DNA from: an uncultured archaeon
GTDB taxonomy: Archaea; Thermoplasmatota; Penumbrarchaeia; JASLWR01
Reading direction: 5' to 3'
Assembly (NCBI GenBank): GCA_964342815.1
Contig: CAYFHS010000010.1
Location: 58,379 to 122,378, forward strand
DNA: 64,000 bases
In this document: piece after piece, positions 1-64,000 of the stretch
How positions within the stretch are numbered: the stretch's first letter is position 1
Layout of the letters: the number at the start of each line of letters is the position of its first letter
Translations under genes and position numbers: made by a program
The notes under the pieces: model-generated
The model's input: only the letters and a program-made list of their open reading frames with translations
Told to the model about the DNA's origin: nothing
Databases searched by the model: none

Positions 1-3000
1 GACCCTGCGGGTATGGATGGAATGATTTCGGGGGCGGGATCTGGGTCGGGATTTGTTTTTTCTCCTTTCTTTTCTTACTTGCGGCAAGCAGGATAACGGC
101 AATCACCGATATCAATATGAGAGATCCGATGATGATCAACAGCCACCAGTATTTTGCCAGCAGGCCATCTTCAGCGGCGTTATTGGACTTCTTTTCATTG
201 AGTTCATTCTCATAGGCATCCATTTTTTCCTGGCTAGCATCATTAGGATCGTTGGGATCAAGGCCATTCTCTATCTCCCACCAATCGGGCAGCAAATCCC
301 CGTCGCTGTCAATGGTATCGTCCCAAACGTTCCCATCATCGTCATCTTCATCCACGGGTCTCGGCACGATCTCTATGCCCAGTTTAACACTCTCATTGAA
401 ACCCAGACCGTCATCCACGTAAAGGTAAACTAAAAATCTGCCTGGCTGGTCCAACACCGCCTGACAGCCGAGACCATGTCCCTTGAACACAGTTTTCTTG
501 CTGGTCTTCCCCTTTATGATCCAGAAATAGCTTAGTTCATCCCCTTCATTATCTTCGCTCCCGGAGGCGTTCAGCTGTATGATGGAACCTTCCTTAAATG
601 TCTCTCCGTCATAAGGTTTCATGATTGACGGAACCGGTGGCGAGTTGATCCATATGCGGTAGGTGTCAGAGATTGAATAGCCGTTCCCCACGGCATCCTT
701 CGCGCGCCACCGGATATAATTATCCTTTCCGGGCTCGAACTGTATTTCCAATGAAACGTCGATGGACTCCTTCACCATGTGGTTACTGATGGCGGTCCAG
801 TTTTGAAAATATTTTTTATCCTCTCCGTACTTGGATACGGCATACTCTATTGTCTTCCCGTCAACACCGCTGCCTCCGGCATCTGAGACGGTTATGCCGC
901 AGATCAGCATGTCTTCAAGAAATATTTCCTCGGTCTCCGGGACCGGCATGGAGAAGGTCACCGGGCTCTTGTCAACCTTAACGGACCATTTCTCGCTCAG
1001 AGCCGGACCATTGCCGGCCAGATCGCTTATTCTCCACCTTATTGTATTATCGCTGCCCTCCGACAGGGGGATGTTCACGTAAGCCCGAACTTTCACAGGA
1101 TTATTCTCGGTACTCTTCTCCAGTATCTCGAATTCCATTCCGTCATTGGTCCAGGATGAGAACGAGTTTCCCCCGGATATCCTGTATGAATATTTGATGC
1201 TCTCCAGATCCAGACCAAAACTATCGATATCAGTAAAGACGGCCTCTGCCAGCGCATTGCCGGAGTTGTACCAAACAGTATTGTCGGGCCCCATTTCGGA
1301 GATCAGAGGGATAGAGGTATCGATATTGAACCGGAAATGGCTGGTATTACCCCACTGATCGTATATATCGGAGGCACAGATATGGAAAAACCAAGTGCCG
1401 TCGGTGAGACCGGAAAATTCCCCTGCAAATGTCCCGGTAATTTCGCTGTTCGGGGTATAGAGAACCTTTGTGGGTTCCGTAAGGGGTGAGGGATCCACCA
1501 AGTAAGAGTATCCTTTGATGCCCCCCACCTCGCGGGGAGGGTCCCATGAAAAGACCGGAAGCGTGCTGTTATAATACATCTCGGGCGTGGGATGTGTTGT
1601 GGAGCTTACATTGATCTCATCCGGACCCAGCAGGTCAAGATAAATTGTGTCGTTGAATATTTCCGAAACGATGCTCGCATTGTCCCGAAACCTGACTCCT
1701 ATAGTTTTCAAGCCGTCCGATGGTACGAGTGAAATCCTCTTTTCTGTCTTGAACTCTTCCCAAGGGCCATCCTTTCCCCTGTCGTTGATGATCTGCATGT
1801 CGGCAATACCGCTGCCGTTATCAGAGGCATTGATGCGGATATCTACCAACTGCTCGTTCACAGTAAGGGCACCTTCCTCGATAGTTATGTTTCTCACCGG
1901 TTTGGTCACATCGATCATGATCTTTTTTAAGGCTGAAAAATTGCTGGACGCATGATATATATCCCTTGTCCGCACCCGCCAGAAATACGTTCCATCTTCC
2001 AGGTCATCCTCAACAACATGTTTTGGGGTAGTGGAGTTTTTCCACGAGCTGTTGAAGACCATGTCAGTTCCCTCATCGTCGCTGTACATTTCAACGAAAT
2101 ACTCCGATTGATGGTCGCCGGGATCTGGATCGGTGAAGTTCCATTCAAGGGTGGGGGTGCTGCTACCCTGCCACTCGTGGGAATTCGGGGCGAATGGTTC
2201 CGGGTCGTCCACAAGGTCTATCTCTATCACCACCTTGTCTATGTAAGGCGTCACCTCTTCATCCTTGGTGGTGAGAGTGGCATTCCACATCAACTGGGAA
2301 CCGATGTGCGTAAACACATGGTTGGTATGATTGGCTACAGTATCCCAGTGCTCCCCGTCAGCTGTAATATTGTAGATTATGTCCGTCCCTGGTGGTTTGT
2401 GTTCATACCAGGTCAACCGAACGGCTCCAACAGCCTTCAGAGTGTCATGCAGAACTTTGGATTGCACGTGAGACCGGTTGTTCATAATTCCTGTGGCTCC
2501 GAAGCGTATGTCGTCGATACCCACCACGTCGCCGCCGTTGTTAGGTATGTTCCAGACCACCGATCGTATGGAATTGACCCCGCCGTCAGTAACTCCCATG
2601 AATACCATGTTGTTCCTCTGATAGTTATTGTTTGGCGCTGTGGCCGTTGCGATGAGATTTCCATTTCCCTGCACACCGGAGTAGCCTTTAAGTCTCATAC
2701 CTCCTCCTTGAAACTTGTCAACCACCATGAACCCGACTCCCGACTGGGCGTTGCCAAAGGTCATGGTAAATTGAGAATTCGGCCCTATGTTTGTCAGCAT
2801 TCCCGATGCTTGATGCGGTCCCTCGCCCTGAATGGCCCCACCCTGGTTTCCTTGGCCCGGCCCTGCGCTATTCTGGACGTTACCGCTGGTGGAGGTCATA
2901 GAACTTATACCTATCCCTGCATAGAAGTTTGCCTGCAATGCGCCGTTTGGATGGTTGTTGAAATTGGCCTGGGTATTGATGAACATACTTCCCATAGCGG

Positions 3001-3343
3001 TATTGAAGTTTGCAAGACTGACATGACCGGTTGGGGAGCCTCCAGCGCCTCCTGCTCCGGATAGAAGTATTCTGCCCTGGAACGTGTCCATCCCAGCGGT
3101 GGAATTGCTGAAATCTATAAAATCTACATTCTTGAAATCATCTATGAAGACCTTGCCGTACCTTGTTTTTGACGTATCGGATTCACTGGGAAAAACATTG
3201 GAAAGACCGGCAAAACACTCTACACTGCTTTGATCCCATCTGTATGAAACACGGAGAATGGATGTGAACGAGAGAAAAGAAACTAGGGAAAGGATCAGCA
3301 CAATTCGCAGAGTACTTGTTTTATCGTTCATCTCATGAGACAT
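1..3343 (-). CDS. Surface adhesin-like paralog P1 (3' end lies outside the window; at least 1114 aa): signal peptide, carrier domain with inserted beta-sandwich tip, FN3/Ig-like stalk, TM helix
   Basis: Not in the ORF track because the frame is open to the window edge. Manual translation from ATG 3343 gives MSHEMNDKTSTLRIVLILSLVSFLSF...TRYGKVFIDDFKN...IGAV-like VGAVRLTWYEHKPPGTDIIYNITADGEHW...WNFTDPDPGDHQSEY...DSDGDLLPDWWE...LLAKYWWLLIIIGSLILISVIAVILLAASKKRKEKK. It is colinear with P2-P5, and the frame is the same at both ends. Confidence 0.92.
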   Translation of the reverse strand, partial: MSHEMNDKTSTLRIVLILSLVSFLSFTSILRVSYRWDQSSVECFAGLSNVFPSESDTSKTRYGKVFIDDFKNVDFIDFSNSTAGMDTFQGRILLSGAGGAGGSPTGHVSLANFNTAMGSMFINTQANFNNHPNGALQANFYAGIGISSMTSTSGNVQNSAGPGQGNQGGAIQGEGPHQASGMLTNIGPNSQFTMTFGNAQSGVGFMVVDKFQGGGMRLKGYSGVQGNGNLIATATAPNNNYQRNNMVFMGVTDGGVNSIRSVVWNIPNNGGDVVGIDDIRFGATGIMNNRSHVQSKVLHDTLKAVGAVRLTWYEHKPPGTDIIYNITADGEHWDTVANHTNHVFTHIGSQLMWNATLTTKDEEVTPYIDKVVIEIDLVDDPEPFAPNSHEWQGSSTPTLEWNFTDPDPGDHQSEYFVEMYSDDEGTDMVFNSSWKNSTTPKHVVEDDLEDGTYFWRVRTRDIYHASSNFSALKKIMIDVTKPVRNITIEEGALTVNEQLVDIRINASDNGSGIADMQIINDRGKDGPWEEFKTEKRISLVPSDGLKTIGVRFRDNASIVSEIFNDTIYLDLLGPDEINVSSTTHPTPEMYYNSTLPVFSWDPPREVGGIKGYSYLVDPSPLTEPTKVLYTPNSEITGTFAGEFSGLTDGTWFFHICASDIYDQWGNTSHFRFNIDTSIPLISEMGPDNTVWYNSGNALAEAVFTDIDSFGLDLESIKYSYRISGGNSFSSWTNDGMEFEILEKSTENNPVKVRAYVNIPLSEGSDNTIRWRISDLAGNGPALSEKWSVKVDKSPVTFSMPVPETEEIFLEDMLICGITVSDAGGSGVDGKTIEYAVSKYGEDKKYFQNWTAISNHMVKESIDVSLEIQFEPGKDNYIRWRAKDAVGNGYSISDTYRIWINSPPVPSIMKPYDGETFKEGSIIQLNASGSEDNEGDELSYFWIIKGKTSKKTVFKGHGLGCQAVLDQPGRFLVYLYVDDGLGFNESVKLGIEIVPRPVDEDDDDGNVWDDTIDSDGDLLPDWWEIENGLDPNDPNDASQEKMDAYENELNEKKSNNAAEDGLLAKYWWLLIIIGSLILISVIAVILLAASKKRKEKKQIPTQIPPPKSFHPYPQG

Positions 3344-3394
3344 GTGAACCAATACCATAATACATGATATACGAAATATTTCATATTTTCGCAA

Positions 3395-6300
3395 TTATTC
3401 TGCAAGGTATCCCTGTGCGCTACAGTTAGTACATGTTATTGTTGTGGGCCGCTCGGTTGTCTCGACCTGGTTCATGGAACCGCAGGCATGGCATTGAACG
3501 CCGGGCAGTTCGGTTTTTTCCTCTACGGGAGACTCAGCAGGCATTTCGGATTCTGTAGTTCCCTCTGTCGGCAGGGAGGAAAATATATCCTCAAGGGGGC
3601 CAGGAACGCTTTCCTCCGTTTCCGGTGCCGGTGATATGGGTCCGTCCACGGCGGGCTGGTCCTGTGTGTTATCCATTCCGGCTTCATTTACCAAGCCGCT
3701 TTCGGCATCGACCTGATCAATTGGGGCCGCTTCCACGCCGGTAGCAGGAGGAAGCGCCTTAAGATCGAGGTTCGGAGTGCCCAGTCCGGAGGTAGACACC
3801 GGAAGAGAATATTCAGGGGAATTTTCAGATGTTTCCTCCTGTTGAGCTCCCATTTCCGGTGCGATCAATGAAAGGTCCAGGGGAGGTAGTGTCAGGTCCA
3901 TGAGCGGCTGTAGTTCCATGGGACTTTCCGTGCTCATGGGGAGTGCGGGTCGATGAGGATCCGGGACGGTACCTGCCGTAGGTGGAAGCTGTACCTGTGG
4001 ATAATTATTAACAGGCGCCCCTCCCGTCCCTCCTCCCCAACCACCACCGGTTCCATAGGACGGAGAATATCCGGGTTGAGATTGCAGCGAAGCGTACATC
4101 TCGGAATACTGCGGATAGTGAAAGTCCCTGGAACCCATTGGGTACGGATCAGGAGAGTAACGCTGCTGAGGGGTATATTCCACATTATCCACCTCTTCTT
4201 CATTTTTCCCCTTTTTCACAGTTATTACGATTATCCCAATTATCATCAGCACTACGAGAACGCCTACAATGAGCAGGATCCACCAGTAACTCGACAGAAA
4301 ATCGTCTTCCACAGCTGTCGCACCCTGATGTTTTGCAAGTTCACTGCGATAGAGATCTTTCTGTGGATCGGTGGCGTCGTTGGGGTTACCCAGGTTCAGG
4401 CCCTTGAGTTCCTCCCACCAGTCCGGGAGCCCGTCGCCGTCGCTGTCCGTTTTATCCTCCCACCGCTTCGTCACTTCGTTTCCTGTGGGTTGGGGGATAA
4501 CCTCGATTGTCAGCTTTATGCTCTCGTTGAAGCCGAGGCCGTCATTCACATACAGGTAAACCAGATATTTGCCAGTTTTGTCAAGTGTGGTATTGGCATC
4601 TGGCCCCCAGGCTTTGAAAACGATCTTTTTGCTGGTCTTCCCCTTTAACTCCCAGTAGTAGCTGAGCTCGTCCCCCTCGTTATCCTCCGTCCCTATAGCG
4701 CTGAGGGTGACTGTGGCGCCATCTTCGAATTTCTGATCGTCGTAAGGTAAGGCAATTACCGGGGAGGGAGCCGAATTGACCCAGATACGGACAACTTCGG
4801 ACACGGCGTATCCGTTCCCAACAGCATCTTTCGCACGCCACATGATATAATTGTCCCGCCCTGGTTCGAACCCAATGTCCATCAGAACTACGAGGATCTC
4901 ATTTACCATGTTGTTGTTCGCATTTGTCCAGTTGACAAAATATTTCGAGTCGTTACCAAATGCAGAGATAGAATATTCCACAGTCTTTCCATCCACACCG
5001 CTTCCGCCTGCATCGCTGATTGTCAGGCCGACGGAAACCATGGTATCTATGGATACAATATCATTGGCAGGAAGCGGATCTGAGAAGGTCACCGGGGTGA
5101 GGTCCACCTTGATGGTAAGCCTATCGCTCTCAACGGGGCCGTTTCCGGATATATCGTTTACGCGCCATAATACAGCGTTCCGGTCACCCTCCGCGAGACC
5201 CAGCTGAACCCATGCCCTGACCTTCACGGGATTATCATCGATACCTTCCTCCAATATCTCGAATTCCATTTCGTCGGACGTCCATCCCGAGAATGTTCCC
5301 TCGCCGCTCTTCCGGTACGAATATTCTATGGTATTGGTGTCCAGACCGAAACCTTCAGCATCGGCAAAGGTGGCCTCCACAAGGATGTCGGTGCGCCTGA
5401 ACCATTCACCGTCCGTCGGAACAAATCCGGAGATAACAGGGGCGATGCTGTCTATGTTGAACCGGAAATGAGTGGTGTTGCCCCATTGGTCGTAAATGTC
5501 ACAGGGAGTTATATGAAAATACCACGTCCCCTCGCTGAGCCCGGCAAACTCGCCGGGATAGGTTCCCGTAAGATCGTTGTTCTGGTTGTAAAGCACTTTA
5601 GGTGGTTCTGTGACAGGCGTGCTGTCCACGGTATACGTATATCCCTTTATACCGGTCACTTCGTACGGCGGTTCCCAGGAGAAGACCGGGAGGGTGCTGT
5701 TATAATACACCATGGGATCCGGATGAGTTGGAGAGGTCACTTCGATATCGAAAGGTCCCTTGAGATCGAAATAGATAGTATCGTTATAATCCTCCGAGAC
5801 GATCCCCGCGTTATCCCGAAACCGAATAATTATCTTCTTCAACCCGTCGAGAGGGGTGAGGGCGAAACGTTTCTCTGTGGCGAATTCCTCCCAGGGACCT
5901 TCGTTCCCCCGATCACCTATGATCTGCATATCCGCAACGCCCGAAGCGTTGTCGAAGGCATGGATGGCCAGGTCGACCAGTTTATCGTTTACCGAGGAAA
6001 TGCCTTCATGTATGGTTATATTGCCCACGGGGCGGGTCACATCGATCTTGAAACTTTTTTTGTAGGAGTAATTGCTGGCGACATTATAGTTGTCCTTTGT
6101 TCGCGCCCTCCAGAAGTATACGCCATCCACCAATGAATCCGATATGGTATGTTCCGTAAAGGAGGAATTCACCCATGAGGAATTGTATATTTGATTGCTC
6201 AACTGTTCATCGTTGTAAATCTCCACCAAGTATTCTGATTGGTAATCGCCCTTATCCGGATCAGTGAAGTTCCACTCCAGTTTCGGGGTCTGGGTTCCCT

Positions 6301-7567
6301 GCCATATATGAGATTGGGGCAGGTGGGGCTGAGGATTGCTGAATAGGTCATACTCGATAATGATCTTGTCTATGTACGGGCTGATATTCTTGTCATCGGT
6401 CTTTATTGTAGCATTCCATCTCAATGCCGATCCGCGGTGCTCTAGAATGTATGACGTTTCGTTCTCAACGGTTATCCAGTTCTTCCCGTCAACACTTAAC
6501 TTGTATATGATTTCCGTACCCTGGGGAAGATGCTCGAACCAGGTGGCTTTCACAGCTCCTATGGTCTTGGCCTCATCATACAGTATTTTCGATTGTATAT
6601 AGGTTATATTCGTGGGAGGCTCGATATCGTTACCGAGGTAGGCGTTGCCGTCTGATATTTTGTAACGGTGTGGGTTGTTGTTGTTGGCAGAAATACAATA
6701 TTCCTCCCCATTGAAAGCCATGTTGTAGATGCTTTCCTGAACGTTGAACTGTCCCACCAAAGCGCCATTGGCCGGGTTGATGATGCCAACATTCTGAATA
6801 TTATTGTTATAGCCCCCCACATATAATAAACCATTAGCAAAGGCAAGACCCCCGTACACCCTGGGATTGCCGTTTATATTGAAATTTCTGACATGCTGCC
6901 CGTTATCCTTTCGGAGAACCCTCACTTGGTTCTGGTTATAAACCATTGCATAAACGTAATTGTCATCGCAGCAAACGCCTCCGGTGGTGCTTCCCATGTG
7001 ATACGACCATATCTGGTTGTTGCCGCGGTCGGACCATTTATAAACTCTGTCATTTCCCCAATTTGCAGTATAGTATGTCCCATCCTTATCTCCCCAGAGC
7101 TGCATAATATTTCCGGTTCCGCTGTTGAAGGAGCCCAGATAGTTGTTATTAATGTCGTACCGGTAGATCGTGCTCCCGGCCCACTGGGGATACCAGTACT
7201 CATTGTATTTAGGACTGAATCCGCCACCGTGTGATCGTGTGTTCTGGTTCATCCTGCCTTTATAGGTAGGCGGGATTATGGGGCTGCTACCCCACAGCAT
7301 AACCCGACCGTCCATTGTGCGAATTGAAGCTGTAGTATTGGAGCTGTCGATATACGTCAGATTGTTGAAATCCTCAACAATTCGATTGCCGTAACGAGTT
7401 TTTGACTCGGAGATTTCAGGAAGCTCTGGTCGCAAAACCCCGGATTTCTTTGTCTCTTCCACAGATGATGTGGAGTGAAATACAATGGAGATCATCAGAA
7501 TGCAGATACCGAAAGATATTAGTTTTGAAAAACCCATTTTTTTCTCAATCAAGAAATTTATTGGCAT
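3395..7567 (-). CDS. Surface adhesin-like paralog P2 (1390 aa): propeller-like tip, conserved stalk, TM, Pro-rich tail, C-terminal Zn ribbon
   Basis: Long ORF with GGTGG SD upstream of ATG and an N-terminal hydrophobic signal. Contains DSDGDGLPDWWE, a TM segment YWWILLIVGVLVVLMIIGIIVITVKK and C-terminal CHAC..RP..CTNC. Confidence 0.93.
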   Translation of the reverse strand: MPINFLIEKKMGFSKLISFGICILMISIVFHSTSSVEETKKSGVLRPELPEISESKTRYGNRIVEDFNNLTYIDSSNTTASIRTMDGRVMLWGSSPIIPPTYKGRMNQNTRSHGGGFSPKYNEYWYPQWAGSTIYRYDINNNYLGSFNSGTGNIMQLWGDKDGTYYTANWGNDRVYKWSDRGNNQIWSYHMGSTTGGVCCDDNYVYAMVYNQNQVRVLRKDNGQHVRNFNINGNPRVYGGLAFANGLLYVGGYNNNIQNVGIINPANGALVGQFNVQESIYNMAFNGEEYCISANNNNPHRYKISDGNAYLGNDIEPPTNITYIQSKILYDEAKTIGAVKATWFEHLPQGTEIIYKLSVDGKNWITVENETSYILEHRGSALRWNATIKTDDKNISPYIDKIIIEYDLFSNPQPHLPQSHIWQGTQTPKLEWNFTDPDKGDYQSEYLVEIYNDEQLSNQIYNSSWVNSSFTEHTISDSLVDGVYFWRARTKDNYNVASNYSYKKSFKIDVTRPVGNITIHEGISSVNDKLVDLAIHAFDNASGVADMQIIGDRGNEGPWEEFATEKRFALTPLDGLKKIIIRFRDNAGIVSEDYNDTIYFDLKGPFDIEVTSPTHPDPMVYYNSTLPVFSWEPPYEVTGIKGYTYTVDSTPVTEPPKVLYNQNNDLTGTYPGEFAGLSEGTWYFHITPCDIYDQWGNTTHFRFNIDSIAPVISGFVPTDGEWFRRTDILVEATFADAEGFGLDTNTIEYSYRKSGEGTFSGWTSDEMEFEILEEGIDDNPVKVRAWVQLGLAEGDRNAVLWRVNDISGNGPVESDRLTIKVDLTPVTFSDPLPANDIVSIDTMVSVGLTISDAGGSGVDGKTVEYSISAFGNDSKYFVNWTNANNNMVNEILVVLMDIGFEPGRDNYIMWRAKDAVGNGYAVSEVVRIWVNSAPSPVIALPYDDQKFEDGATVTLSAIGTEDNEGDELSYYWELKGKTSKKIVFKAWGPDANTTLDKTGKYLVYLYVNDGLGFNESIKLTIEVIPQPTGNEVTKRWEDKTDSDGDGLPDWWEELKGLNLGNPNDATDPQKDLYRSELAKHQGATAVEDDFLSSYWWILLIVGVLVVLMIIGIIVITVKKGKNEEEVDNVEYTPQQRYSPDPYPMGSRDFHYPQYSEMYASLQSQPGYSPSYGTGGGWGGGTGGAPVNNYPQVQLPPTAGTVPDPHRPALPMSTESPMELQPLMDLTLPPLDLSLIAPEMGAQQEETSENSPEYSLPVSTSGLGTPNLDLKALPPATGVEAAPIDQVDAESGLVNEAGMDNTQDQPAVDGPISPAPETEESVPGPLEDIFSSLPTEGTTESEMPAESPVEEKTELPGVQCHACGSMNQVETTERPTTITCTNCSAQGYLAE

Positions 7568-7583
7568 ATGCTACCACCTTGTT

Positions 7584-7708
7584 ATACACGTATAAATTAT
7601 CGTAAAAATAAAGATTACGATATAGCTTATTAAGCGGGAAATCGAATCCCAATTAAGAAATACTCTATCTTTTTTCCTACATTTAAATTTTTATATTCCT
7701 ACTTCGAA
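7584..7708 (-). promoter_or_regulatory. Putative promoter elements upstream of P2, conserved upstream of P4
   Basis: ATACACGTATAAATTAT (7584-7600) matches 16488-16504 at 15 of 17 positions. Block 7666-7708 aligns with 16541-16582. Both contain AT-rich TATA-like cores on the minus strand. Confidence 0.5.
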
Positions 7709-7847
7709 TTTTTTAGATTTCTAAAATTCACTATTATTTACACGACATCAAAGCAAATAAATCAAGAACCTCATGTCAGCGACAAAACATTCTTGGGGCT
7801 GTCCCTAAATAGAATCGATCCTTATGTCAAGAGACAAAAAGGGTAAT

Positions 7848-10800
7848 TTAAACGGCGAATCCCTGCACGCCACAGGAAGAACAGATCACAACCGCCGGTC
7901 GTACGTTCGTGGTCACCTGATTCACGGCCCCGCAGGCGTGACAGGGGATGCTCTGGGGCGATGGAGTTGGCGGAATCTCCGGTGCTGGGGGAGACTGGGT
8001 GGGAAGGGGCGGTTCAGCAGGGGGCAGGGGTAGCTCACCGCTTTGACGTTGACCGAATATATCATTCAGCAGGTCGTCCGCGCTTTTTGCGGTGGAAATC
8101 AACGGTTGCGGTGAACGGGGAACCACTTGCGGTACAGCTGGAGATGAAGACGGAACCGATGGCGGAATTTCCGGCACGGGAGCCACCGGTTGTGGATCCG
8201 CCATGGTACCAGGAAGAGCATCGAACGACAGCGGTTCCTGCGCAGGCATGGCCGTACTCGGATCGAAGGCACCAACAGTACCGGTCTCATCCTCCGGGGC
8301 CGGAGGCAGGGCCATGCGATTGAGATTCATAGTACCACGCTCGGTTGAGAATTCAGGCAGGGAATAATTGGGTATGCCAGGTGAGAGGGGTGCCGCTCCG
8401 ATTTGTGCCACCCGGGGTGCTGGCAGGGCCGGGGGATTGTAAGTTGAACCAGTGGGTGATAATTGGTTGGCAGCTAAAGGTAATTGTTGCCCTCCTCCTG
8501 CATATGGGGCTTGGTAAGATGGCATCTGTCCACTGGTAGTTGGAGCATAACCCCCACCGGATTGCGGAAAGTTCCCCTGGCCATATCCGGTCGCACCCCC
8601 ATACGGGGTCCCGGAAACCGCTTGGGCCTGGTATCCAGTGGCCGTATTCGAATGCGGTGGTTGGTAGTATGCCCCAACGCTAGGCGGATACGAACCTTGT
8701 GAGGCCCGCAGCCTGGGCAGCTCACCCTTCTGCTCTCTTTCCTTTTTCCTTTTCTTTCTCACAGCTATGATGATTATCATGATGATCAATATTATCACAA
8801 CGGCCGCGCCGATCACAAGTAGCCACCAGTAATCCGATAGCAAACTTTTCTCGGGGCCGCTCTTCACTTGATGTTCTCTGAGTTCCGCATCGTATTTTTC
8901 TTTCGATTCCGTTGTGGCGTCGTTTGGGTTGTCGGGGTCCAAGCCGTTCAACTTCTCCCACCAGTCGGGAAGTTCGTCGCCATCGCTGTCAGTTGTATCG
9001 TCCCACCTCTCCTCCACTTCGCTTTCGGTGGGTTTCGGGGTCACTTCGATAGTCAGTTTCACACTCTCGTTGAAACCGTAACCGTCATTCACATAAAGAT
9101 AGAGTAGATATTTACCCACCTGAGCCAGTGTCGTCTGGGTGCCGATACCGTAACCCTTAAAATGAATTTTTTTAGTGGTCTTCCCCTTTATCTCCCAGTA
9201 ATAGTTCAGTTCGTCCCCCTCGTTATCCTCTGTTCCCGTGGCATTCAAGTGAATGATGCTGCCTTCCTCGAATGTCTCTCCATCATACGGCCGATCTATA
9301 ACGGGGACGGGGGCCGAGTTCACCCATACCCGGAAAGCCTCGGATTCGGCGAAACCATTCCCTACTGCATCCTTCGCCCGCCATTTTACATAATTATCGC
9401 GGCCCGGTTCGAACTGGATGTCCATGAGCAAGTCCATGGTTTCCTTCACCAGGTTGTAATTGATATTGGTCCAGTTTATAAAATATTTCTCGTCATCACC
9501 ATATTTGGATGTGGAATACTCGATGGTCTTTCCATCAACACCGCTGCCTCCGGAATCGTCGATGTTAATACCAATGGACACGGAGGTTTCGCTGGAAACC
9601 TCGTCGAAGGCGGGAAGTGGATCGGAAAAGGTCACCGGGCTGAGGTCCACCTTGATCTGCAGTTTTTCACTTAACGTCGGGCCGTTTCCGGACATGTCGG
9701 TAATACGCCACATGACGGCATTTTCAGCTCCCTCGTTCAACTCAATACTGGCCCAAGCTCGGACCTTCAATGGATTTTTCTCTGTACTTCTCTCCAATAC
9801 CTCGAATTCTATCCCGTCGTCCGTCCACGCTGTAAAAGAGTTCTCACCGCTCTTTCTGTAAGTGTAGGCCAAACTTTCCTCATCCAGACCGAAACCCTCA
9901 GGGTCCAGAAATGTAACTTGGGATAATATCTCCGTAGTTCCATGCCAATCCCCACTTGACGTGACAATCTGAGAAACAACAGGGGGGACACTGTCGATGT
10001 TGAATTGGAAATGGGTAGTATTCCCCCATTGATCGTAAACATCACAGGGCGTAATGTGGAAATACCAGATTCCCTCGCTCAGCCCCGCGAACTCGCCCGG
10101 GCTTGTTTCTACAAGATCGCTGTTTTGCGAATAGAGGACCTTGGTCGGTTCACTGAGAGGCGTACTGTCCACTGTATATGAATATCCCTTTATTCCCGTT
10201 ACTTCGTACGGAGGGTCCCATGAAAAGACGGGTAGTGTGCTGTTATAATACATCTGATCGTCCGGGTGTGTGGAAGAGCTGACCTCAATATCAAAGGGTC
10301 CCGTGAGATCGAAATAAACAGTATCGTTGAACTCATCTGAAACGATGCCTGCGTGGTCCCTGAATCTTACTCTTATCTTTTTGATACCATCCTTGGGTGT
10401 CAGGGAGACTCTCTTCCCGCTCTTGAACTCTTCCCAGGGCCCGACATTCCCCCGGTCGCCTGTGATCTGCATGTCGGCGATTCCGCTGCCGTTGTCGGAG
10501 GCTTTAATGGCAATATCAACCAGCTGCTCGTTCACAGAAAGAGCTCCGTCCTCAATGGTGATATTACCTATCGGTTTCGTAACGTCGATCAATATTTTCT
10601 TGAGAATGGAGAAGTTACTGGGTGCATGATAGATATCCTTTGTCCTAACCCGCCAGTAATACGTCCCGTCCTCCAACTCCTTAACGAGAACATGCTTCGG
10701 CTCCGTAGAATTCAGCCAAGTAGTGTTATAGACCATTGTGTTCATTTCTAGCTCCGAATAGATCTCCAAGAGATAATCTGACTGGTGATCGCCTTTATCG

Positions 10801-12008
10801 GGATCTGTGAAATTCCATTCCAGAGTGGGGGTCGAAGTACCCTGCCATACTTCCGAATTCGGCTTATTCGGTTCCGGTTGGCTCACCAGATCATACTCTA
10901 TTATTACCTTGTATATCGCTGGAGATATCTCCGGATCATTCGTCCTCATGGTGGCGTTCCATCTCAGCTTTGATCCCTGGAATTCGAATATATGGTTCGT
11001 TGCATTCTCCATGGTCACCCAGTGTTCATCATCCACTGTCATATTGTAGATGATACTGGTACCAGGCGGTGTGTTCTCATACCAGATGATTCTCGCTGCC
11101 CCGATGGTCGGCATCTTATTGTGAATGATGTGGGAATGTATGTATCCCAGCTTCTTGTCGCCGGAGAACATGCTGCCAGGTAGCTCAATTGCCATAACGG
11201 CCAAAGTCTGGGAACCTTGATGATTGCTTTCCTCCCGAAGCGGTGTGCGCCCGTCCAGCTCCGTGGCCATCCCAACAGCGTTTGCATTGGTCCAATCGTT
11301 GCAGGTCTGCCCGTTTACAAATTGTCCTCTTACATTCGAGCCTGTCCAGCCGTCAGCATCCGACCAATCGGGATTGGCACCGGTATTCTCATTCACTTCA
11401 CGGTTAACAAAGGTTCTTAAATATCCTCCATTGGACCAGCTTGGATTGTCACCCTGAAATATTCGGTTCCAATTGTTATACATGGCGTTCTTGTTTCGGT
11501 CTACTATTGGCATGTTGGATGCATAAGGCTCAGGTATGATATCCTTCATGTGCTGCTGCGATGAAGACAGCATTGCCTTCCAGCGAGAGGCCCCGAATCC
11601 CTGCTGCGCAGCATTCTGGTTGACCAGACTATCAGCTCCTGCAATACCACCCATATTTCCATTGTGGGCATTGTCCATGGCTGTGAAAATGAGCTTTCCG
11701 GGGAATGTTTCCGTCCCTCCCAGAAACACGATACCCCGGCTGGTATCCACTCCTGCGCTGGTATTTGTAAGGTCGATCCCTTCGGCGTTATCGAAATCCT
11801 CCACAATAACGTTTCCGTAGCGCGTTCTCAAAGAAGATTCGCCTGAAGTTCCCGCATTATCGTACCCTGCGATCACAAAGGCATCGGTTGGGATCGGATC
11901 GCTCTTATATGGAAAGGAACTGTTAAGAAATAAAATTAGTAATGTGATGGAAAGCAGGGAAACCATCAATCTGGTCTTATTTTTATCTGAAAACCTCATA
12001 GAGACCAA
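7848..12008 (-). CDS. Surface adhesin-like paralog P3 (1386 aa) with an endostatin/DUF1554 (C-type-lectin-fold)-like tip domain
   Basis: Same carrier, stalk, TM and tail as P2. Tip motifs NGNMGGIAGAD, WKAMLSSSQQ, MPIV, WNRIFQG, WTGS..G, TCNDW, VMAIE. The start may be ATG 11999. Confidence 0.92.
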   Translation of the reverse strand: MVSMRFSDKNKTRLMVSLLSITLLILFLNSSFPYKSDPIPTDAFVIAGYDNAGTSGESSLRTRYGNVIVEDFDNAEGIDLTNTSAGVDTSRGIVFLGGTETFPGKLIFTAMDNAHNGNMGGIAGADSLVNQNAAQQGFGASRWKAMLSSSQQHMKDIIPEPYASNMPIVDRNKNAMYNNWNRIFQGDNPSWSNGGYLRTFVNREVNENTGANPDWSDADGWTGSNVRGQFVNGQTCNDWTNANAVGMATELDGRTPLREESNHQGSQTLAVMAIELPGSMFSGDKKLGYIHSHIIHNKMPTIGAARIIWYENTPPGTSIIYNMTVDDEHWVTMENATNHIFEFQGSKLRWNATMRTNDPEISPAIYKVIIEYDLVSQPEPNKPNSEVWQGTSTPTLEWNFTDPDKGDHQSDYLLEIYSELEMNTMVYNTTWLNSTEPKHVLVKELEDGTYYWRVRTKDIYHAPSNFSILKKILIDVTKPIGNITIEDGALSVNEQLVDIAIKASDNGSGIADMQITGDRGNVGPWEEFKSGKRVSLTPKDGIKKIRVRFRDHAGIVSDEFNDTVYFDLTGPFDIEVSSSTHPDDQMYYNSTLPVFSWDPPYEVTGIKGYSYTVDSTPLSEPTKVLYSQNSDLVETSPGEFAGLSEGIWYFHITPCDVYDQWGNTTHFQFNIDSVPPVVSQIVTSSGDWHGTTEILSQVTFLDPEGFGLDEESLAYTYRKSGENSFTAWTDDGIEFEVLERSTEKNPLKVRAWASIELNEGAENAVMWRITDMSGNGPTLSEKLQIKVDLSPVTFSDPLPAFDEVSSETSVSIGINIDDSGGSGVDGKTIEYSTSKYGDDEKYFINWTNINYNLVKETMDLLMDIQFEPGRDNYVKWRAKDAVGNGFAESEAFRVWVNSAPVPVIDRPYDGETFEEGSIIHLNATGTEDNEGDELNYYWEIKGKTTKKIHFKGYGIGTQTTLAQVGKYLLYLYVNDGYGFNESVKLTIEVTPKPTESEVEERWDDTTDSDGDELPDWWEKLNGLDPDNPNDATTESKEKYDAELREHQVKSGPEKSLLSDYWWLLVIGAAVVIILIIMIIIIAVRKKRKKEREQKGELPRLRASQGSYPPSVGAYYQPPHSNTATGYQAQAVSGTPYGGATGYGQGNFPQSGGGYAPTTSGQMPSYQAPYAGGGQQLPLAANQLSPTGSTYNPPALPAPRVAQIGAAPLSPGIPNYSLPEFSTERGTMNLNRMALPPAPEDETGTVGAFDPSTAMPAQEPLSFDALPGTMADPQPVAPVPEIPPSVPSSSPAVPQVVPRSPQPLISTAKSADDLLNDIFGQRQSGELPLPPAEPPLPTQSPPAPEIPPTPSPQSIPCHACGAVNQVTTNVRPAVVICSSCGVQGFAV

Positions 12009-12203
12009 CTAAAAACTAACACGGTAAACAAGATATTTCATTTTTTCTCAATATGTTGTCATAAGAGTGAACTTTAACCAGTTGTAAGGCATCGGAGAGT
12101 CATCAATGTTGCGTGCTCATTAATGATGGTATTTCAGAATGACTGCTTTTTTTCGAAAATAAAATCAATTGAAATAGGGTTAGGCCGAGATCGCCGTCCA
12201 ATT

Positions 12204-15200
12204 TTATTGTGCGAGATATATCTGGGTGCCGCAGGAAACACAGGTCACGGTGGTGGGTCGTACGGCAGTCATAACCTGATTCATGGAGCCGCAGCCATGA
12301 CATTGTATACTGGGCAATTGCGGAATACCCGGGATAGGAGGAGGAGAAACCATATCCGGTACCGGAGGTTCGGGAGAAGATAAACCTGGGGGCGGCGACG
12401 AAAAGATATTGTCCAGTGGACTCGAACCGCCTTCCACCGGTACCGCCGGAGCGGGCGTAGGGGGCGCTTCCGGGGAGGGTGTTGAATTGATTCCCGGTAA
12501 AGGCGGTATGTAGATAGGCTGCACCGCACCTGATTGCTCGAATGCGCCAGGCAAACCTTTTCCACTTGTTCCGTCGCCTGCAATTGGGATTTGCCCCCCT
12601 GGGGATGTTTCCTCGGGAGGTGCAGGGGGAAGGGCCATGAGATTGAGGTTTTGAGTCCCCTGTTCGGAGGTGAACGCTGGCAGGCTGTATGCTGGCGGGG
12701 TGAAAGACGGTGAAGCTGACTGAGCTTCGGTTCCCTGTGCAGTGGTTATAGGGCTCTGAGGTGGAATGGCCATGTCCTGCACGGGCTGTATTTCCGCCGG
12801 TCCCGTGTACATTGGAAGAGCGGGTCTTTCAGGTACAGGGCTAGCACCTGCTGCAGGTGGCAGTTGTGCCATGGGATACTTCATATAATTTGGCTGACTT
12901 CTTTCCTGTCCGCTTCCCCACCCACCACTGCTTCCATAAGCGGGAGAGTACGCGGACTGAGATTGGTGGGAAGCATACATCTCGGAATACTGCGGATTAT
13001 GGAAATCCCTGGAACCAATTGGATACGGCTCGGGAGAATAGCGCTGCTGTAAGGCGTTTTCCATCTCTTTTTCTTCTTCTTCCTTCCTCTTCTTTTTCGC
13101 CACAATGACTATTATTCCAACGATCAAAGCCACTATGATAAAGCCCACTATAAGAAGAACCCACCAGTACCTCGACAGGAGGTTTTCCTCCCCGACTTCC
13201 GCACCCATATGTTCTGACAGTTCAACTCGATAAAGATCCTTTTGTTCATCAGAACCGTCGTTGGGATTGTCCGGATTCAGCCCATTGAGTTTCTCCCACC
13301 AGTCCGGGAGCCCGTCGCCATCGCTGTCAGTTGTATCCTCCCATCGTTTTATAATATCGATACCGGTGGGCTTCGGAGTAACCTCAATGGTAAGTTTTAA
13401 GCTCTCGTTGAAGCCGAGTCCGTCATCCACATGAAGGTACACCGAATACTTACCCTGCTGATCCAGTGCTGTGCTTGCATCGGGCCCCCAGCCTCTGAAA
13501 ACGATCTTTTTACTGGTCTTGCCCTTTATCTCCCAGTAATAACTCAGTTCGTCCCCCTCGTTGTCCTCCGTCCCGGAGGCATTCAGGCGGACAGCGGCGC
13601 CTTCTTCGAATTTCTCGTCGTCGTATGGTAGGGCGATGACCGGCGTCGGGGCAGAATTGACCCAGACCCTGACTGCATCGGACACGGCGAAATCGTTCCC
13701 CACCGCATCCTTCGCACGCCACTTTATATAGTTGTTCCGACCGGGTACGAACTCTATATCCTGCAGGATCACCAGGGTCTCCTTTACCATATTGTTGTTG
13801 GGATTTGTCCAGTTTATAAAATATTTCTCGTCGTCCCCATATGCGGAAATCGAATATTCCACAGTCTTTCCATCCACACCGCTTCCACCAGTATCGCTGA
13901 TGGTCAGACCTGCTGAAACCAGGGTATTCTTGGATACCTCGTCATGGGCCGGAAGCGGGTCGGAGAAGGTCACTGGGGTAAGGTCCACTTTGATCGCATG
14001 CCGTTCGCTTTCGATGGGTCCGTTCCCTGAAATATCGTTTATACGCCACATCACGGCATTCCTGTCCCCTTCTACTAGATCGAGCTCAACCCATGCCGTG
14101 ACCTTCACAGGATTGTCATCGATACCTTCTTCCAGTACATCGAATTCTATTCCATCACCGGTCCATCCAGAGAATGTTCCCTCGCCGCTTTTCCGGTATG
14201 AATAGGCAATACTTTCAGTATCCAGACCGTAACCGTCTGCGTCGGTGAAGGTGGCCTCGACGCGGATTTCGGTGCGTCTGTACCATTCGCCGTCCAATGG
14301 AGAAATCTCGGAGATCGCCGGAGCTACGCTGTCTATGTTGAATCTGAAATGGGTGGTATTACCCCATTGATCGTAAATGTCGCAGGGAGTGATGTGGAAA
14401 TACCATTTTCCCTCGCTCAGTCCCGCGAACTCCCCAGGATAGGTTCCCGTAAGATCGCTGTTCTGGTTGTAAAGCACTTTGGTGGGTTCGGTGAGAGGGG
14501 TACTGTCCACCGTATAGGAATATCCTTTTATGGCGGTCACTTCATAGGGTGGGTTCCATGAGAAGACAGGAAGCGTGCTGTTGTAATACACCAGCTGGTT
14601 AGGGTGAGTAGGAGAGGTCACATCGATATCGAAGGGTCCTTTGAGATCGAAGTATATGGTATCGTTGTAAAGCTCGGAAACGATACCTGCGTTGTCCCGG
14701 AACCTCACGCTGATCTTTTTCAGGCCGTCGAGAGGGGTGAGAGCGATACGTTTTTCGGTCTTATATTCCTCCCACGGCCCTTCGTTCCCCCGGTCCCCAA
14801 TGATCTGCATATCTGCTACGCCCGATGCGTTGTCCGAGGCATAAATGGCAATGTTGACCAGTTTATCGTTAACAGAGAGGATATCCTCCTCTATGGTGAT
14901 GTTGCCGACGGGTTTCGTCACATCGATCTTGAAACTCTTAATGACCGAGTAATTGCTGGCGACGTGATAGACGTCCTTGGTTCGAGCCCTCCAATAATAT
15001 ATGCCATCCTCCAGCGCTTCGGTGATGGTGTGCTCTGTAAAAGTTGAATTCACCCATGACGAATTGTAAACCTGATTGGTCAGTTCCTCATCGTCGAATA
15101 TCTCAACCTGGTATTCGGACTAGTGGTCGTTCTTATCAGGGTCTGTGAAATTCCATTTAAGCTTCGGTGTTCGAGTGCCCTGCCAGACCTCGGATGTTGG

Positions 15201-16451
15201 TAGATGGGGCTGGGGACTGCTGAAGAGATCGTAGTCGATGACCACCTTGTCGATGTAAGGGCTGATGCTTTTATCGTTGGTCTTTATGGTGCCGTTCCAC
15301 CTCATGGGCGACCCGCGGTGTTTGAATACGTGGGTGGTTCCGTTCTTCATATTGACCCAGTTCACCCCGTCCAGGGTCAGTTTGTACTCGACATCGGTAC
15401 CCTGGGGCTTGTGCTCGTACCAGGTCATCTTGGCGGCGCCAATTGTCTTGGTGTCATCGTAAAGTATCTTGGACTGGAAATGTGTTATGTTTGTTGGAGG
15501 TTCAACGTCATCACCGAGATAGGCGTTTCCGTCACTGATCTTATACTTCAAGACGTTTGCGTTGTTGGATGATACACAGTAGTTCTCGCCGTCGAATGCA
15601 GAATTGTAGATATTCGTCTGAACCCTGAATTCACCTATCTTCTGATTGTTGTGGGGGGTGAACATTGCCACTCTCTGGTAGTCCCGATTGTAGCCTCCGA
15701 TATACAGAATACCATTGGCAAAAGCCATGGTCCCATAATCATAGCATGTGGCGCCTATACCCCATGTTCGTACATGCTGACCATTGTCCTTTCTTAGAAC
15801 GTAAACATTGCTGTCATACCACCTCATTGCATAGACATAGGTATCATCACAGCATACGGAACCCGCCGTGCTGCCGAGGTTGTATGACCATATCTGATTG
15901 TTTCCCCTGTCACTCCATTTGTAAATCCTGCGGTTCCCCCAGTTCGCGGTATAATAGGTGCCGTCCTTGTCACCCCAGAGCTGCATCATCTGGTTCGACC
16001 CGGAATTGAAAGTACCCAAATACTGCCCGGCCCTGGTATACCTGTAGATGGTGCTTCCCGACCAATGAGGATACCAGAACTCATTATATTTCGGGCTGAA
16101 TCCCCCGCCGTGAGAACGCGTATCCATATTCATTGATCCCTCGTTTGTTGGCGGGATCACAGGGCTGCTGCCCCAGAGATAGGCTCGGCAGTCCATGCTG
16201 CGAACAGAGCATGTAGTGTTGGACCGGTCCACCATGGTGTAGTTGTTGAAATCCTCCACAACTCGATTCGCAAAGCGCGTGCCGGATAACTCCGCGTCCG
16301 GGGCCAAGACCTTTTCGATAACAGTATCTTTAGGTCTTTCAATGGATGACCCGTGAAAAACCAGGAGAAGCATCATGATAAATACGACAAAAGCAAACGT
16401 TTGTTTCAACAAACCTTTTTCAGTGAAGAAAGACTCAATTGGCATATGCAA
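12204..16451 (-). pseudogene. Paralog P4 (1415 aa if read through), interrupted by one in-frame TAG at 15120-15122
   Basis: ORFs 15120..16451 and 12204..15053 are in the same frame. The junction reads DPDKNDH*SEYQVEIFDDEELTNQVYNSSWVNSTF, and P1, P2, P3 and P5 all have Gln at the * position. AGGTGA SD precedes the start. Confidence 0.85.
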
Positions 16452-16487
16452 TCACCTAAGACACCGGTGTGAGAAATGATGGTCCGA

Positions 16488-16582
16488 ATACACGTTAAAA
16501 TTATTTGGTGAGACCATCAAAATTTATTATAGATCGGCTTTATCTTTCTTCGTACTTATATATTTTTCATCTCTACCTCGAA
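16488..16582 (-). promoter_or_regulatory. Putative promoter elements upstream of P4, conserved upstream of P2
   Basis: ATACACGTTAAAATTAT and tatctttcttcgtacttatatatttttcatctctacctcgaa align with 7584-7600 and 7666-7708. Confidence 0.5.
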
Positions 16583-16660
16583 ATTAATTTATTTTGATAT
16601 TTGAATTTAGGTCTAAAAAAAAGAGAGAAATATTTATTCAGTTTTTTTATTAAAAACCAC

Positions 16661-19600
16661 TCAAGGAGCTGGAGGTTTTGGGGGCGGTTGCGGAGAGGTT
16701 TTGGGGGTTTTCGGACCGAAAATATCGTCGAGAACATCGTCCTCGGTGCTCATGGGGGGAGCAGCATGGGATTCCATTGATTCAGGAGGCGAAACAGCAG
16801 GGGCGACCGATCCGGATTGGGCTTCCGACCATTTTGTTGAGGGTGAGGGGGGAGATATTACTGGGGATCCGGAAACGGTTACTGGATCGGGTGTAATATG
16901 TGAGGCTGATGGAGGTGCTATCACGGTGGGTTTGGGCATGCTTGTGGGCTCACGTGTTCTGGGTGATGGTGTTGGAGGTTCTATCACCGTGGATTTTGAC
17001 ATGCTTGTGGGCTCAGGTGTTCTGGGTGATGGTGTTGGAGGAGATATAATGGGGGTTTCAGAGACTAGTCTTGGATCAGGTGTTATCGGTGATGAAGGTG
17101 CTATTACCGTGGGTTTGGACATACTTATGGGCTCGGGTTTTATGGGTGTTGGTGTTGGGGGAGATATATTGGGGTATTTAGAGACTGGTATTGGGTCAAG
17201 CGTTATGGGTGATGGTGTTAGGGGAGATATAATGGGGTTTTCAGAGACTGGTGTGGGATCCGATGTAATTTGTGAGGCTGATGGAGGTGCTATTATTGTG
17301 GGTTTGGACACGTTGATGGGCTCCGGTTCAACCGGCGATGCTGTTGTGGGTGATATTGCAGTGGTCTCCGGGACCATAGTAATTGGTATGAGTGATTCCA
17401 CAGTCTCCGAAGGGTAGGTTGGCTCCTCGAAGGTTTTTTTCATCTCCTCATCCCCCGCTGCAGGGGGAAGTGCCAATCGATTTAGGTTTATGGTACCTTG
17501 CTCCGATGTGAAAGAAGGTAAAGAATATTGGGGCGGGGTCGGCGAGCTGATCACTTGTTCATACTGTTGTCCCTGCTGAGCGGGCTGGATTGAAGGAGTC
17601 ACGGGAGAAATTACATTAGAAGGTTGTTGTACGGGAAAGATCTGTTGCTGCGCTACAGGGACCTGTGAAGCCATGGGAAGGGCAAGAGGCATATGTCCGG
17701 GCCCCGTAGAACCGGCAGACGGCAGCTGAGGATAAGTATCCGGACGGCCCCCGAATTGCGTGTTCGCCCCTTTTGAGGATCCCCAGCTCGAGAATTGTGT
17801 TCCATAAGCCGGATGTGACTGGTAAGTGTTTGTCATCTGCGAATATTGGGGTGGGTAAAAATCCCTGCTTCCAACCGGGTACGGTCTCTCCGGAGCTATT
17901 CGATTTGGCATGGCGTTTTCCGTTTCTTCTTCCTTCTTCCGCTTATTTTTTGCCACAACAACGATACCGATGATCACTATTAAAATTAGTGCACCGATGA
18001 TAATCAGAACCCACCAGTATTTTGAGAGCAGACCTTCCTCCGTGATTTTAGCGCCTTTTTGTTCATCCAATTCCCTTTTGTAGGTTTGTTTCATCTCCTG
18101 GGTCGCGTCATGGGAATCATTTGGATCAAGGCCGTTCATTTTCTCCCACCAGTCCGGCAGCGAGTCCTCGTCGGTGTCAGTAGTATCCTCCCATCTCACT
18201 TCAGCTTCTTTTCCGGTAGGTTTCGGTTCGATCTCAATATCCAGCTTCACGCTTTCATTGAAACCATAACCGTCGTCCACGTGTAAATAGACCAGGTATT
18301 TACCCGGTTGATCCAATGTTGCCTGTGTCTCCTTCTGGTATCCTCTGAATACGATCTTCTTGCTTGTTTTTCCCTTTATCACCCAGTAGTAACCAAGCTC
18401 GTCTTCCTCGTTGTCATTGGTCCCTTCGGCACTCAGGCGAATTGAAGAACCTTCCACGAAGATCTCTTCATCATATGGCGCGTCGATCACAGGCTCCGGG
18501 GGTGAGTTGATCCATACCTGGCTCGCTTCGGACACTGAATAACCATTTCCCACTGCATCCCTTGCCCGCCATTTAATATAGTTATCACGACCCGGTTGAA
18601 ACTCAATATCCACCAATATGTTCAAACTCTCTTTGATCATGTTGTTGCTCATACCCGTCCAGTTGACAAAGTTTTCATCGTCGTTACCCCAGGCGGATAT
18701 GGAATACTCTACGGTCTTTCCGTCCACACCGCTGCCGCCCATATCGGTGATCGTGATACCTGCGGACACTGTAGTTTCCGTGGATATCTCATCATCCGGG
18801 ATCGGATCGGAAAAGGTTACCGCGGTTAGGTCCACCTTGACCGCCCGCTTTTCGCTGTTCACCGGTCCGTTGCCGGACATATCGGAAACACGCCATATCA
18901 CAGCATTCCGGTCACCTTCATTGAACACGATATCGGTCCATGCCCTGACCTTGACGGGATAACCTTCTTCCCCGTCCTCCAGTATTTCAAAATCCATCCC
19001 GTCGCTGTTCCAACCCGAAAATGTTCCCTCCCCGCTCTTTCTGAAAGAGTAGGCAATACTGTTGGTATCGAGCCCGTAGCCGTTTCTGTCGTAAAATGTT
19101 GCTTCAGTTCTTACACTGGTGGTCCCGAACCAGACATTCACAGATGGAACAAGCTCGGAAACCACGGGAAGGACGCTGTCGATGTTGAATTGAAAATGGG
19201 TGGTATTACCCCATTGATCGTACACGTCACAGGGTGTGATATGGAAATACCAGGTTCCCTCCCCGAGTCCGGCAAATTCACCTGCATATGTTCCGGTAAG
19301 GTCCCCGTTAGGGGAATAAAGCACTTTTGTAGGCTCCGTAAGAGGAGTGCTGTCCACAGTGTACGAATATCCCTTGATACCCGTAACCACATACGGAGGC
19401 TCCCAGGAGAATACCGGGAGCGTGCTGTTGTAATAGACCAGGGATTCGGGGTGGGTGGAAGATGAAATTATAACATCGTATGGTCCCTTGAGATCGAAAT
19501 AGACCGTATCATTGAAATCTTTCGAGATTATACCGGCATGGTCCCGGAACCTGACACTGATTTTTTTCAGTCCGTCAGTGGGAGAAAGAACTATTTTTTT

Positions 19601-21303
19601 CTCAGTATTATATTCCTCCCAGGGTCCCTCGTTTCCCCTGTCACCGATGAGCTGCATGTCAGCCACACCACTGCCGTAATCCGAGGCATTGATCCGTAGT
19701 TCGACCAATTTATCATTGACCGATAGCACATCCTCCTCTATGGTTATATTTCCAACTGGCTTCGTGACATCGATCATGATTTTCTTAAGTACTGAAAAGT
19801 TGCTTGCGGCGTGGTATCCGTCCTTTGTTTGCACCCTCCAGTAATAAACACCATCGTTGAGTGCTTCATTGACCGTATGCTCCCAGAATGAAGAATTTAT
19901 CCATGATGAGTTATACCGAATTTCATTCATGCTTTCATTGTCATAGATTTCCACGAGATAATCCGACTGTATGTCGTTCTTGTCGGGATCGGTGAAATTC
20001 CATTCGAGTTTTGGAATGTTGGTTCCCTGCCATGTTGTAGAGCTGGGGGCGTATGGCTCCGGTTCGCTGAACAGGTCGAACTCGATTGTGATCTCTTCCA
20101 TGATGGGTCCGTCATCTACATCTTCAGCCGTAAGCGTGGCATTCCACATCAGCTTCGCCCCCTTATGGTAAAAATGTGGTTTTCACCTGGGGTTATCTCC
20201 TCCCAGTTCACACCATCGGCTGTAACCTTGTAGTCTATGCTCGTACCCTGGGGTTTGCTTTCCACCACGTCGAGTCTAACAGCTCCGATAGTATGTTTTC
20301 CCTGATAAAGCGGTTTCGACTGAACGTACCTAATCTTTGAAGTGGGATCCACACGGTCGCCGAAGTAGGAGTTACCTTCAGAAATCCGATATTTGGATAC
20401 CGAGTTGCCGTTATCCGACACACAGTACTCTTCCCCGTTGTACGCCATATTGTATATGTGCCGATTAGTCCGAAAATCTCCCAGATAGTTACCGTTGCTT
20501 GGATTGAACATACCGACCCTTCTATGATCGCGATTGTATCCCCCGATATACAAAATGCCATTGGCATAGGCCATGGTACCGTAATTATAACAGGTTGCGC
20601 CAATATTGAAGTTCCTCACGTTCTGCCCGTCGCTCTTTCGAAGCACTCTGACCTGGCTGTCATGCCATCGCATAGCGTAAACGAATTGACTATCGCAGGT
20701 TACCGATCCCGCGGTGGACCCTATATTGAAAGACCAGACCTGTCTAACTTGCCAATTGCCGGGGTCCACTGCCCATTTTTTAATAGTATTGTATCCCCAA
20801 TGGGCTCCGTAGAAACTTCCATCGACATCGGACCAGACCTGCATCATCTGCCGTTCGCCATTATTGAACTGCCCCAGCCCCGAATATCCGCTGTTGTACC
20901 TATAGATAGTATTTCCCGACCACTGTGGATACCAGTACTCATCCACCATGGGGGAAAAGCCGCCTCCGTGTGAACGGGTGTTCATATTCACTGTGCTAAC
21001 ATATGCCGGGGAAATGGACTTACTTGATTCGAAAGTGATCTTCCCTGCTTTCGTGTTTATGGTGCAGGATGTGTTGCTTATGTCGATATTGTTGAGATTT
21101 TTAAATTTCTCAACAATTTTATTTCCATAGCGTGTGTAGTAGGGCGGAACGTCGGGTAAGACTGTTGATTGGACCTGTCCCGATCTCTCCGGGGAGACCG
21201 CTACCGGGGGATGAATTGTGAAGGATAAGAGTTGGACGAGAAGAACGCAAACGGCCAATAGACTGATCCAGCTATGCTTTACCCGAAATTTATCTATTGA
21301 CAT
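16661..21303 (-). pseudogene. Paralog P5 (~1547 aa if repaired), split by a 1-nt frameshift at ~20158-20166 into 20149..21303 (tip) and 16661..20149 (stalk, TM, tail)
   Basis: The minus strand reads ACC ATA AGG GGG CGA AGC TGA TGT GG. Adding one base restores F-T-(H-K or I-R)-G-A-K-L-M-W-N-A-T, matching paralog HRGSALRWNAT. The stop and restart overlap as TGATG. Confidence 0.85.
16838..17326 (-). repeat. Coding tandem repeat, 8 units of ~63 bp (21 aa, Pro/Ser/Thr-rich), in the P5 cytoplasmic tail
   Basis: Units PEPINVSKPTIIAPPSASQIT / SDPTPVSENPIISPLTPSPIT / ... / PEPTSMSKSTVIEPPTPSPRT / REPTSMPKPTVIAPPSASHIT. catgcttgtgggctca recurs at 16937 and 17000, a 63-nt period. Confidence 0.9.
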
Positions 21304-21570
21304 TTCTCATCTCCCCCGTGCCCTCAAAGAAAAGAGGCGTAAATCGTCATGGAGCTAATTTTTTCAGCCCGATGTTAGATTAGTGTTCGATATGTGTTAA
21401 AATAATATTGTATTAAGGAGAATAAATAATTATCGTCTAAATATGCATCAATCTTGAAACTAATTTGACTGGATTCATTCAAAGGAGATTCTCGGTTTGA
21501 ACCTTTAATCTGAAATGGTCGAAAACATAATATACCCAGACCGTTATACATTAACAGAATATTTTACCTG

Positions 21571-23916
21571 GTGATGATAATGAAGAAAAGGTGTTATTTG
21601 ATCGCAGTAATGGTGATTTCCGTATTATTTCTTTTTCCAACGGTTGCTGCCGATAATGACAGCATGAAAATTCTATTAACTTTTGATAGGTATGGAACTT
21701 ATTCGGGTGGCGAAACCGCCAAGGTGACGGTTCATGTGTTTGATAGGGGAGGCTATGTGAGCCCGGATAATAAACCAAATTGCACCCTTGGGGATAACCA
21801 TTTCATTGAAATCGAACGAGATATCGATCTGATAAAAAAAGCCACAGGTAGATACGATGGTTTTTTTCAAGTGCATGACAGCGATACAGATGAATTCAAG
21901 AGCTTGTTTCTGGAAGCAAAAGCCACCTACGGAAAGAGCGATATGGAAGATATTGAGTATAACACGGATGAAGTCAGTGAAATGATTTATCTTGAAGGTG
22001 GCGAGGATGATAATGTCGAGGTAAAGATAAAGAACGTTCCTCCTTCTGCTTTTCCCGGAGATTCCATAACCGTTCATGTAGAAGTGAGAAAGGGTAATAT
22101 ACTCACGGATGCCGATGATCTGGATATCAAATATGAACTTGATTATGATAATATGGACGATGTCGAATCTGACCTGCCCTATGACAAAGTTGAAACAGGG
22201 GTATATGAAATCGTTCTCGATGTGCCCGACACCATCGCAGAGAGCTGTGAAATAAAATTGGATGCAGTGGCGGGATTTGATGACTATATTTATTATGGTC
22301 TGGATTCTGAGAGAATCGACATGGATTTCTTTTCCGTATGGTATCGCAAGGATACCGTTGGACAAACAATAACGAATTTTGACATTTATGTTTCTGATTC
22401 TCAGGGGAAGGCTCTCGGCAAAGCCGAGGTTAGCCTTGAATGGGAAAAGGATCGGCGTTCGTCTAATGAGGCTAAAAAGCTTACCGACGGATCGGGAAAG
22501 GCCACCTTCGAAATAAGCTATGACAAGGACACGACTGATCTGGAGTTAAAAGGTAAGGTAGAAGCCAATGGCAAGATTCAGGTTTTTTCAGGGGACATAA
22601 TGATTAGGGAAAGCGAGGAAGAAAATGAATTGGATGCCCCATCCCTCCGCGGACTGGACGTGATAATAAAAAATCGTAATATCTCTGGCAGTCCTCCCTA
22701 CAAGGTGGATTGCATTGCATATCTGAACGGCCAGAGAATATCAAACAAGGAAATCTACTGTTATCTGTATAGCAAAACCGAGGTATTCGCTTTCGGGTCG
22801 CCCCGAACGGATGTTAACGGTGAGTTCAACATGACCTTCTTCAATTCGATGGAAAATTCGGGCTATATCACAGCCGAGTTCGAGGTGGCGAGCGGAGATT
22901 ATTACAGTAACTTCTTGAGCGATAGAAATAATACCTTGGATGGAAAGGAGTATTCCTCAGACAGGGACATAATCTGGATTGAGGTGGACGCCTCCTTGAA
23001 TGTGGATTTTAACAAACCAACCATAAAAATAGATGCGGACCCCGTCACACTGGGCAGATTTACAGAGGTAACGGTCAAGGGGATACCGGACAGGGGATGC
23101 CCTCTCATTACATGGATACCCGCTCCGGTCAACAGCTTCAGCGATATAGAGAAATGGGAGGAGGATTTCAACTGGTCGCAGTGGGGAGGTGGAGGTTTGA
23201 TGATCCAGAACCTGGAATTTTCAGGTAGTGAGATAAGCTGCAATCTAATGATACCGGAGTTTCTTCCACCCGGGGAATATACAATTCTCGGAGGATATTA
23301 CGATGATATCGATATATCGGATCCGGACCTTTCACTAGAAGAAGCTTATCACTTAAACAACTTAATATTAATGTCAGGCGAATCAGGATCCACCTCTAAT
23401 GACTTCACGGAACCAGTATCTGGAGGGTTCGGATTAAAATTACTTGTCATAGGTATCATAGTTGTTATTCTCGTTATTGCCCTAACCATCGTTATCATTT
23501 TAAAAAGAAGGAAGAAGAATCAAGAAAATGCGCAAGCACTCTGGGAAAATAGAAATCAAACCTCGATATCCAACATTCCTCATCCTCCCGAGGATGAAAC
23601 TCACAGATCAGATGTGGGTGATTCATCCGCAGGAATCCCGACAATTCAACACCATGAATCTATGGACCGCAATACTCAAACGGATCAACGGTCACCTACT
23701 CCTCCGTATGGGGCCGATTACTCAACTGCAATCCACCGGCAACGAGATGAAGCTTTTCAGCATGGATCACATGGTTTCGAAATGGACGATGAAGTAGATG
23801 AGAGCCGAGCATCAGTGGGCCATTTTCATAGGGGGCACTCTGATTTCCCACCACCACGTTCGACATATCCACCTCCCCCTACGGGTCGCAGTGGATATCC
23901 CCCGCCTCCATATTGA
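21571..23916 (+). CDS. Single-pass surface protein with Ig-like beta-rich ectodomain (MG2/macroglobulin-like start) and Pro/Tyr-rich tail ending PPPPY
   Basis: Signal peptide; ILLTFDRYGTYSGGETAKVTVHVFD resembles MG-type domain starts; TM LLVIGIIVVILVIALTIVIILKRRKK. The start is probably ATG 21580, after GGTGA. Confidence 0.85.
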   Translation: MMIMKKRCYLIAVMVISVLFLFPTVAADNDSMKILLTFDRYGTYSGGETAKVTVHVFDRGGYVSPDNKPNCTLGDNHFIEIERDIDLIKKATGRYDGFFQVHDSDTDEFKSLFLEAKATYGKSDMEDIEYNTDEVSEMIYLEGGEDDNVEVKIKNVPPSAFPGDSITVHVEVRKGNILTDADDLDIKYELDYDNMDDVESDLPYDKVETGVYEIVLDVPDTIAESCEIKLDAVAGFDDYIYYGLDSERIDMDFFSVWYRKDTVGQTITNFDIYVSDSQGKALGKAEVSLEWEKDRRSSNEAKKLTDGSGKATFEISYDKDTTDLELKGKVEANGKIQVFSGDIMIRESEEENELDAPSLRGLDVIIKNRNISGSPPYKVDCIAYLNGQRISNKEIYCYLYSKTEVFAFGSPRTDVNGEFNMTFFNSMENSGYITAEFEVASGDYYSNFLSDRNNTLDGKEYSSDRDIIWIEVDASLNVDFNKPTIKIDADPVTLGRFTEVTVKGIPDRGCPLITWIPAPVNSFSDIEKWEEDFNWSQWGGGGLMIQNLEFSGSEISCNLMIPEFLPPGEYTILGGYYDDIDISDPDLSLEEAYHLNNLILMSGESGSTSNDFTEPVSGGFGLKLLVIGIIVVILVIALTIVIILKRRKKNQENAQALWENRNQTSISNIPHPPEDETHRSDVGDSSAGIPTIQHHESMDRNTQTDQRSPTPPYGADYSTAIHRQRDEAFQHGSHGFEMDDEVDESRASVGHFHRGHSDFPPPRSTYPPPPTGRSGYPPPPY

Positions 23917-24052
23917 AATATTTTCAATGATTTTTGAATTTAGTAGATATAGTCAGGAAATAACCTGAAAAATATAAATAATCCGGAAATCATTATAATA
24001 AATGTCATAATTTCTTTAAAACGCTTTTTTCTCATTCGAAAGGTGAATAAAA

Positions 24053-27000
24053 ATGAACCGTTTCGTTATGAACTTGCTCTTTGCAGTTTTCGTCATATTT
24101 CTGTTCAATCCTTTTTCCAGCACTTCCACCAATGCCGAAACCCGGCAGGAGGCCAGAGTGGGCTTAATAGCATCGATAAACTCTAAAACTAAAGGAATAT
24201 TACAGGAAAATATAGATATGGATTTTCCCCCGCCCATCTTTGGTGAAGAAGAATATGCAGGGGAAATTTACGATACCATTCAAATGGAAGACACTTTGGC
24301 CATGCCGCTACCAGGCCACCCAAGAGTCCCTGTGAAAATAATCACCATCGAGAACATGCATCTTATGGAATCTATAGAGGTTGAATATTCCGGGATAGAT
24401 TATTTTCCTCTCAATCTCGTACCGTCCCCAAAGCCCCGCTCACCCTATGCGAGCGAAAGCTGCGAATACATCGATAAATCAGCATATGCCTCAAATATCT
24501 TTTTACCCAGCGAAGATTACAAAATAACGCTTCTGGGCGGAGTATGGAAAGACGGTTACCGATACTGGTCCTATTCCCTAGCTCTCTTCCCCGTGCGCTT
24601 CAATCCATCTATAAACCGTGCTATGACCTATGATAGTGTTCGGGTCGAGGTGAAGTTCGATGGGGATTCCGAAATCGGGACGCAGTCCTATATTTCAAAG
24701 GCCCGAGAGTCGGACCAGGCAGCCTCAGTAATACCCGGCTCAACCAGTAAGGGGACCCGCTCGACCCGTTCAGGAGATGGTCCGGACCCGGATTACATTA
24801 TTATAACAACTTCCGGATTTGCCAATCCCCTGGAGAAACTTGCCGCCTGGAAGACGAAAAAGGGGATTCCCTGTGAAATACAAACCACCGATAGTATCTA
24901 CAGTTCATATGAGGGAAGTGATAATCCCGAGAAGATCAAGAATTTCATTAAAGATATGCACGACCAATACGGGATCACGTACGTCCTTCTCGCAGGCGAT
25001 TACACCAACGTCCCAGTGAGGCTATGCAAGGATCCCTCTCCTTATGAGGGTTGGGATGACGGTTGGATACCTGCGGATCAATACTATGCATGTCTCGATC
25101 GGACCTGGAACGCAGACGGCGACGCTTACTGGGGCGAGAATGGCGACATAAAGGACATACTTGCCGACGTCTATCTCTCAAGGATCGCAATCAGTTCCTA
25201 TACGAGGATGAGCGATTGGGCCCAAAGCGTGATAGACTACGAAAAATCTCCCCCCGGAGGGAACTGGATGGAAAAGCTGGTTCTGATCGGTGCGGACAGC
25301 CACAGGACTGGTGATGCTGCAACCCAGTGTGATTACCTGTATGATAAATACCTCAATACTGCCTTTCAGGAGACCGATAAACTATATGAGAACGGTGGAA
25401 CCATCCAGAAGTCCGACCTCACAGATTCTCTCAACAGTGGTGCGGGTTATGTGAATTTCATCGATCATGGCGGACCCACGGTGTGGTGCCAGAACGGCGG
25501 CAACCAGGTACTCTTAAACAATAATGACGTGGCTTCCCTCACGAACGGGCGGAAGAAACCGCTAGTAAGCGGTATGGCATGCATGACCTCCTGGTTCGAC
25601 AACCCGTCGGGATGTGGATACCAGAATTTCGGTGATTGCATAGGCGAGACCTTCACGGAGAACGCCCAGAACAGGGCAATCGCGTACATCGGTTCATCGA
25701 GGAGTGCAACTGCAGCTATCGGTTATAACTCCTATACTTACGGGGCAGGAGGATTGCAGGAGGATCTCTGCTACCAGCTCGGTCTGGACAATCTTCATAT
25801 CGGCTCCGCTCATACCGAAGCCAAAGATCATTACGCCTATTCCTTCGGTAACTGGTTTCCGGACACCGAGGAGAGCGAAGGGGAGATCCAATCCTGCTGG
25901 CTGGAACTCAACATGCTGGGAGAACCCGAAGTACCACTTTGGACTAAAGTTCCGAAAACGTTCCAGGTGAATGTCACAGTTACCCAACAGAGGATCAACG
26001 TTAGCGTAAAGGATACGGGCACTGGGTCCGGGATTCAGGGAGCACAGGTATGCATCCAGGGAAGCGGGCAGTATATGAGGGGAAAGACAAGTTCCGGGGG
26101 CTTTATAGGATTCAACAATCCAATGGTGGAAGGTTCCGCGGATGTCACGGTGACTAAACCCAACTACTACACGTACGGGACTATTATCCCCTTTATCGAT
26201 GTGGTGCCTCCCATCACCGAGTGCATAATATCTCCCGATGAGCCGGACGGGCTGAACGGATGGTACAACGAAACGCCTACCATAAGTCTTGCCAGCGAGG
26301 AATGGGCCGTAATCCGTTACTCATTGGATGAGAATGGAGATGATTTCGAAACTTACAGTAAACCTATCAGAGTACCCAATGGTGAGATCACATTCCGATA
26401 TTGCTCGGAGGATAACTGGGGGAATAAGGAAGTTCCACGTACGAGCATAATTCGGGTAGACAGCAACACGCCGGTCACGGATATCGAGGTGAATCCGGAG
26501 GATCCCACAGGGTCCGGAGGTTGGTATAATTCGGTTGCCAATGTTACCTTGACGGTGGGAGAAGAAGATATCGAAACGTTTTATCGTATTCTGCAGGATG
26601 GTGAACCGGTGGCACCGTTTGGAGTGTATTCCATTCCTCTCTCACTGAAATTAGAAGGTGAGATATCGATCCAGTATTACAGCATTGACGATGCCGGTAA
26701 CATTGAAGAAATGCAGGTGGAAGAGTTACGAATCGACAGGACCCCGCCGGAAGTGTCCATAGATGTTGACCGAGCTCCCGATGGAGCCGGGAACTGGTAT
26801 TCAGAACTTCCATCCATAATGCTTTCGTCTACCGACGAAGAGGATGTGATCTATTACTATTTCGATGATAGCCGACACAAACAGTACACACGTTCTTTCG
26901 AACCGGACGAAGGTATTCACGTTCTTCATTTCTACAGTCTGGACACCGCGGGGAATACTGCCGAGGAAAAGACTTATGAATTCAAGGTGGACACAATCCC

Positions 27001-28558
27001 TCCGGAGGTCACCTGCACTATAACACCCCAGCATCCCAATGGACTGAGCAGGTACTACGTAACGATGCCCGAGATCATGTTCACTTCAGAAGAGAACGTC
27101 AGTATAAATTACAGTTGGGACAATGTGGAGTTTCACGAATACGACGGGAATATTATCATACCGCTTTCGGAGGGTTTGGTGGAGATCACCTACTACGGTG
27201 TGGACCCTGCAGGGAATGTTGGAGACACAATGTCCAGTATCCTAATGATTGACATAACACCCCCTACTACAACTGTCTTTTTGGACCCTGAAGAACCCAA
27301 TGGGAACGGAAATTGGTACTCCTCACTGGACATAGAATTGATCTCGCCCATGAAGGATACGACGGCCACATATTATTATTTCGAGAACTTCACCGAGAGC
27401 GAGATTTACTCCGGTACTATCTCCGCTGAATTGATCCCGGAGGGTATTCACACACTTGTATACTTCTCCCAGGATAGGTCGGGAAACAGAGAAAAGGAAA
27501 AAAAGCTGCTTATTAAATATGATTCCAAAAAGCCGAAACCATATCTGGAGATCTCCACGGAAAAGGCCAAGATAGATGATACAGTTAGTATACAGGTAGG
27601 TAGGTCCAAGGATGATTGCGGTGGAGACCTGTTATACCTCGTGGATTTTGGTGATGGAGAAAAGACCCGATGGACGATGAAAAAAGAATTGACGCATTCG
27701 TATTCGGAGGCCGGTAGATATACCATCAAGCTACGTGTACGGGATGAAGCAGGGCACGAGGCATCAAGCGAAGAGATTATAGAGATCGATGAATACTCGT
27801 TTTTTGAGACTATGAACAATTACCGTGTTGAAAAACCCACCGCGTTCTACGGAATCGTGGCTGCGCTCATGGTGGTCATTGCAGGATTGATCGTGGTTAT
27901 GATCCTGGTGAGAAAACGAAAAAAAGTACGAGAAGAAGTCAGGGATCTCTCACCGGATGAGCACGTGGAAGAAAAAGCTGAACCGGACCCGTCGTCAGCT
28001 TTACGGACCCCGGGTATTGCGGAAAAAGATACTTTTCGAAATAATGTATCCCATGAACTAGAGCACCCCATAGAATATATCGGTCCTGAATCAACTGAAC
28101 GAGGCGGGTGGCAGAACGAAAGGGCATGGGATTTCGGGGTGGGAGAAAAAAATGCGGATTATTATCCGAACAGCGTCAAAGAAACAGAAATGATTGATGA
28201 TGGAAGTGATGACGACCTGCTTTCTCTTCCCGAGAACACACGCAATGATCTCAATACCGGTACCAAACCGAATGATGGTCAATCCGGGGACAGGAAGAAG
28301 CGATCTATGGATGATATCTTCGATTTCCGCAATCCCATGAAATTCTCGAAATCGGATCAATCCGAAGTGCTTGTGCGAGATAAGGAAGATGGGAAGGAAG
28401 ATGAGAAAGAAGACTCACCTGTAAAGTCACCGCTGGACAAGCAAGGTGTGTCAGTAGGTGAACCCTTAGCCGAAAAGGACCGCGAACCTCATTCCGGGAA
28501 GTCTGCAGAATCCGCAAATGATCTTAACGAAATGAAACTGGATCACTGGGACATATAA
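24053..28558 (+). CDS. Membrane-anchored peptidase family C25 (gingipain-like): propeptide, catalytic domain, Ig-like repeats, PKD, TM, acidic tail
   Basis: Motifs YIIITT..F...L..LAAWKTKKG, YVLLAGD, DQYYACLD, catalytic FIDHGG and GMACMT, AIAYIGSSR, NMLGEP. Repeated PPxT..YYS.D.AGN.E units, DFGDG PKD motif, TM plus RKRKK. Confidence 0.9.
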   Translation: MNRFVMNLLFAVFVIFLFNPFSSTSTNAETRQEARVGLIASINSKTKGILQENIDMDFPPPIFGEEEYAGEIYDTIQMEDTLAMPLPGHPRVPVKIITIENMHLMESIEVEYSGIDYFPLNLVPSPKPRSPYASESCEYIDKSAYASNIFLPSEDYKITLLGGVWKDGYRYWSYSLALFPVRFNPSINRAMTYDSVRVEVKFDGDSEIGTQSYISKARESDQAASVIPGSTSKGTRSTRSGDGPDPDYIIITTSGFANPLEKLAAWKTKKGIPCEIQTTDSIYSSYEGSDNPEKIKNFIKDMHDQYGITYVLLAGDYTNVPVRLCKDPSPYEGWDDGWIPADQYYACLDRTWNADGDAYWGENGDIKDILADVYLSRIAISSYTRMSDWAQSVIDYEKSPPGGNWMEKLVLIGADSHRTGDAATQCDYLYDKYLNTAFQETDKLYENGGTIQKSDLTDSLNSGAGYVNFIDHGGPTVWCQNGGNQVLLNNNDVASLTNGRKKPLVSGMACMTSWFDNPSGCGYQNFGDCIGETFTENAQNRAIAYIGSSRSATAAIGYNSYTYGAGGLQEDLCYQLGLDNLHIGSAHTEAKDHYAYSFGNWFPDTEESEGEIQSCWLELNMLGEPEVPLWTKVPKTFQVNVTVTQQRINVSVKDTGTGSGIQGAQVCIQGSGQYMRGKTSSGGFIGFNNPMVEGSADVTVTKPNYYTYGTIIPFIDVVPPITECIISPDEPDGLNGWYNETPTISLASEEWAVIRYSLDENGDDFETYSKPIRVPNGEITFRYCSEDNWGNKEVPRTSIIRVDSNTPVTDIEVNPEDPTGSGGWYNSVANVTLTVGEEDIETFYRILQDGEPVAPFGVYSIPLSLKLEGEISIQYYSIDDAGNIEEMQVEELRIDRTPPEVSIDVDRAPDGAGNWYSELPSIMLSSTDEEDVIYYYFDDSRHKQYTRSFEPDEGIHVLHFYSLDTAGNTAEEKTYEFKVDTIPPEVTCTITPQHPNGLSRYYVTMPEIMFTSEENVSINYSWDNVEFHEYDGNIIIPLSEGLVEITYYGVDPAGNVGDTMSSILMIDITPPTTTVFLDPEEPNGNGNWYSSLDIELISPMKDTTATYYYFENFTESEIYSGTISAELIPEGIHTLVYFSQDRSGNREKEKKLLIKYDSKKPKPYLEISTEKAKIDDTVSIQVGRSKDDCGGDLLYLVDFGDGEKTRWTMKKELTHSYSEAGRYTIKLRVRDEAGHEASSEEIIEIDEYSFFETMNNYRVEKPTAFYGIVAALMVVIAGLIVVMILVRKRKKVREEVRDLSPDEHVEEKAEPDPSSALRTPGIAEKDTFRNNVSHELEHPIEYIGPESTERGGWQNERAWDFGVGEKNADYYPNSVKETEMIDDGSDDDLLSLPENTRNDLNTGTKPNDGQSGDRKKRSMDDIFDFRNPMKFSKSDQSEVLVRDKEDGKEDEKEDSPVKSPLDKQGVSVGEPLAEKDREPHSGKSAESANDLNEMKLDHWDI

Positions 28559-28605
28559 TTTTTTCAAGTTTTTTTGGCCCTCAACGTCAAATTGGGTGAG
28601 ATGGA

Positions 28606-29991
28606 ATGACTTCAGGTAAAACAAGCAGGGAAATAGTGATAGTGGGACTTGGAGTGGGGGGTCTTTATGCTTCCAAGTCTGCAGCCAGTATTGACCGAAA
28701 AGCTCATGTTACAATCATCGAAAAAAGGGATTACGACATGTTCAGCCCCTGCGGGATGCCCTTTGCACTGAAGGGTATGGTGAAGGACCTCGATGAGTTG
28801 AAGCACACTGTTCCCTCAACCCGGCAGGTATCGAAGTTATTGTCGCATGAATTACTTTCAATTATTCCGGAAGAGAGGAAAATCCTGCTAAGAAATAACG
28901 TAAACGGCGAAGAATTTTCAGTTACTTTCGATTCACTGGTGCTCGCCCTTGGCGCTGCGCCCATCAATCTGCCAATACCAGGTGCCGAGGACTTTTACGG
29001 ACATGGTTTTCATTTCATGAGCGATCTCGAAGACGCAAAAAAGCTCCACACCGCAGCCCTGGCGTCCAAGAATAAGACCGCTGTGGTTGTAGGGGGAGGC
29101 GCCATAGGGCTGGAGATTGCCGTGGCACTTAAGACCATGGGACTTGAAGTTCATGTTACCAAGCGAACACCCCCGCCGCTCCCCCGAGACCTTGACCCGA
29201 AGATGGGTTCATTTATTATAGAAAAACTGGAAGAGTTGGGAATTAAGACTTATTTTGGAAAGGGGATCGACCGTATAGACGGAAGTAAATGGATCGAATC
29301 GGTGGAGATTGCCGGGGAGACTATACCCTGTGATATAGTTGTCATGGCGGTGGGAATGAGACCCCGGGTCCGGCAGGCCGAGGAATGCGGTATCAAAGTA
29401 AGCCGAAACGGTATCGTGACGGACGAAAGGATGGAAACTAACATTCCTGGAATCTATGCCATAGGAGACTGCGTCGAATCCTTCTCGAGAATAGACGGCG
29501 GCAGGGCAAGTATGAGATTGGCAACGTCGGCGTATCGAATGGGCACCATCGCCGGAACCAACGCTGCAGGCGGCTCCGCGAGGTACAGGGGGGTGGGCAA
29601 TACTTTCGTTTCAATGGTGGGTAACCTGGAAGTTTCGGCCACGGGTTACAACCTGGAAGCGGCAGAGAAGGCGGGGTTCGTAAATGCGAAGGGAATAATG
29701 ACCAAGGCCCTTATAAAACCCCACTGGATGCCCGGTGCCACGAGGCTTGTCCTTAGAATTGTTGTGGACGGCGTCGACGGCAGGATTCTCGGAGCACAGG
29801 CCATAGGAGAACAGGGCGCCGCCTGGAGGGTAAATGTTCTCGCTCTCGCCATATCGGCGGGATTGACCGTCCGCGATATTGCAGACGCTGAATTCTCATA
29901 CTGCCCACCGGTATCCGACGTGTACGATCCTCTGAGTCAGGTCGCCGAGATAGCCATAAAGAGGCTAAAGCTGGATGGACGCGTCAGATGA
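28606..29991 (+). CDS. FAD-dependent pyridine nucleotide-disulfide oxidoreductase, NADH oxidase / CoA-disulfide reductase family
   Basis: GLGVGG and GGGAIGLE dinucleotide-binding motifs, FSPCGMPF single redox Cys, YAIGDC, C-terminal FSYCPP..DP dimerisation motif. Confidence 0.9.
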   Translation: MTSGKTSREIVIVGLGVGGLYASKSAASIDRKAHVTIIEKRDYDMFSPCGMPFALKGMVKDLDELKHTVPSTRQVSKLLSHELLSIIPEERKILLRNNVNGEEFSVTFDSLVLALGAAPINLPIPGAEDFYGHGFHFMSDLEDAKKLHTAALASKNKTAVVVGGGAIGLEIAVALKTMGLEVHVTKRTPPPLPRDLDPKMGSFIIEKLEELGIKTYFGKGIDRIDGSKWIESVEIAGETIPCDIVVMAVGMRPRVRQAEECGIKVSRNGIVTDERMETNIPGIYAIGDCVESFSRIDGGRASMRLATSAYRMGTIAGTNAAGGSARYRGVGNTFVSMVGNLEVSATGYNLEAAEKAGFVNAKGIMTKALIKPHWMPGATRLVLRIVVDGVDGRILGAQAIGEQGAAWRVNVLALAISAGLTVRDIADAEFSYCPPVSDVYDPLSQVAEIAIKRLKLDGRVR

Positions 29992-30074
29992 TGAAGTATT
30001 GGGACAAAATTAATATAATCACTCGGTATTTCTATTGAGCACTATCAAAATTTCTTTTATAATTTTGAAGCTGA

Positions 30075-32219
30075 GTGGTACCCTTGCTATTTGTTTCAGT
30101 CCCAAATCTTTCCCCCGACCGAAGGTTTCCGGTATCATTACGATTGGCAATATCTATTATGGCGGTCTTATTTTTTATTGTAACGCCGGTAGTTACAACA
30201 TTATTCAATGAGGGTTTGATAAAAAAATCGGACAGCATCTTGGGTGAGCAGAGTAAGCTCACCAGTCCGTCAAGAGCAGCGGACCTGCCAGAGATACGTG
30301 TTAGTAAAAAATCCATTTTTCGGGCTGAATCAGCTTTGATCACGATTTTCACGGACAACGACATCAAGGGGCTTTGGTGCGACATATTTTTTTCTCCCGA
30401 CAATTCAACATGGTTTGAGCTGCCCGTCCGTACTGCCGAAGATCATTTCGAGGCCGATTATCATACTTCACACTCAATTTCCACAGGTACATACTATTTT
30501 CAGGGGGAAGTGGGAAACAAATCGGGGGGAACTGCGGAGAAAAGCAGTGTAGTGAAGATAACTGTAAATAATAATCCGCCCACCGCTTTCATATATACCG
30601 TATCAAACAAGATGGCTGCCGGGTTCGAATACCTATTCGATGCAGCGGGCAGTTTCGACCTCGATGGCAACATTAGCGATTATTCATGGGATTTTGGAGA
30701 TAACACAACTGCAGTGGGAAAGAAAGTTAAGCATACCTTTTCCGGCATTGGCAATCATACCGTCCGTCTGACGGTCACCGATAACGATGGTGGGAGGACC
30801 GAGGTAACAAGTTCCATATCGGTCGTGGTGAATTCAATTGGAAAAGGGCAATCCGTCTTTACCTTTGGAGATAAGCGAACGATGGTTTTCGGAGACGAAG
30901 TGAAAGTAAAAGGAAAAGTAGTTTTACTGCATAACAAAACAACTCTCTCGGGTCTCCGCACATTAGAGATGAATATCCTGAAAAATGGGAAAATTACTAA
31001 TCCCGCGGGAATGGAAACGGAAACATGGGACGAATACGACCCGGACTCAGGTTACATCACAAGCTTCTGGAGATGCCGTTTCGATTCAACCGAATTGGAT
31101 GACGGAGAGTATGAATTTGGGATCGAGACCACGAACATGTCAATAGGAATTTCTTTTGAAGTCGATAACGAACCTCCATTCTTATCATTCTTCTTCATCG
31201 GCCTGGGTATCTTTTTACTTGCTGCTGTAGCGGGATTTATTATAGAATTGCTGAGACACAGAAAATTAAGGAAAACACTCATGGAAATCGGCTATGAATC
31301 GAATGATGTTTTCCGCTATGTTCCACCGTTTTCCCTCATATCCTTCTTCATTAGCCTTTTATTATTATTTTTCGTATTTTTACTCATCATAAATACTCTG
31401 AATAGCTGGCTTTTCGTTCTTCTGCTTCTCCCGGCCACCGCTGTTTCCGGACTCTTTGCATATTTCTCATTTACGAGAAAATCGATCCCGATTACAATCA
31501 TCGCCCCACTGCTGTGTTGCGGTACTGGAACCTTATATCTCCTTGCCCTATTCGACCATTTCATTTTAGCGTTGATCGGAACGGTTATTTTCGTTCTCAC
31601 TGCCTGCGCTGAGATATTTTCGTATCTGTTTTACAACCGAAATTTGTTGATCCTTTTCCAGAACCGGGAGGAAAATACCACTTCTGTTGGGACGAACATG
31701 ACGCTGAACGCTTTCGAGCTATACCGGGACCGGGAGGCCGAGTACAAACGAAATCAAAAATTGTTACGGGCTCCAAAGGTACTTGTTCCGATCATTTTTT
31801 TCATTTATGCGGTCATGATGATGGGATTCGCGGGCCGCGCAACCCGGGCACCAAAAGGACCAAAGATCGTAAAACCAAAACGGGAGATACCGGAATGGAA
31901 GAAGAAGATATTCAAGGCGAACATCTATGGAAAGATTTCATATACCCGATTTACGACGAACGAGGTCAAGATAGGAATTTTCGATGTGAACGATTGGGGA
32001 AGGGACGAAAAACTCGCGAGTGTTTTGCTTGCACAGTTCATAAAGATAATGGGCAGGAAGGAAAATAAAAGATCCTTTGCAAATTCGGTGAAGATAAAAT
32101 TAATGGCCAGCGATCCGGGGGTGGAGGAAAAGAAGAAACTGCTCAAGAAAACGGGTTTTGCGAGAGACGCAGGAGAGGGAAGTACGGCGGTGGAGATCTA
32201 TTGTTTGGATATCACATGA
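30075..32219 (+). CDS. Multi-pass membrane protein with extracellular PKD domain
   Basis: NNPPTA..FDAAGSFDLDGNISDYSWDFGD..HTFSGIGNHTVRLTVTDNDG (PKD) followed by about 6 hydrophobic helices and a basic C-terminal domain. The start codon is uncertain. Confidence 0.8.
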   Translation: MVPLLFVSVPNLSPDRRFPVSLRLAISIMAVLFFIVTPVVTTLFNEGLIKKSDSILGEQSKLTSPSRAADLPEIRVSKKSIFRAESALITIFTDNDIKGLWCDIFFSPDNSTWFELPVRTAEDHFEADYHTSHSISTGTYYFQGEVGNKSGGTAEKSSVVKITVNNNPPTAFIYTVSNKMAAGFEYLFDAAGSFDLDGNISDYSWDFGDNTTAVGKKVKHTFSGIGNHTVRLTVTDNDGGRTEVTSSISVVVNSIGKGQSVFTFGDKRTMVFGDEVKVKGKVVLLHNKTTLSGLRTLEMNILKNGKITNPAGMETETWDEYDPDSGYITSFWRCRFDSTELDDGEYEFGIETTNMSIGISFEVDNEPPFLSFFFIGLGIFLLAAVAGFIIELLRHRKLRKTLMEIGYESNDVFRYVPPFSLISFFISLLLLFFVFLLIINTLNSWLFVLLLLPATAVSGLFAYFSFTRKSIPITIIAPLLCCGTGTLYLLALFDHFILALIGTVIFVLTACAEIFSYLFYNRNLLILFQNREENTTSVGTNMTLNAFELYRDREAEYKRNQKLLRAPKVLVPIIFFIYAVMMMGFAGRATRAPKGPKIVKPKREIPEWKKKIFKANIYGKISYTRFTTNEVKIGIFDVNDWGRDEKLASVLLAQFIKIMGRKENKRSFANSVKIKLMASDPGVEEKKKLLKKTGFARDAGEGSTAVEIYCLDIT

Positions 32220-32234
32220 GAGTGCGGTGAAAAG

Positions 32235-32870
32235 ATGACCAAGATAAAGAACGATAAAAATTGGGAAAAGGAGATAAAAAAAATAATCCGAGAAAAAGAA
32301 ACTGAGCTTAAGGCGGTCATAGACGAGCGGGATAGCAAACGGAACGAGGAATTGGATATAGTAAGTAGTATAGAAGAAGTGGTTGAGGCCCGGTCCCGCA
32401 ATATAATCGATATGGTCAACTCAAACGAAAAGCTCGGGATCTCACCGGCTCCGCACTTCGAGCTGAGGCCTCACGGTCAGCCAAAGTCGGCGGCCAAAAA
32501 GGATGATCTCAATCCCGTTCGAATTAAAAAAGATAAATACCCTCACGTCTACGAATACGAGCTGGTTATGCCGAAGCTGTCCGACGTTCTGGCTGTAAAC
32601 CTTCTTTTCAGGATAGAGATCCGACGCAGGTTACGCGATAACAAGGAACCCGAATTTTCTCTAGTACTACGGGCCTATCACAAATATCTGGACACCCAGC
32701 TGGACCAGAAAGGATTTTTAGAACTTCCCTACGGGACAGTGGACGGGGAGAAGGTTGACGAATTCGTGAAAAAAACCTACGGGACATTTCTCGAGAGCTG
32801 GTACATGCGGAAGATCGGTGAGGAACGGGACAAGGAGAGAGAATACAAGGTGGAAATACGTGTAAAGTGA
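32235..32870 (+). CDS. Hypothetical protein (211 aa, charged N-terminal helix)
   Basis: GGTGA SD, 15 nt after the previous stop, ordinary codon-like composition. No family recognised. Confidence 0.75.
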   Translation: MTKIKNDKNWEKEIKKIIREKETELKAVIDERDSKRNEELDIVSSIEEVVEARSRNIIDMVNSNEKLGISPAPHFELRPHGQPKSAAKKDDLNPVRIKKDKYPHVYEYELVMPKLSDVLAVNLLFRIEIRRRLRDNKEPEFSLVLRAYHKYLDTQLDQKGFLELPYGTVDGEKVDEFVKKTYGTFLESWYMRKIGEERDKEREYKVEIRVK

Positions 32871-32984
32871 TTTTTTCTGCACTCTCAAATCGGGTCGTCT
32901 ATGAAGCTTGCCTGCACAAAATTGGAAAGGGCTAAGCGGAAGTTTAATAAATTGGCAAACCTTTAACTATATATCGGTGATAGG

Positions 32985-33212
32985 ATGAAAATATACGATT
33001 ATAAAGTGATAATCGAACCTGATGACAGCGGTGGATATGTTGTGAGCTGTCCTTCATTTTCTGGGTGTTACAGTCAGGGAGACACCATTGAGGGAGCTAT
33101 AGCGAATATTAGGGAGGCAATACTTCTATGTATAGAGGATATCGAGGAGGAGAGTGAAGAAATCCCCGATCCGTCCAGGTCCCTTATTGCCACGGTAATG
33201 GTGGAGGTATGA
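32985..33212 (+). CDS. hicB: Type II TA antitoxin, HicB family (short form)
   Basis: YKVIIEPDDSGGYVVSCPSFSGCYSQGDTIEGAIANIREAI is the HicB RNase H-like motif; ATGA overlap with hicA. Confidence 0.9.
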   Translation: MKIYDYKVIIEPDDSGGYVVSCPSFSGCYSQGDTIEGAIANIREAILLCIEDIEEESEEIPDPSRSLIATVMVEV

Positions 33213-33445
33213 GCCCGCGTTTACCGGTTATTTCCGGTGAGCTTTTCGTAAAGGTCCTTGTGAAGATAGGATATTGTGTGATTAGACAACGGGGCAGCCA
33301 CTTGCGTTTGAAAGATTTAGATAATCCTCTCCACAACCCAATTACGATTCCTTTACACAAAGTAATAAAGCCCGGATTATTACGAAAAATTCTCTAGGAC
33401 GCCGATTTATCAGTAGATGAATTCATACGACTTTTAGAAAAATAA
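33209..33445 (+). pseudogene. hicA: HicA family toxin with an in-frame TAG at 33395-33397 (78 aa if read through)
   Basis: LPVISG..VKVL.K.GY.VIRQRGSH.RL..PITIPLH..IKPGLLRKIL*DADLSVDEFIRLLEK-TAA. The 15 codons after TAG match the normal HicA C-terminal helix. Confidence 0.8.
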
Positions 33446-33524
33446 TATGGAAGGAGGATACGCGCGGAACTCCATCATTGATAGACTGTTTTAGGAGATC
33501 GTTTATGTTTCCGGAAGTGCTCTA

Positions 33525-34154
33525 ATGGATTGGACAAAAGAAGAGCTGGAGCGTCATTATGTCGGAAAAATGAAGGTCGTAACCATACCCGTGAACGTAT
33601 CATTTTCAGGCAGACAAAGAATTTTAGAGATGAATGAACTGGAAGATATTCTGAGGAGTGCGGACTTTATAGCGCAAGGTGAATGCGACTGCAGGAAAAA
33701 ATTCGGAAAATGCGTTGAGCCCATGGACGGATGTTTGAGCTTGAACGACGAGGCCCGAGAAATTGTAAAGGCAACCGGATCCAAGCAAATCTCCTTAAGC
33801 GAAGCCCTGGAATCCATGAGGCGGACCTATGAAGCAGGTCTGGTGCATATGGCATATACCTTCGAGGGTGAGGACCAGGTGGGGCAGATATGTTCGTGCT
33901 GCTCATGCTGCTGCCATTCCATGAGTGCAGCTCTCCGCTTCGGGTACTCCGATCATGTGATCAGCTCGAAGTTTGTTGCTTCGAACGATGGGGAAAAATG
34001 CATTGATTGCGGAACCTGTGTCGAGAGATGCCAGTTCGGTGCAAGAGAGATAATTGACGGCAGATTGGTATACCGCGGGGAAAAATGTTTCGGGTGCGGC
34101 CTTTGTGCGGCGATGTGTCCGGAAGAAGCCATTGGTATGATCAGCAGGAAATAA
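33525..34154 (+). CDS. 4Fe-4S dicluster domain protein
   Basis: CDCRK..C..C, ICSCCSCCCH, CIDCGTCVERCQFGA and CFGCGLCAAMCP ferredoxin motifs. Confidence 0.88.
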   Translation: MDWTKEELERHYVGKMKVVTIPVNVSFSGRQRILEMNELEDILRSADFIAQGECDCRKKFGKCVEPMDGCLSLNDEAREIVKATGSKQISLSEALESMRRTYEAGLVHMAYTFEGEDQVGQICSCCSCCCHSMSAALRFGYSDHVISSKFVASNDGEKCIDCGTCVERCQFGAREIIDGRLVYRGEKCFGCGLCAAMCPEEAIGMISRK

Positions 34155-34233
34155 TCATCTTCACAAATAAATTATTAATTGTGGGGAGTCGAATATTCGA
34201 AATCGTCAAATCATGCCGGAAGCTCGATTTCGC

Positions 34234-34314
34234 TTACTTCTTTTTCTTCCAGCCCAATATTGCAGCACAAATACCTAACGCCACCATTGCTCCGAGAAGC
34301 TCGAAACCAGAATC
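34234..34314 (-). pseudogene. Orphan 3' fragment of a surface-protein gene (PGF-CTERM-like anchor)
   Basis: Translates DSGFELLGAMVALGICAAILGWKKKK-TAA (GF motif, TM, basic tail), preceded by an in-frame TGA with no start or body. Confidence 0.45.
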
Positions 34315-34401
34315 TCAGGTTCAATTCAATGCCGAAGTTGGATCATTAAATCAGCAGATTTGTGCTTCTGACAAACTTTCGAAAGAGAGCCTCAAATCGG
34401 C

Positions 34402-34635
34402 TTATGCCGAAACCTCTATCTTCTCTCTTAAAACCACGAATTCGGCTGTCGAAGTGGGCTCTGGCACGGGTATTCCGTCTTCAACAAACCCATCAATATG
34501 CATCTCGACTGCCTCATACATATTTTGCTCAGCTTCTTCGTATGTCTCACCCGTTGCGACACAACCCGGCAGGTCTGGAGAATAGGCGGAATAATTGCCA
34601 TTCGCCCTTTCGATGACTATGAGAAATCGATACAT
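34402..34635 (-). CDS. hicB: Type II TA antitoxin, HicB family
   Basis: IVIERANGNYSAYSPDLPGCVATGETYEEAEQNMYEAVEMHIDG..EDG.PVPEP. Confidence 0.92.
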   Translation of the reverse strand: MYRFLIVIERANGNYSAYSPDLPGCVATGETYEEAEQNMYEAVEMHIDGFVEDGIPVPEPTSTAEFVVLREKIEVSA

Positions 34636-34641
34636 ATGCGT

Positions 34642-34836
34642 TCACTCCTTTTTCTTGATTCGAGCTTGTTTAAGGATGCTGTTCAATGTTCCCGGAGCCA
34701 ACGTATGGCCAGGGTGACCTGCAATGGTTACCCGGCCAATTTTCTCCGGATGTTTATATTGCCGATGACTCCCTTTCTGGGTGATCATATACCATCCATC
34801 CTTTTCAATAAGTTTTATAATCTCTCGAATCTTCAT
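34642..34836 (-). CDS. hicA: Type II TA toxin, HicA family
   Basis: MKIREIIKLIEKDGWY...KGSHRQYKHP.K.GRVTI.GHP...LAPGTLNSILKQA. Confidence 0.93.
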   Translation of the reverse strand: MKIREIIKLIEKDGWYMITQKGSHRQYKHPEKIGRVTIAGHPGHTLAPGTLNSILKQARIKKKE

Positions 34837-35194
34837 ATTGGTGAATATAATAACTCCTACACTTATTAATAATTGTTGTTCAATTCATCTGTATATTGTC
34901 AATTGGGTAAATCTCGACGACTCTTACGGCTCCCATTTCATCTTGAAACATCTGTTTCTATTTCTACCGGGACGTTACCCGTCAGGCTCCGGCTTATTGT
35001 ATCGATACGTCTGAGTCCTCGCAAACCTTTGGTTTCCAGCGGGCTCATCGGACTTGCCCGCATATGAGGGGTTAATATTCGAATTATGGTGACAAACCCG
35101 GTGTTGTGGAAGTTAGAATAACTCTTCCCAAATGGCTAATTGAAAAGAAGAAACGATATGCAGAAAATACAATGAAATTGGAGGCTGTGCGAAC

Positions 35195-35347
35195 ATGATC
35201 GGTCCGGAGATCCATGGAAGATTTCTCCGAGAGCTATCCGGAGAATTTGGAAAACACGGCCTATAGGTTCTGGTGCTTGGTAGTTCTGCTTCCTTGATCT
35301 TACTTGGAAAAGCTCGGAGAATGACCAAAGATATTGTTGTTCATTAG
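35195..35347 (+). pseudogene. Decayed nucleotidyltransferase-like (GG/GS...R.TKDID-type) gene remnant
   Basis: GGAGG SD, then ATG; reads MIGPEIHGRFLRELSGEFGKHGL*VLVLGSSASLILLGKARRMTKDIVVH*. ATGA-coupled to an upstream fragment ending LEAVRT. The family call rests on a short motif. Confidence 0.4.
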
Positions 35348-35559
35348 AATCTACTAAAACACTTGAAACGGGGTTTTTTAGGCGATTTTCTAATAAAACT
35401 TTCGAATAAAATTAGCGGGGCCCCAAGGAATAATTGAGCCTCTCAACTGCCAAAGCTAGGATATGGTACCACGAGTTTATATACAAGATACCTGTTTTCC
35501 CGCCCTTCGCAATGTTGGAAAATATTCAATAATATAATATTAATAAGAGGAATAATAAG

Positions 35560-36795
35560 ATGAACTCATTTGAAAATTTTGGCTTCAGCCGGCAACTGTC
35601 CGGAGCCATTAAACGATTAGGATTTTCTACTCCTACGCACATACAACAGAGATCGATACCACTGATCCTGGACGGAAACGATGTAATTGGCGAATCGGCA
35701 ACTGGCTCAGGTAAAACACTTGCCTTCGGCTGTCCCATTATTGAAAATATTATCCCGAAAAAGGGAATTCAGGCTCTCATTCTGACTCCTACTCGAGAAC
35801 TGGCGGAGCAGGTGAAAAATGCCATAATTGCTATAACGAGCAACAGAAAAGTGCATATCAATGCAGTCTACGGCGGGGTCTCCATAGGCAATCAGATAAA
35901 GCTATTGAAAAGAACTGATGTGGTGGTTGCCACACCCGGGAGGTTACTGGACCATATTGGTCGTGGAACCTGCGATCTCTCTCGTATAAAGACACTGGTT
36001 CTGGATGAGGCGGACCGCATGCTGGATATGGGTTTTATTCACGATGTTGAAAAGATCATAAAGTTTTGTCCGTCAGATCGGCAGACATTGTTCTTTTCCG
36101 CCACCATATCGTCAGAGATAAAAAAGCTTGCGGATAAACACATGAAAGAGCCCACCCAGGTCATGGCCGAGAAAATGGTGGACCCGGACAAGCTGGAGCA
36201 GTTTTACTTCAATGTCAGTAAAAAGATGAAAATATCGCTTTTATCACATTTATTGAAAAAAGAGAAATCGGATCTTGCAATGGTATTTTGCAATACGCGC
36301 CGGATGACCGATATGGTTTCGAGAAATCTGAAGGCCGACGGTAACAGAGCCATCGCCATTCACGGCGGCCTTACACAGAGCCAACGGACCAAGACCATCA
36401 CTCAGTTCAACAACTCAAAGTCAAGCATCCTGGTCTGCACTGATATTGCAGCGAGGGGATTGGACATCGAGAATGTGTCTCACGTATACAATTACGATAT
36501 GCCTCCCGTTCCCAACGATTACGTGCACCGGATCGGCAGGACTGCCCGGGCAGGCGAACGGGGAAAGGTCATCAATCTTCTGACCAATTTTGACCGCCAG
36601 TATTTCTCGCGGATCGTGGCCAAGTATCCATCCTTCGCCATCGAGCAAGTGGATCTGCCAGAGGTAAAAAAGGTGAATGTTACAGCTGCCGAAAAATTCC
36701 GAAGACCAAAATCAAAACCAAAACGGTTTACACATGGCGCTAAAAAAAAGCCTTGGAACAAGAGGCGCAGGCCCCGTAAGGCACGAAATAATTGA
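35560..36795 (+). CDS. DEAD-box RNA helicase (DeaD/CshA-like)
   Basis: ATGSGKT, PTRELA, TPGRL, LDEADRM, SAT, ARGLD, HRIGRTARAG motifs; basic C-terminal tail. Confidence 0.96.
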   Translation: MNSFENFGFSRQLSGAIKRLGFSTPTHIQQRSIPLILDGNDVIGESATGSGKTLAFGCPIIENIIPKKGIQALILTPTRELAEQVKNAIIAITSNRKVHINAVYGGVSIGNQIKLLKRTDVVVATPGRLLDHIGRGTCDLSRIKTLVLDEADRMLDMGFIHDVEKIIKFCPSDRQTLFFSATISSEIKKLADKHMKEPTQVMAEKMVDPDKLEQFYFNVSKKMKISLLSHLLKKEKSDLAMVFCNTRRMTDMVSRNLKADGNRAIAIHGGLTQSQRTKTITQFNNSKSSILVCTDIAARGLDIENVSHVYNYDMPPVPNDYVHRIGRTARAGERGKVINLLTNFDRQYFSRIVAKYPSFAIEQVDLPEVKKVNVTAAEKFRRPKSKPKRFTHGAKKKPWNKRRRPRKARNN

Positions 36796-36810
36796 ATTCA
36801 ATTCAGAATC

Positions 36811-37305
36811 TCAAATCTTGGGAATCGCTCCGGCGAATCCCATGTCAGTTCCATCATCATTGCTTATGGGAATCAGGCTCGCCAGATTCTTATCCACGTC
36901 TATGACGTACATTACCGCAAGAATTCCAACGCACAGACCGATAACGGACCTCAATTCGATCAGTGGAAATATAATATCGCGGATGTACTTTCTGCCCTTA
37001 ATATTCTGCGTGGTATCTAGATATTTTCTCAATGCGCCCCTCATGGTTTTCAGTATTCCCGCAGTCCTATCGTCGATTTCTGGATCGGCTAGCAGTTCTG
37101 TGATCTTTCTCCGGATTTCCACCACGATCTCCTCAATCCCAGGTGGGGCTTCCACCTTGAACGGTTTGTAGAGTGGCGGATGCACTTCCAAAAATCTGAT
37201 AAAATCCCGGATCATAATTTTATCACTTTGTTTTGGCTTCCAATCTTCCATTGATCCGTAAAATTCCAGACCCCTGATATTTTTCAGCATCATTCGATCA
37301 TTCAT
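36811..37305 (-). CDS. Hypothetical protein, possibly DUF6650-like
   Basis: FLE....LY.P..VE.P....E...EIRRKITE.L....L..MR.A.RKYL pattern recalled from DUF6650; not verified. Confidence 0.6.
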   Translation of the reverse strand: MNDRMMLKNIRGLEFYGSMEDWKPKQSDKIMIRDFIRFLEVHPPLYKPFKVEAPPGIEEIVVEIRRKITELLADPEIDDRTAGILKTMRGALRKYLDTTQNIKGRKYIRDIIFPLIELRSVIGLCVGILAVMYVIDVDKNLASLIPISNDDGTDMGFAGAIPKI

Positions 37306-37486
37306 AGCTCAGACCTTCCGGGGAATTTTATCCAACAGCAATTGGTCATATCTTATATTTAAACTTAGAGAAAGAAATTAACTGTTTCGTTGCTCGTATG
37401 GTGGTAATGTTTATATTATTACGAAATTATATTCACCCGATATTTCAGATGAAAGGTTTTATACCTGCCTGGCTGTTAGCTTAGCA

Positions 37487-38059
37487 ATGAGCGATGTACT
37501 TGAGATCGAATATAAAGTAAGTTCCGGGAAGATCGTTAAAAGAATTACTTACTTTGTTGTGATTTTATTTATTTTTATTGGGGTGGGAACATCTGCTTTG
37601 ATTTACTTTTTTGAGGGATTTGGACCGGGCTTTTTTATTACAACCGCTATTTCATTGGTTCTCTACCCTTCAATACTTGTAGGGACCTGGGCTTTTTCCC
37701 CCCGGAGTTATTCCGTTTCGGAAAAGGTCATAAAAATTAAAAGACCGATATTATCCATCACGATCCCCGTTAATACCATCACCAGTATAGAGGAGAGGGA
37801 TTTCAAGTTCACACAATTGAGAAAGAAGATGGGCAATAACGGCCTCTTCTCCATTACCGGAAGTTTCTCGATCAAGGGAGACGGGACCGTATGGTTCTAT
37901 GCAAAGAACTCAAATTACGTGATGATACACGCCGAAAAAAAATACGTGCTGAGCCCGGATGATAGGTTTATGTTCACCAACCAGATGAAGAAGCATGTCG
38001 AGCGTTATGGTAACAGCTCCCAAAAAGGTGATGTCCTTCGTTTTCACATACACAAATAA
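37487..38059 (+). CDS. Membrane protein with bacterial PH domain (bPH_5-like)
   Basis: Two N-terminal TM helices, then PRSY.V....I.IKRP, GNNGLFSITGSF, YVLSPDD. Confidence 0.78.
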   Translation: MSDVLEIEYKVSSGKIVKRITYFVVILFIFIGVGTSALIYFFEGFGPGFFITTAISLVLYPSILVGTWAFSPRSYSVSEKVIKIKRPILSITIPVNTITSIEERDFKFTQLRKKMGNNGLFSITGSFSIKGDGTVWFYAKNSNYVMIHAEKKYVLSPDDRFMFTNQMKKHVERYGNSSQKGDVLRFHIHK

Positions 38060-38145
38060 TGATATTCGAGGGAGGTATGCTCTTGTGTCACCAAAATGCA
38101 GGGATTTCAGATAATCATCACTATGATGCAAACATCATTTTTTCA

Positions 38146-39156
38146 TTACACGAATCGATCTGTTTTTGGAAAGAAAGGGCACACCGCAATGCAGTTGGAA
38201 CAATCCCCACCGTTCTTTATCCAGAACTTGTAACACTTATCCTGGTCCACGGCCCATCTCATGATCCCGGCATTGTTCGAAGGGCATGAAATTTCATATG
38301 ACGGCTCCATATCGCTCCGGATGGCCCCGGCATTGCACGCTTCGGAACATTTGTTGCATTTTTTACAGAACTCGGCCAGTCCGGGTTTTATCACTTCATC
38401 CGGGCTCAACGGCAAATCGGTAAATATCTTACAGAGTCGCACACATGATCCGTACTTTTCTGTGATGAGAAGGCCATTGCGTCCGAGCTGTCCAAGACCC
38501 GCATCGATCGCCAGGGGTATGCTCAAAGCAGTGTCATTGCCCATTGGAATCGCCCTGTAGCCCAGACTCCTGATATATTCAGCCGTACAAGCTACACAAA
38601 ATGCCATCCTCGAATAAGCAATGGCGGTTTCGGCGCAAGCCTTGAATGTCGGGGAAGCGCTGATTGCCACAGGGTCCATAGTTATGGCCATTACCACGGC
38701 AAATTTATAATCATGGGGTATCTCGATTTTTTCCCCGTTCCGTTTTCTCGAGTAAATCCACCTTTGATCGAGCCTTGCGATCCCTACGAGAGACGCGCCG
38801 TAGAATTTGGCAGTTTCCTTTAATTTTTCACTCATTTCTCCCCTGTCCGTCACTGAATATTTTTCCAAAACCGGTTTATTCATTACCGAATTTGCATCGG
38901 TAAGTTCTTCCCAAGAGAAAGCTGCGTCAAAATAATCATAGGCAGTCCACGCTCCCATCACCTTAGCATGATCCAGCCGAGAATATCCTTTACGATCTTC
39001 TGCTAAAAATTTTTCGATCTCATCGTACATTCCCTTCCCGAAATAATCCGCACTCTCATCATGAAGCATTCGTCCGAACACCGTCATTCTCTCATCGAAT
39101 TTTTTATATATTTTCGGGTCGATATTATATGATGAAGGTTTGGGCTCGGAGGTCAT
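38146..39156 (-). CDS. Reductive dehalogenase (RdhA)-like cobalamin / 2x[4Fe-4S] protein without Tat signal (~336 aa)
   Basis: FDER..VFGR, GASLVGIARLD..WIYS, AVVMAI.MD, AYSRMA, IRSLGYRA, SIPLAIDAGLGQLGRNGLLITEKYG..VRL..IFTDLPL, CKKCNKCSEAC, KC.KFW...DCSNCIAVCP. The start was taken at ATG 39156 rather than the track's 39255. Confidence 0.82.
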   Translation of the reverse strand: MTSEPKPSSYNIDPKIYKKFDERMTVFGRMLHDESADYFGKGMYDEIEKFLAEDRKGYSRLDHAKVMGAWTAYDYFDAAFSWEELTDANSVMNKPVLEKYSVTDRGEMSEKLKETAKFYGASLVGIARLDQRWIYSRKRNGEKIEIPHDYKFAVVMAITMDPVAISASPTFKACAETAIAYSRMAFCVACTAEYIRSLGYRAIPMGNDTALSIPLAIDAGLGQLGRNGLLITEKYGSCVRLCKIFTDLPLSPDEVIKPGLAEFCKKCNKCSEACNAGAIRSDMEPSYEISCPSNNAGIMRWAVDQDKCYKFWIKNGGDCSNCIAVCPFFPKTDRFV

Positions 39157-39313
39157 GGTATACGATAAAACAATTACTGAGTATATTTTTTTTGTCTTTC
39201 GTTTGCTTTGGTGAGCGATCCGGGCGGCGAGCCATTGTATTGATCGACGAGCCATTTTGTAGAAAGTATCACGTATGTAAAAAATAATTTAAAACCAACC
39301 GTGAAAGAAATGT

Positions 39314-40492
39314 TTAGCCGTTACTGACATCTATTATATCCATGGCCGATGCCCGGTTGAGTAAAAAATATTCAATTTCTTTCGCTGTGGCCCCCAGGTA
39401 GTTATTCAGCGCCTGGTATGAGGCCGGTCCGCTTTCAGTAAAACCTTTCACTGCTATTTCATAGCCCGCCTGGAATTTCTCCTTGACGCTCCCACTTCCA
39501 TTCTTCCTGCCGAACTCAAGAAGTGGGATTCCAAGAGCCGAACGATAGAGTGCGGCGATCCCGTCGATATCGCCTCGGTTCATATGCATGAAAGTCCTGT
39601 ACAGAACGTCCAGCTCCGCATGCATATCCGGTCGGGTAAGAAACGAGTTATCGGTCCCCACCATGATCTCCACTCCGGCCTTGATCATTCTATAGACATT
39701 TGGAAGCAAGGAGAACATCAGGTTGCTCCTTGGGCATACAACCACCGGAAGTTTAGCCTCCGCGATTTTCCGGAGGTCCTCGTCGGTGGCGCAGGCAAGG
39801 TGTATAAGTGGCCAGGCATTACATTCCAACGCCGGTTCAGGTCTTTCACGCGCCCCCTCGCTCAGGTGAGCCGAGATAAGTTTCCCGCGTTCCCGTACCG
39901 CTCTTGTTATTTTCTGTCTTTCGGAGAGGCCGAAATCCTCAAGACAACTCAATCCCACACCATCGGAAAGTTCCAGCAATTCTTTCAATTCGGATAAATC
40001 GAATCCCGATTCCGGTCTTCCGAGAACCAATCCCGCAGGTACATCAATACCCGATATATTTGCAGTCTCTTTCGCAATATTCATGGCATCCAGACCTTCG
40101 ATCCCTCCTTCCCTGTAATCACAGAAGAATCCGGTCCCGGAATTTGTCATGAATTTAAGTTCCCGCAGTATCGATTCACCGATAGTTTTTCTTTCAGCAC
40201 CTCTCAGACACTGATGTTTCAAACCATCCGGCGGTATCACCATTCTTTCCAGTCCGCCTTCCGGAGGGTCCGTGATGAAAGAATCTCCTAGATGAGTATG
40301 GGCATTGAAGAAAAGAGGTGCGATAATGGTATTCCTAATGTTTTCCACCCCGTCGATACTTCCGAAATTCTTCAGCGGGCCGTCCTCCACAATCCGCCCG
40401 TCCTCCACTGCAACAGTGCCTTCACCAAAGCCGGCCCCATTCCCTCGAAAAATATGACCAGAATAATATTTGAGGGTGTCTTTCCTCATCAC
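39314..40492 (-). CDS. Metal-dependent amidohydrolase family protein
   Basis: NAHTHLGDS (HxH), AHLSEG, IHL, GTDN metal-ligand motifs of the TIM-barrel amidohydrolases. Confidence 0.88.
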   Translation of the reverse strand: MMRKDTLKYYSGHIFRGNGAGFGEGTVAVEDGRIVEDGPLKNFGSIDGVENIRNTIIAPLFFNAHTHLGDSFITDPPEGGLERMVIPPDGLKHQCLRGAERKTIGESILRELKFMTNSGTGFFCDYREGGIEGLDAMNIAKETANISGIDVPAGLVLGRPESGFDLSELKELLELSDGVGLSCLEDFGLSERQKITRAVRERGKLISAHLSEGARERPEPALECNAWPLIHLACATDEDLRKIAEAKLPVVVCPRSNLMFSLLPNVYRMIKAGVEIMVGTDNSFLTRPDMHAELDVLYRTFMHMNRGDIDGIAALYRSALGIPLLEFGRKNGSGSVKEKFQAGYEIAVKGFTESGPASYQALNNYLGATAKEIEYFLLNRASAMDIIDVSNG

Positions 40493-40767
40493 CTTTGCCT
40501 CCTCCCGATAGTTACTTCACAGGTATTATTTCTACATTGCGATACGCTTACTGCAAGAAAAAAATACTACAAACTTCATTGAAAAAACCGAAAAAAGGTA
40601 TTATCTACTTATATAATAAGGACAATGTATCAAAAGATTCAGCAGAATCGCTTCCTGTGGCTCACGATTCAGCGAACATTATCAAGCTACAAATATCGAG
40701 TAGCCCAAAGGGCTCATCGAGATTTGCACCGTTGACAATATTCGATCCTTCTATCATGGTGAAAAAG

Positions 40768-43700
40768 ATGGCAAAATTCAACCTGGAACGGAGAAAGATC
40801 TGCCAGCAGAACCTTGAGATCATCGCAGACCTTATCGAAGCCTGCGCAGGGGTTAACCGGGATGTAACCGCTGAAAGACTTATGCTTGTGGAAGCTCAGG
40901 ACCTTTTGAAGAAGCAGGAGTATTCCGAGGTGGAGACAAGGATCAACAAGATGAACGGGGTACTTCAGCACAAGACCAAGATAACCATAATTCGCGAGTC
41001 GGTAACGGCCCTGACCACGTTCCGGTCCTACTGCGAGATAGCAATAAAGCTTGGTGTACTGGATGAAGCAAACCGGAATGAACTGGAAAGTCTCGTGGGT
41101 GAGCGGAGCCTTGTATTCTCCCTTGAAGACTGGAAAGACCTGCACACGCGCTGTAATGAGGGTATATCTTCAGTAAGAACTGTACTTGAGAACGAGTATT
41201 CCCGCAGGTTCAAAGAGATTCTCGACGCCGTCCGTATAGGAGCGGACCTGGAGATGGACATGATGGATGTTGACATCCTTCTGGAACTTGCCCAGGGTGA
41301 GCTTGATAGGGGTGAAATGCTTACCTGTTACGATTTTCTCTCGCAGGCAATGGCAGTGAACAAGAACGTTCTCCAGATTTTCATAAAATATGCATCCGAG
41401 CTTCGAGCCGCACAGGACAAACTGGACGAGTTTAAAGGGTATGATTCAAAAATGGACATTTCACAGCTGGAACAGCTTGTGACCCTATCGCAGGAAACGG
41501 CGAAGAGAGGCGATTATGCAGGGGCCTTGGACGTAGCTACCAGCTTGACCAATCACATTCAGAAACTCAAACTATCCACCAACGCCCGTGAGAGAATGAT
41601 GAACCTGAGGCTGAGAATACTTGACCTCAAGGACATATGCCCCGATCATTTCGATAAACGGAAGATATTTTCTGATCTGGATGAGGCAATAACCAGGGCG
41701 AAGATCGAATACAACTCCGAAGAATACCCCAGGGCCATTGATGTTCTGGATTCCATCAAGGAAGAAATGGAAAAAGTGGACCGGTACGTCAGGCGCGAGT
41801 ACTGCATATCGCTCCTCAACCGCTGCAAGAATCTCATGAAGGATGCGGATCCCAAGGTGGGAATGGATTCGGCAAAAGCTGTTCGGATACAGGAGATCAT
41901 GGACTACGCCTCGGAACTTTTCAATGCGGAAAGGTACGGGGAGGCGAGCATGAAGGCGGAGCAGTGCTATGAAAAGATCAGATCCATACTGAAACATGAC
42001 GGGAAGAATTCCTATGATAAGCGCCGGGAAAGGATTGGCGAACTTCTTGGTGGGCTGCGATTACATAAACTGGACACTCCCGAACTTACCGATATGTATG
42101 AAAGGTTCAAGAAATACGGTGATGAAGGAGAATTCACAAAATGCGGACCTTTGATAAACGAAATAGAGGAGAAAATTCACGTCAGATATCGAAACTTTAT
42201 AAACAAGAAGCTCGAGAACATCAAGGAGATCGTGGAAATGTCCCCGAGTCTGGGTGACGAGGTGGACGATATAACCAGCGGTCTCATCATCGTACAAGAG
42301 AACTTCGACAACAGGAACTACGAAAGATCCCTGGAAATACTAGACAAGGTCGCCGAGAAGGTTGAGATCAGGAAAGCGGAAGTTTCGACCATTAGGGATG
42401 GTCTCAATAAACGATTGAACAAAGCGGGGGAGACTCTCGCTGAAATGACCCGACGCGGGGAGGATGTCGAGGGTCTCTTCAAGGCAATGGACAAGATCGA
42501 AAGGTTGATCGCAAGCGGCGATCTCGTGAACGCGCGAAGGGTAGGAGATAAACTGGAGGCAGCCATTTACGGCATCATCGACAATCTGTTCCTGAACATA
42601 GACGTTCTTAAGGGCGAGATCGAGGAACTGGGAGTTGAGGGCCCCGGTTTGTTCGACAATCTGGTGGCGGGAAAACGAGCTCTTGCCAAAGAGCAGTTCT
42701 TCATTGCATACACCATTGCCATGGATATCAAAGCTGCCATAAAGGAGCTGGAGAAAAAATTGTCCGAGATACCGGTTGGTGGAGATAAGGCCAGGGACGA
42801 TATTCCCGAGGAACCTCCCGAGCCCGTAGACGATATAGAAGAGATCCCAAAGGAGGAAGCCCTGGTCCCACTGGGAAGTATGTTTGGAGAAGGGACCGTT
42901 AGCAGTTCCGAGGAGCTTCTGGACATTTCGAAGGAAACTGCGGTGCTGAAAGCCGGGAAGTACAAGAGCGGCGCGGAAGCGGAAATACCTGAGAAACCGG
43001 ACATAGTGGAAAGAGCGGCCCGGGCAAAGGACCTGCTTGACCTGCTCACGGAGAGGGGACAGGATATCAGCTTTCTGGAGAGGGAGGTGGAACTGGCCAT
43101 GGGTTACGTGGAGAGGGACAACTGGTCAATGGCGGACAAACACCTTCAGCGGTGCATCGAGAAGGCTGAAACTCTCGTAAATGAAAGTGAAGGGGCTTTA
43201 AGTATCGGGGATGTCCAATCGAATATCAATGATCTCTATACTGAAATAAAGCAGTATGAACTGCAGGGCATTATCCTCAAGGAGGTGCGGGAGGAACTGG
43301 ACCGGGCGGATTCCTTCAGCCACAGCGGTGACGCGGGGAATGCCAACACCTCATTTGCGGAATCGAAGAAGAAACTGGATACAAGAGTCGCTCTTTACCA
43401 AAAGCTGGTAGAGCAGATATCCCATATACAGGCAAAATTATCCGAGCTGGTGCGGGATAACGTGGAAGTGGGGATAGTTCATTCTCTCTTCGACAACATA
43501 AAAAATCTTACCCGAAAGGGTGAGTACGAAAAGGCCCTGGACGTCTGCGAGCAGTGCAGCGACGAGCTGAAGCGAAGAGAATCATACGGAAAAGGGTCCT
43601 CCGAGGAGCTGGCTCCCGTGGAAATGCCCTTCGGACCCGTTTTTGGACCATCCATGTTCGGGGATCTTCCGGAAACTGCCGAACCAGGCATGACCTGCTC

Positions 43701-43788
43701 CGGGTGCGGAAGAACTCTGGAAAAACCTGATAATCCATTTCTGACCTCGACACGCTGTCCATCGTGTTACACCGAGAACCCGTTTTGA
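40768..43788 (+). CDS. Large soluble alpha-helical repeat / coiled-coil protein with C-terminal Zn ribbon (~1006 aa)
   Basis: Likely start ATG 40768, preceded by GGTGA; the track's 40495 start adds intergenic-like sequence. Repeats such as GQDISFLEREVELAMGYVERDNWSMA; ends CSGC..PF....CPSC. No signal peptide or TM. Confidence 0.85.
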   Translation: MAKFNLERRKICQQNLEIIADLIEACAGVNRDVTAERLMLVEAQDLLKKQEYSEVETRINKMNGVLQHKTKITIIRESVTALTTFRSYCEIAIKLGVLDEANRNELESLVGERSLVFSLEDWKDLHTRCNEGISSVRTVLENEYSRRFKEILDAVRIGADLEMDMMDVDILLELAQGELDRGEMLTCYDFLSQAMAVNKNVLQIFIKYASELRAAQDKLDEFKGYDSKMDISQLEQLVTLSQETAKRGDYAGALDVATSLTNHIQKLKLSTNARERMMNLRLRILDLKDICPDHFDKRKIFSDLDEAITRAKIEYNSEEYPRAIDVLDSIKEEMEKVDRYVRREYCISLLNRCKNLMKDADPKVGMDSAKAVRIQEIMDYASELFNAERYGEASMKAEQCYEKIRSILKHDGKNSYDKRRERIGELLGGLRLHKLDTPELTDMYERFKKYGDEGEFTKCGPLINEIEEKIHVRYRNFINKKLENIKEIVEMSPSLGDEVDDITSGLIIVQENFDNRNYERSLEILDKVAEKVEIRKAEVSTIRDGLNKRLNKAGETLAEMTRRGEDVEGLFKAMDKIERLIASGDLVNARRVGDKLEAAIYGIIDNLFLNIDVLKGEIEELGVEGPGLFDNLVAGKRALAKEQFFIAYTIAMDIKAAIKELEKKLSEIPVGGDKARDDIPEEPPEPVDDIEEIPKEEALVPLGSMFGEGTVSSSEELLDISKETAVLKAGKYKSGAEAEIPEKPDIVERAARAKDLLDLLTERGQDISFLEREVELAMGYVERDNWSMADKHLQRCIEKAETLVNESEGALSIGDVQSNINDLYTEIKQYELQGIILKEVREELDRADSFSHSGDAGNANTSFAESKKKLDTRVALYQKLVEQISHIQAKLSELVRDNVEVGIVHSLFDNIKNLTRKGEYEKALDVCEQCSDELKRRESYGKGSSEELAPVEMPFGPVFGPSMFGDLPETAEPGMTCSGCGRTLEKPDNPFLTSTRCPSCYTENPF

Positions 43789-43885
43789 AACGATTTTTTA
43801 GATTGAAAGAGGTAAAAAAACCTTTATATCTCCCGTTCTCTATGTTGATAATGCTTATCGCAACCTATCAACTTTGGTGTAAAAC

Positions 43886-46800
43886 ATGATAACATGCAAA
43901 CGGTGGGTAATTATACTGATTGGGCTGATGGTGGTAGGGAATGTTCTCGCTGTAATTGAGGTGCCCTTTTTAAATCGTTTAAGTCCACTATTCGAAACAA
44001 GCGCAGCAGTCATAGAGGTCGATTTTCAGGGTAACAAAGATCATCGGACCATCCAGGCTGCTGTTAATGCTGCAAATCCTGGTGACGTTATCAAAATATG
44101 GAGTGGAGGTTATCGTGAAAGTGTCATCATCAATAAGACATTGACCCTGATCAGCGCTGGGAACGTTCCAACTATTATTGACGGTCAAAATAGAGGATAT
44201 GCAGTAAAAATAACTTCTAATTGGGTGAATATTAGTGGTTTTACGATTAAGACTGCGCATTGGTTGGGATACGGAATTATTGTCGATCATGCAGAGCAAT
44301 GCAAAATAAATGATACTTTTTTTGAAAACAATATCAATGCTGTCTGGATTAACAGCTCCAATAACAATACAATATGCAATAATACTGCCTCGAAACAACC
44401 GTTCGGAAATAGTGCTAAAGGTATCTACCTAACGGAAGCCAAAGACAATATAATAATTAACAACACCTTCTCAATTGGTTATCCTCTAATCTTATTAAAT
44501 TCCTCAAATAATGCTCTTAAAGACAATTTATTCAGTTCAGCTACCGGCGGAATTCAACTTGAATCATCTCATAGCAATACCATATCCAATAATATAATAA
44601 ATTCAACCAAGTATAGTGTCCGGGTCGATTCATCAAACGATAATAAATTTATAAACAACACATGCAATTCAAACGTCAGATATGAGAGTTATGAGGGTAT
44701 AATTCTTTTAAATTCGAAAAATTGCACACTTCGTTTGAACAATCTTACCGAGAGTGATGTCACCATAGAAGGAGATGCCGTTGAGCATTGGAATACCCAT
44801 AATATCGACACATCAAATAACGTAAATGGAAACCCCCTGCATTACTGGAAGAACAAGGATTCGGGAACAATACCTCTGGGAGCAGGGCAGGTGATACTTG
44901 CAAATTGTACCAATGTAATCGTGGAGAATCAGAATATAAGTAACGCGAGTAAAGCGATTCAACTAGGTTATTCAAATGGGAATTTGATCCGAAACATTAC
45001 GAGTAATTCGAACTATTTGAATATGATATCTCTGAATAATTCCGATAATAATACGATATGTGATTCAAATTTCAACTCGATACAAAAGTATCCGGTGTAT
45101 ATTGAAAACTCGGAGAATAATTCGATCTATAATAACACGTGTAAAGTCGCTGCTTTGGGGATCCAGTTGTGGTATTTTTCAAATTATAATAAAATATACA
45201 ACAATACTCTATCTAGCAATATCGTGAATTCATATGGTATCTATTTAGTTTCAAACAGCAACAACAACTCGATTTATAGTAACAATTGTAGTTCAATGAG
45301 AGATGGCCTCCAGATAGATCATTCAAGTGGAAATGATATTTTTAATAATTCCCTCACCTCAAATAGTGAATCTGGAATATTTCTAAGTTCTAGTTGGCGT
45401 AATTGTCGAGGAGACGACAACATAATCAGGAATAATTATTGTAAATCAAATAAATATGGGATATTGGTGGTATCAAAGGGTAAGAACGAAAAGAATAATT
45501 CGATATACAATAATACTTGTATTTTGAATCAAAGGGGTATATATATTTTTACCACAAGCGGACCTAATTACATAAAAAAGAATAATTGCAGTTCCAACGA
45601 TTATGGCATCTATCTTAACGATGCGGGCAATAACACAATTTTTAATAATACCTGTAATTCGAATAACAATTATGGCATCTATATGTCCTTATCTAGTAAT
45701 GATAACATCGTTGAAAATAATAACTGTATATTAAATAAAGTACATGGAATTACATTGAAAACTTCATCAAAAAATAAGCTATTCAATAACACCTGTACAT
45801 CGAACCAAAAATATGGCATTTCTGTTGAGGATAATTCAAATAATAACACTATCACCAACAATACTTGCAATTCAAATAACAGAGGTGGAATTTATCTCGG
45901 CAACTTGCATTTAAACAAAATTGATAATAATACATGCAATTCCAACATTTTTACTGGCATTGAACTTGATGCTTCAACTTATAATGACATTTTAAGGAAC
46001 ACCTTAAATTTTAATGGTTATGGTATGTATTTCTCCAGGGCTCACCGCAATTATCTTTTCAACAACACCTGTGTGTCTAATGCCGCTACAGGAATCCACC
46101 TTTATCGATCTGAAAGGAATGTTCTTGTAAACAATACTTGCGTTTCGAATCGTAATTCGGGGATTTTTCTCAGTAATGCTGATTGGAATACTTTTTTCAA
46201 CAACACTTGTAATTTGCATTCATCCAGCGGTATAGCTGCTTCATCTGCTGATTACAATATTTTCATCGGGAACATTTTGGAAAACAACGACAGGGCCGGG
46301 ATTGATATTTCTTCATCCATTTCCAACACCCTTTCTAACAATATAATGAATAATAACGGTATTTCGATATCCGGTAGTAGCAGTATTCGTTGGGACTCCC
46401 ATTCGATTGATAATACAAACATCGTGAATGGAAAACCTGTTTATTATTGGAAGAATAAAAATGGAGGCAAAGTTCCGGCAGGTGCGGGTCAGATTATCAT
46501 CGTAAAATCTAATGGAGTGGTTGTGGACAATCAAAACCTCAGTAATTCAAGTTATGGTGTACTGTTAGCATATTCAAATGGTATAACTGTTTCTAACACT
46601 ACTACAAATGGGAATTACGTAGGGATCAAACTATATTGGTCGCAAATTAATATCATTGAAAATAACATATGCCTTTCAAACATGTACAGTGGTATATCTT
46701 TAGAATATTCAGATAGTTCGATTCTTTATAACAATACATGCAATTTGAATAATTTTGGTATAATTATGGACGAAACCGAATACTCCAACCTAAGCAAGAA

Positions 46801-49800
46801 CATCTGCAATTCGAATGAAAATTATGGCATTTATTTCCATGATTCCGATAATAATAATCTATATTATAACATATGTAATTTGAACAACAGATCAGGCATA
46901 TACCTCTATGATTATAGTAATAAGAATAACATTGAAAACAACACATGTAACTTAAATCACGATGGGATCGATCTGCTCAAATCCTCGACTAATTATATCG
47001 CGTACAACACGTTAGACACCAATACCCATTATGGTATAAACATCCGGACCACGTCTTCTAATAACCTTATCTACCATAATACATTTCTTTACAATAATCA
47101 GGGTAATATCCAGGCCAACGATAACGGTACCAATAACAGGTACTCTACCTTCGGCGAGGGGAATTTCTGGATTGACTACCGCCTCAGGTATCCGGCGGCC
47201 ATCAATAACGGAAATGTATGGAATACTCCATATGAGCTTGATGGAACCCAACTTAGTCGGGATGGATATCCCTTGCTATTTATTAGGACGGATCGTGAAT
47301 TCCCTCGATTGATAGACGAGAATAGCCAAAAGAACGGTACTACTGGCGATACTATGGAGATTAATATAACCTGTGCTGATAATTTTGGTATTTATTCCGC
47401 ATATGTTAACTGGACTCACGGCGCATTGGGTGGTAATGTTTCTTTAAATCGGATCGGTGGTTTTTGGAAAGGAATTTTTTACATCGATCATGCTTTGGAA
47501 AATCTGAGTTATGTTATCTATGTCAAAGATATTGGAAATAATACCTTAAAAAGCTCAATGCAAACCGTTCCTGTATTTGACAACGACAAGCCGTTTATAG
47601 AATTGGATAATAGTCCGAATATTGGGTTTACCGGGGATGCTTTTCATTTCAACATTAGTGCTTCTGATAATATTGAAGTTGGTTCTATGTTTATCAATTG
47701 GAGCTATTCAAATCGAGCTGGAAACCTGTCTCTCATAAGGAACGATGACTTCTGGCATGGAATTATTATGTTTGATCACAATCTCTCAAATCTGGCCTAT
47801 ACTATTTATGTCTTTGACCATTCCAATAATTTCATTTTTAGTTCCGAACAAGTTGTTCCTGTTTTGGACAATGATCCACCTACATTATTGAAAGACAATA
47901 CCCCATTAACTCCAACCACCGGAGATGAGTTCCCCTTCTCCTGCAATTTTACTGACAACATCAATCTCTCATCCGTAAATGTCATTTATACTTTTGATTT
48001 CCAAAGCTATTTCAACTTGAGTATGGGAAATATTGAGGATGAGAAATGGTTTTTATCTATAAATATAGAACCCTGGGCGTCCCGTTTGGCATATCAATTC
48101 TATTTAGTGGACAATGTTTCAAATCATAATTTTACGGATGTTCGAACATTGATCATTCATGACAATGATCCCCCGAACTTACTAATAGAACACACCTCAA
48201 ACGAGACTACAACCGGTGACAATTTCACCTTCTCGGTTTTGCTGGAGGATAATATTGGTATTGAGTCTGCCGTAGTTAATTATACTTTCGATGGATCGAA
48301 TCGTTTTTCTAGCCCCTTGAATCTGACCGAAACCGGGTTCTGGAAGAATACAATTGTTATACCTTCGAATTCAACAAAGTTGGAGTACTATTTCCTTTTC
48401 GAAGATACCGCGAGTAATGTGAATTGGTCATCAGTTACAAAGCTTATTGTACTGGACAACGATGCTCCCATTGCCGATGCAGGAGATGACATGAGTATAA
48501 GATTTGGGGATGAAGTAGTTTTGAATGGGTCTGATAGTTCCGATAACATAGGTGTGGTCAACTATACCTGGTCTTTTGTATACAAGGGTAATCACGTTCG
48601 TCTCCATGGACAGATCCAATATTTCGTTTTCGATAGACTCGGAAACTTTTCGATATCACTGATAGTCGCCGATGATTATGGGAATTGGGCAAAAGATACA
48701 TTGAACATTCTTGTGATCGTATGGAATACTAGCGACGACGACACAGAGGACGACGACACAGAGGACGACGACACAGATGATGACGACACAGATGATGACG
48801 ACATAGAAGATGACACTGATGATGATACCGACGACGATACCGATGATACTGACGATGACGATACCTCCAATCAGGATTCTGATTCAAGCTCTCAGCTACC
48901 CGTTTGGATAGTCATACCTCTTATTCTGTTGGCGATCATAGTAGTCGTGTTTATCATCTTAGTGGTTGTCAGGAAGAAACCCAAGGAAAAGACATCATCT
49001 CTTGAGGACACGGTCCCTGCGGAAGATACAACGATTATAGAGGAAACTCCTATTGTGGATACCTCTCCTGAAATCACAACCACCGCTCTACCACCATCGC
49101 CTCCTGACGAAGATGATGCGGATAAACAAAGCCCCCCTGTGCCTTCTCCCATCTGTACTTCTTGTGGTAATCCTTCTGATTATTATCCGGATAACGATTG
49201 CTTCTGGTGTGGATCTTGCCAATCGTATGTTCTTCCCGAAATCCGGGACGAACAAGTATCTCAACCTGCACCGCCTGCACCCCCGGGAGACACCCCGTTT
49301 CCACCCCCTCCCATAGAATCGTCACCTCTACCTCCCCCGCCCTCACATGAGTTCCCGCCGGCTGACATTGATGATCTTGATCATGAACGTAAGGGAGAAA
49401 CCGTCCTCGAAGAATACAACGCAACAAAGGAAATGCTCGAAAAGGCCCCCTCATTCATAGACGTGACCGAATCACTGGAGATCCTCGAACGCTCAAGGAA
49501 TGAGATCGAAAATAGAAAATTCGATAAGGCTTCGAACTCTATCCGGGAAAGCAAGAACATGGCTAATGGGATCAGGGAGAGATACGGTGCACTAGTAGAT
49601 CGATCCACTCTGATATTGAAGGAACTGAAGGAATTACAGGAACAAGGTAATGATATGACGTCTGTCATCGATCTTCTTACAAGGGGCAAGGGTGCATTGA
49701 ACACTGGTGATTTTTCTCTCTGTGGAGAACATCTCAACGACGCATCAAGGATAATGGATGAAATAAGGGAAAAGGGTATTGGAGAGTCAGAGGATGGGGG

Positions 49801-50128
49801 ATCTACTACTACCTCTGTTCCTGATAAGAAATTGGTGATATCCGATAGCGAGGAAGACAAGAACGATCGCATAGATAATGAGTCGATACTGCCGGATGTA
49901 AATGTCGCAGAGGAAATAGTAAATGATCCAGTTGCTGAAGATCAGGATGAAAAGAAATCCGAAGGGGAAGGGGTGAATGAAATGGTAGCGGAATCACCTG
50001 CTCAAGATCAAAACGACGAGAGGACCAGGGACGATGGTGATGCTACAAAATCTGATCCGGAAACAAAAAAAGAACCTTCATCCGACATTGATGATATTTT
50101 GGGAGATCTCGACACACTTTTCGACTGA
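43886..50128 (+). CDS. Giant single-pass surface protein (2080 aa): NosD/CASH parallel beta-helix repeats, Ig-like repeats, PKD, Asp/Thr linker, TM, cytoplasmic Pro-rich, Zn-finger, helical and acidic tail
   Basis: Signal peptide; TIQAAVNAANPGDVIKI; many GI.L..S.NN.I.NN.C repeats; duplicated HWN.H.ID..N.VNG.P..YWKN block; DNDAPIADAG PKD; TM plus RKK; CTSC..CGSC. Confidence 0.92.
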   Translation: MITCKRWVIILIGLMVVGNVLAVIEVPFLNRLSPLFETSAAVIEVDFQGNKDHRTIQAAVNAANPGDVIKIWSGGYRESVIINKTLTLISAGNVPTIIDGQNRGYAVKITSNWVNISGFTIKTAHWLGYGIIVDHAEQCKINDTFFENNINAVWINSSNNNTICNNTASKQPFGNSAKGIYLTEAKDNIIINNTFSIGYPLILLNSSNNALKDNLFSSATGGIQLESSHSNTISNNIINSTKYSVRVDSSNDNKFINNTCNSNVRYESYEGIILLNSKNCTLRLNNLTESDVTIEGDAVEHWNTHNIDTSNNVNGNPLHYWKNKDSGTIPLGAGQVILANCTNVIVENQNISNASKAIQLGYSNGNLIRNITSNSNYLNMISLNNSDNNTICDSNFNSIQKYPVYIENSENNSIYNNTCKVAALGIQLWYFSNYNKIYNNTLSSNIVNSYGIYLVSNSNNNSIYSNNCSSMRDGLQIDHSSGNDIFNNSLTSNSESGIFLSSSWRNCRGDDNIIRNNYCKSNKYGILVVSKGKNEKNNSIYNNTCILNQRGIYIFTTSGPNYIKKNNCSSNDYGIYLNDAGNNTIFNNTCNSNNNYGIYMSLSSNDNIVENNNCILNKVHGITLKTSSKNKLFNNTCTSNQKYGISVEDNSNNNTITNNTCNSNNRGGIYLGNLHLNKIDNNTCNSNIFTGIELDASTYNDILRNTLNFNGYGMYFSRAHRNYLFNNTCVSNAATGIHLYRSERNVLVNNTCVSNRNSGIFLSNADWNTFFNNTCNLHSSSGIAASSADYNIFIGNILENNDRAGIDISSSISNTLSNNIMNNNGISISGSSSIRWDSHSIDNTNIVNGKPVYYWKNKNGGKVPAGAGQIIIVKSNGVVVDNQNLSNSSYGVLLAYSNGITVSNTTTNGNYVGIKLYWSQINIIENNICLSNMYSGISLEYSDSSILYNNTCNLNNFGIIMDETEYSNLSKNICNSNENYGIYFHDSDNNNLYYNICNLNNRSGIYLYDYSNKNNIENNTCNLNHDGIDLLKSSTNYIAYNTLDTNTHYGINIRTTSSNNLIYHNTFLYNNQGNIQANDNGTNNRYSTFGEGNFWIDYRLRYPAAINNGNVWNTPYELDGTQLSRDGYPLLFIRTDREFPRLIDENSQKNGTTGDTMEINITCADNFGIYSAYVNWTHGALGGNVSLNRIGGFWKGIFYIDHALENLSYVIYVKDIGNNTLKSSMQTVPVFDNDKPFIELDNSPNIGFTGDAFHFNISASDNIEVGSMFINWSYSNRAGNLSLIRNDDFWHGIIMFDHNLSNLAYTIYVFDHSNNFIFSSEQVVPVLDNDPPTLLKDNTPLTPTTGDEFPFSCNFTDNINLSSVNVIYTFDFQSYFNLSMGNIEDEKWFLSINIEPWASRLAYQFYLVDNVSNHNFTDVRTLIIHDNDPPNLLIEHTSNETTTGDNFTFSVLLEDNIGIESAVVNYTFDGSNRFSSPLNLTETGFWKNTIVIPSNSTKLEYYFLFEDTASNVNWSSVTKLIVLDNDAPIADAGDDMSIRFGDEVVLNGSDSSDNIGVVNYTWSFVYKGNHVRLHGQIQYFVFDRLGNFSISLIVADDYGNWAKDTLNILVIVWNTSDDDTEDDDTEDDDTDDDDTDDDDIEDDTDDDTDDDTDDTDDDDTSNQDSDSSSQLPVWIVIPLILLAIIVVVFIILVVVRKKPKEKTSSLEDTVPAEDTTIIEETPIVDTSPEITTTALPPSPPDEDDADKQSPPVPSPICTSCGNPSDYYPDNDCFWCGSCQSYVLPEIRDEQVSQPAPPAPPGDTPFPPPPIESSPLPPPPSHEFPPADIDDLDHERKGETVLEEYNATKEMLEKAPSFIDVTESLEILERSRNEIENRKFDKASNSIRESKNMANGIRERYGALVDRSTLILKELKELQEQGNDMTSVIDLLTRGKGALNTGDFSLCGEHLNDASRIMDEIREKGIGESEDGGSTTTSVPDKKLVISDSEEDKNDRIDNESILPDVNVAEEIVNDPVAEDQDEKKSEGEGVNEMVAESPAQDQNDERTRDDGDATKSDPETKKEPSSDIDDILGDLDTLFD
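48734..48865 (+). repeat. Asp/Thr low-complexity repeat (44 aa, DDDTE/DDTD units) just before the TM helix
   Basis: gacgacgacacagag and gatgatgacacagat units are visible directly. Confidence 0.95.
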
Positions 50129-50136
50129 ATGAAAAA

Positions 50137-50379
50137 TCATTCCTCGTCAAGTGCCTCTTTTTCCCTGGCCCTGTACAGAAGTAATCCGAAGAGACCGAAA
50201 AGCACGATTACTATGGTGATGGCGTATAATCCCACGTCCGTCAGCGCGTTCCATAGTGATACATCCCCGTAAGCCACAGCTATAAAAACCCAAGTAAAAT
50301 AAATGCCCAAACCTAGGACCAGCAGTAGAATGAACATCATTTTTCCTACGAAAAATCGCTTTTTTGCTTCTTCCGTCAT
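50137..50379 (-). CDS. Small two-TM membrane protein (~80 aa)
   Basis: MTEEAKKRFFVGKMMFILLLVLGLGIYFTWVF...DVGLYAITIVIVLFGLFGLLLYRAREKEALDEE. The start was taken at ATG 50379, which avoids overlap with the neighbouring gene. Confidence 0.75.
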   Translation of the reverse strand: MTEEAKKRFFVGKMMFILLLVLGLGIYFTWVFIAVAYGDVSLWNALTDVGLYAITIVIVLFGLFGLLLYRAREKEALDEE

Positions 50380-50441
50380 GGGATTCCCCCGATTCCACCG
50401 CTGATAAATAAAACTTTTTCTCTGGAGATTCTCTGGGAAAT

Positions 50442-53400
50442 TCAACTTACCTCCACCGCGGCCCCGCAGCTGTCGCATACGGTGACGAATGGGCGCTCCT
50501 TGCTGGTAACATTGATAGGTGCCCTGCAGATGTGGCAGAGAACCGTTTCCTTTGGTGTAATTATCACGGGTTTGGGTGACTCAGGTTTGATAACCGGTAT
50601 ACTATCGTCCGATTCATATTTCTCGATGACGGCCAATTTGTCTTCCACGACATCGTCCAGTCCCCTTTTGAAAATATCGTCCAGCGTACCGCCATAGGCC
50701 GGCCCCACACCCGCCGGCTCCAGCTCACCCGTGTTCTCCTGACCCCCTTCACCGTAATAACCGGACGCCGAAGGAGCGGCGAAGGGAGAAGGCGGTGCTA
50801 CGGGGGGTGCGCCGCCAACTGAGTAGGGCGTGGGTGCGTATGGAAAACCGTAACCGGCCTTACCGGTTTCCGGCCCCAGTGCGTAATCGGGCTGAGCAGG
50901 TTGAAAGGCACCCGGGGTAGGTGCTCCAGGCATTGAATACGGCGAATAGGAGGGATAGGGTAAGAATCCAGGCTGCTCTGGTTCGCTTGGCGATACACGT
51001 CCGGCGGCAGCTGCATCGGAAGGCGCAGGTGGAAGGGCCAGCGGTGCCTGGGATACAGTTGTCTGGAAAGGATTGTAGAAAGCGGGAGGAGTGTATGTCT
51101 GATAAGGCTGCGGACCGGGCGGAAGGGCTCTCTGTGCCATTGGCATGCTCCCGCCGCCAACGCTGCTTGGAGGCAAAGCCGGGTAAGCACCTTGGCCATA
51201 GGCATAGGAGCTGTACTGCGGCATGTAGGTGGTAATAATGTTCTGAAGGGCCGCGAGCTGCTGCTGAAGTTGTTGAGCGTAGGGATCGGTATAACCTCCA
51301 TAAGGTGCAGGGGCCCCGTATCCCATGGTTTCCTCCTCGAACTCGTCTCCGTCATATGAGGACATCTTGTAGAATATGAAAAATCCAATGCCGCCTATGA
51401 ACATCACTACAAAAACGGCAATTACAACCCACACCCAGGTGTCGATACCCCCACTACCCGTGTCTGTTTGCCGAACCTTAGGAGTAAGTTTCTGGGTCTG
51501 TGAACCATTGCCCCCCACCGCACCTGTGACCGTATCGAAGGGCCTGGAATGAAGATCCTCGCCGTTCACCTGAAGCTGAAGATTGGCTACGGACTCAACC
51601 GTCCAGACATACGAGAGTACCTTTTCAGCATTTACCCCCAATTCGCTGATCTTCCATTTTTTTATTATCTCAGAACTCTGCATCTCATCTTCGTTCGGTT
51701 TGATCTTGTTATTGTAGAGGATCACTTCCACGTTCGTTGCAATTCCGGTCCCACTGTTCTTGACCTGTACCGTAATATCCACATCTTCCTCGATGTAAAG
51801 CTTCCCGTCCCCTATGGGTAATATCCATGCATCGATCTTTGGGAATTTCACCTCTTCCACGAAGATAGTGACTGTCTTCTTTACTGTATTGGTGCCGTCG
51901 CTGGCCGTAACCGTGATGGTATGCTCCCCCAGGCTGAGGCCCGCCTTATGGTACACCTTTTCCCCTGTCTGCAGGTCTCCGTCCCGATCGGATTTCCAGA
52001 AAAAGCTCAATTTCGGGCCGTCTTTTGGGTCAACATCAGTTGTATTGCTGGCATCCAGAAGCAGTTCGGTGGCGGTGTCTATTACCAGTCCCTCACGGGG
52101 ATGGCTTATTGTCACTTCCGGCGGTGTGTTCTGGATCTCCACAGAATAGATGCCCACGACGCCATCAATGATCCCATCGTTGGGCGTTACCCTTGCTTCC
52201 CACCTCTGCCCAGCCTCCAGCTTGCTTTTCGGGATGACGTATTTACCCGAGAATTCCTTCTTTATCTTGTCGTCCAGATACCATTCTATCGTTTCCTTTA
52301 CATTATCTCCGTCGGGATCCTTGGACTTTTCAGTAATCTCCAGCTCCAGGTTCTGGGTTATGGTTGGCTCACTGGGTGTGATGGACAGTACGGGTTCCAG
52401 GGGTTGGTAGTTGACCACGGTGAACCTGTGCTCTACGGTCCTGGACCTTCCGCTGAAACCGTCATCAGCATATATCTCCAGGAAATAAACATTTTCGCTC
52501 TTTCCATTCGAATATTGGGCGGAGTATTTCAGTGGTTGGTTATTCAGATAATATAATGCCTGGCTGGTGCTAACCGATGCTATATCACTCCCGTGATAGG
52601 TGGTCCCGATGGTCAAGTGATATGTGATATCGTCATCTTCCTCATCACTGGAGGGATACCAGGAGATGTCCGGTGTAAGAGAATGGGTCTCGACGGGCTG
52701 TATCTGGCCGGGCTCTGTTGGATCGCTGTTCTCCGTCACTTTCAGCGTTATGGTTGAGTCCTCCGTTTCGGGGGACCATAATCCCTTGCTGTCCTTTACC
52801 CGAAAAATTATCTCGTGCGAGCCCGTTGATAGATCGGATATCTTGAAGTTCTTTTCCTCCGATATGACATGGTCGATGGAAGATTTCCACTCGTACTGTA
52901 CTATGGAATCTCCATCCACCGGGTCCTCGCCCTTTCCCTTGAACTCAACCTCGACACCCTGCCTTGCAGGATTCGGGCGTACCGTAAGAATCTCTCCAAC
53001 AGGATACGAGTTAGTGTAGAATTTCCAATCCGAGTAGGGACCCCAGCCGTCCTCATCATGGGATTTTACGGCCCAGTAATAGGTTTTTCCCATTACAAGG
53101 GGAATGTCGAGCGAGGTTCCTGCGACAGCGCCGTTATATATATTTGCCTGTGCCTGGTCACTGTAAACCGGCCCTTCAGTTGACACTTTGACCCAGCTTT
53201 GGTCTATTTCCTTGTGATCACCCCTGTATATTGCCTGTTGCGCCCAAAGCAAGCTGACCGTATCACCCACCAATCCCTTGGCATTATTGGCAGGGGTTGG
53301 GTTCACTGGTGCACCCGGTGGATGGACCGAACGGCTTTCATTCGGTGAAGGACTGCTGAAAACCAAGGCAGCTAGTCCGTATGAGGATAGGAACAGGAAA

Positions 53401-53450
53401 ACAACCATGAATAAGGCTTTGAACTTCATACTGCAAGCATCATTGCTCAT
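50442..53450 (-). CDS. Single-pass surface protein (1002 aa): FN3/PKD/CARDB-like ectodomain, TM, Pro/Tyr/Gly-rich tail with LDDIF and a C-terminal Zn ribbon
   Basis: Signal peptide; GKTYYWAVKS.D, YEWKSSID..G.HEI.FRVKD, ITVQVKNSGTG.A.NV; TM; ends CHIC..ERPF..CDSCG. Confidence 0.9.
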   Translation of the reverse strand: MSNDACSMKFKALFMVVFLFLSSYGLAALVFSSPSPNESRSVHPPGAPVNPTPANNAKGLVGDTVSLLWAQQAIYRGDHKEIDQSWVKVSTEGPVYSDQAQANIYNGAVAGTSLDIPLVMGKTYYWAVKSHDEDGWGPYSDWKFYTNSYPVGEILTVRPNPARQGVEVEFKGKGEDPVDGDSIVQYEWKSSIDHVISEEKNFKISDLSTGSHEIIFRVKDSKGLWSPETEDSTITLKVTENSDPTEPGQIQPVETHSLTPDISWYPSSDEEDDDITYHLTIGTTYHGSDIASVSTSQALYYLNNQPLKYSAQYSNGKSENVYFLEIYADDGFSGRSRTVEHRFTVVNYQPLEPVLSITPSEPTITQNLELEITEKSKDPDGDNVKETIEWYLDDKIKKEFSGKYVIPKSKLEAGQRWEARVTPNDGIIDGVVGIYSVEIQNTPPEVTISHPREGLVIDTATELLLDASNTTDVDPKDGPKLSFFWKSDRDGDLQTGEKVYHKAGLSLGEHTITVTASDGTNTVKKTVTIFVEEVKFPKIDAWILPIGDGKLYIEEDVDITVQVKNSGTGIATNVEVILYNNKIKPNEDEMQSSEIIKKWKISELGVNAEKVLSYVWTVESVANLQLQVNGEDLHSRPFDTVTGAVGGNGSQTQKLTPKVRQTDTGSGGIDTWVWVVIAVFVVMFIGGIGFFIFYKMSSYDGDEFEEETMGYGAPAPYGGYTDPYAQQLQQQLAALQNIITTYMPQYSSYAYGQGAYPALPPSSVGGGSMPMAQRALPPGPQPYQTYTPPAFYNPFQTTVSQAPLALPPAPSDAAAAGRVSPSEPEQPGFLPYPSYSPYSMPGAPTPGAFQPAQPDYALGPETGKAGYGFPYAPTPYSVGGAPPVAPPSPFAAPSASGYYGEGGQENTGELEPAGVGPAYGGTLDDIFKRGLDDVVEDKLAVIEKYESDDSIPVIKPESPKPVIITPKETVLCHICRAPINVTSKERPFVTVCDSCGAAVEVS

Positions 53451-53644
53451 CTGAATACCTCTGTCATATTTTTGGTGTGAATAATCTAGTTCGTCATATA
53501 ATTTAATGTCAGGTAATAAAATGTGTTAGAATTTTACTAATGGTATGGAATCGACAGTCTCGTTATACCGATTAACTATAATAAAAGGTTTTGGGTGTGT
53601 TGTGCGAGAATATCTGCTTTGAGTGCCAATGGTTTCAGTGTCCC

Positions 53645-54937
53645 TCATCTGTGGTCCATGTGATTTGCCACCGCGTCAGTCATCTTCAAACCCGAAATAA
53701 CCTCCCCGACATCGTGCACCCTGAGCATGTCCGCCCCGGCAAATGCTGCAAGAGCCGATACAGCCACCGTCCCGCTCAGTCTTTCCTCCATTTGCCTTCC
53801 GGTTAATTGACCAATGAAACCTTTTCTTGATGGGCCTATGAGCACAGGATAGCCGAGAGATGAAAATGAGCCAATACATCGTATGATCTCAAGATTATCG
53901 CACAACCGCTTGCCAAAACCTATCCCGGGATCAACCATTATTTTATCTTTCGGAATCCCGGCTTCCACGGCTTCACGGGTCCGATCCAATAGAAATAGAT
54001 ATATCTCCTTTATCACGTCATTGTAATGGGGATCCGACTGCATGTCTGACGGTGTCCCCTTCATGTGCATCAGTACGACACTGGCATCGTACTGCCTAAT
54101 GACCTCGGCCATATCTTCATTATAGCGCAAGGCATAGATGTCGTTGACAATGTGAGCCCCTGCTTCCAGAGCCCTCTGGGCCACCTCGCTTTTGTATGTA
54201 TCCACGGAGATAAGACAATCGGTTCTCTTTCTGAGTTCTTCTATTACAGGTATTATGCGGTCCAGTTCTTCGTTTACAGACACGGCTGATGAGAAGGGTC
54301 GTGATGATTCGCCGCCAACATCTATTATATCCGCACCTTCCTCTACCATTTTCAATCCCTGATTCAAGGCGGTCTCCATTGATAGGAATTTACCTCCGTC
54401 AGAAAAGGAATCGGGTGTCACGTTCAGTATACCCATCACCTTTGCAGGCGGGAATCCCAAAGTTCGTCCTCCCGCTCTGAATGTACATCTTTCCTTTTTT
54501 TCCAAGCTCTCCATCAACGCCGCAATTCCCGAGCCCACGGATGGAAGTGAGAACGGCTGTGCCTTTAGCTTGCGTGACAGTTTCACCAGCTGTTTTTGAG
54601 TCCCCTCGAGGACGACGTCTCCTCTGCTATCCAGGTCCCTCAAGGATTTTTCGGCGACACAAGCCTCGCCCCCAAGTGACAGCATGTCCTGTTTCAGCAT
54701 TATAGCCTCCCTTGCAGTGATGTCCGGAACCTTGAGAACCTCGTGGATGAATTTACTCTTCATGATACCCAGGCCCTGTTCACTGCAGCCAGTCAGGCGC
54801 AGATATTCTTCAGCCTCCTGGAGGCTAAGGGCCGGGAGACGGAATACGGGGTATGGGCTTTCTCCTTTTTCGTCCCGTCCTTCGGTGGACCATTCAAAAT
54901 TTACGTTCTTTCGTTTCTCAACGCTCTTTGCAGGCAT
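53645..54937 (-). CDS. folP: Dihydropteroate synthase with N-terminal extension
   Basis: VMGILNVTPDSFSDGG, IIDVGGESSRP, ISVDTY, VLMHMKG, DPGIGFGK, SRKGFIG, LRVHDV; N-terminal LKQDMLSLGGEA block. Confidence 0.96.
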   Translation of the reverse strand: MPAKSVEKRKNVNFEWSTEGRDEKGESPYPVFRLPALSLQEAEEYLRLTGCSEQGLGIMKSKFIHEVLKVPDITAREAIMLKQDMLSLGGEACVAEKSLRDLDSRGDVVLEGTQKQLVKLSRKLKAQPFSLPSVGSGIAALMESLEKKERCTFRAGGRTLGFPPAKVMGILNVTPDSFSDGGKFLSMETALNQGLKMVEEGADIIDVGGESSRPFSSAVSVNEELDRIIPVIEELRKRTDCLISVDTYKSEVAQRALEAGAHIVNDIYALRYNEDMAEVIRQYDASVVLMHMKGTPSDMQSDPHYNDVIKEIYLFLLDRTREAVEAGIPKDKIMVDPGIGFGKRLCDNLEIIRCIGSFSSLGYPVLIGPSRKGFIGQLTGRQMEERLSGTVAVSALAAFAGADMLRVHDVGEVISGLKMTDAVANHMDHR

Positions 54938-54978
54938 TTACTACCACCCAACCTTCTTGAACTTCGCATCGTGCGAAT

Positions 54979-56421
54979 CTATATCTCGATTGTCATACGG
55001 TATTTCCTTAACATATCGACATAAGTTGATAATGAATAAATGGATCCGGCAATGACCAGGATATCGTATCCTGTGGTGTTGATAAGCGCGGTCTTAACTG
55101 CATTCTCCGGTCGTGAAAACACACTGTAATTTCTCACTCTTTTATTTTCCCGAGCTACACCGCCGATTTCTTTCTCCCCTTCTGCAATGGTTTCAGCCGC
55201 TATCATCGCAAGATCCTTGACTTTTGCACTTCTTTCAAGGGGCAATTCCGAAATAAATACATTGGTTGCCACACTGAATATCTCCCTTAACATTCCTGTG
55301 ATGTCCTTATCTCCCATGAAACTGCAGATCCAGTTGATCTTTCTATGAAAATTAATACCCTGCTGCGAATCAATTTCTCTCTTCTCATGAAGCAATGAAC
55401 GCAAGGCCCTAGCAAGCTCACCCATTCCCGACGGGTTATGGGCGCAATCCAGTATCATCTGGGGCGACTCCAATACCGATTGGAACCTGCCCGTAAGGGA
55501 AAATCCGCTCAAGGTCTGGCGAATATGTTCCGCTGAAACAACGAATCCCTCCTTGCGGCCCAAAACCTCTAAGGCGATAACGGCAAGAGAAGCATTCACG
55601 GCCTGATACCGGCCACCATGCACCCTGAGACCTTGCATGGAACGAAGTGAGAATGGATTCTCATTTCCTTCAGGCAGAAGCTCAAGATCGAATGTGGTGA
55701 AATTACCCCGGGATTCAGTTATATTTACCGTGAAATCCTTACCGTTCACTATCCTTATAGAAGAAAGTGCGCGCGATTTTTTCTCCAGATACTCGTATCC
55801 GTCCTGGTCCGGTGACTGGCCCAGCAGCGTTACCGAATCTTTCCTTGTGATGCCGAGCTTTTCACGAGCTATAGCCTCCACGGTCTTTCCCAAATGATCT
55901 GTGTGATCAAGGGTAACGTTGGTAATGATGGAAATAACCGGCTCTGCGACATTGGTTGCATCGAACCTCCCCCCCATTCCCACTTCTATCACGGCTATTT
56001 CAACCTCATTTCTGGAAAAATAGATGTAAGCCAATGCGGTCATGGCCTCGAACTGTGTAATTGGTATTTCAAGACTTCGTGATTTGTCACGGATCTCAAG
56101 CATTCCTTGATGAAGTTCGTCCAATGATATTCGTTTGTCATCTATTCCTATACGTTCATCCAATGAGAAAATATGAGGTGACAGATAACGCCCACATCTA
56201 TAACCAGACCCGGTGAGCAGGGAAGAAAGAATTGTTGTAACCGATCCTTTACCATTAGTTCCTCCCACTAGAACAGTTGTGAATTGCCGGTGAGGATCTC
56301 CGAAAATCTTCAGCAATTCCCGAACTCTATCGAGGGAGAGATCGATTCCGAACTTTGCAAGGTAATTATAATAGTCGATTCCCTCGCGAACACCATCCGT
56401 CTCAAACCTTGCTGGTGACAT
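54979..56421 (-). CDS. folC: Bifunctional folylpolyglutamate synthase / dihydrofolate synthase
   Basis: VGGTNGKGSV, YLSPHI, FEAMT, EVGMGGRFDATNV, LDHTDHLG, LDCAHNP, GSIY. Confidence 0.95.
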   Translation of the reverse strand: MSPARFETDGVREGIDYYNYLAKFGIDLSLDRVRELLKIFGDPHRQFTTVLVGGTNGKGSVTTILSSLLTGSGYRCGRYLSPHIFSLDERIGIDDKRISLDELHQGMLEIRDKSRSLEIPITQFEAMTALAYIYFSRNEVEIAVIEVGMGGRFDATNVAEPVISIITNVTLDHTDHLGKTVEAIAREKLGITRKDSVTLLGQSPDQDGYEYLEKKSRALSSIRIVNGKDFTVNITESRGNFTTFDLELLPEGNENPFSLRSMQGLRVHGGRYQAVNASLAVIALEVLGRKEGFVVSAEHIRQTLSGFSLTGRFQSVLESPQMILDCAHNPSGMGELARALRSLLHEKREIDSQQGINFHRKINWICSFMGDKDITGMLREIFSVATNVFISELPLERSAKVKDLAMIAAETIAEGEKEIGGVARENKRVRNYSVFSRPENAVKTALINTTGYDILVIAGSIYSLSTYVDMLRKYRMTIEI

Positions 56422-56600
56422 GGAAGCATCTAAGGATATAACGATGTTGTATATGTTGCTTATTATATATTAAGCGGTATCTGCATTTAAAGATGAAATG
56501 TTCGCGGCTTTGAATTTTTTTGAAGAACCGGTTCTATCAGACTTTATTAAAATCGACAATGGAATGCAGGCTGATACGAGTAGAGAATAAATCGAAAAAA

Positions 56601-56774
56601 TCAGTAGAGTATGGTGTCTTCGAACTCTTCCAGAAGATCTGTAATCAGTTCTCTAAGCATTTCGCTGTATGTAGGTGCACGATACTCTCTAATACCACCG
56701 AGATCCGACTGGACCCGGCTCACCATTTCCCCTTGTTCACTGTATATCTCGATTGTGACGAGCGGCTCTTCCAT
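56601..56774 (-). CDS. Small acidic hypothetical protein (57 aa), below the ORF-track cut-off
   Basis: AAGGTGA SD, then ATG; MEEPLVTIEIYSEQGEMVSRVQSDLGGIREYRAPTYSEMLRELITDLLEEFEDTILY-TGA. It is co-oriented between the permease and folC. Confidence 0.6.
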   Translation of the reverse strand: MEEPLVTIEIYSEQGEMVSRVQSDLGGIREYRAPTYSEMLRELITDLLEEFEDTILY

Positions 56775-56908
56775 GGATGCATCACCTTTGGAATATTCTG
56801 ACCGTATGCCGAACTAGTATTTTCGTTTTTCGTATTTCTTAGCCCTGAAATAATTGTCTAAAACGGGAAAGATTTTTCCATGATAATCATCAAAATCGAG
56901 TTCAAATC

Positions 56909-58147
56909 TCATGGTTTCCTCATGGCTTCGATAATCTCTAACCTGGCAGCCTTAACGGCAGGATAGAATGAGAATAGACAGCCGATAATAATGACGTAGA
57001 GAATACATCTAACAACCAACGGCAGACTGAACGAGGTTATTTCCATTTCCACCCCGTACTTTGCACACATAAAATCGCTGATGTAATCCGAACCAAAATA
57101 ACCTGGAACGATACCAACACAGGCCCCCACAGCGATGAGTGTGAATGATTCCAGAAATACTTTACTGAAAATAGTTTTCTTTGATATGCCGATGGCTCTC
57201 AAAACACCAATTTCCTTCTGCTGTTCGTAAATGTTAATGACCATTATGCAGGCTACGAATAGCAGGCCGATCACTAGAGACACGGTTCCTGCAGAAGTGT
57301 AAAAAATGTCCGCTATATCACTTCGTTCCTCCACTCTGGCGAACTGATCGCTCTTGGTGAGGACAGAGTAAAAGGAGTAATCGGCTCTAAGATCCTGTGC
57401 AATGTCGTCGATTTTGGAGGGGTTCTTTTTATCATCCCTCACCGAGACTATTATTGATGTGACCTTGTCCTCAATCTCGCCTGTGTCGGATACCACGTGT
57501 GCGCCCACCAGAGATTGAAGTTCACTGAGATGCATGACGAGGATTCCCTGGAATATTTTGCCGAATATCCCCCCGCCAGATAAAGGCGATTTGAAGGTCC
57601 CGCTTATTGTGAAATTCTCCTCCAAGTTTTCGCTCCCAACGGAAAAAACATCTCCTTTTTGGGTCCCGATCCCCTCCACTAGATTGTCACTGATCAATAT
57701 CTCTCCGGTATATTCACCTTTATAAGAATCGTTGTAATGAGGGTCACCTGGTGTTTCGAACCATTCGTTGAACTTCATTTCCAGCCCGAACAGCCGGATT
57801 GACCTATCCCCCGCCAGGAATTGTTCCGTCTTCTCCGGGATGACGCCGATAGCCATCACGGGATACCATTTATTCTGGTATCTCAGACCCAGCGAAGATA
57901 CAAGCATGGGCGAGGCGAATGAAATATTTACCGTATCATTTTCCAACCTCTCAACGGCGTACCGGCCCTTGGGGATGCCTCCCTTGTATCCCATGGATGT
58001 AATGATGATATCCTGGTTCCCAGTCTCTATGGAAGCGGCATTGCGGGATCTCATTCCCTCCGTAATGGAAAGTATGGATATCAACAGTGAAGTTGATATC
58101 ATTACAGCGAGGATGGTCATAATATTGCGGCCCGGCCTTTTTGACAT
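56909..58147 (-). CDS. ABC transporter permease, FtsX/MacB/LolE-like
   Basis: R...TILAVMIS TM1, large extracytoplasmic domain, EIGVLRAIGISKK..VFLES, PA.KAARL.IIEAMR. Confidence 0.9.
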   Translation of the reverse strand: MSKRPGRNIMTILAVMISTSLLISILSITEGMRSRNAASIETGNQDIIITSMGYKGGIPKGRYAVERLENDTVNISFASPMLVSSLGLRYQNKWYPVMAIGVIPEKTEQFLAGDRSIRLFGLEMKFNEWFETPGDPHYNDSYKGEYTGEILISDNLVEGIGTQKGDVFSVGSENLEENFTISGTFKSPLSGGGIFGKIFQGILVMHLSELQSLVGAHVVSDTGEIEDKVTSIIVSVRDDKKNPSKIDDIAQDLRADYSFYSVLTKSDQFARVEERSDIADIFYTSAGTVSLVIGLLFVACIMVINIYEQQKEIGVLRAIGISKKTIFSKVFLESFTLIAVGACVGIVPGYFGSDYISDFMCAKYGVEMEITSFSLPLVVRCILYVIIIGCLFSFYPAVKAARLEIIEAMRKP

Positions 58148-58163
58148 GGAACCAATAAAGATA

Positions 58164-59486
58164 TCAGACCCTCCTTATAGCTGTTATGGGCGGTACCCGT
58201 GTTGTCAGATAGGAAGGTACCACACCTCCGAGTATGGAGATCAGAAAGGCGAAAATAGTAACTTTCCCCAGCACTCCCATGGTTATTTTTGTGATTACAA
58301 GGCCCTGAGGTAGAGAATCATAGGAGCTTATAACCATGTAATCCACTATATGAACTCCTATGAACCCCAGCAACAAGCCGAGCAGGTAGCCCAGTATGCA
58401 TAGGACTATGGTTTCTGTAAAGAAGAGGAATACAACGCTTCTGGTGGAGATACCTATTGCCTTTAATATCCCGATCTCTCCAGTTCTTTCCTTTATGGAT
58501 ATTACTACGATGGTTGCAACGAAAATTATGGATACGAACGTTGTGATTATGGTTATCATCCCGCCAAAACTCCTCATCACATCGGTGAAATCAAGGAGGT
58601 CCGACTCGAGCTCTTCGCTCGAATAGGCCGATAGTTCAACGCCGAAAGCTGATTTTTCCTCGATCCAATAACTAATGTTGTCCGCATCCGCACCCGCCTC
58701 GACTTCAACGAATATCTTCGTGGCACTATCAAAACGTGTGAGACCCACGAGGAGCTGCATTTCACTTAGATGGAGCACACAACTTGGCATGTCGCTTCCT
58801 TCATAGCTCTCTGTCACAATACCCACCACGTCAAAGTATATGGTCCGATTAGACCAGTCCAAGATTTCCCCTTCGGTTTGTGGAGGATTCTTCGCGGCGA
58901 ACACCCGCTCCCCAACTTTCACATCCAGCAGTTCAGCCAGGTACACATCCAAAACTATCTCGTGGGTGAAAAGTGATGAGGTTACTCCTCCCCCATATGT
59001 TCCGTTCTGGTAGAACGGATCGCCATGAGTGGGTAGATATTCACCTGTTATTATTGACTCGCCACCGAAATTCCCATCCATTTCCGGGACTCTTCCCCTA
59101 CCTATGCTGTGAAATATCTTGGATTCTTTCAGTCCGGGGGAGCTGTTCGAATATATTTCACTGAAATCCTCAGGGCTTTTACCGGTCAAATAAATACTGT
59201 CAACCAATCGGGGTCCTGCAGCCTTTATTTCAGGGTTTGCCAGAAGAGATCTGGATATGTTCCGTGATTCACTCATTGGCGGGAAAAAGTCCTGAAGGAA
59301 CACTGGCACACCTCTTGGAACCACATAGACGTCAACACCGGTCTCCTCCAGTATCGTATGTATCGAATGATCGATACCGGCGGACAGAGAAAAGATGCAT
59401 ATCGCCAGACCAATGGATAGCGATATACCTGTAACGGTAAGCAGTGTCCGCCCCGTTCTTTTAAACAAGTTCCGTATCACGTACAA
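58164..59486 (-). CDS. ABC transporter permease, FtsX/MacB/LolE-like
   Basis: RNLFKR.GRTLLT..GI, ERTGEIGILKAIG, FFTE, PPITAIR. Confidence 0.9.
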   Translation of the reverse strand: MYVIRNLFKRTGRTLLTVTGISLSIGLAICIFSLSAGIDHSIHTILEETGVDVYVVPRGVPVFLQDFFPPMSESRNISRSLLANPEIKAAGPRLVDSIYLTGKSPEDFSEIYSNSSPGLKESKIFHSIGRGRVPEMDGNFGGESIITGEYLPTHGDPFYQNGTYGGGVTSSLFTHEIVLDVYLAELLDVKVGERVFAAKNPPQTEGEILDWSNRTIYFDVVGIVTESYEGSDMPSCVLHLSEMQLLVGLTRFDSATKIFVEVEAGADADNISYWIEEKSAFGVELSAYSSEELESDLLDFTDVMRSFGGMITIITTFVSIIFVATIVVISIKERTGEIGILKAIGISTRSVVFLFFTETIVLCILGYLLGLLLGFIGVHIVDYMVISSYDSLPQGLVITKITMGVLGKVTIFAFLISILGGVVPSYLTTRVPPITAIRRV

Positions 59487-59545
59487 TTTTATCCCCGAAT
59501 TGTTTTGATAACCTTATTTCTATCATCTATTTATTCATTCTGTCG

Positions 59546-60037
59546 CTATATATTGGCCAACTTTTCATACAATATTCCCAGGGCACTGCGGCAGGCGGTT
59601 CTAATTATCTCCTTCCGGCTTCCCTGAAGGCTCAGCCGAATAGAATCCACGGAATTCTCTATGGCGAATCCTATATAAACTGTCCCTACCGGATCTTTTT
59701 CGACACCACCATCCGGGCCGGCATAGCCTGTGGTGGAGATACCGATATCGGAACCGGATATTTTTCTCACTCCGTCGGCCATTTCTCTGGCAGATTCGTG
59801 GGATACGGCGGAGCAGTCATCTATAGTGTCGGCAGCAACGTTCAATATGACGGATTTCATTTCATTAGTGTAAGTAACAGTACCGAGGATAAAGTACTTC
59901 GACGCTCCCGGTAGTGAGGTTAACAGGGATGACAGACCTCCTCCGGTACAGGATTCAGCTGCGCTTATTGTGATTTTTTTTTTGATCATTATTTCTTTTA
60001 TTTCCTCGAGCAAGTCCTCACCACGTGATTTCGACAA
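59546..60037 (-). CDS. cinA: CinA C-terminal domain / nicotinamide-nucleotide amidohydrolase (PncC)
   Basis: AAESCTGG, PGASKYF, VTYTNEMK, AVS.E.AREMA.G, STTGYAGPDGG, PVGTVYIG. Confidence 0.92.
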   Translation of the reverse strand: MSKSRGEDLLEEIKEIMIKKKITISAAESCTGGGLSSLLTSLPGASKYFILGTVTYTNEMKSVILNVAADTIDDCSAVSHESAREMADGVRKISGSDIGISTTGYAGPDGGVEKDPVGTVYIGFAIENSVDSIRLSLQGSRKEIIRTACRSALGILYEKLANI

Positions 60038-60209
60038 TTACCATGACAGATATAAAATTTGCAATCCCAGATTGGAATATGAGAAACACTAATGGAAAAA
60101 TACGCAAAATTATAAGTAATTCACTATATATAACCTACGGCCACATAAGACAGGTACGTTTTAACCCTTAAAAAAGGACAGCGAATCAGGTACTGTCGGA
60201 GAGAACCGC

Positions 60210-62744
60210 ATGTCTCCAGAGAATAAAGTTTGGTTGGAAGATGGGAAGAAAGAATATCGGAAAAAAAATTATTCCGAATCGATAAACTTTTTCAATCATC
60301 AGATACGAGATAACACCAAGGATATCGAGGCATGGTATTACAAGGGGAAAGCCTGGTTCAGGTTGGGGCGCTATTCCGAAGCTCTTACCTGTTTTCAGAA
60401 AATAATTGATATTGACAAGGAGTTTGTAAAAGCCTGGACCCGTGTCGGGGAAATCCAGGTAAAGCTGGAAAACCTTGAGGAAGCTCTTCACACCTACTCA
60501 AAAGGAATTGAAGAGATCGGAGATCACGCTGCTCTCTGGTTGGGGAAGAGCAGGGTATATATCCTGGTGGGAGCCATGGAGAGGGCGGAGGAGACACTGG
60601 ATAAGGTCATCGAATTGAATCCGAACCTGGGCGAAGCATGGTTGGAAAAGGGGCGTCTTTTGGATGAATCAGGTGTTTTCGAGGGGGCTATTGATTGTTA
60701 TACAAAAGCCACACGATTGAACAAGAAATTACCCAATGCCTGGTTCCTAAAAGGCAAAGCACTGGAGCAACTGGGACGCTACAAGGAAGCTATCAGGTGT
60801 TTTGATTGGACGACCAAGATCGACCTTGACAATATTGAAGCATGGTACCGAAAGGGGAATTCCCTTTACGTTCTGGGCCGCACGAAGCGGGCACTGGAAG
60901 CGTTCGAGAAGGTTCTGGAGCTGGATCCCGAGCACAGGGATGCGATATTCAAGGTAGGTCAAATACACGAGGAGATGGGAAACGTCAAGCTGGCTTTACA
61001 ATATTATTCTCTAGCTGACAAGGAGGAAGGGTGGGAAGAGACATTGACAACCAAAGGAGACGCTTTTTTCAGAATGGATAAACTGGATGAAGCGCTGAAG
61101 GCCTATAACGCGGCACTTGAGACCAATCCCAACAACTATCAGGCGTGGGCGGGCAAGGGCAAGATAATGATGATAAACAGTGATTTCGAAAAGGCTGTGG
61201 AATGTTTCAATCAATCGATTCGCTTCGAATCACGGAACGAGGAAACATGGCACCTGAAGGCCAATGCTCTTTTCAATCTTCATAAATATGGTGAATCTTT
61301 CACTTGCTTTGACAAGGCAATAGAACTCTCGTCCGACAACATACCAATCTTGCTGGACAAGGCCATGTCTTTCATTGCTCTCAGCAGAACAAAAGACGCC
61401 TTCAATTTGCTGAACCAAATCGTGAGACGAGAACCCGATAACGAGAGGGCTCTCGAAATACTGGAAACCATGAAGGATCGGAGAAACCGTGCCAGGACCA
61501 CCGAGATACGTCAACAACGAGATCTCTATCACAGCTCCAAGGAATCTCTCGATCATTTCCGTTCGAACATCATGCTGGCGGAATCCGTCAAGGTGGACGT
61601 GTCAAAATTCAAAAAAGCTCTCAACCATGCAGTTAGGGAAATGAAAAACCAGAACTACCTTGGAGTGGTGGGTATCATAAAGAGCAATATGAAGAAGCTG
61701 GACAAGACCTGCCAAAGCATAATATCAAACTACATGAAAGACACGAGGGAACTACTGAAAGGACTGGATATGAGCGTTGACAGCTCCCACGTGGAGGACA
61801 TACTTCGAAGGGCGGATGTCTCATTAAAGTCGGGACAGTTTCAGACATCTTTCGAACACATCGAGAGCACGCTGGATGAGATCGAATCCCTCCGGGAGAT
61901 GTCCGAAAGACTATCGGCGCTAAGAAAACAGGACCCGCGGTATCTCGAGGCCGCGCGGAAGACCTTGAAAGAGGTCAAATCCATGGTGGAAAAGGCACAG
62001 AAGAACGAACTGGATACCTCCCACATTGAGAGACTCATGGAGAAGGCCAGCATCTCAGAATTGAAGAAGGATTACATAGAAGCGTCGAACATCCTTACCG
62101 ATGCAAAGAAATATGCGAAAAACCTTCTCGTTACACTGAGCATAGATTCATCTATCGGCGAGTTAAAAAAGGATGCGCGCAACGCTATCAAAAAAGCGAA
62201 GGAAATGCTGGAAGGGCTGAAAACATTCGACTTCATCTACCCTGAATCCGAAGAACTGCTGGCGGATGCCAAGAGAAAGCTCGGGAACAGATCATACACG
62301 GAAGCCTACGTCACAGCCAAGAGAAGTCTTTCCATAATTCATCGAATAGAAAAGCTAGAGAGGATATTGGAACTGTACAAGGAAGGGAAGAACCTCATTA
62401 CCATGACGAGGAAGTTCCGGAACTTCCCTACGGACAAACTGGCGGCATCCGTGATAGGGGCAAAGGACTATATGAGGAAGAAAAAGCTCAACGATGCACT
62501 CCGACTGCTTGAAGAAAGCGTTCCATCCTTTTCAGCTGCTTTGAAAAACAAGGCGCTGGTTGTGAAACTGAAAGTGGCCCAGCAGAAGATATTCAAGTTG
62601 AAGAAGCTGGGTAAGGATACTTCAAAGGTCCAGGAGCTGGTTGTTAAATCGAAGCCAGCAATGGAGAGCAAGGATTTCGATATGGCCATTCGTTACGTGG
62701 AAGGTGCGCTGAGGCTGGCAAACAAGATGCTGGCAGTTTCATAA
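60210..62744 (+). CDS. TPR-repeat protein with C-terminal helical repeat region (844 aa)
   Basis: About 11 AW..KG..L..LG.Y.EA...F 34-aa repeats, followed by D.S..E.L...A.......DY..A helical repeats. No TM. Confidence 0.92.
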   Translation: MSPENKVWLEDGKKEYRKKNYSESINFFNHQIRDNTKDIEAWYYKGKAWFRLGRYSEALTCFQKIIDIDKEFVKAWTRVGEIQVKLENLEEALHTYSKGIEEIGDHAALWLGKSRVYILVGAMERAEETLDKVIELNPNLGEAWLEKGRLLDESGVFEGAIDCYTKATRLNKKLPNAWFLKGKALEQLGRYKEAIRCFDWTTKIDLDNIEAWYRKGNSLYVLGRTKRALEAFEKVLELDPEHRDAIFKVGQIHEEMGNVKLALQYYSLADKEEGWEETLTTKGDAFFRMDKLDEALKAYNAALETNPNNYQAWAGKGKIMMINSDFEKAVECFNQSIRFESRNEETWHLKANALFNLHKYGESFTCFDKAIELSSDNIPILLDKAMSFIALSRTKDAFNLLNQIVRREPDNERALEILETMKDRRNRARTTEIRQQRDLYHSSKESLDHFRSNIMLAESVKVDVSKFKKALNHAVREMKNQNYLGVVGIIKSNMKKLDKTCQSIISNYMKDTRELLKGLDMSVDSSHVEDILRRADVSLKSGQFQTSFEHIESTLDEIESLREMSERLSALRKQDPRYLEAARKTLKEVKSMVEKAQKNELDTSHIERLMEKASISELKKDYIEASNILTDAKKYAKNLLVTLSIDSSIGELKKDARNAIKKAKEMLEGLKTFDFIYPESEELLADAKRKLGNRSYTEAYVTAKRSLSIIHRIEKLERILELYKEGKNLITMTRKFRNFPTDKLAASVIGAKDYMRKKKLNDALRLLEESVPSFSAALKNKALVVKLKVAQQKIFKLKKLGKDTSKVQELVVKSKPAMESKDFDMAIRYVEGALRLANKMLAVS

Positions 62745-62808
62745 TAAGTTTTCTTTTTCCGCACGGAGCGTTCAGTACAAATAATACCCGTAAGCATGAG
62801 GAACTAAC

Positions 62809-63447
62809 ATGGGTAATTATCATCAGCACCTGATATTCGGTTATCTCGTGGCTCTCGTGACCGGAGTTTTTGGTTATTTTTTGCTGGGATTCGATCTTAT
62901 CTACTGTATCCTGGCCTGCATGCTGGGGACATTCGCCGCTTTACTACCTGACCTGGACCACGATCAGAGCACGCCCCTGAAGGAGGTTTTCAACGTCGCC
63001 GCCGCCATCTCACCCTTCTTGATCATCACGGCATTGATGGAACGGGGATTCACCGACATGGTCTATCTTACGGCAATCTTCGGCGGCGCCTATCTCTTCA
63101 TCAGGATAATTGCCAAATTTATATTCAGTCAGCTCACCACTCACAGGGGAATGTTCCATTCCATACCTGCGCTGATAATAGTAGGGCAGATTATTTACAT
63201 ACTTTACTTTGGGAACGTTTTCAAGGTAAGACTCTTTCTCGCTGTTGCCGGCGCCCTGGGTTTTCTTTCGCATCTGGTTCTCGATGAGGTCTCAAGCGTT
63301 GATTTCGACGGAGGAAAGGTCACCAAGAACAAATTTTTCGGGACCGCTCTCGATTTCCACTCGAAAAGCCTGATTGCCACGGGATTTACATACGTCGTGA
63401 TGCTGGGTCTTTTTTGTACAATATTTTATAAAATGGTCAAACTTTGA
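62809..63447 (+). CDS. Membrane-bound metal-dependent hydrolase (YdjM / LexA-binding inner membrane family)
   Basis: HLIFG, ALLPDLDH, HRGMFHS, SHLVLD motifs with several TM helices. Confidence 0.9.
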   Translation: MGNYHQHLIFGYLVALVTGVFGYFLLGFDLIYCILACMLGTFAALLPDLDHDQSTPLKEVFNVAAAISPFLIITALMERGFTDMVYLTAIFGGAYLFIRIIAKFIFSQLTTHRGMFHSIPALIIVGQIIYILYFGNVFKVRLFLAVAGALGFLSHLVLDEVSSVDFDGGKVTKNKFFGTALDFHSKSLIATGFTYVVMLGLFCTIFYKMVKL

Positions 63448-63481
63448 CAATACGTCGAAGTTTGACCAATTTATAATGTTC

Positions 63482-63520
63482 GCAGAATCGAACCCGGAGG
63501 GACCGATTCTGCTGAATTTT
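63482..63520 (+). terminator. Hairpin plus T-tract downstream of the hydrolase gene
   Basis: GCAGAATCG (63482-90) pairs with CGATTCTGC (63504-12), followed by tgaattttt. Confidence 0.4.
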
Positions 63521-63724
63521 TGAAGGACGCTGGGATGATCTGGGCAAGGTCGTTGGTTATGAGCATTTTCACTGCAAACATTTTGCCGGTTCGCCCTCCT
63601 CACCGAATGATTCCAGAACGTTATTTTATATATGAAACAGAGGAATATTGTCAATGGTGAAAATCTTGACGACATTTGGGGCTCGAGTGACTTGCACGCT
63701 CCTGATGTATGGGTACATACATCT

Positions 63725-63980
63725 GTATTTGCGGGAACATTACCCCGCAAACAGGGTACGGTCAAGTCTCTACAAAATGAATCGTGAATTAGTAAATTCA
63801 CTTCACCTGCAGAAAACCGCAGGTTTTCGAAGGTGTAGCAGAGCCAGTGGGGTCTGCGGAGCACAGCGGACACCCTCGGAAACCCAAGGGTTTCCTGCGG
63901 GAGTCGAGGTTTTCAGCTAGACAATCCTTGACGACCCTGACGGCTCGCGTTATACTACGCAATACCTTCGGCATTGCTGC
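63725..63980. other. Cluster of inverted repeats (REP/MITE-like or structured RNA), probably continuing beyond the window
   Basis: TTTGCGGG/CCCGCAAA, GTGAATT/AATTCAC, CACCT..GAAAACC-gca-GGTTTTC..AGGTG, GGAAACCC-aa-GGGTTTCC, GCGT/ACGC, GCAATACC-ttc-GGCATTGC. Confidence 0.55.
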
Positions 63981-64000
63981 GCCCTCGGGAAGTGTCCCTG

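Follow-up and report, generated by a model that had tools for sequence, protein, structure and literature searches.

A tandem array of putative archaeal surface adhesins with diverse, conserved tip domains in a split carrier domain

The left end of a 64,000-nucleotide stretch of archaeal DNA (the window) carries five genes of a surface-protein array in which different tip domains sit at one site of a common carrier domain. On the best reading of the sequences, the array products would be adhesins or receptors on the cell surface, N-glycosylated and crossing the membrane once, in a Thermoplasmatota family that lives in oxygen-deficient seawater. Judged by habitat, a place in Ca. Penumbrarchaeia family 3A is plausible (PMC12220078). 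We consider it probable that they form a stable repertoire with bare binding tips, produced by ancient domain capture and concerted evolution of the stalks. A literature search, incomplete in its coverage, returned no description of this archaeal surface-protein family.

The initial annotation had claimed a tandem array of at least five paralogs and proposed looking to the left for more copies. The array indeed extends to seven genes in a row, two of which lie left of the window (C10:49030-57406) and bear two further tip types, and three dispersed copies were found in addition. The five genes in the window are all on the minus strand and share one chassis. P1 (1-3358; 1411 amino acids) extends 878 nucleotides past the left edge, to C10:57501; its class C tip (2483-3049; 189 amino acids) is probably beta-rich, with the fold unconfirmed, and is flanked by the carrier N-half (3050-3172; 41 amino acids) and C-half (2198-2482; 95 amino acids). 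P2 (3395-7567; 1390 amino acids) is intact, and its class D tip (6614-7282; 223 amino acids) is a predicted beta-propeller of the five-bladed glutaminyl cyclase/olfactomedin-like fold, with carrier halves at 7283-7405 and 6329-6613. P3 (7848-11999; 1383 amino acids) is also intact and holds a class E, endostatin/DUF1554-like tip (11157-11708; 184 amino acids) between carrier halves at 11709-11831 and 10872-11156; exact matching of P3 against other assemblies returned nothing. P4 (12204-16445) has a class D tip at 15495-16163 and is broken by an in-frame TAG at 15120-15122. P5 (16661-21303) has a class D tip at 20341-21018 and a one-base frameshift near 20178, within the carrier C-half, which was observed in no contigs other than those of the possible source sample. 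The common layout of the five genes was confirmed, but the breaks in P4 and P5 had been missed.

The chassis consists of a signal peptide, the split carrier with its tip, a stalk of FN3/Ig/PKD domains, a transmembrane helix, a proline-rich linker and a zinc ribbon. Carrier HMMs flank the insert with scores of 56 to 80 bits for the N-half and 130 to 160 bits for the C-half, and the insert measures 179 to 247 amino acids among the G000 copies. The stalk is colinear among copies over 638 to 642 amino acids as far as the motif DxDGDxLPDWWE, which is followed by the transmembrane segment L..[YW]WW and the proline-rich tail. These HMM scores and the colinearity bear out the common chassis described initially. 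Six of the seven copies, all but P5, have a CxxC..CxxC zinc-ribbon motif at the end of the tail; several relatives also have no zinc ribbon. N-glycosylation sequons number 0 in all seven tips, 2 to 6 in the carriers and 12 to 16 in the stalks. With an export signal, an Ig/FN3/PKD extender, a cell anchor and a distal binding-type domain, the proteins have the parts of a modular head-on-stalk adhesin.

At least eight tip classes (nine with a divergent relative) from four genomes occupy the same site, and BLAST between inserts of different classes gave no match. The P3 tip matches PF06482 (endostatin-like; E value of 5.8e-20, 72.1 bits against a curated cut-off of 29.4). The class D tip of P2, P4 and P5 is a beta-propeller nearest to the five-bladed glutaminyl cyclase 3mbr (Z 20.7, rmsd 3.6, 209 aligned residues, 12% identity), while the Pfam profile of the glutaminyl cyclase family gave no match to it at E values up to 1. 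The proposal of three unrelated folds was therefore upheld for the propeller and the endostatin-like tip, but the beta-sandwich assigned to P1 was unconfirmed, its tip model having a pLDDT below 50. Pfam and PHROGs searches found no family for tips A, B, C, H and I, the leads that the Atlas gave for tips C and A were weak or unnamed, and no short stand-alone relative of tip C turned up in a search for one. Since unrelated domains lie at one site, domain replacement must have occurred in the past.

The carrier comprises 41 amino acids before and 95 after the loop that holds the tip. Complex prediction paired the two halves with a score of 0.67, compared with 0.02 for the best control; 58 of 80 solved complexes scored at least as high, as did 2 of 110 mismatched pairs, and since a similar fold has already been solved, the pass may reflect memory. 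Contact agreement among the pairing runs was at least 84%, and the partner pLDDT was at least 72. Both halves aligned as one domain to the phi812 protein (9euf, chain residues 497-1152; Z 14.6, rmsd 2.5, 134 aligned) and to the HFTV1 protein (9h4p, 567-886; Z 11.9, rmsd 2.7, 125 aligned), and the carrier also superposed on the uninterrupted modules CBM16 and CBM61 (Z 8.7 to 8.8). In predicted models, as distinct from solved structures, the two halves thus make one beta-sandwich that superposes on CBM16/61 and on the split domain of phi812, which supports the initial annotation on this point. These models support a discontinuous, galactose-binding-domain-like jelly-roll split around the tip. 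The high number of sequons in the carrier suggests a structural role, with only the fold in common with the carbohydrate-binding modules. No Pfam or PHROGs family was found for the carrier.

Giant bacterial flagellins contain equal numbers of carrier N-half and C-half repeats (18/18 and 15/15) around a central insert. We found that repeat similarity fits a nested pairing of N and C halves (r of 0.42 and 0.55, p of 0.001 and 0.003); colinear pairing correlates as well, less strongly (r of 0.28 and 0.41), and off-by-one pairing gave r of at most 0.19. Repeats in this test were defined by motif, as the HMM missed N-repeats, and P0001, P0004, P0005 and P0008, whose N-repeats are truncated or degenerate, were left out. 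The half pairing, the superposition on the phage fold and the nested flagellin repeats all sustain the claim of a carrier split around the tip. The design is widespread beyond the array, and the carrier domain is a generic component of secreted proteins.

It was proposed that the array is a cassette-type repertoire, which diversifies binding specificity by exchanging a whole domain at a fixed site. In an active system of this kind, dedicated or frequent recombination would swap the tips while the carrier stays fixed, so that binding varies or viruses are evaded. The sharp, shared insertion site, the nine tip classes and the apparent mobility of tip modules across chassis speak for such a system. 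However, across four genomes and a few contigs, the tips are the most conserved part of the protein: identity within the genus is 92.7% for the tip, 87.9% for the carrier and 80.8% for the stalk (74%, 59% and 50% across genera), individual tips are 85 to 99% identical within the genus, and dN/dS is 0.045 for tips versus 0.10 for stalks, indicating stronger purifying selection on tips. G000, G001 and L050 share both the set of tips and their order, so that the observation named beforehand as evidence against exchange was largely made within the genus. The DNA at the tip borders has no shared motif and no recombination-site repeats, and the paralogues are 64 to 76% alike in DNA, with a longest exact shared tract of 36 nucleotides, located in the stalk. 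Contigs from four runs in three studies, which drop rare variants, are near-identical and have no joint at any tip border. Joints from run X1 were rejected as rearrangements, since all came from one contig carrying neighbouring paralogues. A scan of the flanking genes for a recombinase, covering small ORFs in part, returned sheath, ScpA, Ig-like and C25 peptidase genes. With conserved tips, an order kept within the genus, borders free of repeats and tips inherited together with the carrier, an active cassette system is largely refuted, and we regard it as highly improbable. What stands of the proposed exchange is the past replacement of unrelated domains at one site.

Recombination has nevertheless left its mark on the stalks. 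The carrier tree follows tip class, and AU tests rejected genome clades in it (p of 0.0026 and 5e-7); stalks cluster by genome, and AU tests of the stalk tree rejected tip lines A, F1, C and E as clades (p of at most 1.6e-4). Stalk segments are closer between paralogues within a genome than between orthologues across genomes (for example, 68.7 versus 57.5%), whereas the carrier N-half is the reverse (40.9% for paralogues versus 55.3% for orthologues). P5 combines a D-line head with a Pa-line stalk and is 42 to 47% identical to Pa in the carrier versus 70 to 95% in the distal stalk, as expected of a chimera. The breakpoints fall beyond the carrier, within the downstream stalk, and the recombining units appear to be the whole head (carrier plus tip) and the stalk. 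Composition or long branches could favour genome-wise stalk clades, but compositions are similar and the dispersed C16 line remains orthologous between genera. Plain ancient paralogy free of recombination would explain why tips and their order are conserved within the genus; yet different folds at one site require replacement events, and the chimera and the significant conflict between head and stalk trees also oppose it. Unless the models are subject to artefacts, the AU tests reject it, and it is scarcely credible. In the carrier tree, monophyly of tip classes was neither rejected nor proven (C, p of 0.30; F, p of 0.059; D, support 49/93), and an alignment of just 136 columns leaves room for a few later tip exchanges to go unseen.

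Three tip classes have relatives of 50 to 64% identity in other chassis. The class C tip of P1 is 64% identical to the insert of a different chassis (P0160, P0161), and tips A and D have relatives of 50 to 63% within giant surface proteins of Myxococcota/Deltaproteobacteria. These matches suggest that tip modules are mobile across chassis. The myxobacterial relatives would also suit receptors for prey or partners of a contractile injection system with dispersed genes, the tips recognizing targets and the zinc-ribbon tail coupling to the machine. A gene for a tail sheath (PF04984, a marker for archaeal injection systems; PMC12352652) directly adjoins the array in G000, G001, G003 and L050, a baseplate-J gene lies on C1, and the carrier fold is common to phage tail proteins. 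The sheath gene is, however, convergent on the opposite strand and so not co-transcribed with the array, and in G002 it sits on another contig than all copies found; the proteins are membrane-anchored rather than tail parts, and their carrier domain is a generic one. The tail-tube profile PF06841 gave no match, its controls being equally silent. We consider this role improbable. The fuller picture of a marine archaeon living as a predator or antagonist is a long shot: the array would be a target-recognition panel with myxobacteria-shared tips in a phage-tail-type split adaptor, relayed by the zinc ribbon to a domesticated injection system with the adjoining sheath gene.

On the other hand, the proteins may capture or sense polymers instead of acting as adhesins, either as SusE/F-like surface binders or as one-pass sensors with zinc-ribbon output. 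The jelly-roll, CBM-like and lectin-like folds, the nearby secreted C25 peptidase and PKD proteins and the conserved cytoplasmic CxxC..CxxC motif fit this possibility, which we think rather unlikely, since the array has no transporter or kinase gene and P5 and several relatives have no zinc ribbon.

Giant adhesins of the RTX/LapA/MpIBP type and Methanobrevibacter adhesin-like proteins are multi-copy proteins with a long Ig-like extender and ligand-binding modules at the far end. In the array, by contrast, the binding module lies inside a domain rather than being appended, the anchor is a C-terminal transmembrane helix with a zinc-ribbon tail, and the tips are conserved instead of hypervariable. 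Streptococcal antigen I/II and flagellin variable domains present a variable tip domain by an out-and-back chain; they differ from the array in folds and anchors and have no array of different tips. The top Foldseek match of the P2 head was the Methanosarcina surface-layer protein 1l0q (YVTN propeller plus PKD), whose propeller has no carrier around it and whose likeness is confined to the propeller part (TM 0.31, rmsd 17.9). The yeast FLO/ALS/EPA adhesins are, like the array products, paralogous head-on-stalk surface proteins that form chimaeras, there by ectopic recombination (PMC3512402), but with one head fold and tandem-repeat stalks instead of several head folds in a split adaptor. The phage 812 tripod protein (DUF4815, PDB 9euf; PMC13433997) and the HFTV1 tail protein (PDB 9h4p chain BD; bioRxiv 10.1101/2024.12.09.627619) contain, like the carrier, a discontinuous jelly-roll enclosing other domains, and the putative receptor-binding protein of phage 812 contains CBM16/61-like sandwiches (PMC13433997). 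Unlike the array products, they are virion proteins encoded by single genes, with no signal peptide, stalk, transmembrane helix or paralogous tip set.

In a stable repertoire shaped by domain capture and stalk homogenization, the carrier would be a folding-tolerant socket, because any domain with nearby ends fits the loop, which would accept a whole binding domain and direct it away from the cell. Each tip class may have been captured once from a pool of mobile extracellular modules, mostly before the genera diverged. Later, whole heads would have been recombined with stalks through duplication and loss, together with unequal crossing-over and gene conversion within the long stalk. For the tips we infer conserved ligands, of which glycans or proteins carried by particles or by other cells are the most likely, and for the copies a role side by side as a fixed panel, without switching.

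The array would then be a clear natural example of the assembly of a surface-binding repertoire, with fixed heads and homogenized stalks as the reverse of antigenic variation, and the split jelly-roll may be a general socket across archaeal receptors, phage tails and giant flagellins. Being small, unglycosylated and highly conserved, the tips are suited to expression on their own and to ligand screening. Their ligands would offer a direct handle on attachment, feeding or attack by an uncultured archaeon of the oxygen-minimum zone.

We found that a tip-bearing array with a shared chassis is real. As the initial annotation had described, five genes (P1 to P5) fill positions 1-21303 of the window; we place all five on the minus strand. 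The left flank, where that annotation had advised looking for further copies, holds two more, Pa (L001:5031-9146) and Pb (L001:9334-13407), with tips of classes A and B, respectively. The row ends leftward at a convergent, solitary tail-sheath gene (PF04984; L001:3122-4552, equal to C10:47121-48551). The rest of the family in the 4.35-Mb source genome (G000; the window is C10:58379-122378) comprises three dispersed copies (contigs C3, C1, and C16) and a divergent relative on C12, and the sequencing runs containing the DNA are marine metagenomes.

Two members are interrupted, P4 by an in-frame TAG (15120-15122) and P5 by a one-base frameshift near 20178. A second sample from the same study also has the TAG in its contigs, and the frameshift was seen only in contigs of the possible source sample. 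Both orthologues are intact in the congeneric genome G001 and relatives have broken copies of their own, a pattern that birth-and-death turnover would produce; comparable frameshifted members lie at L018:5808-10054, L024:13832-18189, and L025:10208-14616 in G001 and G003 (a relative from another genus). Adjoining P5 is a gene for a secreted gingipain-type C25 peptidase with an Ig/PKD stalk (24053-28558; 1501 aa), and a 1499-aa gene whose start is similar to it occupies the same place in G001. Farther along, a 2080-aa beta-helix/NosD-repeat surface protein (43886-50128) lies where GC content is low (34-36% at 44-48 kb, versus ~47% around it).

Each array protein consists of a signal peptide, a 41-aa carrier N-half, a 179-247-aa tip, a 95-aa carrier C-half, an FN3/Ig/PKD stalk of ~640 aa, a transmembrane helix, a Pro-rich linker, and, in array copies except P5, a CxxC..CxxC tail. 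N-glycosylation sequons number 0 in the tips (7/7), 2-6 in the carriers, and 12-16 in the stalks, which suggested that the stalk is sugar coated and the working tip bare. Nine tip sequence classes were distinguished among 37 complete heads (carrier plus tip) from four genomes. Of the three unrelated insert folds proposed initially, the propeller (class D; P2, P4, and P5), with glutaminyl cyclase and olfactomedin as its nearest folds, and the endostatin-like fold (class E; P3) were recovered, while the class C tip (P1), proposed as a beta-sandwich, was modelled at pLDDT under 50; the F tip is olfactomedin-like, and tips A, B, C, H, and I matched no Pfam or PHROGs family. The tips are predicted to be ligand-directed binding domains.

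Judged from their relatives, the tips are mobile modules. The D tip occurs without the carrier in Myxococcota proteins of 4000-6400 aa (2-7 copies, ~40-54% identity), the A tip terminates Deltaproteobacteria-type proteins (48-59%), and the C tip is present in a different chassis (64%). Loci L036-L045 encode Cys-rich Myxococcota-type proteins holding class D propeller copies. Another metagenome contig (L048:1-19209) encodes four tandem proteins of 1700-1900 aa with different heads seemingly inserted in another conserved module, one being tip C (64%); this tip-in-module design has seemingly originated in more than one chassis. A second array of eight genes in G000 (C1:139518-175687; also C26, C53, C2, and C15) has a related distal stalk, a zinc-ribbon tail, and variable heads that are N-terminal and non-inserted, two of which are weakly and distantly related to tips D and F.

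The proposal that the carrier is split around the tip was upheld. Co-folded as separate chains, the halves scored 0.67 (best control, 0.02), passing a mark reached by 58/80 solved complexes and 2/110 mismatched pairs, although this pass may reflect likeness to a similar fold already solved; contacts agreed at ≥84% between runs, and partner pLDDT was ≥72. Both halves were confidently predicted in the P1 head model, where they align as a single jelly-roll with the discontinuous domain (residues 497-1152) of a phage 812 protein in 9euf (Z 14.6, rmsd 2.5, 134 aligned) and with HFTV1 9h4p (Z 11.9); they also superpose on other phage tail proteins and on uninterrupted CBM16 and CBM61. The 9euf protein (1152 residues, DUF4815) is presumably the tripod protein, in which the base and fin domains have been termed CBM16/61-like (PMC13433997). 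A C-half profile matched 1464 cluster representatives. Among the top matches were giant bacterial flagellins with an N-half run, a central insert, and then a C-half run (18/18 halves in P0002 and 15/15 in P0003), for which nested pairing (r 0.42 and 0.55) fits better than colinear (0.28 and 0.41) or off-by-one (≤0.19) pairing. Many other secreted proteins have a single carrier with an insert of 163-717 aa. Because the halves pair, a phage domain matches, and flagellins and many secreted proteins contain carriers, the socket is real but generic.

In flagellins P0002, P0003, P0004, P0005, and P0008 (1320-2859 aa), up to 18 split jelly-rolls are nested like Russian dolls to form the variable region, and in P0002-P0004 they surround a propeller-like insert; our literature search found no paper on such giant flagellins. 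P0006, P0019, and P0029 have short repeats in N-terminal runs and 8-11 carrier C-halves, and the start of P0029 resembles, by inspection, a phage distal tail protein.

It was proposed initially that whole tips are exchanged at the fixed site, an idea at odds with relatives keeping the same tips in the same order. The order sheath-A-B-C is identical in G000, G001, and the same-genus contig L050, and copies are regrouped between genera. Tips are the most conserved part, with orthologue identities for tips, carriers, and stalks of 92.7, 87.9, and 80.8% within the genus and 74, 59, and 50% across genera, and a dN/dS of 0.045 in tips versus 0.10 in stalks. No repeats were found in the DNA at tip borders of array paralogues (the longest identical run between paralogues is 36 bases), and no tip-swapped alleles were seen in contigs from three studies. 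Exchange of tips as cassettes was thus not borne out, and the array failed the tests for a programmed cassette system that concern border repeats and divergence of tips between relatives.

In their tree, carriers cluster according to tip class, with genome grouping rejected (AU p 0.0026 and 5e-7) and monophyly of classes C, D, and F not rejected. On the other hand, stalks cluster with others of their own genome (support of 100/99 for the clades of G002 and G003), and their tree rejects clades formed by tip lines A, F1, C, and E (p ≤ 1.6e-4). The stalk of the dispersed C16 line stays orthologous, outside the genome grouping, and this speaks against a composition artefact. In both carrier halves, orthologues are closer to each other than paralogues of one genome are, and the reverse holds from the FN3 domain onward; the crossover lies downstream of the carrier. 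P5 in G000 and G001 joins a D head to an A-line stalk, and two G003 D copies have stalks 83-95% identical and tips 61% identical. The single D gene of G001 is 88-94% like P4 to residue 600 and, beyond it, no nearer to P4 than to P2; together with the absence of P3 from this locus in G001, it fits an unequal crossover product.

The array may be linked to a contractile injection system with dispersed genes. The sheath gene occurs in all four family genomes and adjoins array genes in G000, G001, G003, and L050, and a baseplate-J gene exists (C1:55295); however, the sheath gene is not cotranscribed with the array and lies on another contig in G002. The split carrier fold is also present in phage tails.

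We found no paper on this archaeal family in a literature search; the array works similarly to adhesin families of the modular, head-on-stalk type that undergo ectopic recombination (FLO/ALS; PMC3512402). Head types would have arisen when, rarely and long ago, foreign binding domains were captured in a permissive carrier loop, and whole heads would later have been reassorted as genes were duplicated or lost and as the long stalk underwent homologous recombination. The array is most likely a fixed set of adhesins or receptors, and the strong purifying selection on the tips suggested stable ligands and not an arms race.

Follow-up and report, generated by a model that had tools for sequence, protein, structure and literature searches.

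Wiring of proteins by short linear motifs (SLiMs), which are 3–10 residues long with few fixed positions, is usually discussed for eukaryotes. The LD motifs of the paxillin family (LDxLLxxL) dock on helical bundles, e.g., the four-helix FAT, PBD, and CH2 domains. The C-terminal tip of SSB (DDDIPF) and the C-terminal peptide of FtsZ are acidic-hydrophobic peptides that follow a disordered linker and recruit several partners. ZitP of Caulobacter is a membrane protein whose cytoplasmic zinc ribbon docks on the PopZ scaffold. The tip of the ribosomal stalk becomes helical when bound and serves several partners as a hub motif (PMC4267659). Literature searches for archaeal tail motifs and for zinc ribbons brought up no description of such wiring in the tails of archaeal surface proteins.

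An acidic-hydrophobic, LDDIF-like motif of five residues in the cytoplasmic tails of giant surface proteins encoded in the window (the whole stretch of DNA analysed, 64,000 nt) and elsewhere in the same genome is real, occurs far above chance, and is conserved. A docking role for it is likely.

Motif-bearing tails of the window

Translation and coordinate mapping placed six exact motifs of the pattern [LM][DEN][DN]IF and one variant where the sequence-only reading had reported them. Proteins P2 to P5 carry it on the reverse strand as LEDIF (3581..3595, P2 residue 1325, also seen in the aligned column), LNDIF (8055..8069, P3 residue 1314), LDNIF (12402..12416, P4 residue 880), and LDDIF (16718..16732, P5 residue 1140). 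A protein of 1002 aa has LDDIF at 50670..50684 (residue 923, reverse strand), and the tail of the C25 peptidase has MDDIF at 28307..28321 (residue 1419, forward strand). The variant IDDIL..DTLFD-COOH belongs to a NosD-type protein, where it is the C-terminal LD-like helix IDDILGDLDTLFD-COOH at 50087..50125 on the forward strand, the end of a second tail module, B. The motif lies 133–408 residues beyond the last predicted membrane helix in all seven carriers; in P2, a hydropathy scan located this helix at 4223..4279 on the reverse strand, with the tail at 3398-4222. A Lys/Arg cluster after the last predicted helix indicates that the tails are cytoplasmic.

P2 to P5 are whole-gene paralogs with 45–78% identity, and sequence comparison bore out that the ectodomains of the C25, NosD, and 1002-aa proteins are not related to theirs. 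The description of the tails as unalignable was wrong, as P2, P3, P4, P5, and the 1002-aa protein have one alignable tail, designated module A. After the membrane helix come a stretch of Lys/Arg, the PYPxG island, an island of 22 aa that ends in ALPP (island 3), the motif (island 4), and a C-terminal C4 zinc ribbon, with variable Pro-rich spacers between the islands. Island 3 (YSLP...ALPP in P2) was located on the reverse strand at 3746..3811 in P2, 8301..8366 in P3, 12624..12704 in P4, and 17462..17527 in P5, and in diverged form, ending in LALPP, at 51027..51095 in the 1002-aa protein. The ribbon of P2 (3422..3493, reverse strand) is of the form CxxC-x16-CxxC with a conserved Arg-Pro; those of P3 and P4 are at 7872..7943 and 12231..12302, and the 1002-aa protein has a ribbon of the same type at 50466..50537, all on the reverse strand. 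The tail of P5 stops 19 residues past the motif at a true stop codon, and a zinc ribbon is absent downstream of it in every frame.

Because the 1002-aa protein bears a module-A tail on an ectodomain unrelated to P2–P5, the tail acts as a portable module. With a homologous multi-island tail in five of the seven carriers, the motif is present there by common descent or module shuffling, and the proposed independent gain in unrelated proteins does not hold for these five. The motif consensus in 32 aligned tails is L-[DE]-x-[IVL]-F-[GS], and the distance from motif to ribbon in module A is 27–71 residues (median 35), a 2.6-fold variation of the spacer. In all module-A tails and in C25 the motif is internal, 19–80 residues before the protein end, and is thus not at the extreme C-terminus as the stalk tip is.

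In the AF2 model of a module A tail, the motif is in a short predicted helix (residues 94–98, pLDDT about 63), island 3 is a beta-hairpin (pLDDT about 77), and the zinc ribbon, homologous to that of P2, has pLDDT of about 95. The spacers were modelled with low confidence (pLDDT 49–65; 49–67 for spacers and motif together), and the surroundings of the motif are Pro/Ser/Thr-rich, i.e., a disordered region of the kind in which short linear motifs lie.

The NosD tail is a member of module B, which is homologous among its carriers and ends in the conserved LD-like C-terminal helix. Its five-helix domain (49382..49783, forward strand; residues 1–134 of the AF2 model, pLDDT above 90) has homologs in two proteins of contigs C8 and C26 (C8:22692 and C26:26989) and in an ortholog from genome G001, and no significant fold match was found for it. 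The C-terminal helix has pLDDT of just 55–60 in this model, which was checked for docking of the helix on the five-helix domain. A second type of zinc ribbon, CxxC...C-x-W-C-xx-C, was recognised in the NosD tail at 49154..49219 (forward strand) and occurs in many other tails. The LFD-COOH end was found only in NosD-type tails. The C25 tail (27911-28555, forward strand) has neither island 3 nor zinc ribbon; its same-genus ortholog retains only DIFDFRxP, and nothing recognisable of the motif is left at family level. Searches of Pfam and NCBIfam gave no match for the NosD and C25 tails. The motif may have originated independently in C25 and in about a dozen non-module tails. We infer that the motifs of C25 and of NosD, in module B, stand apart from module A and belong more loosely to one kind of acidic-hydrophobic tail helix with it.

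Enrichment, conservation, and the zinc ribbon

The tail set comprised 317 post-membrane tails of single-pass proteins from the whole genome (61,693 aa). The exact pattern is found nine times in these tails versus 0.17 times in per-tail shuffles (maximum 3 in 200); the reversed pattern does not occur there, and the 317 ectodomains contain the exact pattern once versus 3.2 expected. After paralogs were collapsed into homology clusters by full-length BLAST, the nine tail matches represent four clusters, against 0.3 expected (maximum 2). The raw motif count owes much to paralogy. Hydrophobic-acid-acid-hydrophobic-aromatic is the top enriched reduced-alphabet 5-mer among all those with at least three hydrophobic positions, and this class pattern is present in 25 tails versus 4.9 expected (18 clusters versus 4.1). 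L-x-x-[ILV]-F-[small] was found in 16 tails of seven clusters; shuffled tails gave 0.6, and its reversed form is absent. A loose paxillin-like 8-mer pattern gave 21 clusters versus 18 for the reversed control, a marginal difference.

Across all islands of module A, 22 tails of this genome are alignable, and a profile computed from them has 39 matches in this genome and 29–31 in each of three same-family genomes. The motif is retained: in a single block of the alignment, L-[DE/x]-x-hydrophobic-[FL] is present in 30 of 32 tails from the four genomes. Among orthologs the forms LDDIF, LDEIF, LDGIF, IDDLF, LGDIF, LDDVF, MDDIF, and LDSVF were read. In these tails and in distant proteins it is kept while the flanks drift, an island of conservation. 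One module A subfamily carries DLSELDAYL in its place, a few members are without it (C10:49030 and L069 of genome G003), and in the ortholog that the 1002-aa protein has within its genus, the motif has become QGYIF, with the acidic residues lost. In the marine Thermoplasmatota family to which this genome belongs, dozens of giant type-I surface proteins have module A. One relative locus, recognised by a narrow alignment, is from a Thermoplasmatota MAG of the Eastern Tropical North Pacific.

Motif and zinc ribbon stay together as far out as metagenomic proteins from beyond the family. Among 78 distant representatives that terminate in the same ribbon and are without island 3, 14 have L-x-x-hydrophobic-F-[small] 22–86 residues upstream of the ribbon, versus 0.3 in the shuffle control (maximum 3 in 300). 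The ribbon alone also terminates a DnaK and small acidic proteins of this genome. In other families of the class it is found at the end of TPR and coiled-coil proteins, with motifs resembling LDDDMF or E[DN]xFMVKK ahead of it. Its presence on DnaK, acidic, TPR, and coiled-coil proteins is compatible with a general localisation or hub function. Genes next to those of the small ribbon proteins offered no clue to function.

The four Cys and their spacing are those of a generic C4 ribbon. The best Pfam matches, to Zn_ribbon_4/MJ0042, TFIIB Zn_Ribbon_TF, LysW, and DZR, have E values of 0.002–0.04 and 14–18 bits versus cut-offs of 27–30, and all NCBIfam matches of ribbons and tails are below cut-off. 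Modules A and B are both absent from Pfam and NCBIfam. Foldseek searches of the PDB with the models of the module A tail and the NosD tail gave nothing at E ≤ 0.001, and the non-significant top rows are generic ribbons (eS27, Tim15, ZitP, LysW) and EzrA-like helices.

Docking reading and its alternatives

The sequence-only reading had regarded the motif as a common docking, sorting, or localisation signal in the tails of unrelated proteins. Its non-random occurrence, conservation, and position in low-confidence Pro/Ser/Thr-rich sequence speak for docking, and it withstood both refuting conditions set by that reading, a frequency no higher than tail composition predicts and a lack of conservation in orthologous tails; the independence of the carriers did not stand, as five of them share the homologous module A and NosD belongs to module B. 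The preferred reading, with a probability of roughly 0.55, is that the motif is a short acidic-hydrophobic helix forming one conserved island of module A and, together with the ribbon, a putative two-part docking device. With such a device, a wide range of surface proteins would have their tails tethered to one common cytoplasmic partner or scaffold; the motif would fold to a helix, with Leu, Ile/Val, and Phe buried in a groove of the putative partner.

Independent gain of a SLiM in unalignable tails of unrelated proteins, all read by one adaptor, seems unlikely. It would account for the C25 tail, where the motif is present without any other module island, and for the class pattern that persists after removal of module tails, in 18 of 284 tails versus 5.2 expected, with Pro/Gly-flanked examples on contigs C2, C4, C6, C8, and C24. 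Against it are the alignable tails of five of the seven window carriers and the second homologous module in NosD. Several of the 18 remaining matches are moreover inside folded domains, as with PIDE[VIL]FL in four tails (Pfam and NCBIfam gave no match for the PIDEVFL-type tail domain), and where segments are helical, shuffled sequences make a lenient null. Another class-pattern match is in a 963-aa region behind a doubtful membrane helix.

It is quite unlikely that the motif is an intramolecular element that packs on its own ribbon or on island 3, as a part of a fold or an autoinhibitory latch, with no ligand in trans. Motif and ribbon do co-occur at a bounded distance of 27–71 residues across very different proteins, and the modelled island 3 hairpin suggests some cis packing in the module. 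This is countered by the low pLDDT of the motif helix and of the spacers, by the Pro-rich nature of the spacer and its variation in length, and by P5, which retains the motif without ribbon. Complex prediction of island 3 and ribbon chains with a 41-residue motif segment scored 0.00, was computed without controls, and counts neither way.

A broader version of the docking reading, highly doubtful, supposes a eukaryote-like adhesion-plaque logic, in which dozens of interchangeable giant surface proteins of marine Thermoplasmatota would be connected to one cytoplasmic hub by a two-part tail code of the helix and a dedicated zinc ribbon, and DnaK, TPR, and coiled-coil proteins would be brought in likewise. 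The helix could here be LD-like or stalk-tip-like. At its most unusual, this version has translational GTPases as the hub, the helix being a copy of the ribosomal stalk tip.

That the motif is a mimic of the aP1 stalk tip (L-x-x-L-F-G), recruiting translational GTPases (aEF1A, aEF2, aIF5B) or ABCE1 to the membrane, is very improbable. The aP1 of this genome ends in GLGALFG, and the spacing of Leu, hydrophobic, Phe, and small residue is equal in LDDIFG and LDAIFG; relatives have LSALF, LAGLFG, IAALFGG, and LADMFGG ahead of the same ribbon. In P. horikoshii aP1, residues L103, L106, and F107 are required for binding of aEF1A and aEF2 (PMC4267659). Candidate genes for the GTPases aEF1A, aEF2, or aIF5B were located in this genome. 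The resemblance is, however, one of sequence only, the terminal carboxylate of aP1 forms a salt bridge in the solved complex which an internal motif cannot form (PMC4267659), and surface-protein tails have no evident reason to bind elongation factors.

A degradation or processing signal, i.e., a degron or protease site governing turnover or shedding of surface proteins, is hardly to be expected. An exposed hydrophobic patch within a disordered tail is a typical degron, and the genome encodes the membrane-tethered C25 protease and a DnaK with the same ribbon. Evidence of cleavage is lacking, the motif is cytoplasmic while the C25 domain is extracellular, and a degron leaves unexplained why the small residue after Phe and the distance to the ribbon are conserved.

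Although the pattern was defined after its instances had been seen and paralogs inflate the counts, an origin by chance, as a compositional by-product of low-complexity tails containing D, E, I, L, and F, is refuted by the tail, cluster, and reversed-pattern counts and has a negligible probability, the motif recurring in sequences that were not used to define the pattern: those of a further contig, of three more genomes, and of metagenomic proteins that are distant.

Single-pass surface proteins represent about 29% of the coding capacity of the genome (crude ORF call), and a shared tail code, if true, would therefore show by what means an archaeon with a light wall or none organises its very large and variable surface coat, positions it, or turns it over. 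For archaea, such a code would moreover be a clear example of proteins wired in the manner of SLiMs. Being small, defined by sequence, and not covered by Pfam or NCBIfam, module A is usable as a profile for annotating metagenomic tails and for finding a putative reader biochemically.

Comparison with known systems

The hub tails of SSB and FtsZ differ from the tail motif in sequence register, and both are cytosolic proteins, not membrane tails. The FtsZ C-terminal peptide was rejected as a look-alike because the FtsZ of this genome ends in ...LGLDFIR, which is in another register. Like ZitP, the module A carriers are membrane proteins with a single pass and a small C4 ribbon on their cytoplasmic side, which in ZitP serves localisation, and ZitP is among the top fold matches, which are non-significant (2nb9, TM 0.58 on target, E 0.7). 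The ribbon of ZitP is, however, N-terminal and of the MJ0042 family, to which the matches found here are below cut-off.

The stalk tip (aP1 ...LxxLFG; P1/P2 ...DDDMGFGLFD) has the same succession of acidic run, Leu, two residues, hydrophobic residue, Phe, and small residue. The stalk tip is the very end of its protein, with the carboxylate taking part in binding, whereas only NosD-type tails have the motif in other than an internal position. Paxillin LD motifs have no homology to the tail motif, which is in an archaeal membrane-tail setting, and the LDDIF form matches only positions 1, 2, 4, and 5 of the LD consensus and ends in Phe and a small residue, often without the downstream Leu. Like them, the tail motif would be a short, acidic, and amphipathic helix that serves for docking from within disordered sequence, and the DLSELDAYL subfamily and the C-termini of module B (LENILDDL.., IDDILGDL..) match the LD consensus letter for letter.

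Occurrence of the motif in the window and in the genome

The motif [LM][DEN][DN]IF was located in the paralogous giant surface proteins P2 to P5 as LEDIF (P2, 3581-3595), LNDIF (P3, 8055-8069), LDNIF (P4, 12402-12416), and LDDIF (P5, 16718-16732), as MDDIF in the C25 peptidase (28307-28321; Pfam Peptidase_C25, E 1e-55), and as LDDIF in the 1002-aa protein (50670-50684). The NosD-type protein (2080 aa) carries the variant IDDIL...DTLFD at its C-terminus (50087-50125). Every instance claimed in the sequence-only reading, six exact and one variant, was recovered by ORF translation and mapping of residues to the DNA. All seven are C-terminal of the final predicted membrane helix, behind which lies a Lys/Arg cluster, and the tails are assigned to the cytoplasmic side because of the Cys4 zinc ribbons present in tails. 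In the eighth tail that is visible (21571-23916), no motif of this kind is present. Both P4 and P5 are split between two ORFs, an N-terminal tip and a stalk-plus-tail: in P4 (15120-16451 and 12204-15053) a stop lies between them, and in P5 (20149-21303 and 16661-20149) they overlap by one base at 20149.

The genome, 4.35 Mb in 116 contigs with the window at C10:58379-122378, gave 3,217 ORFs in a crude call (longest non-overlapping), roughly 2,100 of the proteins being non-membrane, and the tail set comprised 317 proteins of apparent type-I single-pass topology whose tails have 30 residues or more. By the same crude ORFs, these roughly 317 proteins, many of them 1,000-3,400 aa long, make up about 29% of coded residues. 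The whole proteome has 24 instances of the exact pattern, and the tails have nine, against 0.17 matches expected from per-tail shuffling (maximum 3 in 200) and none for the reversed pattern. Six of the nine belong to the window and two to contig C26; the last is in a 963-residue "tail" that is doubtful and probably a folded region. Outside the tails, several matches represent the well-known LEDIF that soluble proteins, taken here to be ABC-type ATPases, have close to the C-terminus. In ectodomains one exact match was observed and 3.2 were expected. With paralogs collapsed into 179 clusters, the nine matches fall in four clusters versus 0.3 expected, and the suggested enrichment in tails is upheld by these counts. 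In an unbiased reduced-alphabet scan of 5-mers, hydrophobic-acid-acid-hydrophobic-aromatic was the most enriched class among those with at least three hydrophobic positions (25 tails vs. 4.9 expected, 18 clusters vs. 4.1, and six tails for the reverse). A loose paxillin-like 8-mer was found in 21 clusters vs. 18 for its reverse, an unconvincing excess.

Architecture and spread of module A

Among proteins ending in CxxC...CxxC, P2, P3, P4, and the 1002-aa protein share one type of terminal C4 zinc ribbon, in which an Arg/Leu-Pro between the Cys pairs is conserved, and about 20 more proteins with this ribbon are coded on contigs C1, C3, C10, C16, C26, C28, C32, and C33. Tails of 22 ribbon-ending proteins were aligned in MAFFT, with cleaner alignments (A1 and A2) from island 3 onward. 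The description of the tails as unalignable is refuted by this alignment, in which P2 to P5 and the 1002-aa protein share one module, designated module A. Its islands have a fixed order and are separated by variable Pro-rich spacers: a basic juxtamembrane stretch, PYPxG, island 3 of 22 residues (YSLPSF.T[DE]QG.Q.L.R[ML]ALPP), the motif, and the ribbon. The tail of P5 has islands 2 to 4 and a stop 19 residues past the motif; downstream of it the ribbon is not encoded in any frame.

The ectodomains of P2 to P5 and of the proteins at C10:53333, C3:86236, and C16:26100 are 45-78% identical, and the arrays on C26 and C1 form a sister group with about 30% ectodomain identity to them. The ectodomain of the 1002-aa protein has its nearest relative at C28:9755 and is unrelated to P2 to P5 save for Ig/PKD-like segments. 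According to this comparison, the tail was therefore mostly inherited with the gene and was joined to at least one other ectodomain.

ALPP, which closes the strongly conserved island 3, is a second tail motif and is more widespread than LDDIF. This 4-mer was counted in 37 of the 317 tails (about 1.5 expected) and the broader ALP[PMQG] in 46; examples in the window are at 3746-3811, 8301-8366, 12624-12704, 17462-17527, and 51027-51095. Four other proteins have ALPP ahead of another folded tail domain, LLALPPAR[FY]L ... PIDE[VL]FL[LIM]T.

An AF2 model of module A was computed from a 32-row alignment. The ribbon was predicted with pLDDT of about 95, island 3 as a beta-hairpin and short helix with about 77, the motif as a helix of one and a half turns (residues 94-98) with about 63, and the spacers with 49-65. 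No packing of the motif on the ribbon is seen in the model. The predicted picture would fit a disordered tail bearing a pre-formed or inducible helix.

The ribbon is also found elsewhere in this genome. DnaK (C13:99380-101563; Pfam HSP70, E 4e-241) has a C-terminal extension with two Arg-Pro-type copies after an FDFELMDEEEE stretch, and the same ribbon closes acidic proteins of about 200 aa and a TPR protein. It likewise closes proteins from other families within the class: TPR proteins, with LDDDMF before it, and coiled-coil proteins, with E[DN]xFMVKK before it. Pfam and NCBIfam gave only generic, sub-threshold zinc-ribbon matches to the ribbon and have no entry for module A, and no paper on module A was found in a literature search.

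Tails of the C25 peptidase and the NosD-type protein

The tail of the C25 peptidase has neither island 3 nor the ribbon. In its same-genus ortholog (73% identity), PLGDIFDFRAP stands at the place of SMDDIFDFRNP in the window protein; the kept part is therefore DIFDFRxP and not [LM][DEN]. In the family-level ortholog (46% identity) the tail has diverged. The window peptidase (at 28547-28555) and its orthologs from two other genomes all end in W-x-I-COOH (HWDI, NWNI, and SWSI), while the remaining tail diverges.

The NosD-type tail represents a second homologous module, module B, common to the proteins at C8:22692 and C26:26989 and to the ortholog in the related genome G001. It combines a zinc ribbon of another type (C..C...C-x-W-C..C) with a five-helix domain (AF2 pLDDT above 90) and a spacer that is long and acidic, and its C-terminal helix follows the pattern L[DE][DN][IL]L-x-D-x-D-x-[LF]FD-COOH. 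A fold search of the PDB returned no significant neighbour for either the module A or the module B model. The second type of zinc ribbon, C..C..YYPEY.C[YFH]WC..CQ.YV (49154-49219 in the window and in many tails), is the most over-represented word family of the tails, with CYWC in 11 of them. An all-helical protein of about 1,000 aa (40495-43788) has many helical-hairpin repeats resembling those of the NosD tail domain; its C-terminal part is an F/G/P-rich stretch (MPFGPVFGPSMFGDLPE) with a CxxC...CxxC ribbon of another type after it. TPR proteins are coded at 60210-62744 in the window and at C2:119652-121346. The tail coded at C1:186358-192483 has four tandem 17-residue repeats, each with IVDEVWAEDEEN, a repeated acidic-hydrophobic-Trp unit.

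Conservation and possible function

Searched with the module A profile, this genome yields 39 matches, and three further genomes from its family yield 29-31 apiece; in the remaining families of the class, matching is restricted to the ribbon part, with or without the motif. With 22 tails fetched from relatives, an alignment of 32 sequences was obtained, and the expected conservation in orthologous tails was borne out: in 30 of the 32, a single alignment block contains L-[DE or small]-x-hydrophobic-[FL], which precedes the first Cys by 27-71 residues (median 35) and follows island 3 by 43-160. Proteins orthologous to those of the window and of C26 have LDDIF, LDEIF, LDGIF, IDDLF, LGDIF, LDDVF, MDDIF, LDSVF, or LDTVF, and the C1-array subfamily has DLSELDAYL at this place. 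The motif is gone from a few tails, and in the 1002-aa protein's ortholog from the same genus the acidic residues are lost (QGYIF).

HMMER, run exhaustively on 1.84 billion representative proteins, gave only 239 matches at E <= 0.001, of which 57 reach E <= 1e-10, and the module is therefore rare and lineage-restricted. One of the relatives is, according to its database record, a Thermoplasmatota MAG of Eastern Tropical North Pacific origin. Among the matches listed, 14 of 78 ribbon-ending proteins without island 3 have L-x-x-hydrophobic-F-[small] 22-86 residues upstream of the ribbon, versus 0.3 on shuffling (maximum 3 in 300), in a set not fully independent of the motif, as the search profile contains its columns. 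The association of motif and ribbon therefore extends far outside the family.

On their cytoplasmic side, many surface proteins have a conserved short helix-forming island, placed in fixed order and at a bounded distance from the zinc ribbon, which is conserved too. The motif and ribbon probably act jointly as a docking device for a common cytoplasmic partner. It is very unlikely that the motif instead copies the tip of the ribosomal stalk protein and binds elongation factors, as its sequence might suggest. The spacing is that of the stalk tip, the stalk protein aP1 of this genome ends in GLGALFG, and LSALF, LAGLFG, and IAALFGG precede the ribbon in relatives, but the stalk tip employs a free carboxylate, which an internal motif does not have. 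In Pyrococcus aP1, L103, L106, and F107 bind aEF1A and aEF2 (PMC4267659). A second EF1A-like GTPase of 465 aa is coded at C3:100641-102038, in addition to the canonical aEF1A (C12:13219-14511), which adjoins aEF2 (C12:14622-16844); aIF5B is coded at C57:5487-7238.

Returning to docking, the motif looks like a docking short linear motif in function, and to this extent the sequence-only reading stands. Its picture of one motif scattered over unrelated tails does not: in five of the seven carriers the motif is an island of the homologous module A, and the NosD-type protein has its own module. DLSELDAYL and the module B forms match the consensus of paxillin LD motifs, and module A would be a variant of the motif-plus-domain docking tails, a kind already known.

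Follow-up and report, generated by a model that had tools for sequence, protein, structure and literature searches.

In a 2014 survey, endostatin (PF06482) was counted among the Pfam domains exclusive to extracellular matrix proteins in the human proteome (PMC4224354). The locus analyzed here, from an uncultured marine archaeon, lies within a window of 64,000 nucleotides (the whole stretch of DNA under study) and encodes a large protein in which the preliminary description of this DNA had noticed an animal-like endostatin domain. The locus raises the questions of whether this domain is a true member of the endostatin superfamily, whether its closest relatives are animal or prokaryotic, and what it might do at the tip of a surface protein in Thermoplasmatota. 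A literature search found no paper on endostatin-like domains in archaea, nor on archaeal or bacterial PF06482 proteins; the profile match itself is not hidden, given that the public database entry of the protein already carries an automatic PF06482 tag.

Identity of the domain and architecture of the protein

The endostatin-like peptide is present as described, encoded by the minus strand at 11184–11696 as residues 105–275 of P3, one of five tandem paralogs; on the plus strand, the same interval gives only stops, which rules out that reading. The match of this region to PF06482 is far above the profile cut-off of 29.4 bits (E 3.3e-18 and 66.4 bits for the whole protein, 71.8 bits for the domain alone) and spans profile positions 4–166 of 170. 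When PDB sequences were searched with phmmer, only collagen XVIII/XV endostatins were matched (E about 1e-10). The AlphaFold2 model of the region (pLDDT 91.5, pTM 0.88) was matched by Foldseek to the endostatin structures 1koe, 1dy0, 1dy1, 1dy2 and 1bnl with E-values of 1e-13 to 1e-15 and TM-scores of 0.75–0.88, and with VIA the predicted head fits all five with Z 24.7–26.4 and an rmsd of 1.8–2.1 Å over 166–173 residues, followed only by C-type-lectin-like folds at Z <5. The E-values together with the full-length fold match rule out a chance or convergent likeness: residues 105–275 are a genuine endostatin-superfamily (C-type-lectin-like) domain, as had been proposed. No second copy was found in the genome with PF06482 and PF07588.

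P3 is predicted to be a type-I anchored membrane surface protein with the endostatin-fold head at its membrane-distal N-terminal end (Table 1), in agreement with the earlier placement of the domain at the tip of an archaeal surface protein. The true start of the gene is likely the ATG at 11999; the identical database copy, located on a 420-kb contig, begins at this codon, 3 residues later than the listed reading frame, and is 1383 aa long. The N-terminal hydrophobic segment is preceded by K/R residues, and the hydropathy maximum of the protein (3.1) falls at aa 1055–1070. In the models, the leader consists of beta strands (pLDDT 81–86) and the carrier is beta-rich (pLDDT 88–97), the latter being 64–85% identical among orthologues; the combined model of leader, head and carrier (410 residues) reaches a pLDDT of 80.9 and a pTM of 0.58. 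For the stalk and the adjoining part of the carrier, the Pfam matches are all below threshold (Ig_Rha78A_N at 390–467, Big_3_3 at 443–517 and PKD at 902–989), and the stalk is 52–56% identical to those of the neighbouring paralogs.

Table 1. Features of the P3 gene and its product, with positions in the window
Feature	Residues	Position	Strand	Basis
Whole gene, array paralog P3	1386 aa from TTG	7848–12008	minus	ORF list and translation
N-terminal hydrophobic segment (signal or anchor)	14–33	11910–11969	minus	Kyte-Doolittle peak at aa 14–15 and sequence
Leader module, TRYGN..VEDF.N..ID..NT	55–104	11697–11846	minus	Paralog alignment; common to 5/5 paralogs
Endostatin-fold head	105–275	11184–11696	minus	PF06482 (66–72 bits), PDB sequence matches, model and fold matches
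Conserved carrier, from near YIHSH	276–430	10719–11183	minus	Paralog alignment; common to paralogs
Predicted extracellular stalk, Ig-like and PKD-like domains	431–1050	8859–10718	minus	Sub-threshold Pfam matches
Predicted single transmembrane helix, then RKKRKK	1060–1083	8760–8831	minus	Hydropathy and sequence
Predicted cytoplasmic tail, P/Q/G/Y-rich	~300 aa	7851–8759	minus	Sequence
Zinc-ribbon-like CxxC-x16-CxxC ending the tail	1356–1379	7872–7943	minus	Sequence

Members of the stalk family occur exclusively in Ca. Thermoplasmatota MAGs, and, of about 60 clusters of such stalks, 4 bear the head. A bacterial contaminant contig was ruled out as the source by this Thermoplasmatota-only context of the head, by the length of the contig and by the existence of four archaeal orthologue clusters. 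The source genome also encodes ribosomal protein S28e, which, among the controls, is present only in the archaeal ones.

Similarity to bacterial, animal and DUF1554 domains

The head was compared with a bacterial long-form group of endostatin-like domains, with animal endostatins and with the short DUF1554 domains (about 150 aa). Among 1.84 billion representatives, the best non-archaeal matches to the head (34–47% identity) are Cys-rich, lipoprotein-like proteins, and the matches from named genomes, in a search with an 11-row alignment, come mostly from Myxococcales, Polyangiaceae and ‘Deltaproteobacteria’ MAGs. One long-form protein (MEM1030577.1, from a Myxococcota bacterium) goes by the name ‘DUF1554 domain-containing protein’ at NCBI. 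The archaeal heads show a mean identity of 35.6% to the bacterial long form (maximum 47%), compared with 27% to animal endostatins (maximum 32.7%), the lowest value of the long-form comparisons, and about 25% to the short DUF1554 domains. Likewise, they score 161–185 bits on a bacterial long-form HMM made without archaeal rows, 96–110 bits on an animal HMM and 68–79 bits on a short-DUF1554 HMM. The animal domains, in turn, reach 123–144 bits on the bacterial HMM as opposed to 60–76 bits on the archaeal one, and the bacterial long-form domains match PF06482 itself with 74–124 bits, above the score of the archaeal head.

The motifs DE[GN]TG, W-x-DAD-x-W and E-x-D, as well as domain length and indel pattern, are common to the archaeal heads and the bacterial long form; DE[GN]TG, DAD and E-x-D are absent from the animal sequences aligned. 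Furthermore, the motifs LSS..Q, P[IV]V and W..F, previously read as an animal signature, are also the consensus of the mainly myxobacterial long-form group. Given that this group is the nearer one (up to 47% identity vs up to 33%), the designation of the head as animal-like is not borne out by similarity. The accompanying claim, that the domain is closer to endostatin than to DUF1554, holds: against the 66–72 bits obtained with PF06482, the head scores on PF07588 only 25.3 bits as part of the whole protein and 27.7–30.1 bits as the domain alone or in six-frame translation, around the cut-off of 27.5 bits. Judging by these similarities, the head belongs with the prokaryotic long-form endostatin-like group, mostly from Myxococcota.

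Each of the known systems shares some features with the head and lacks others. Collagen XVIII/XV endostatin has the same whole-domain fold at 25–28% identity, is likewise extracellular, and has in common with the head the core motifs G-x-x-G-A-D, (F/M)LS(S/T), P-I-V, W-x-x-(I/L)F, W-x-G and C-x-x-W. However, endostatin is the C-terminus of a secreted collagen, whereas the archaeal head would form the N-terminal end of a membrane Ig/PKD stalk protein that lacks the collagen triple helix and trimerisation domain (there is no Gly-X-Y run in P0001), and the DE[NG]TG motif of the head is a 4-residue segment missing from the aligned animal sequences. The bacterial long-form domains, like the archaeal head, sit at one end of large proteins that are secreted or on the surface, but are almost always C-terminal, often follow Cys-rich repeats (Dicty_CTDC, DUF4215) in lipoprotein-like proteins and have all four cysteines, whereas the archaeal form is Cys-poor and N-terminal, on an archaeal stalk. 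LenA-F of Leptospira, of the DUF1554 family (PF07588), belong to the same superfamily and are surface-exposed prokaryotic binding modules.

Phylogenetic position of the archaeal heads

Trees were built from 61 rows (the careful tree) and, with denser sampling, from 149 rows, the Leptospira Len sequences being left out of both. The archaeal, animal and short DUF1554 domains form three separate, well-supported clades. The archaeal heads fall outside the short-DUF1554 clade (support 99–100), such that the nesting among ordinary DUF1554 domains considered in the preliminary description does not occur, and also outside the animal clade (support 100/99). They are placed within the grade of long-form domains, the backbone of which is without resolution, and are not nested in any named bacterial clade of these trees; together with the long-form rows L004, L005 and P0009 they receive 80–83 SH-aLRT.

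A competing possibility is that the head and the endostatin of animal collagen XV/XVIII descend from a specific common ancestor, either through transfer between archaea and the animal stem, in whichever direction, or through a shared unsampled donor. A clade of archaea and animals survives the AU test on both the 61-row (p 0.62) and the 149-row alignment (p 0.77). The free searches even ended at lower likelihoods than the constrained trees, with the proviso that the 149-row test pitted a thorough constrained search against a short free one and its likelihood difference is without meaning. In four-cluster likelihood mapping under LG+F+G4, the pairing of archaea with animals, as opposed to bacterial long and short forms, accounts for 52% of quartets; with the short forms as the fourth cluster under a site-heterogeneous model, it accounts for 46%. 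When the alternative partner is the nearest bacteria, the outcome is a tie (42–43% for archaea with animals vs 41–44% for archaea with nearest bacteria), with 500 quartets behind the PMSF value of this near/rest design. The M of GNMGG and the I of PIV are also common to archaea and animals, with mostly L and V in bacteria.

These residues, however, are easy convergences (L to M, V to I), and several lines of evidence run against the pairing. The animal domains score far higher on the bacterial than on the archaeal HMM, and the identity between archaea and animals is the lowest of all long-form comparisons. In none of 1000 bootstrap trees are the animals alone the sister of the archaea, and the free 149-row tree places archaea with L004, L005 and P0009 and animals with P0052. 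With the better model, fully resolved quartets that unite archaea with near bacteria go up from 3.9% to 11.3%. The head also keeps the bacterial-type indel, DAD and E-x-D, all absent from the aligned animal sequences. Finally, the constrained tree unites three long branches (archaea, animals and P0049), a signature of long-branch attraction. The similarity scores, the bootstrap trees and this long-branch pattern argue that the archaea-animal sisterhood is an artefact, and we consider the specific common ancestry unlikely.

Even less probable, in our view, is acquisition of the head from a marine eukaryote of the type represented by P0049, P0056 and P0248, rather than from bacteria. P0049 is the sister of the archaea in the careful 61-row tree (support 65/73) and in 65% of the bootstrap trees, and both DEGT and DAD are retained in the three sequences. 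Eukaryotic ancestry of these sequences is itself putative: P0056 comes from ‘merc’, presumably the Tara Oceans eukaryote metatranscriptome catalogue, the gene calls on the contig of P0049 are sparse and short, and P0248, a secreted protein, has a eukaryote-style layout in which an EGF-like module and a coiled coil are combined with an endostatin-like domain at the C-terminus. Against this source, the support is weak and the branch of P0049 is long (1.2–1.4); once P0056 is added (149 rows), the P0049/P0056 pair no longer adjoins the archaea; and P0049 is 36% identical to the archaeal heads as compared with 44–47% for L004 and L005.

Distribution and origin of the head

Among the 401 Thermoplasmatota genomes searched, PF06482 was detected in two, both from the same family, and it was not found in a genome of the same genus that is 93% complete. 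Given this narrow distribution, transfer from bacteria is the likeliest origin of the head, the direction of the transfer being one that we infer. In GC and GC3, the head does not stand out from the genome, and there is thus no compositional sign of a recent transfer; accordingly, any transfer must be old, and composition does not reveal the donor. The alternatives offered in the preliminary description, horizontal transfer or an ancient prokaryotic relative of the metazoan domain, fit these results to the extent that bacteria are the likeliest partner, whereas a link to the animal clade is neither shown nor rejected by the AU tests and quartets. Under the scenario that we favor, an endostatin-like domain passed from bacteria into the ancestor of one Thermoplasmatota family, where it would have become one of several exchangeable N-terminal head cassettes of a lineage-specific giant surface protein.

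Fate of the endostatin functional sites

Endostatin has two conserved disulfides, Cys33-Cys173 and Cys135-Cys165 in human numbering. In the head, C236 (equivalent to Cys135) is kept and the other three positions are occupied by V129, G265 and A273, substitutions seen in all four archaeal orthologues; the absence of three of the four cysteines, already noticed in the preliminary description, is thus a consistent trait of the archaeal form. In the bacterial long form, each of the four cysteines is at least 90% conserved, and alignment positions C35, C171 and C179 are V, G and A in archaea.

The heparin/heparan-sulfate site of endostatin reportedly (Sasaki and colleagues, in 1999: Sasaki et al. 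1999) comprises R24, R27, R53 and R139, plus R62 and R63. In the head, the positions of R24, R27, R53, R62, R63 and R139 are taken, in this order, by G120, A123, S, P, E and T. The N-terminal zinc site is said, in the paper on 1bnl, to consist of H1, H3, H11 and D76; in the alignment of PDB sequences, H11 corresponds to I107 and D76 to K, and no His-rich N-terminus like that of endostatin was found aligned in the head. The archaeal heads are acidic, with a pI of 4.5–5.1 (about 4.9 for P3) and a negative net charge, compared with a mean pI of 8.6 for the animal domains; the bacterial long-form domains are acidic too (mean pI 5.4). By the alignment, the basic patch, the zinc site and the disulfides of endostatin have been lost from the archaeal head. 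With every alignable heparin-site arginine and zinc ligand replaced in an acidic domain, the earlier suggestion of heparan-sulfate/ECM binding is not sustained.

Exchangeable heads and a proposed function

The five tandem paralogs have leader, carrier and stalk in common, and their heads differ. The head of P2 matches beta-propellers of the NHL/PknD type (E 3e-9), the heads of P4 and P5 align with that of P2, and that of P1 has no match among solved structures at E up to 1. By these comparisons, the array of five stalk proteins carries at least three interchangeable heads. In three orthologue comparisons of P3, identity amounts to 95, 79 and 72% in the head, compared with 80, 55 and 56% in the stalk and 56, 27 and 30% in the tail; in each of them, no segment is as well conserved as the head, and the tail (27–56%) is the least conserved. 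Strong purifying selection on the head is indicated by these values.

We propose that the head is probably the ligand-binding part of an adhesin or receptor. From the N-terminus, the predicted order is a signal, the leader, the head, the carrier, an Ig/PKD stalk of ~620 aa, one transmembrane helix and a tail of ~300 aa with the zinc ribbon; the stalk would hold the head ~1000 residues away from the membrane, as the ligand-recognition end of the protein. Binding might proceed through the acidic/aromatic motifs of the head, W215-x-D217-A-D219-x-W221 and E250-x-D252, rather than through a basic site of the heparin type. Marine particles or other cells are our best guess for the bearer of the putative ligand, which might be a glycan or a surface protein. 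An adhesive role has a precedent in the Len adhesins of Leptospira, which bind laminin, fibronectin and factor H and are the only prokaryotic relatives that have been characterised (PMC2063517).

On another account, the head could serve the stalk only structurally, as a cap or spacer that binds no ligand, or be an ancient, vertically inherited archaeal domain lost in most lineages: the fold by itself reveals no function, and the composition of the head is normal for the genome. We find this quite improbable as well, given that the head is most conserved while stalk and tail drift, unlike a spacer, that in sister paralogs this slot is filled by beta-propellers of a known sensor type, that the relatives characterised, endostatin and the Len proteins of Leptospira (PMC2063517), act as binding modules, and that vertical descent would demand very many losses for a domain detected in 2/401 genomes of one family. 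The joint reading that we prefer, which combines homology with the long form, gain from bacteria in the ancestor of the Thermoplasmatota family, use as a cassette and a role in ligand recognition, is put forward with moderate confidence.

Implications

A full-length, high-scoring endostatin fold thus exists in archaea too, as an acidic, predicted disulfide-free and exchangeable head of a receptor-like membrane protein. Given that this Cys-poor version of the fold should express easily, it would be handy for learning the ligands of the prokaryotic members of the superfamily. If true, the archaea-animal sisterhood would either mean that marine archaea and the stem lineage of animals exchanged a basement-membrane domain or mark the prokaryotic lineage that gave animals endostatin. 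Apart from that possibility, the bacterial long form, mainly from Myxococcota, is nearer to animal endostatin than DUF1554 is, and the animal clade seems to arise among its members, which may bear on the source of endostatin as a domain of the animal matrix.

Architecture of P3 and fold of its head

The peptide reported in the preliminary description is the exact translation of window positions 11184–11696 on the minus strand (the plus-strand reading of this interval gives stops only) and belongs to P3, a 1386-aa ORF that is one of five tandem paralogs, P1–P5 (see table). The public database copy of P3, located on a 420-kb contig, starts three residues later (ATG 11999). P3 is predicted to be laid out as a type-I membrane protein whose head lies at the far extracellular end, so the earlier wording "tip" is fair. 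The cytoplasmic tail ends with a zinc-ribbon-like CHAC-x16-CSSC motif, which is preceded by about 270 residues of low-complexity P/Q/G/Y-rich sequence.

Features of P3 and of the tandem array of stalk proteins
Feature	Residues of P3	Window position	Strand	Description
P1		2..3394	minus	Tandem paralog
P1 head		2495-3052	minus	Third head type, Gly/Asn-rich
P2		3395..7567	minus	Tandem paralog
P2 head		6578-7270	minus	Head common to P2, P4 and P5
P3		7848..12008	minus	Tandem paralog
P3 N-terminus	14-33			Basic, then hydrophobic
P3 leader	55-104			Short module, common to neighbouring paralogs
P3 head	105-275	11184-11696	minus	Endostatin-like
P3 carrier	276-430			Conserved, beta-rich
P3 stalk				About 620 residues; weak Ig-like and PKD matches
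P3 transmembrane helix	1060-1083			Single, strong; followed by RKKRKK
P3 tail				About 300 aa, Pro/Gln/Gly/Tyr-rich; C-terminal CxxC-x16-CxxC
P3 terminal motif	1356-1379	7872-7943	minus	CHAC-x16-CSSC
P4		12204..16451	minus	Two ORFs: head 15120..16451, stalk 12204..15053
P5		16661..21303	minus	Two ORFs: head 20149..21303, stalk 16661..20149

The head is endostatin-like in every test run, be it of profile, PDB sequence or predicted fold. Over 163 of 170 profile positions, the Endostatin model (PF06482) matches P3 with 66.4 bits, well above its cut-off of 29.4 (E 3.3e-18), against 25–30 bits for DUF1554 (PF07588), straddling the 27.5 cut-off. A PDB sequence search with the head retrieved four endostatin sequences only (E about 1e-10). 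The AlphaFold2 model, built on 51 relatives (pLDDT 91.5, pTM 0.88), matched five endostatin entries in Foldseek (E 1e-13 to 1e-15), with no non-endostatin match below E 2, and was superposed on endostatins by VIA-align with Z 24.7–26.4 and rmsd of 1.8–2.1 Å over 166–173 residues; the runners-up, snake-venom C-type lectins and the C-terminal domain of Legionella Lcl, had Z below 5. As noticed previously, three of the four disulfide cysteines are missing: only C236 is kept, and V129, G265 and A273 replace cysteines that are at least 90% conserved among the relatives of the head. The same three replacements are found in all four archaeal orthologues.

Relatives of the head

When 1.84 billion representative proteins were scanned in full with HMMER (E up to 1e-3), only 236 matches emerged, which are of three kinds: (a) a single orthologue, 78% identical, and then about 55 proteins with 34–47% identity, the latter with lipoprotein-like leaders, many cysteines and a usually C-terminal domain; (b) collagen-linked proteins at 25–31% identity, including lamprey collagen XV-like, amphioxus and coelacanth entries; and (c) proteins carrying several repeats that are weaker and shorter. 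Kinds (a) and (c) were named from a scan of GTDB species genomes, in which the host of the orthologue is an "uncultured archaeon". The other long-form matches come mostly from Myxococcales, Polyangiaceae or "Deltaproteobacteria" MAGs, with two labelled otherwise (an unclassified bacterium and an Enterobacteriaceae-labelled MAG), and the hosts of the short, DUF1554-type forms are Acidobacteriota, Pseudomonadota, Saccharibacteria and others. One protein of kind (a) is named "DUF1554 domain-containing protein [Myxococcota bacterium]" by NCBI.

All 51 kind (a) domains examined match both Pfam models, Endostatin far better (best E 2.4e-35 vs 5.9e-12), and individual bacterial long forms score higher on PF06482 (74–124 bits) than the archaeal head (65–72). 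The better fit to Endostatin than to DUF1554 is thus a trait of a whole bacterial group rather than an archaeal peculiarity. The earlier suggestion that the head is closer to the metazoan domain than to DUF1554 holds for its profile fit but does not single it out, given that the bacterial long forms behave in the same way.

The GxxGAD region also has a partial match in a Candidatus Micrarchaeota MAG (locus L028:2878-3009; 45% identity, query residues 23–66, E 7e-7), which suggests that a DPANN archaeon likewise has domains of the DUF1554 type.

Position among bacterial and animal domains

Phylogenetic trees were constructed from a 149-row alignment (quick) and from a 61-row alignment (careful; LG+C20+F+G4 by PMSF). 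Both recover three clades, namely animals, short DUF1554 forms and the four archaeal heads (100/99 each), all hanging from a weakly supported grade of bacterial long forms; accordingly, the archaeal heads lie outside the short DUF1554 clade, as had been anticipated, but are also separate from the animals. In the 149-row tree, the archaeal heads group with bacterial L004, L005 and P0009 (support 80) and the animals with the lipoprotein-like bacterial P0052 (support 91). The 61-row tree places P0049, a long branch, as sister to the archaeal heads (65/73).

Similarity is clearer than the trees. On HMMs built separately from each group, archaeal heads score 161–185 bits with the bacterial long forms, 96–110 with the animal and 68–79 with the short forms, and animal domains score 123–144 bits on the bacterial HMM but only 60–76 on the archaeal one. 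Mean identity is 35.6% between archaea and bacteria, 30.3% between animals and bacteria, and 27.0%, the lowest value, between archaea and animals. By these measures the bacterial group is central, archaea and animals each being nearer to bacteria than to one another. The DE[GN]TG segment, W-x-DAD-x-W and E-x-D are common to archaeal heads and bacteria and absent from the animal sequences aligned, although these shared motifs would leave sisterhood open if the animals are simply derived. Taken together, a bacterial affinity of the head is the best-supported position, and we consider it fairly probable.

A specific archaeal-animal link of the endostatin domain is improbable. The AU test does not reject archaea and animals as one clade (p 0.62 with 61 rows, 0.77 with 149 rows), and the constrained searches even reached higher likelihood than the free ones; the constrained tree, however, joins the three longest stems (archaea, animals and P0049), which looks like long-branch attraction, and animals alone were the archaeal sister in 0 of 1000 bootstrap trees. 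Likelihood mapping gives a tie that holds under both LG+F+G4 and PMSF, with 42–43% of quartets uniting archaea with animals (against near and other bacteria) and 41–44% uniting archaea with the nearest bacterial long forms. When the short forms take the place of the fourth cluster, fully resolved quartets joining archaea and near bacteria rise from 3.9% to 11.3% under the better model, and those joining archaea and animals are unchanged at 16–17%.

The animal clade itself arises among bacterial long forms with P0052 (L049:2662-3375, 237 aa, 124 bits on PF06482) as its sister (91/88), which, subject to the position of the root, hints at a bacterial origin of the animal endostatin domain. P0049 (locus L048), P0056 and P0248 form a small clade from marine samples; in P0248, a signal peptide and a Thr/Ser-rich stretch are followed by an EGF-like module, a long coiled coil and, at the C-terminus, the endostatin-like domain, which retains the bacterial-type DEGT and DAD motifs. 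P0248 may be a non-collagen, coiled-coil multiplexin analogue in a marine eukaryote.

Host and probable direction of transfer

The genome can be assigned to an archaeon because it has a gene for ribosomal protein S28e, a marker detected in the four archaeal controls and in no others, and because the stalk homologues are named Candidatus Thermoplasmatota. Among 401 genomes from across the phylum, PF06482 was detected in two, which belong to one family, and a genome of the same genus with 93% completeness gave no match; the head is present in only four of about 60 stalk-protein clusters (that of the window, P0163, P0190 and P0003). Such a narrow distribution within a phylum-restricted protein family points to archaea as the recipients. 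The event does not appear to be recent, given that GC (0.499) and GC3 (0.53) of the head are ordinary for the P3 gene and that orthologues occur in at least two genera.

A tandem array with exchangeable heads

The leader, carrier, stalk and membrane anchor are common to P1–P5 (49–56% identity), but the interval between leader and carrier differs completely among the paralogs. The P2 head, with which the heads of P4 and P5 align, matches designed 'Pizza' proteins and the Mycobacterium tuberculosis PknD sensor (E 3e-9 to 8e-5), with no match in Pfam; the PknD sensor domain is an NHL-type six-bladed beta-propeller. The P1 head has no significant match among solved structures or in Pfam. Orthologous arrays occur elsewhere: P0163 with P0170, P0003 with P0191, and P0153 with P0202 agree in the length of their longest contig, so the two members of each pair probably share one contig. 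Whichever orthologue is compared, the best-conserved segment is the head (95/79/72% identity over three orthologues, against 80/55/56% for the stalk and 56/27/30% for the tail). This is the pattern expected of a stalk-protein family with exchangeable recognition heads, each of which would be strongly constrained.

Elsewhere in the window, positions 44001–48000, inside a 2080-aa ORF (43886..50128), have a GC content of 0.34–0.36 against a window mean of 0.47.

Novelty and possible function

The endostatin superfamily and its occurrence in prokaryotes are already known, and P3 carries a PF06482 tag in the public database. Our literature search found no paper on archaeal endostatin-like domains or on the bacterial long forms that score on PF06482. 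The novelty lies in the combination: the host is an archaeon, the domain is acidic and disulfide-free, it is placed N-terminally on a type-I membrane stalk, and it belongs to a head-swapping array.

The heparin site of endostatin reportedly comprises R24, R27, R53, R139, R62 and R63. Aligned with these in the head are the residues G, A, S, T, P and E, and with the zinc ligands H11 and D76 of human endostatin, I and K. The head is acidic (13 K+R vs 19 D+E; pI 4.9), the mean pI being 8.6 for animal domains and 5.4 for bacterial long forms. Because the arginines and zinc ligands are replaced and the head is acidic, it is unlikely to bind heparan sulfate as endostatin does. A different set of residues (W215, D217, D219, W221, E250 and D252) is conserved in prokaryotic forms and not in the animal sequences aligned, with D217 and D252 at least 90% conserved across 51 sequences; an aromatic and acidic composition of this sort is seen at metal or sugar sites of C-type-lectin-like folds.

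To our knowledge, all characterised relatives of the head are binding modules. Endostatin is a binder of matrix proteins. The Leptospira Len proteins have laminin, fibronectin and factor H as ligands (PMC2063517). By analogy with these relatives, we propose, with somewhat better than even confidence, that the head is a putative ligand-binding part of an adhesin or receptor, and speculate that binding may be coupled to something in the cell interior through the long tail, which has conserved islands and a zinc ribbon at its end.
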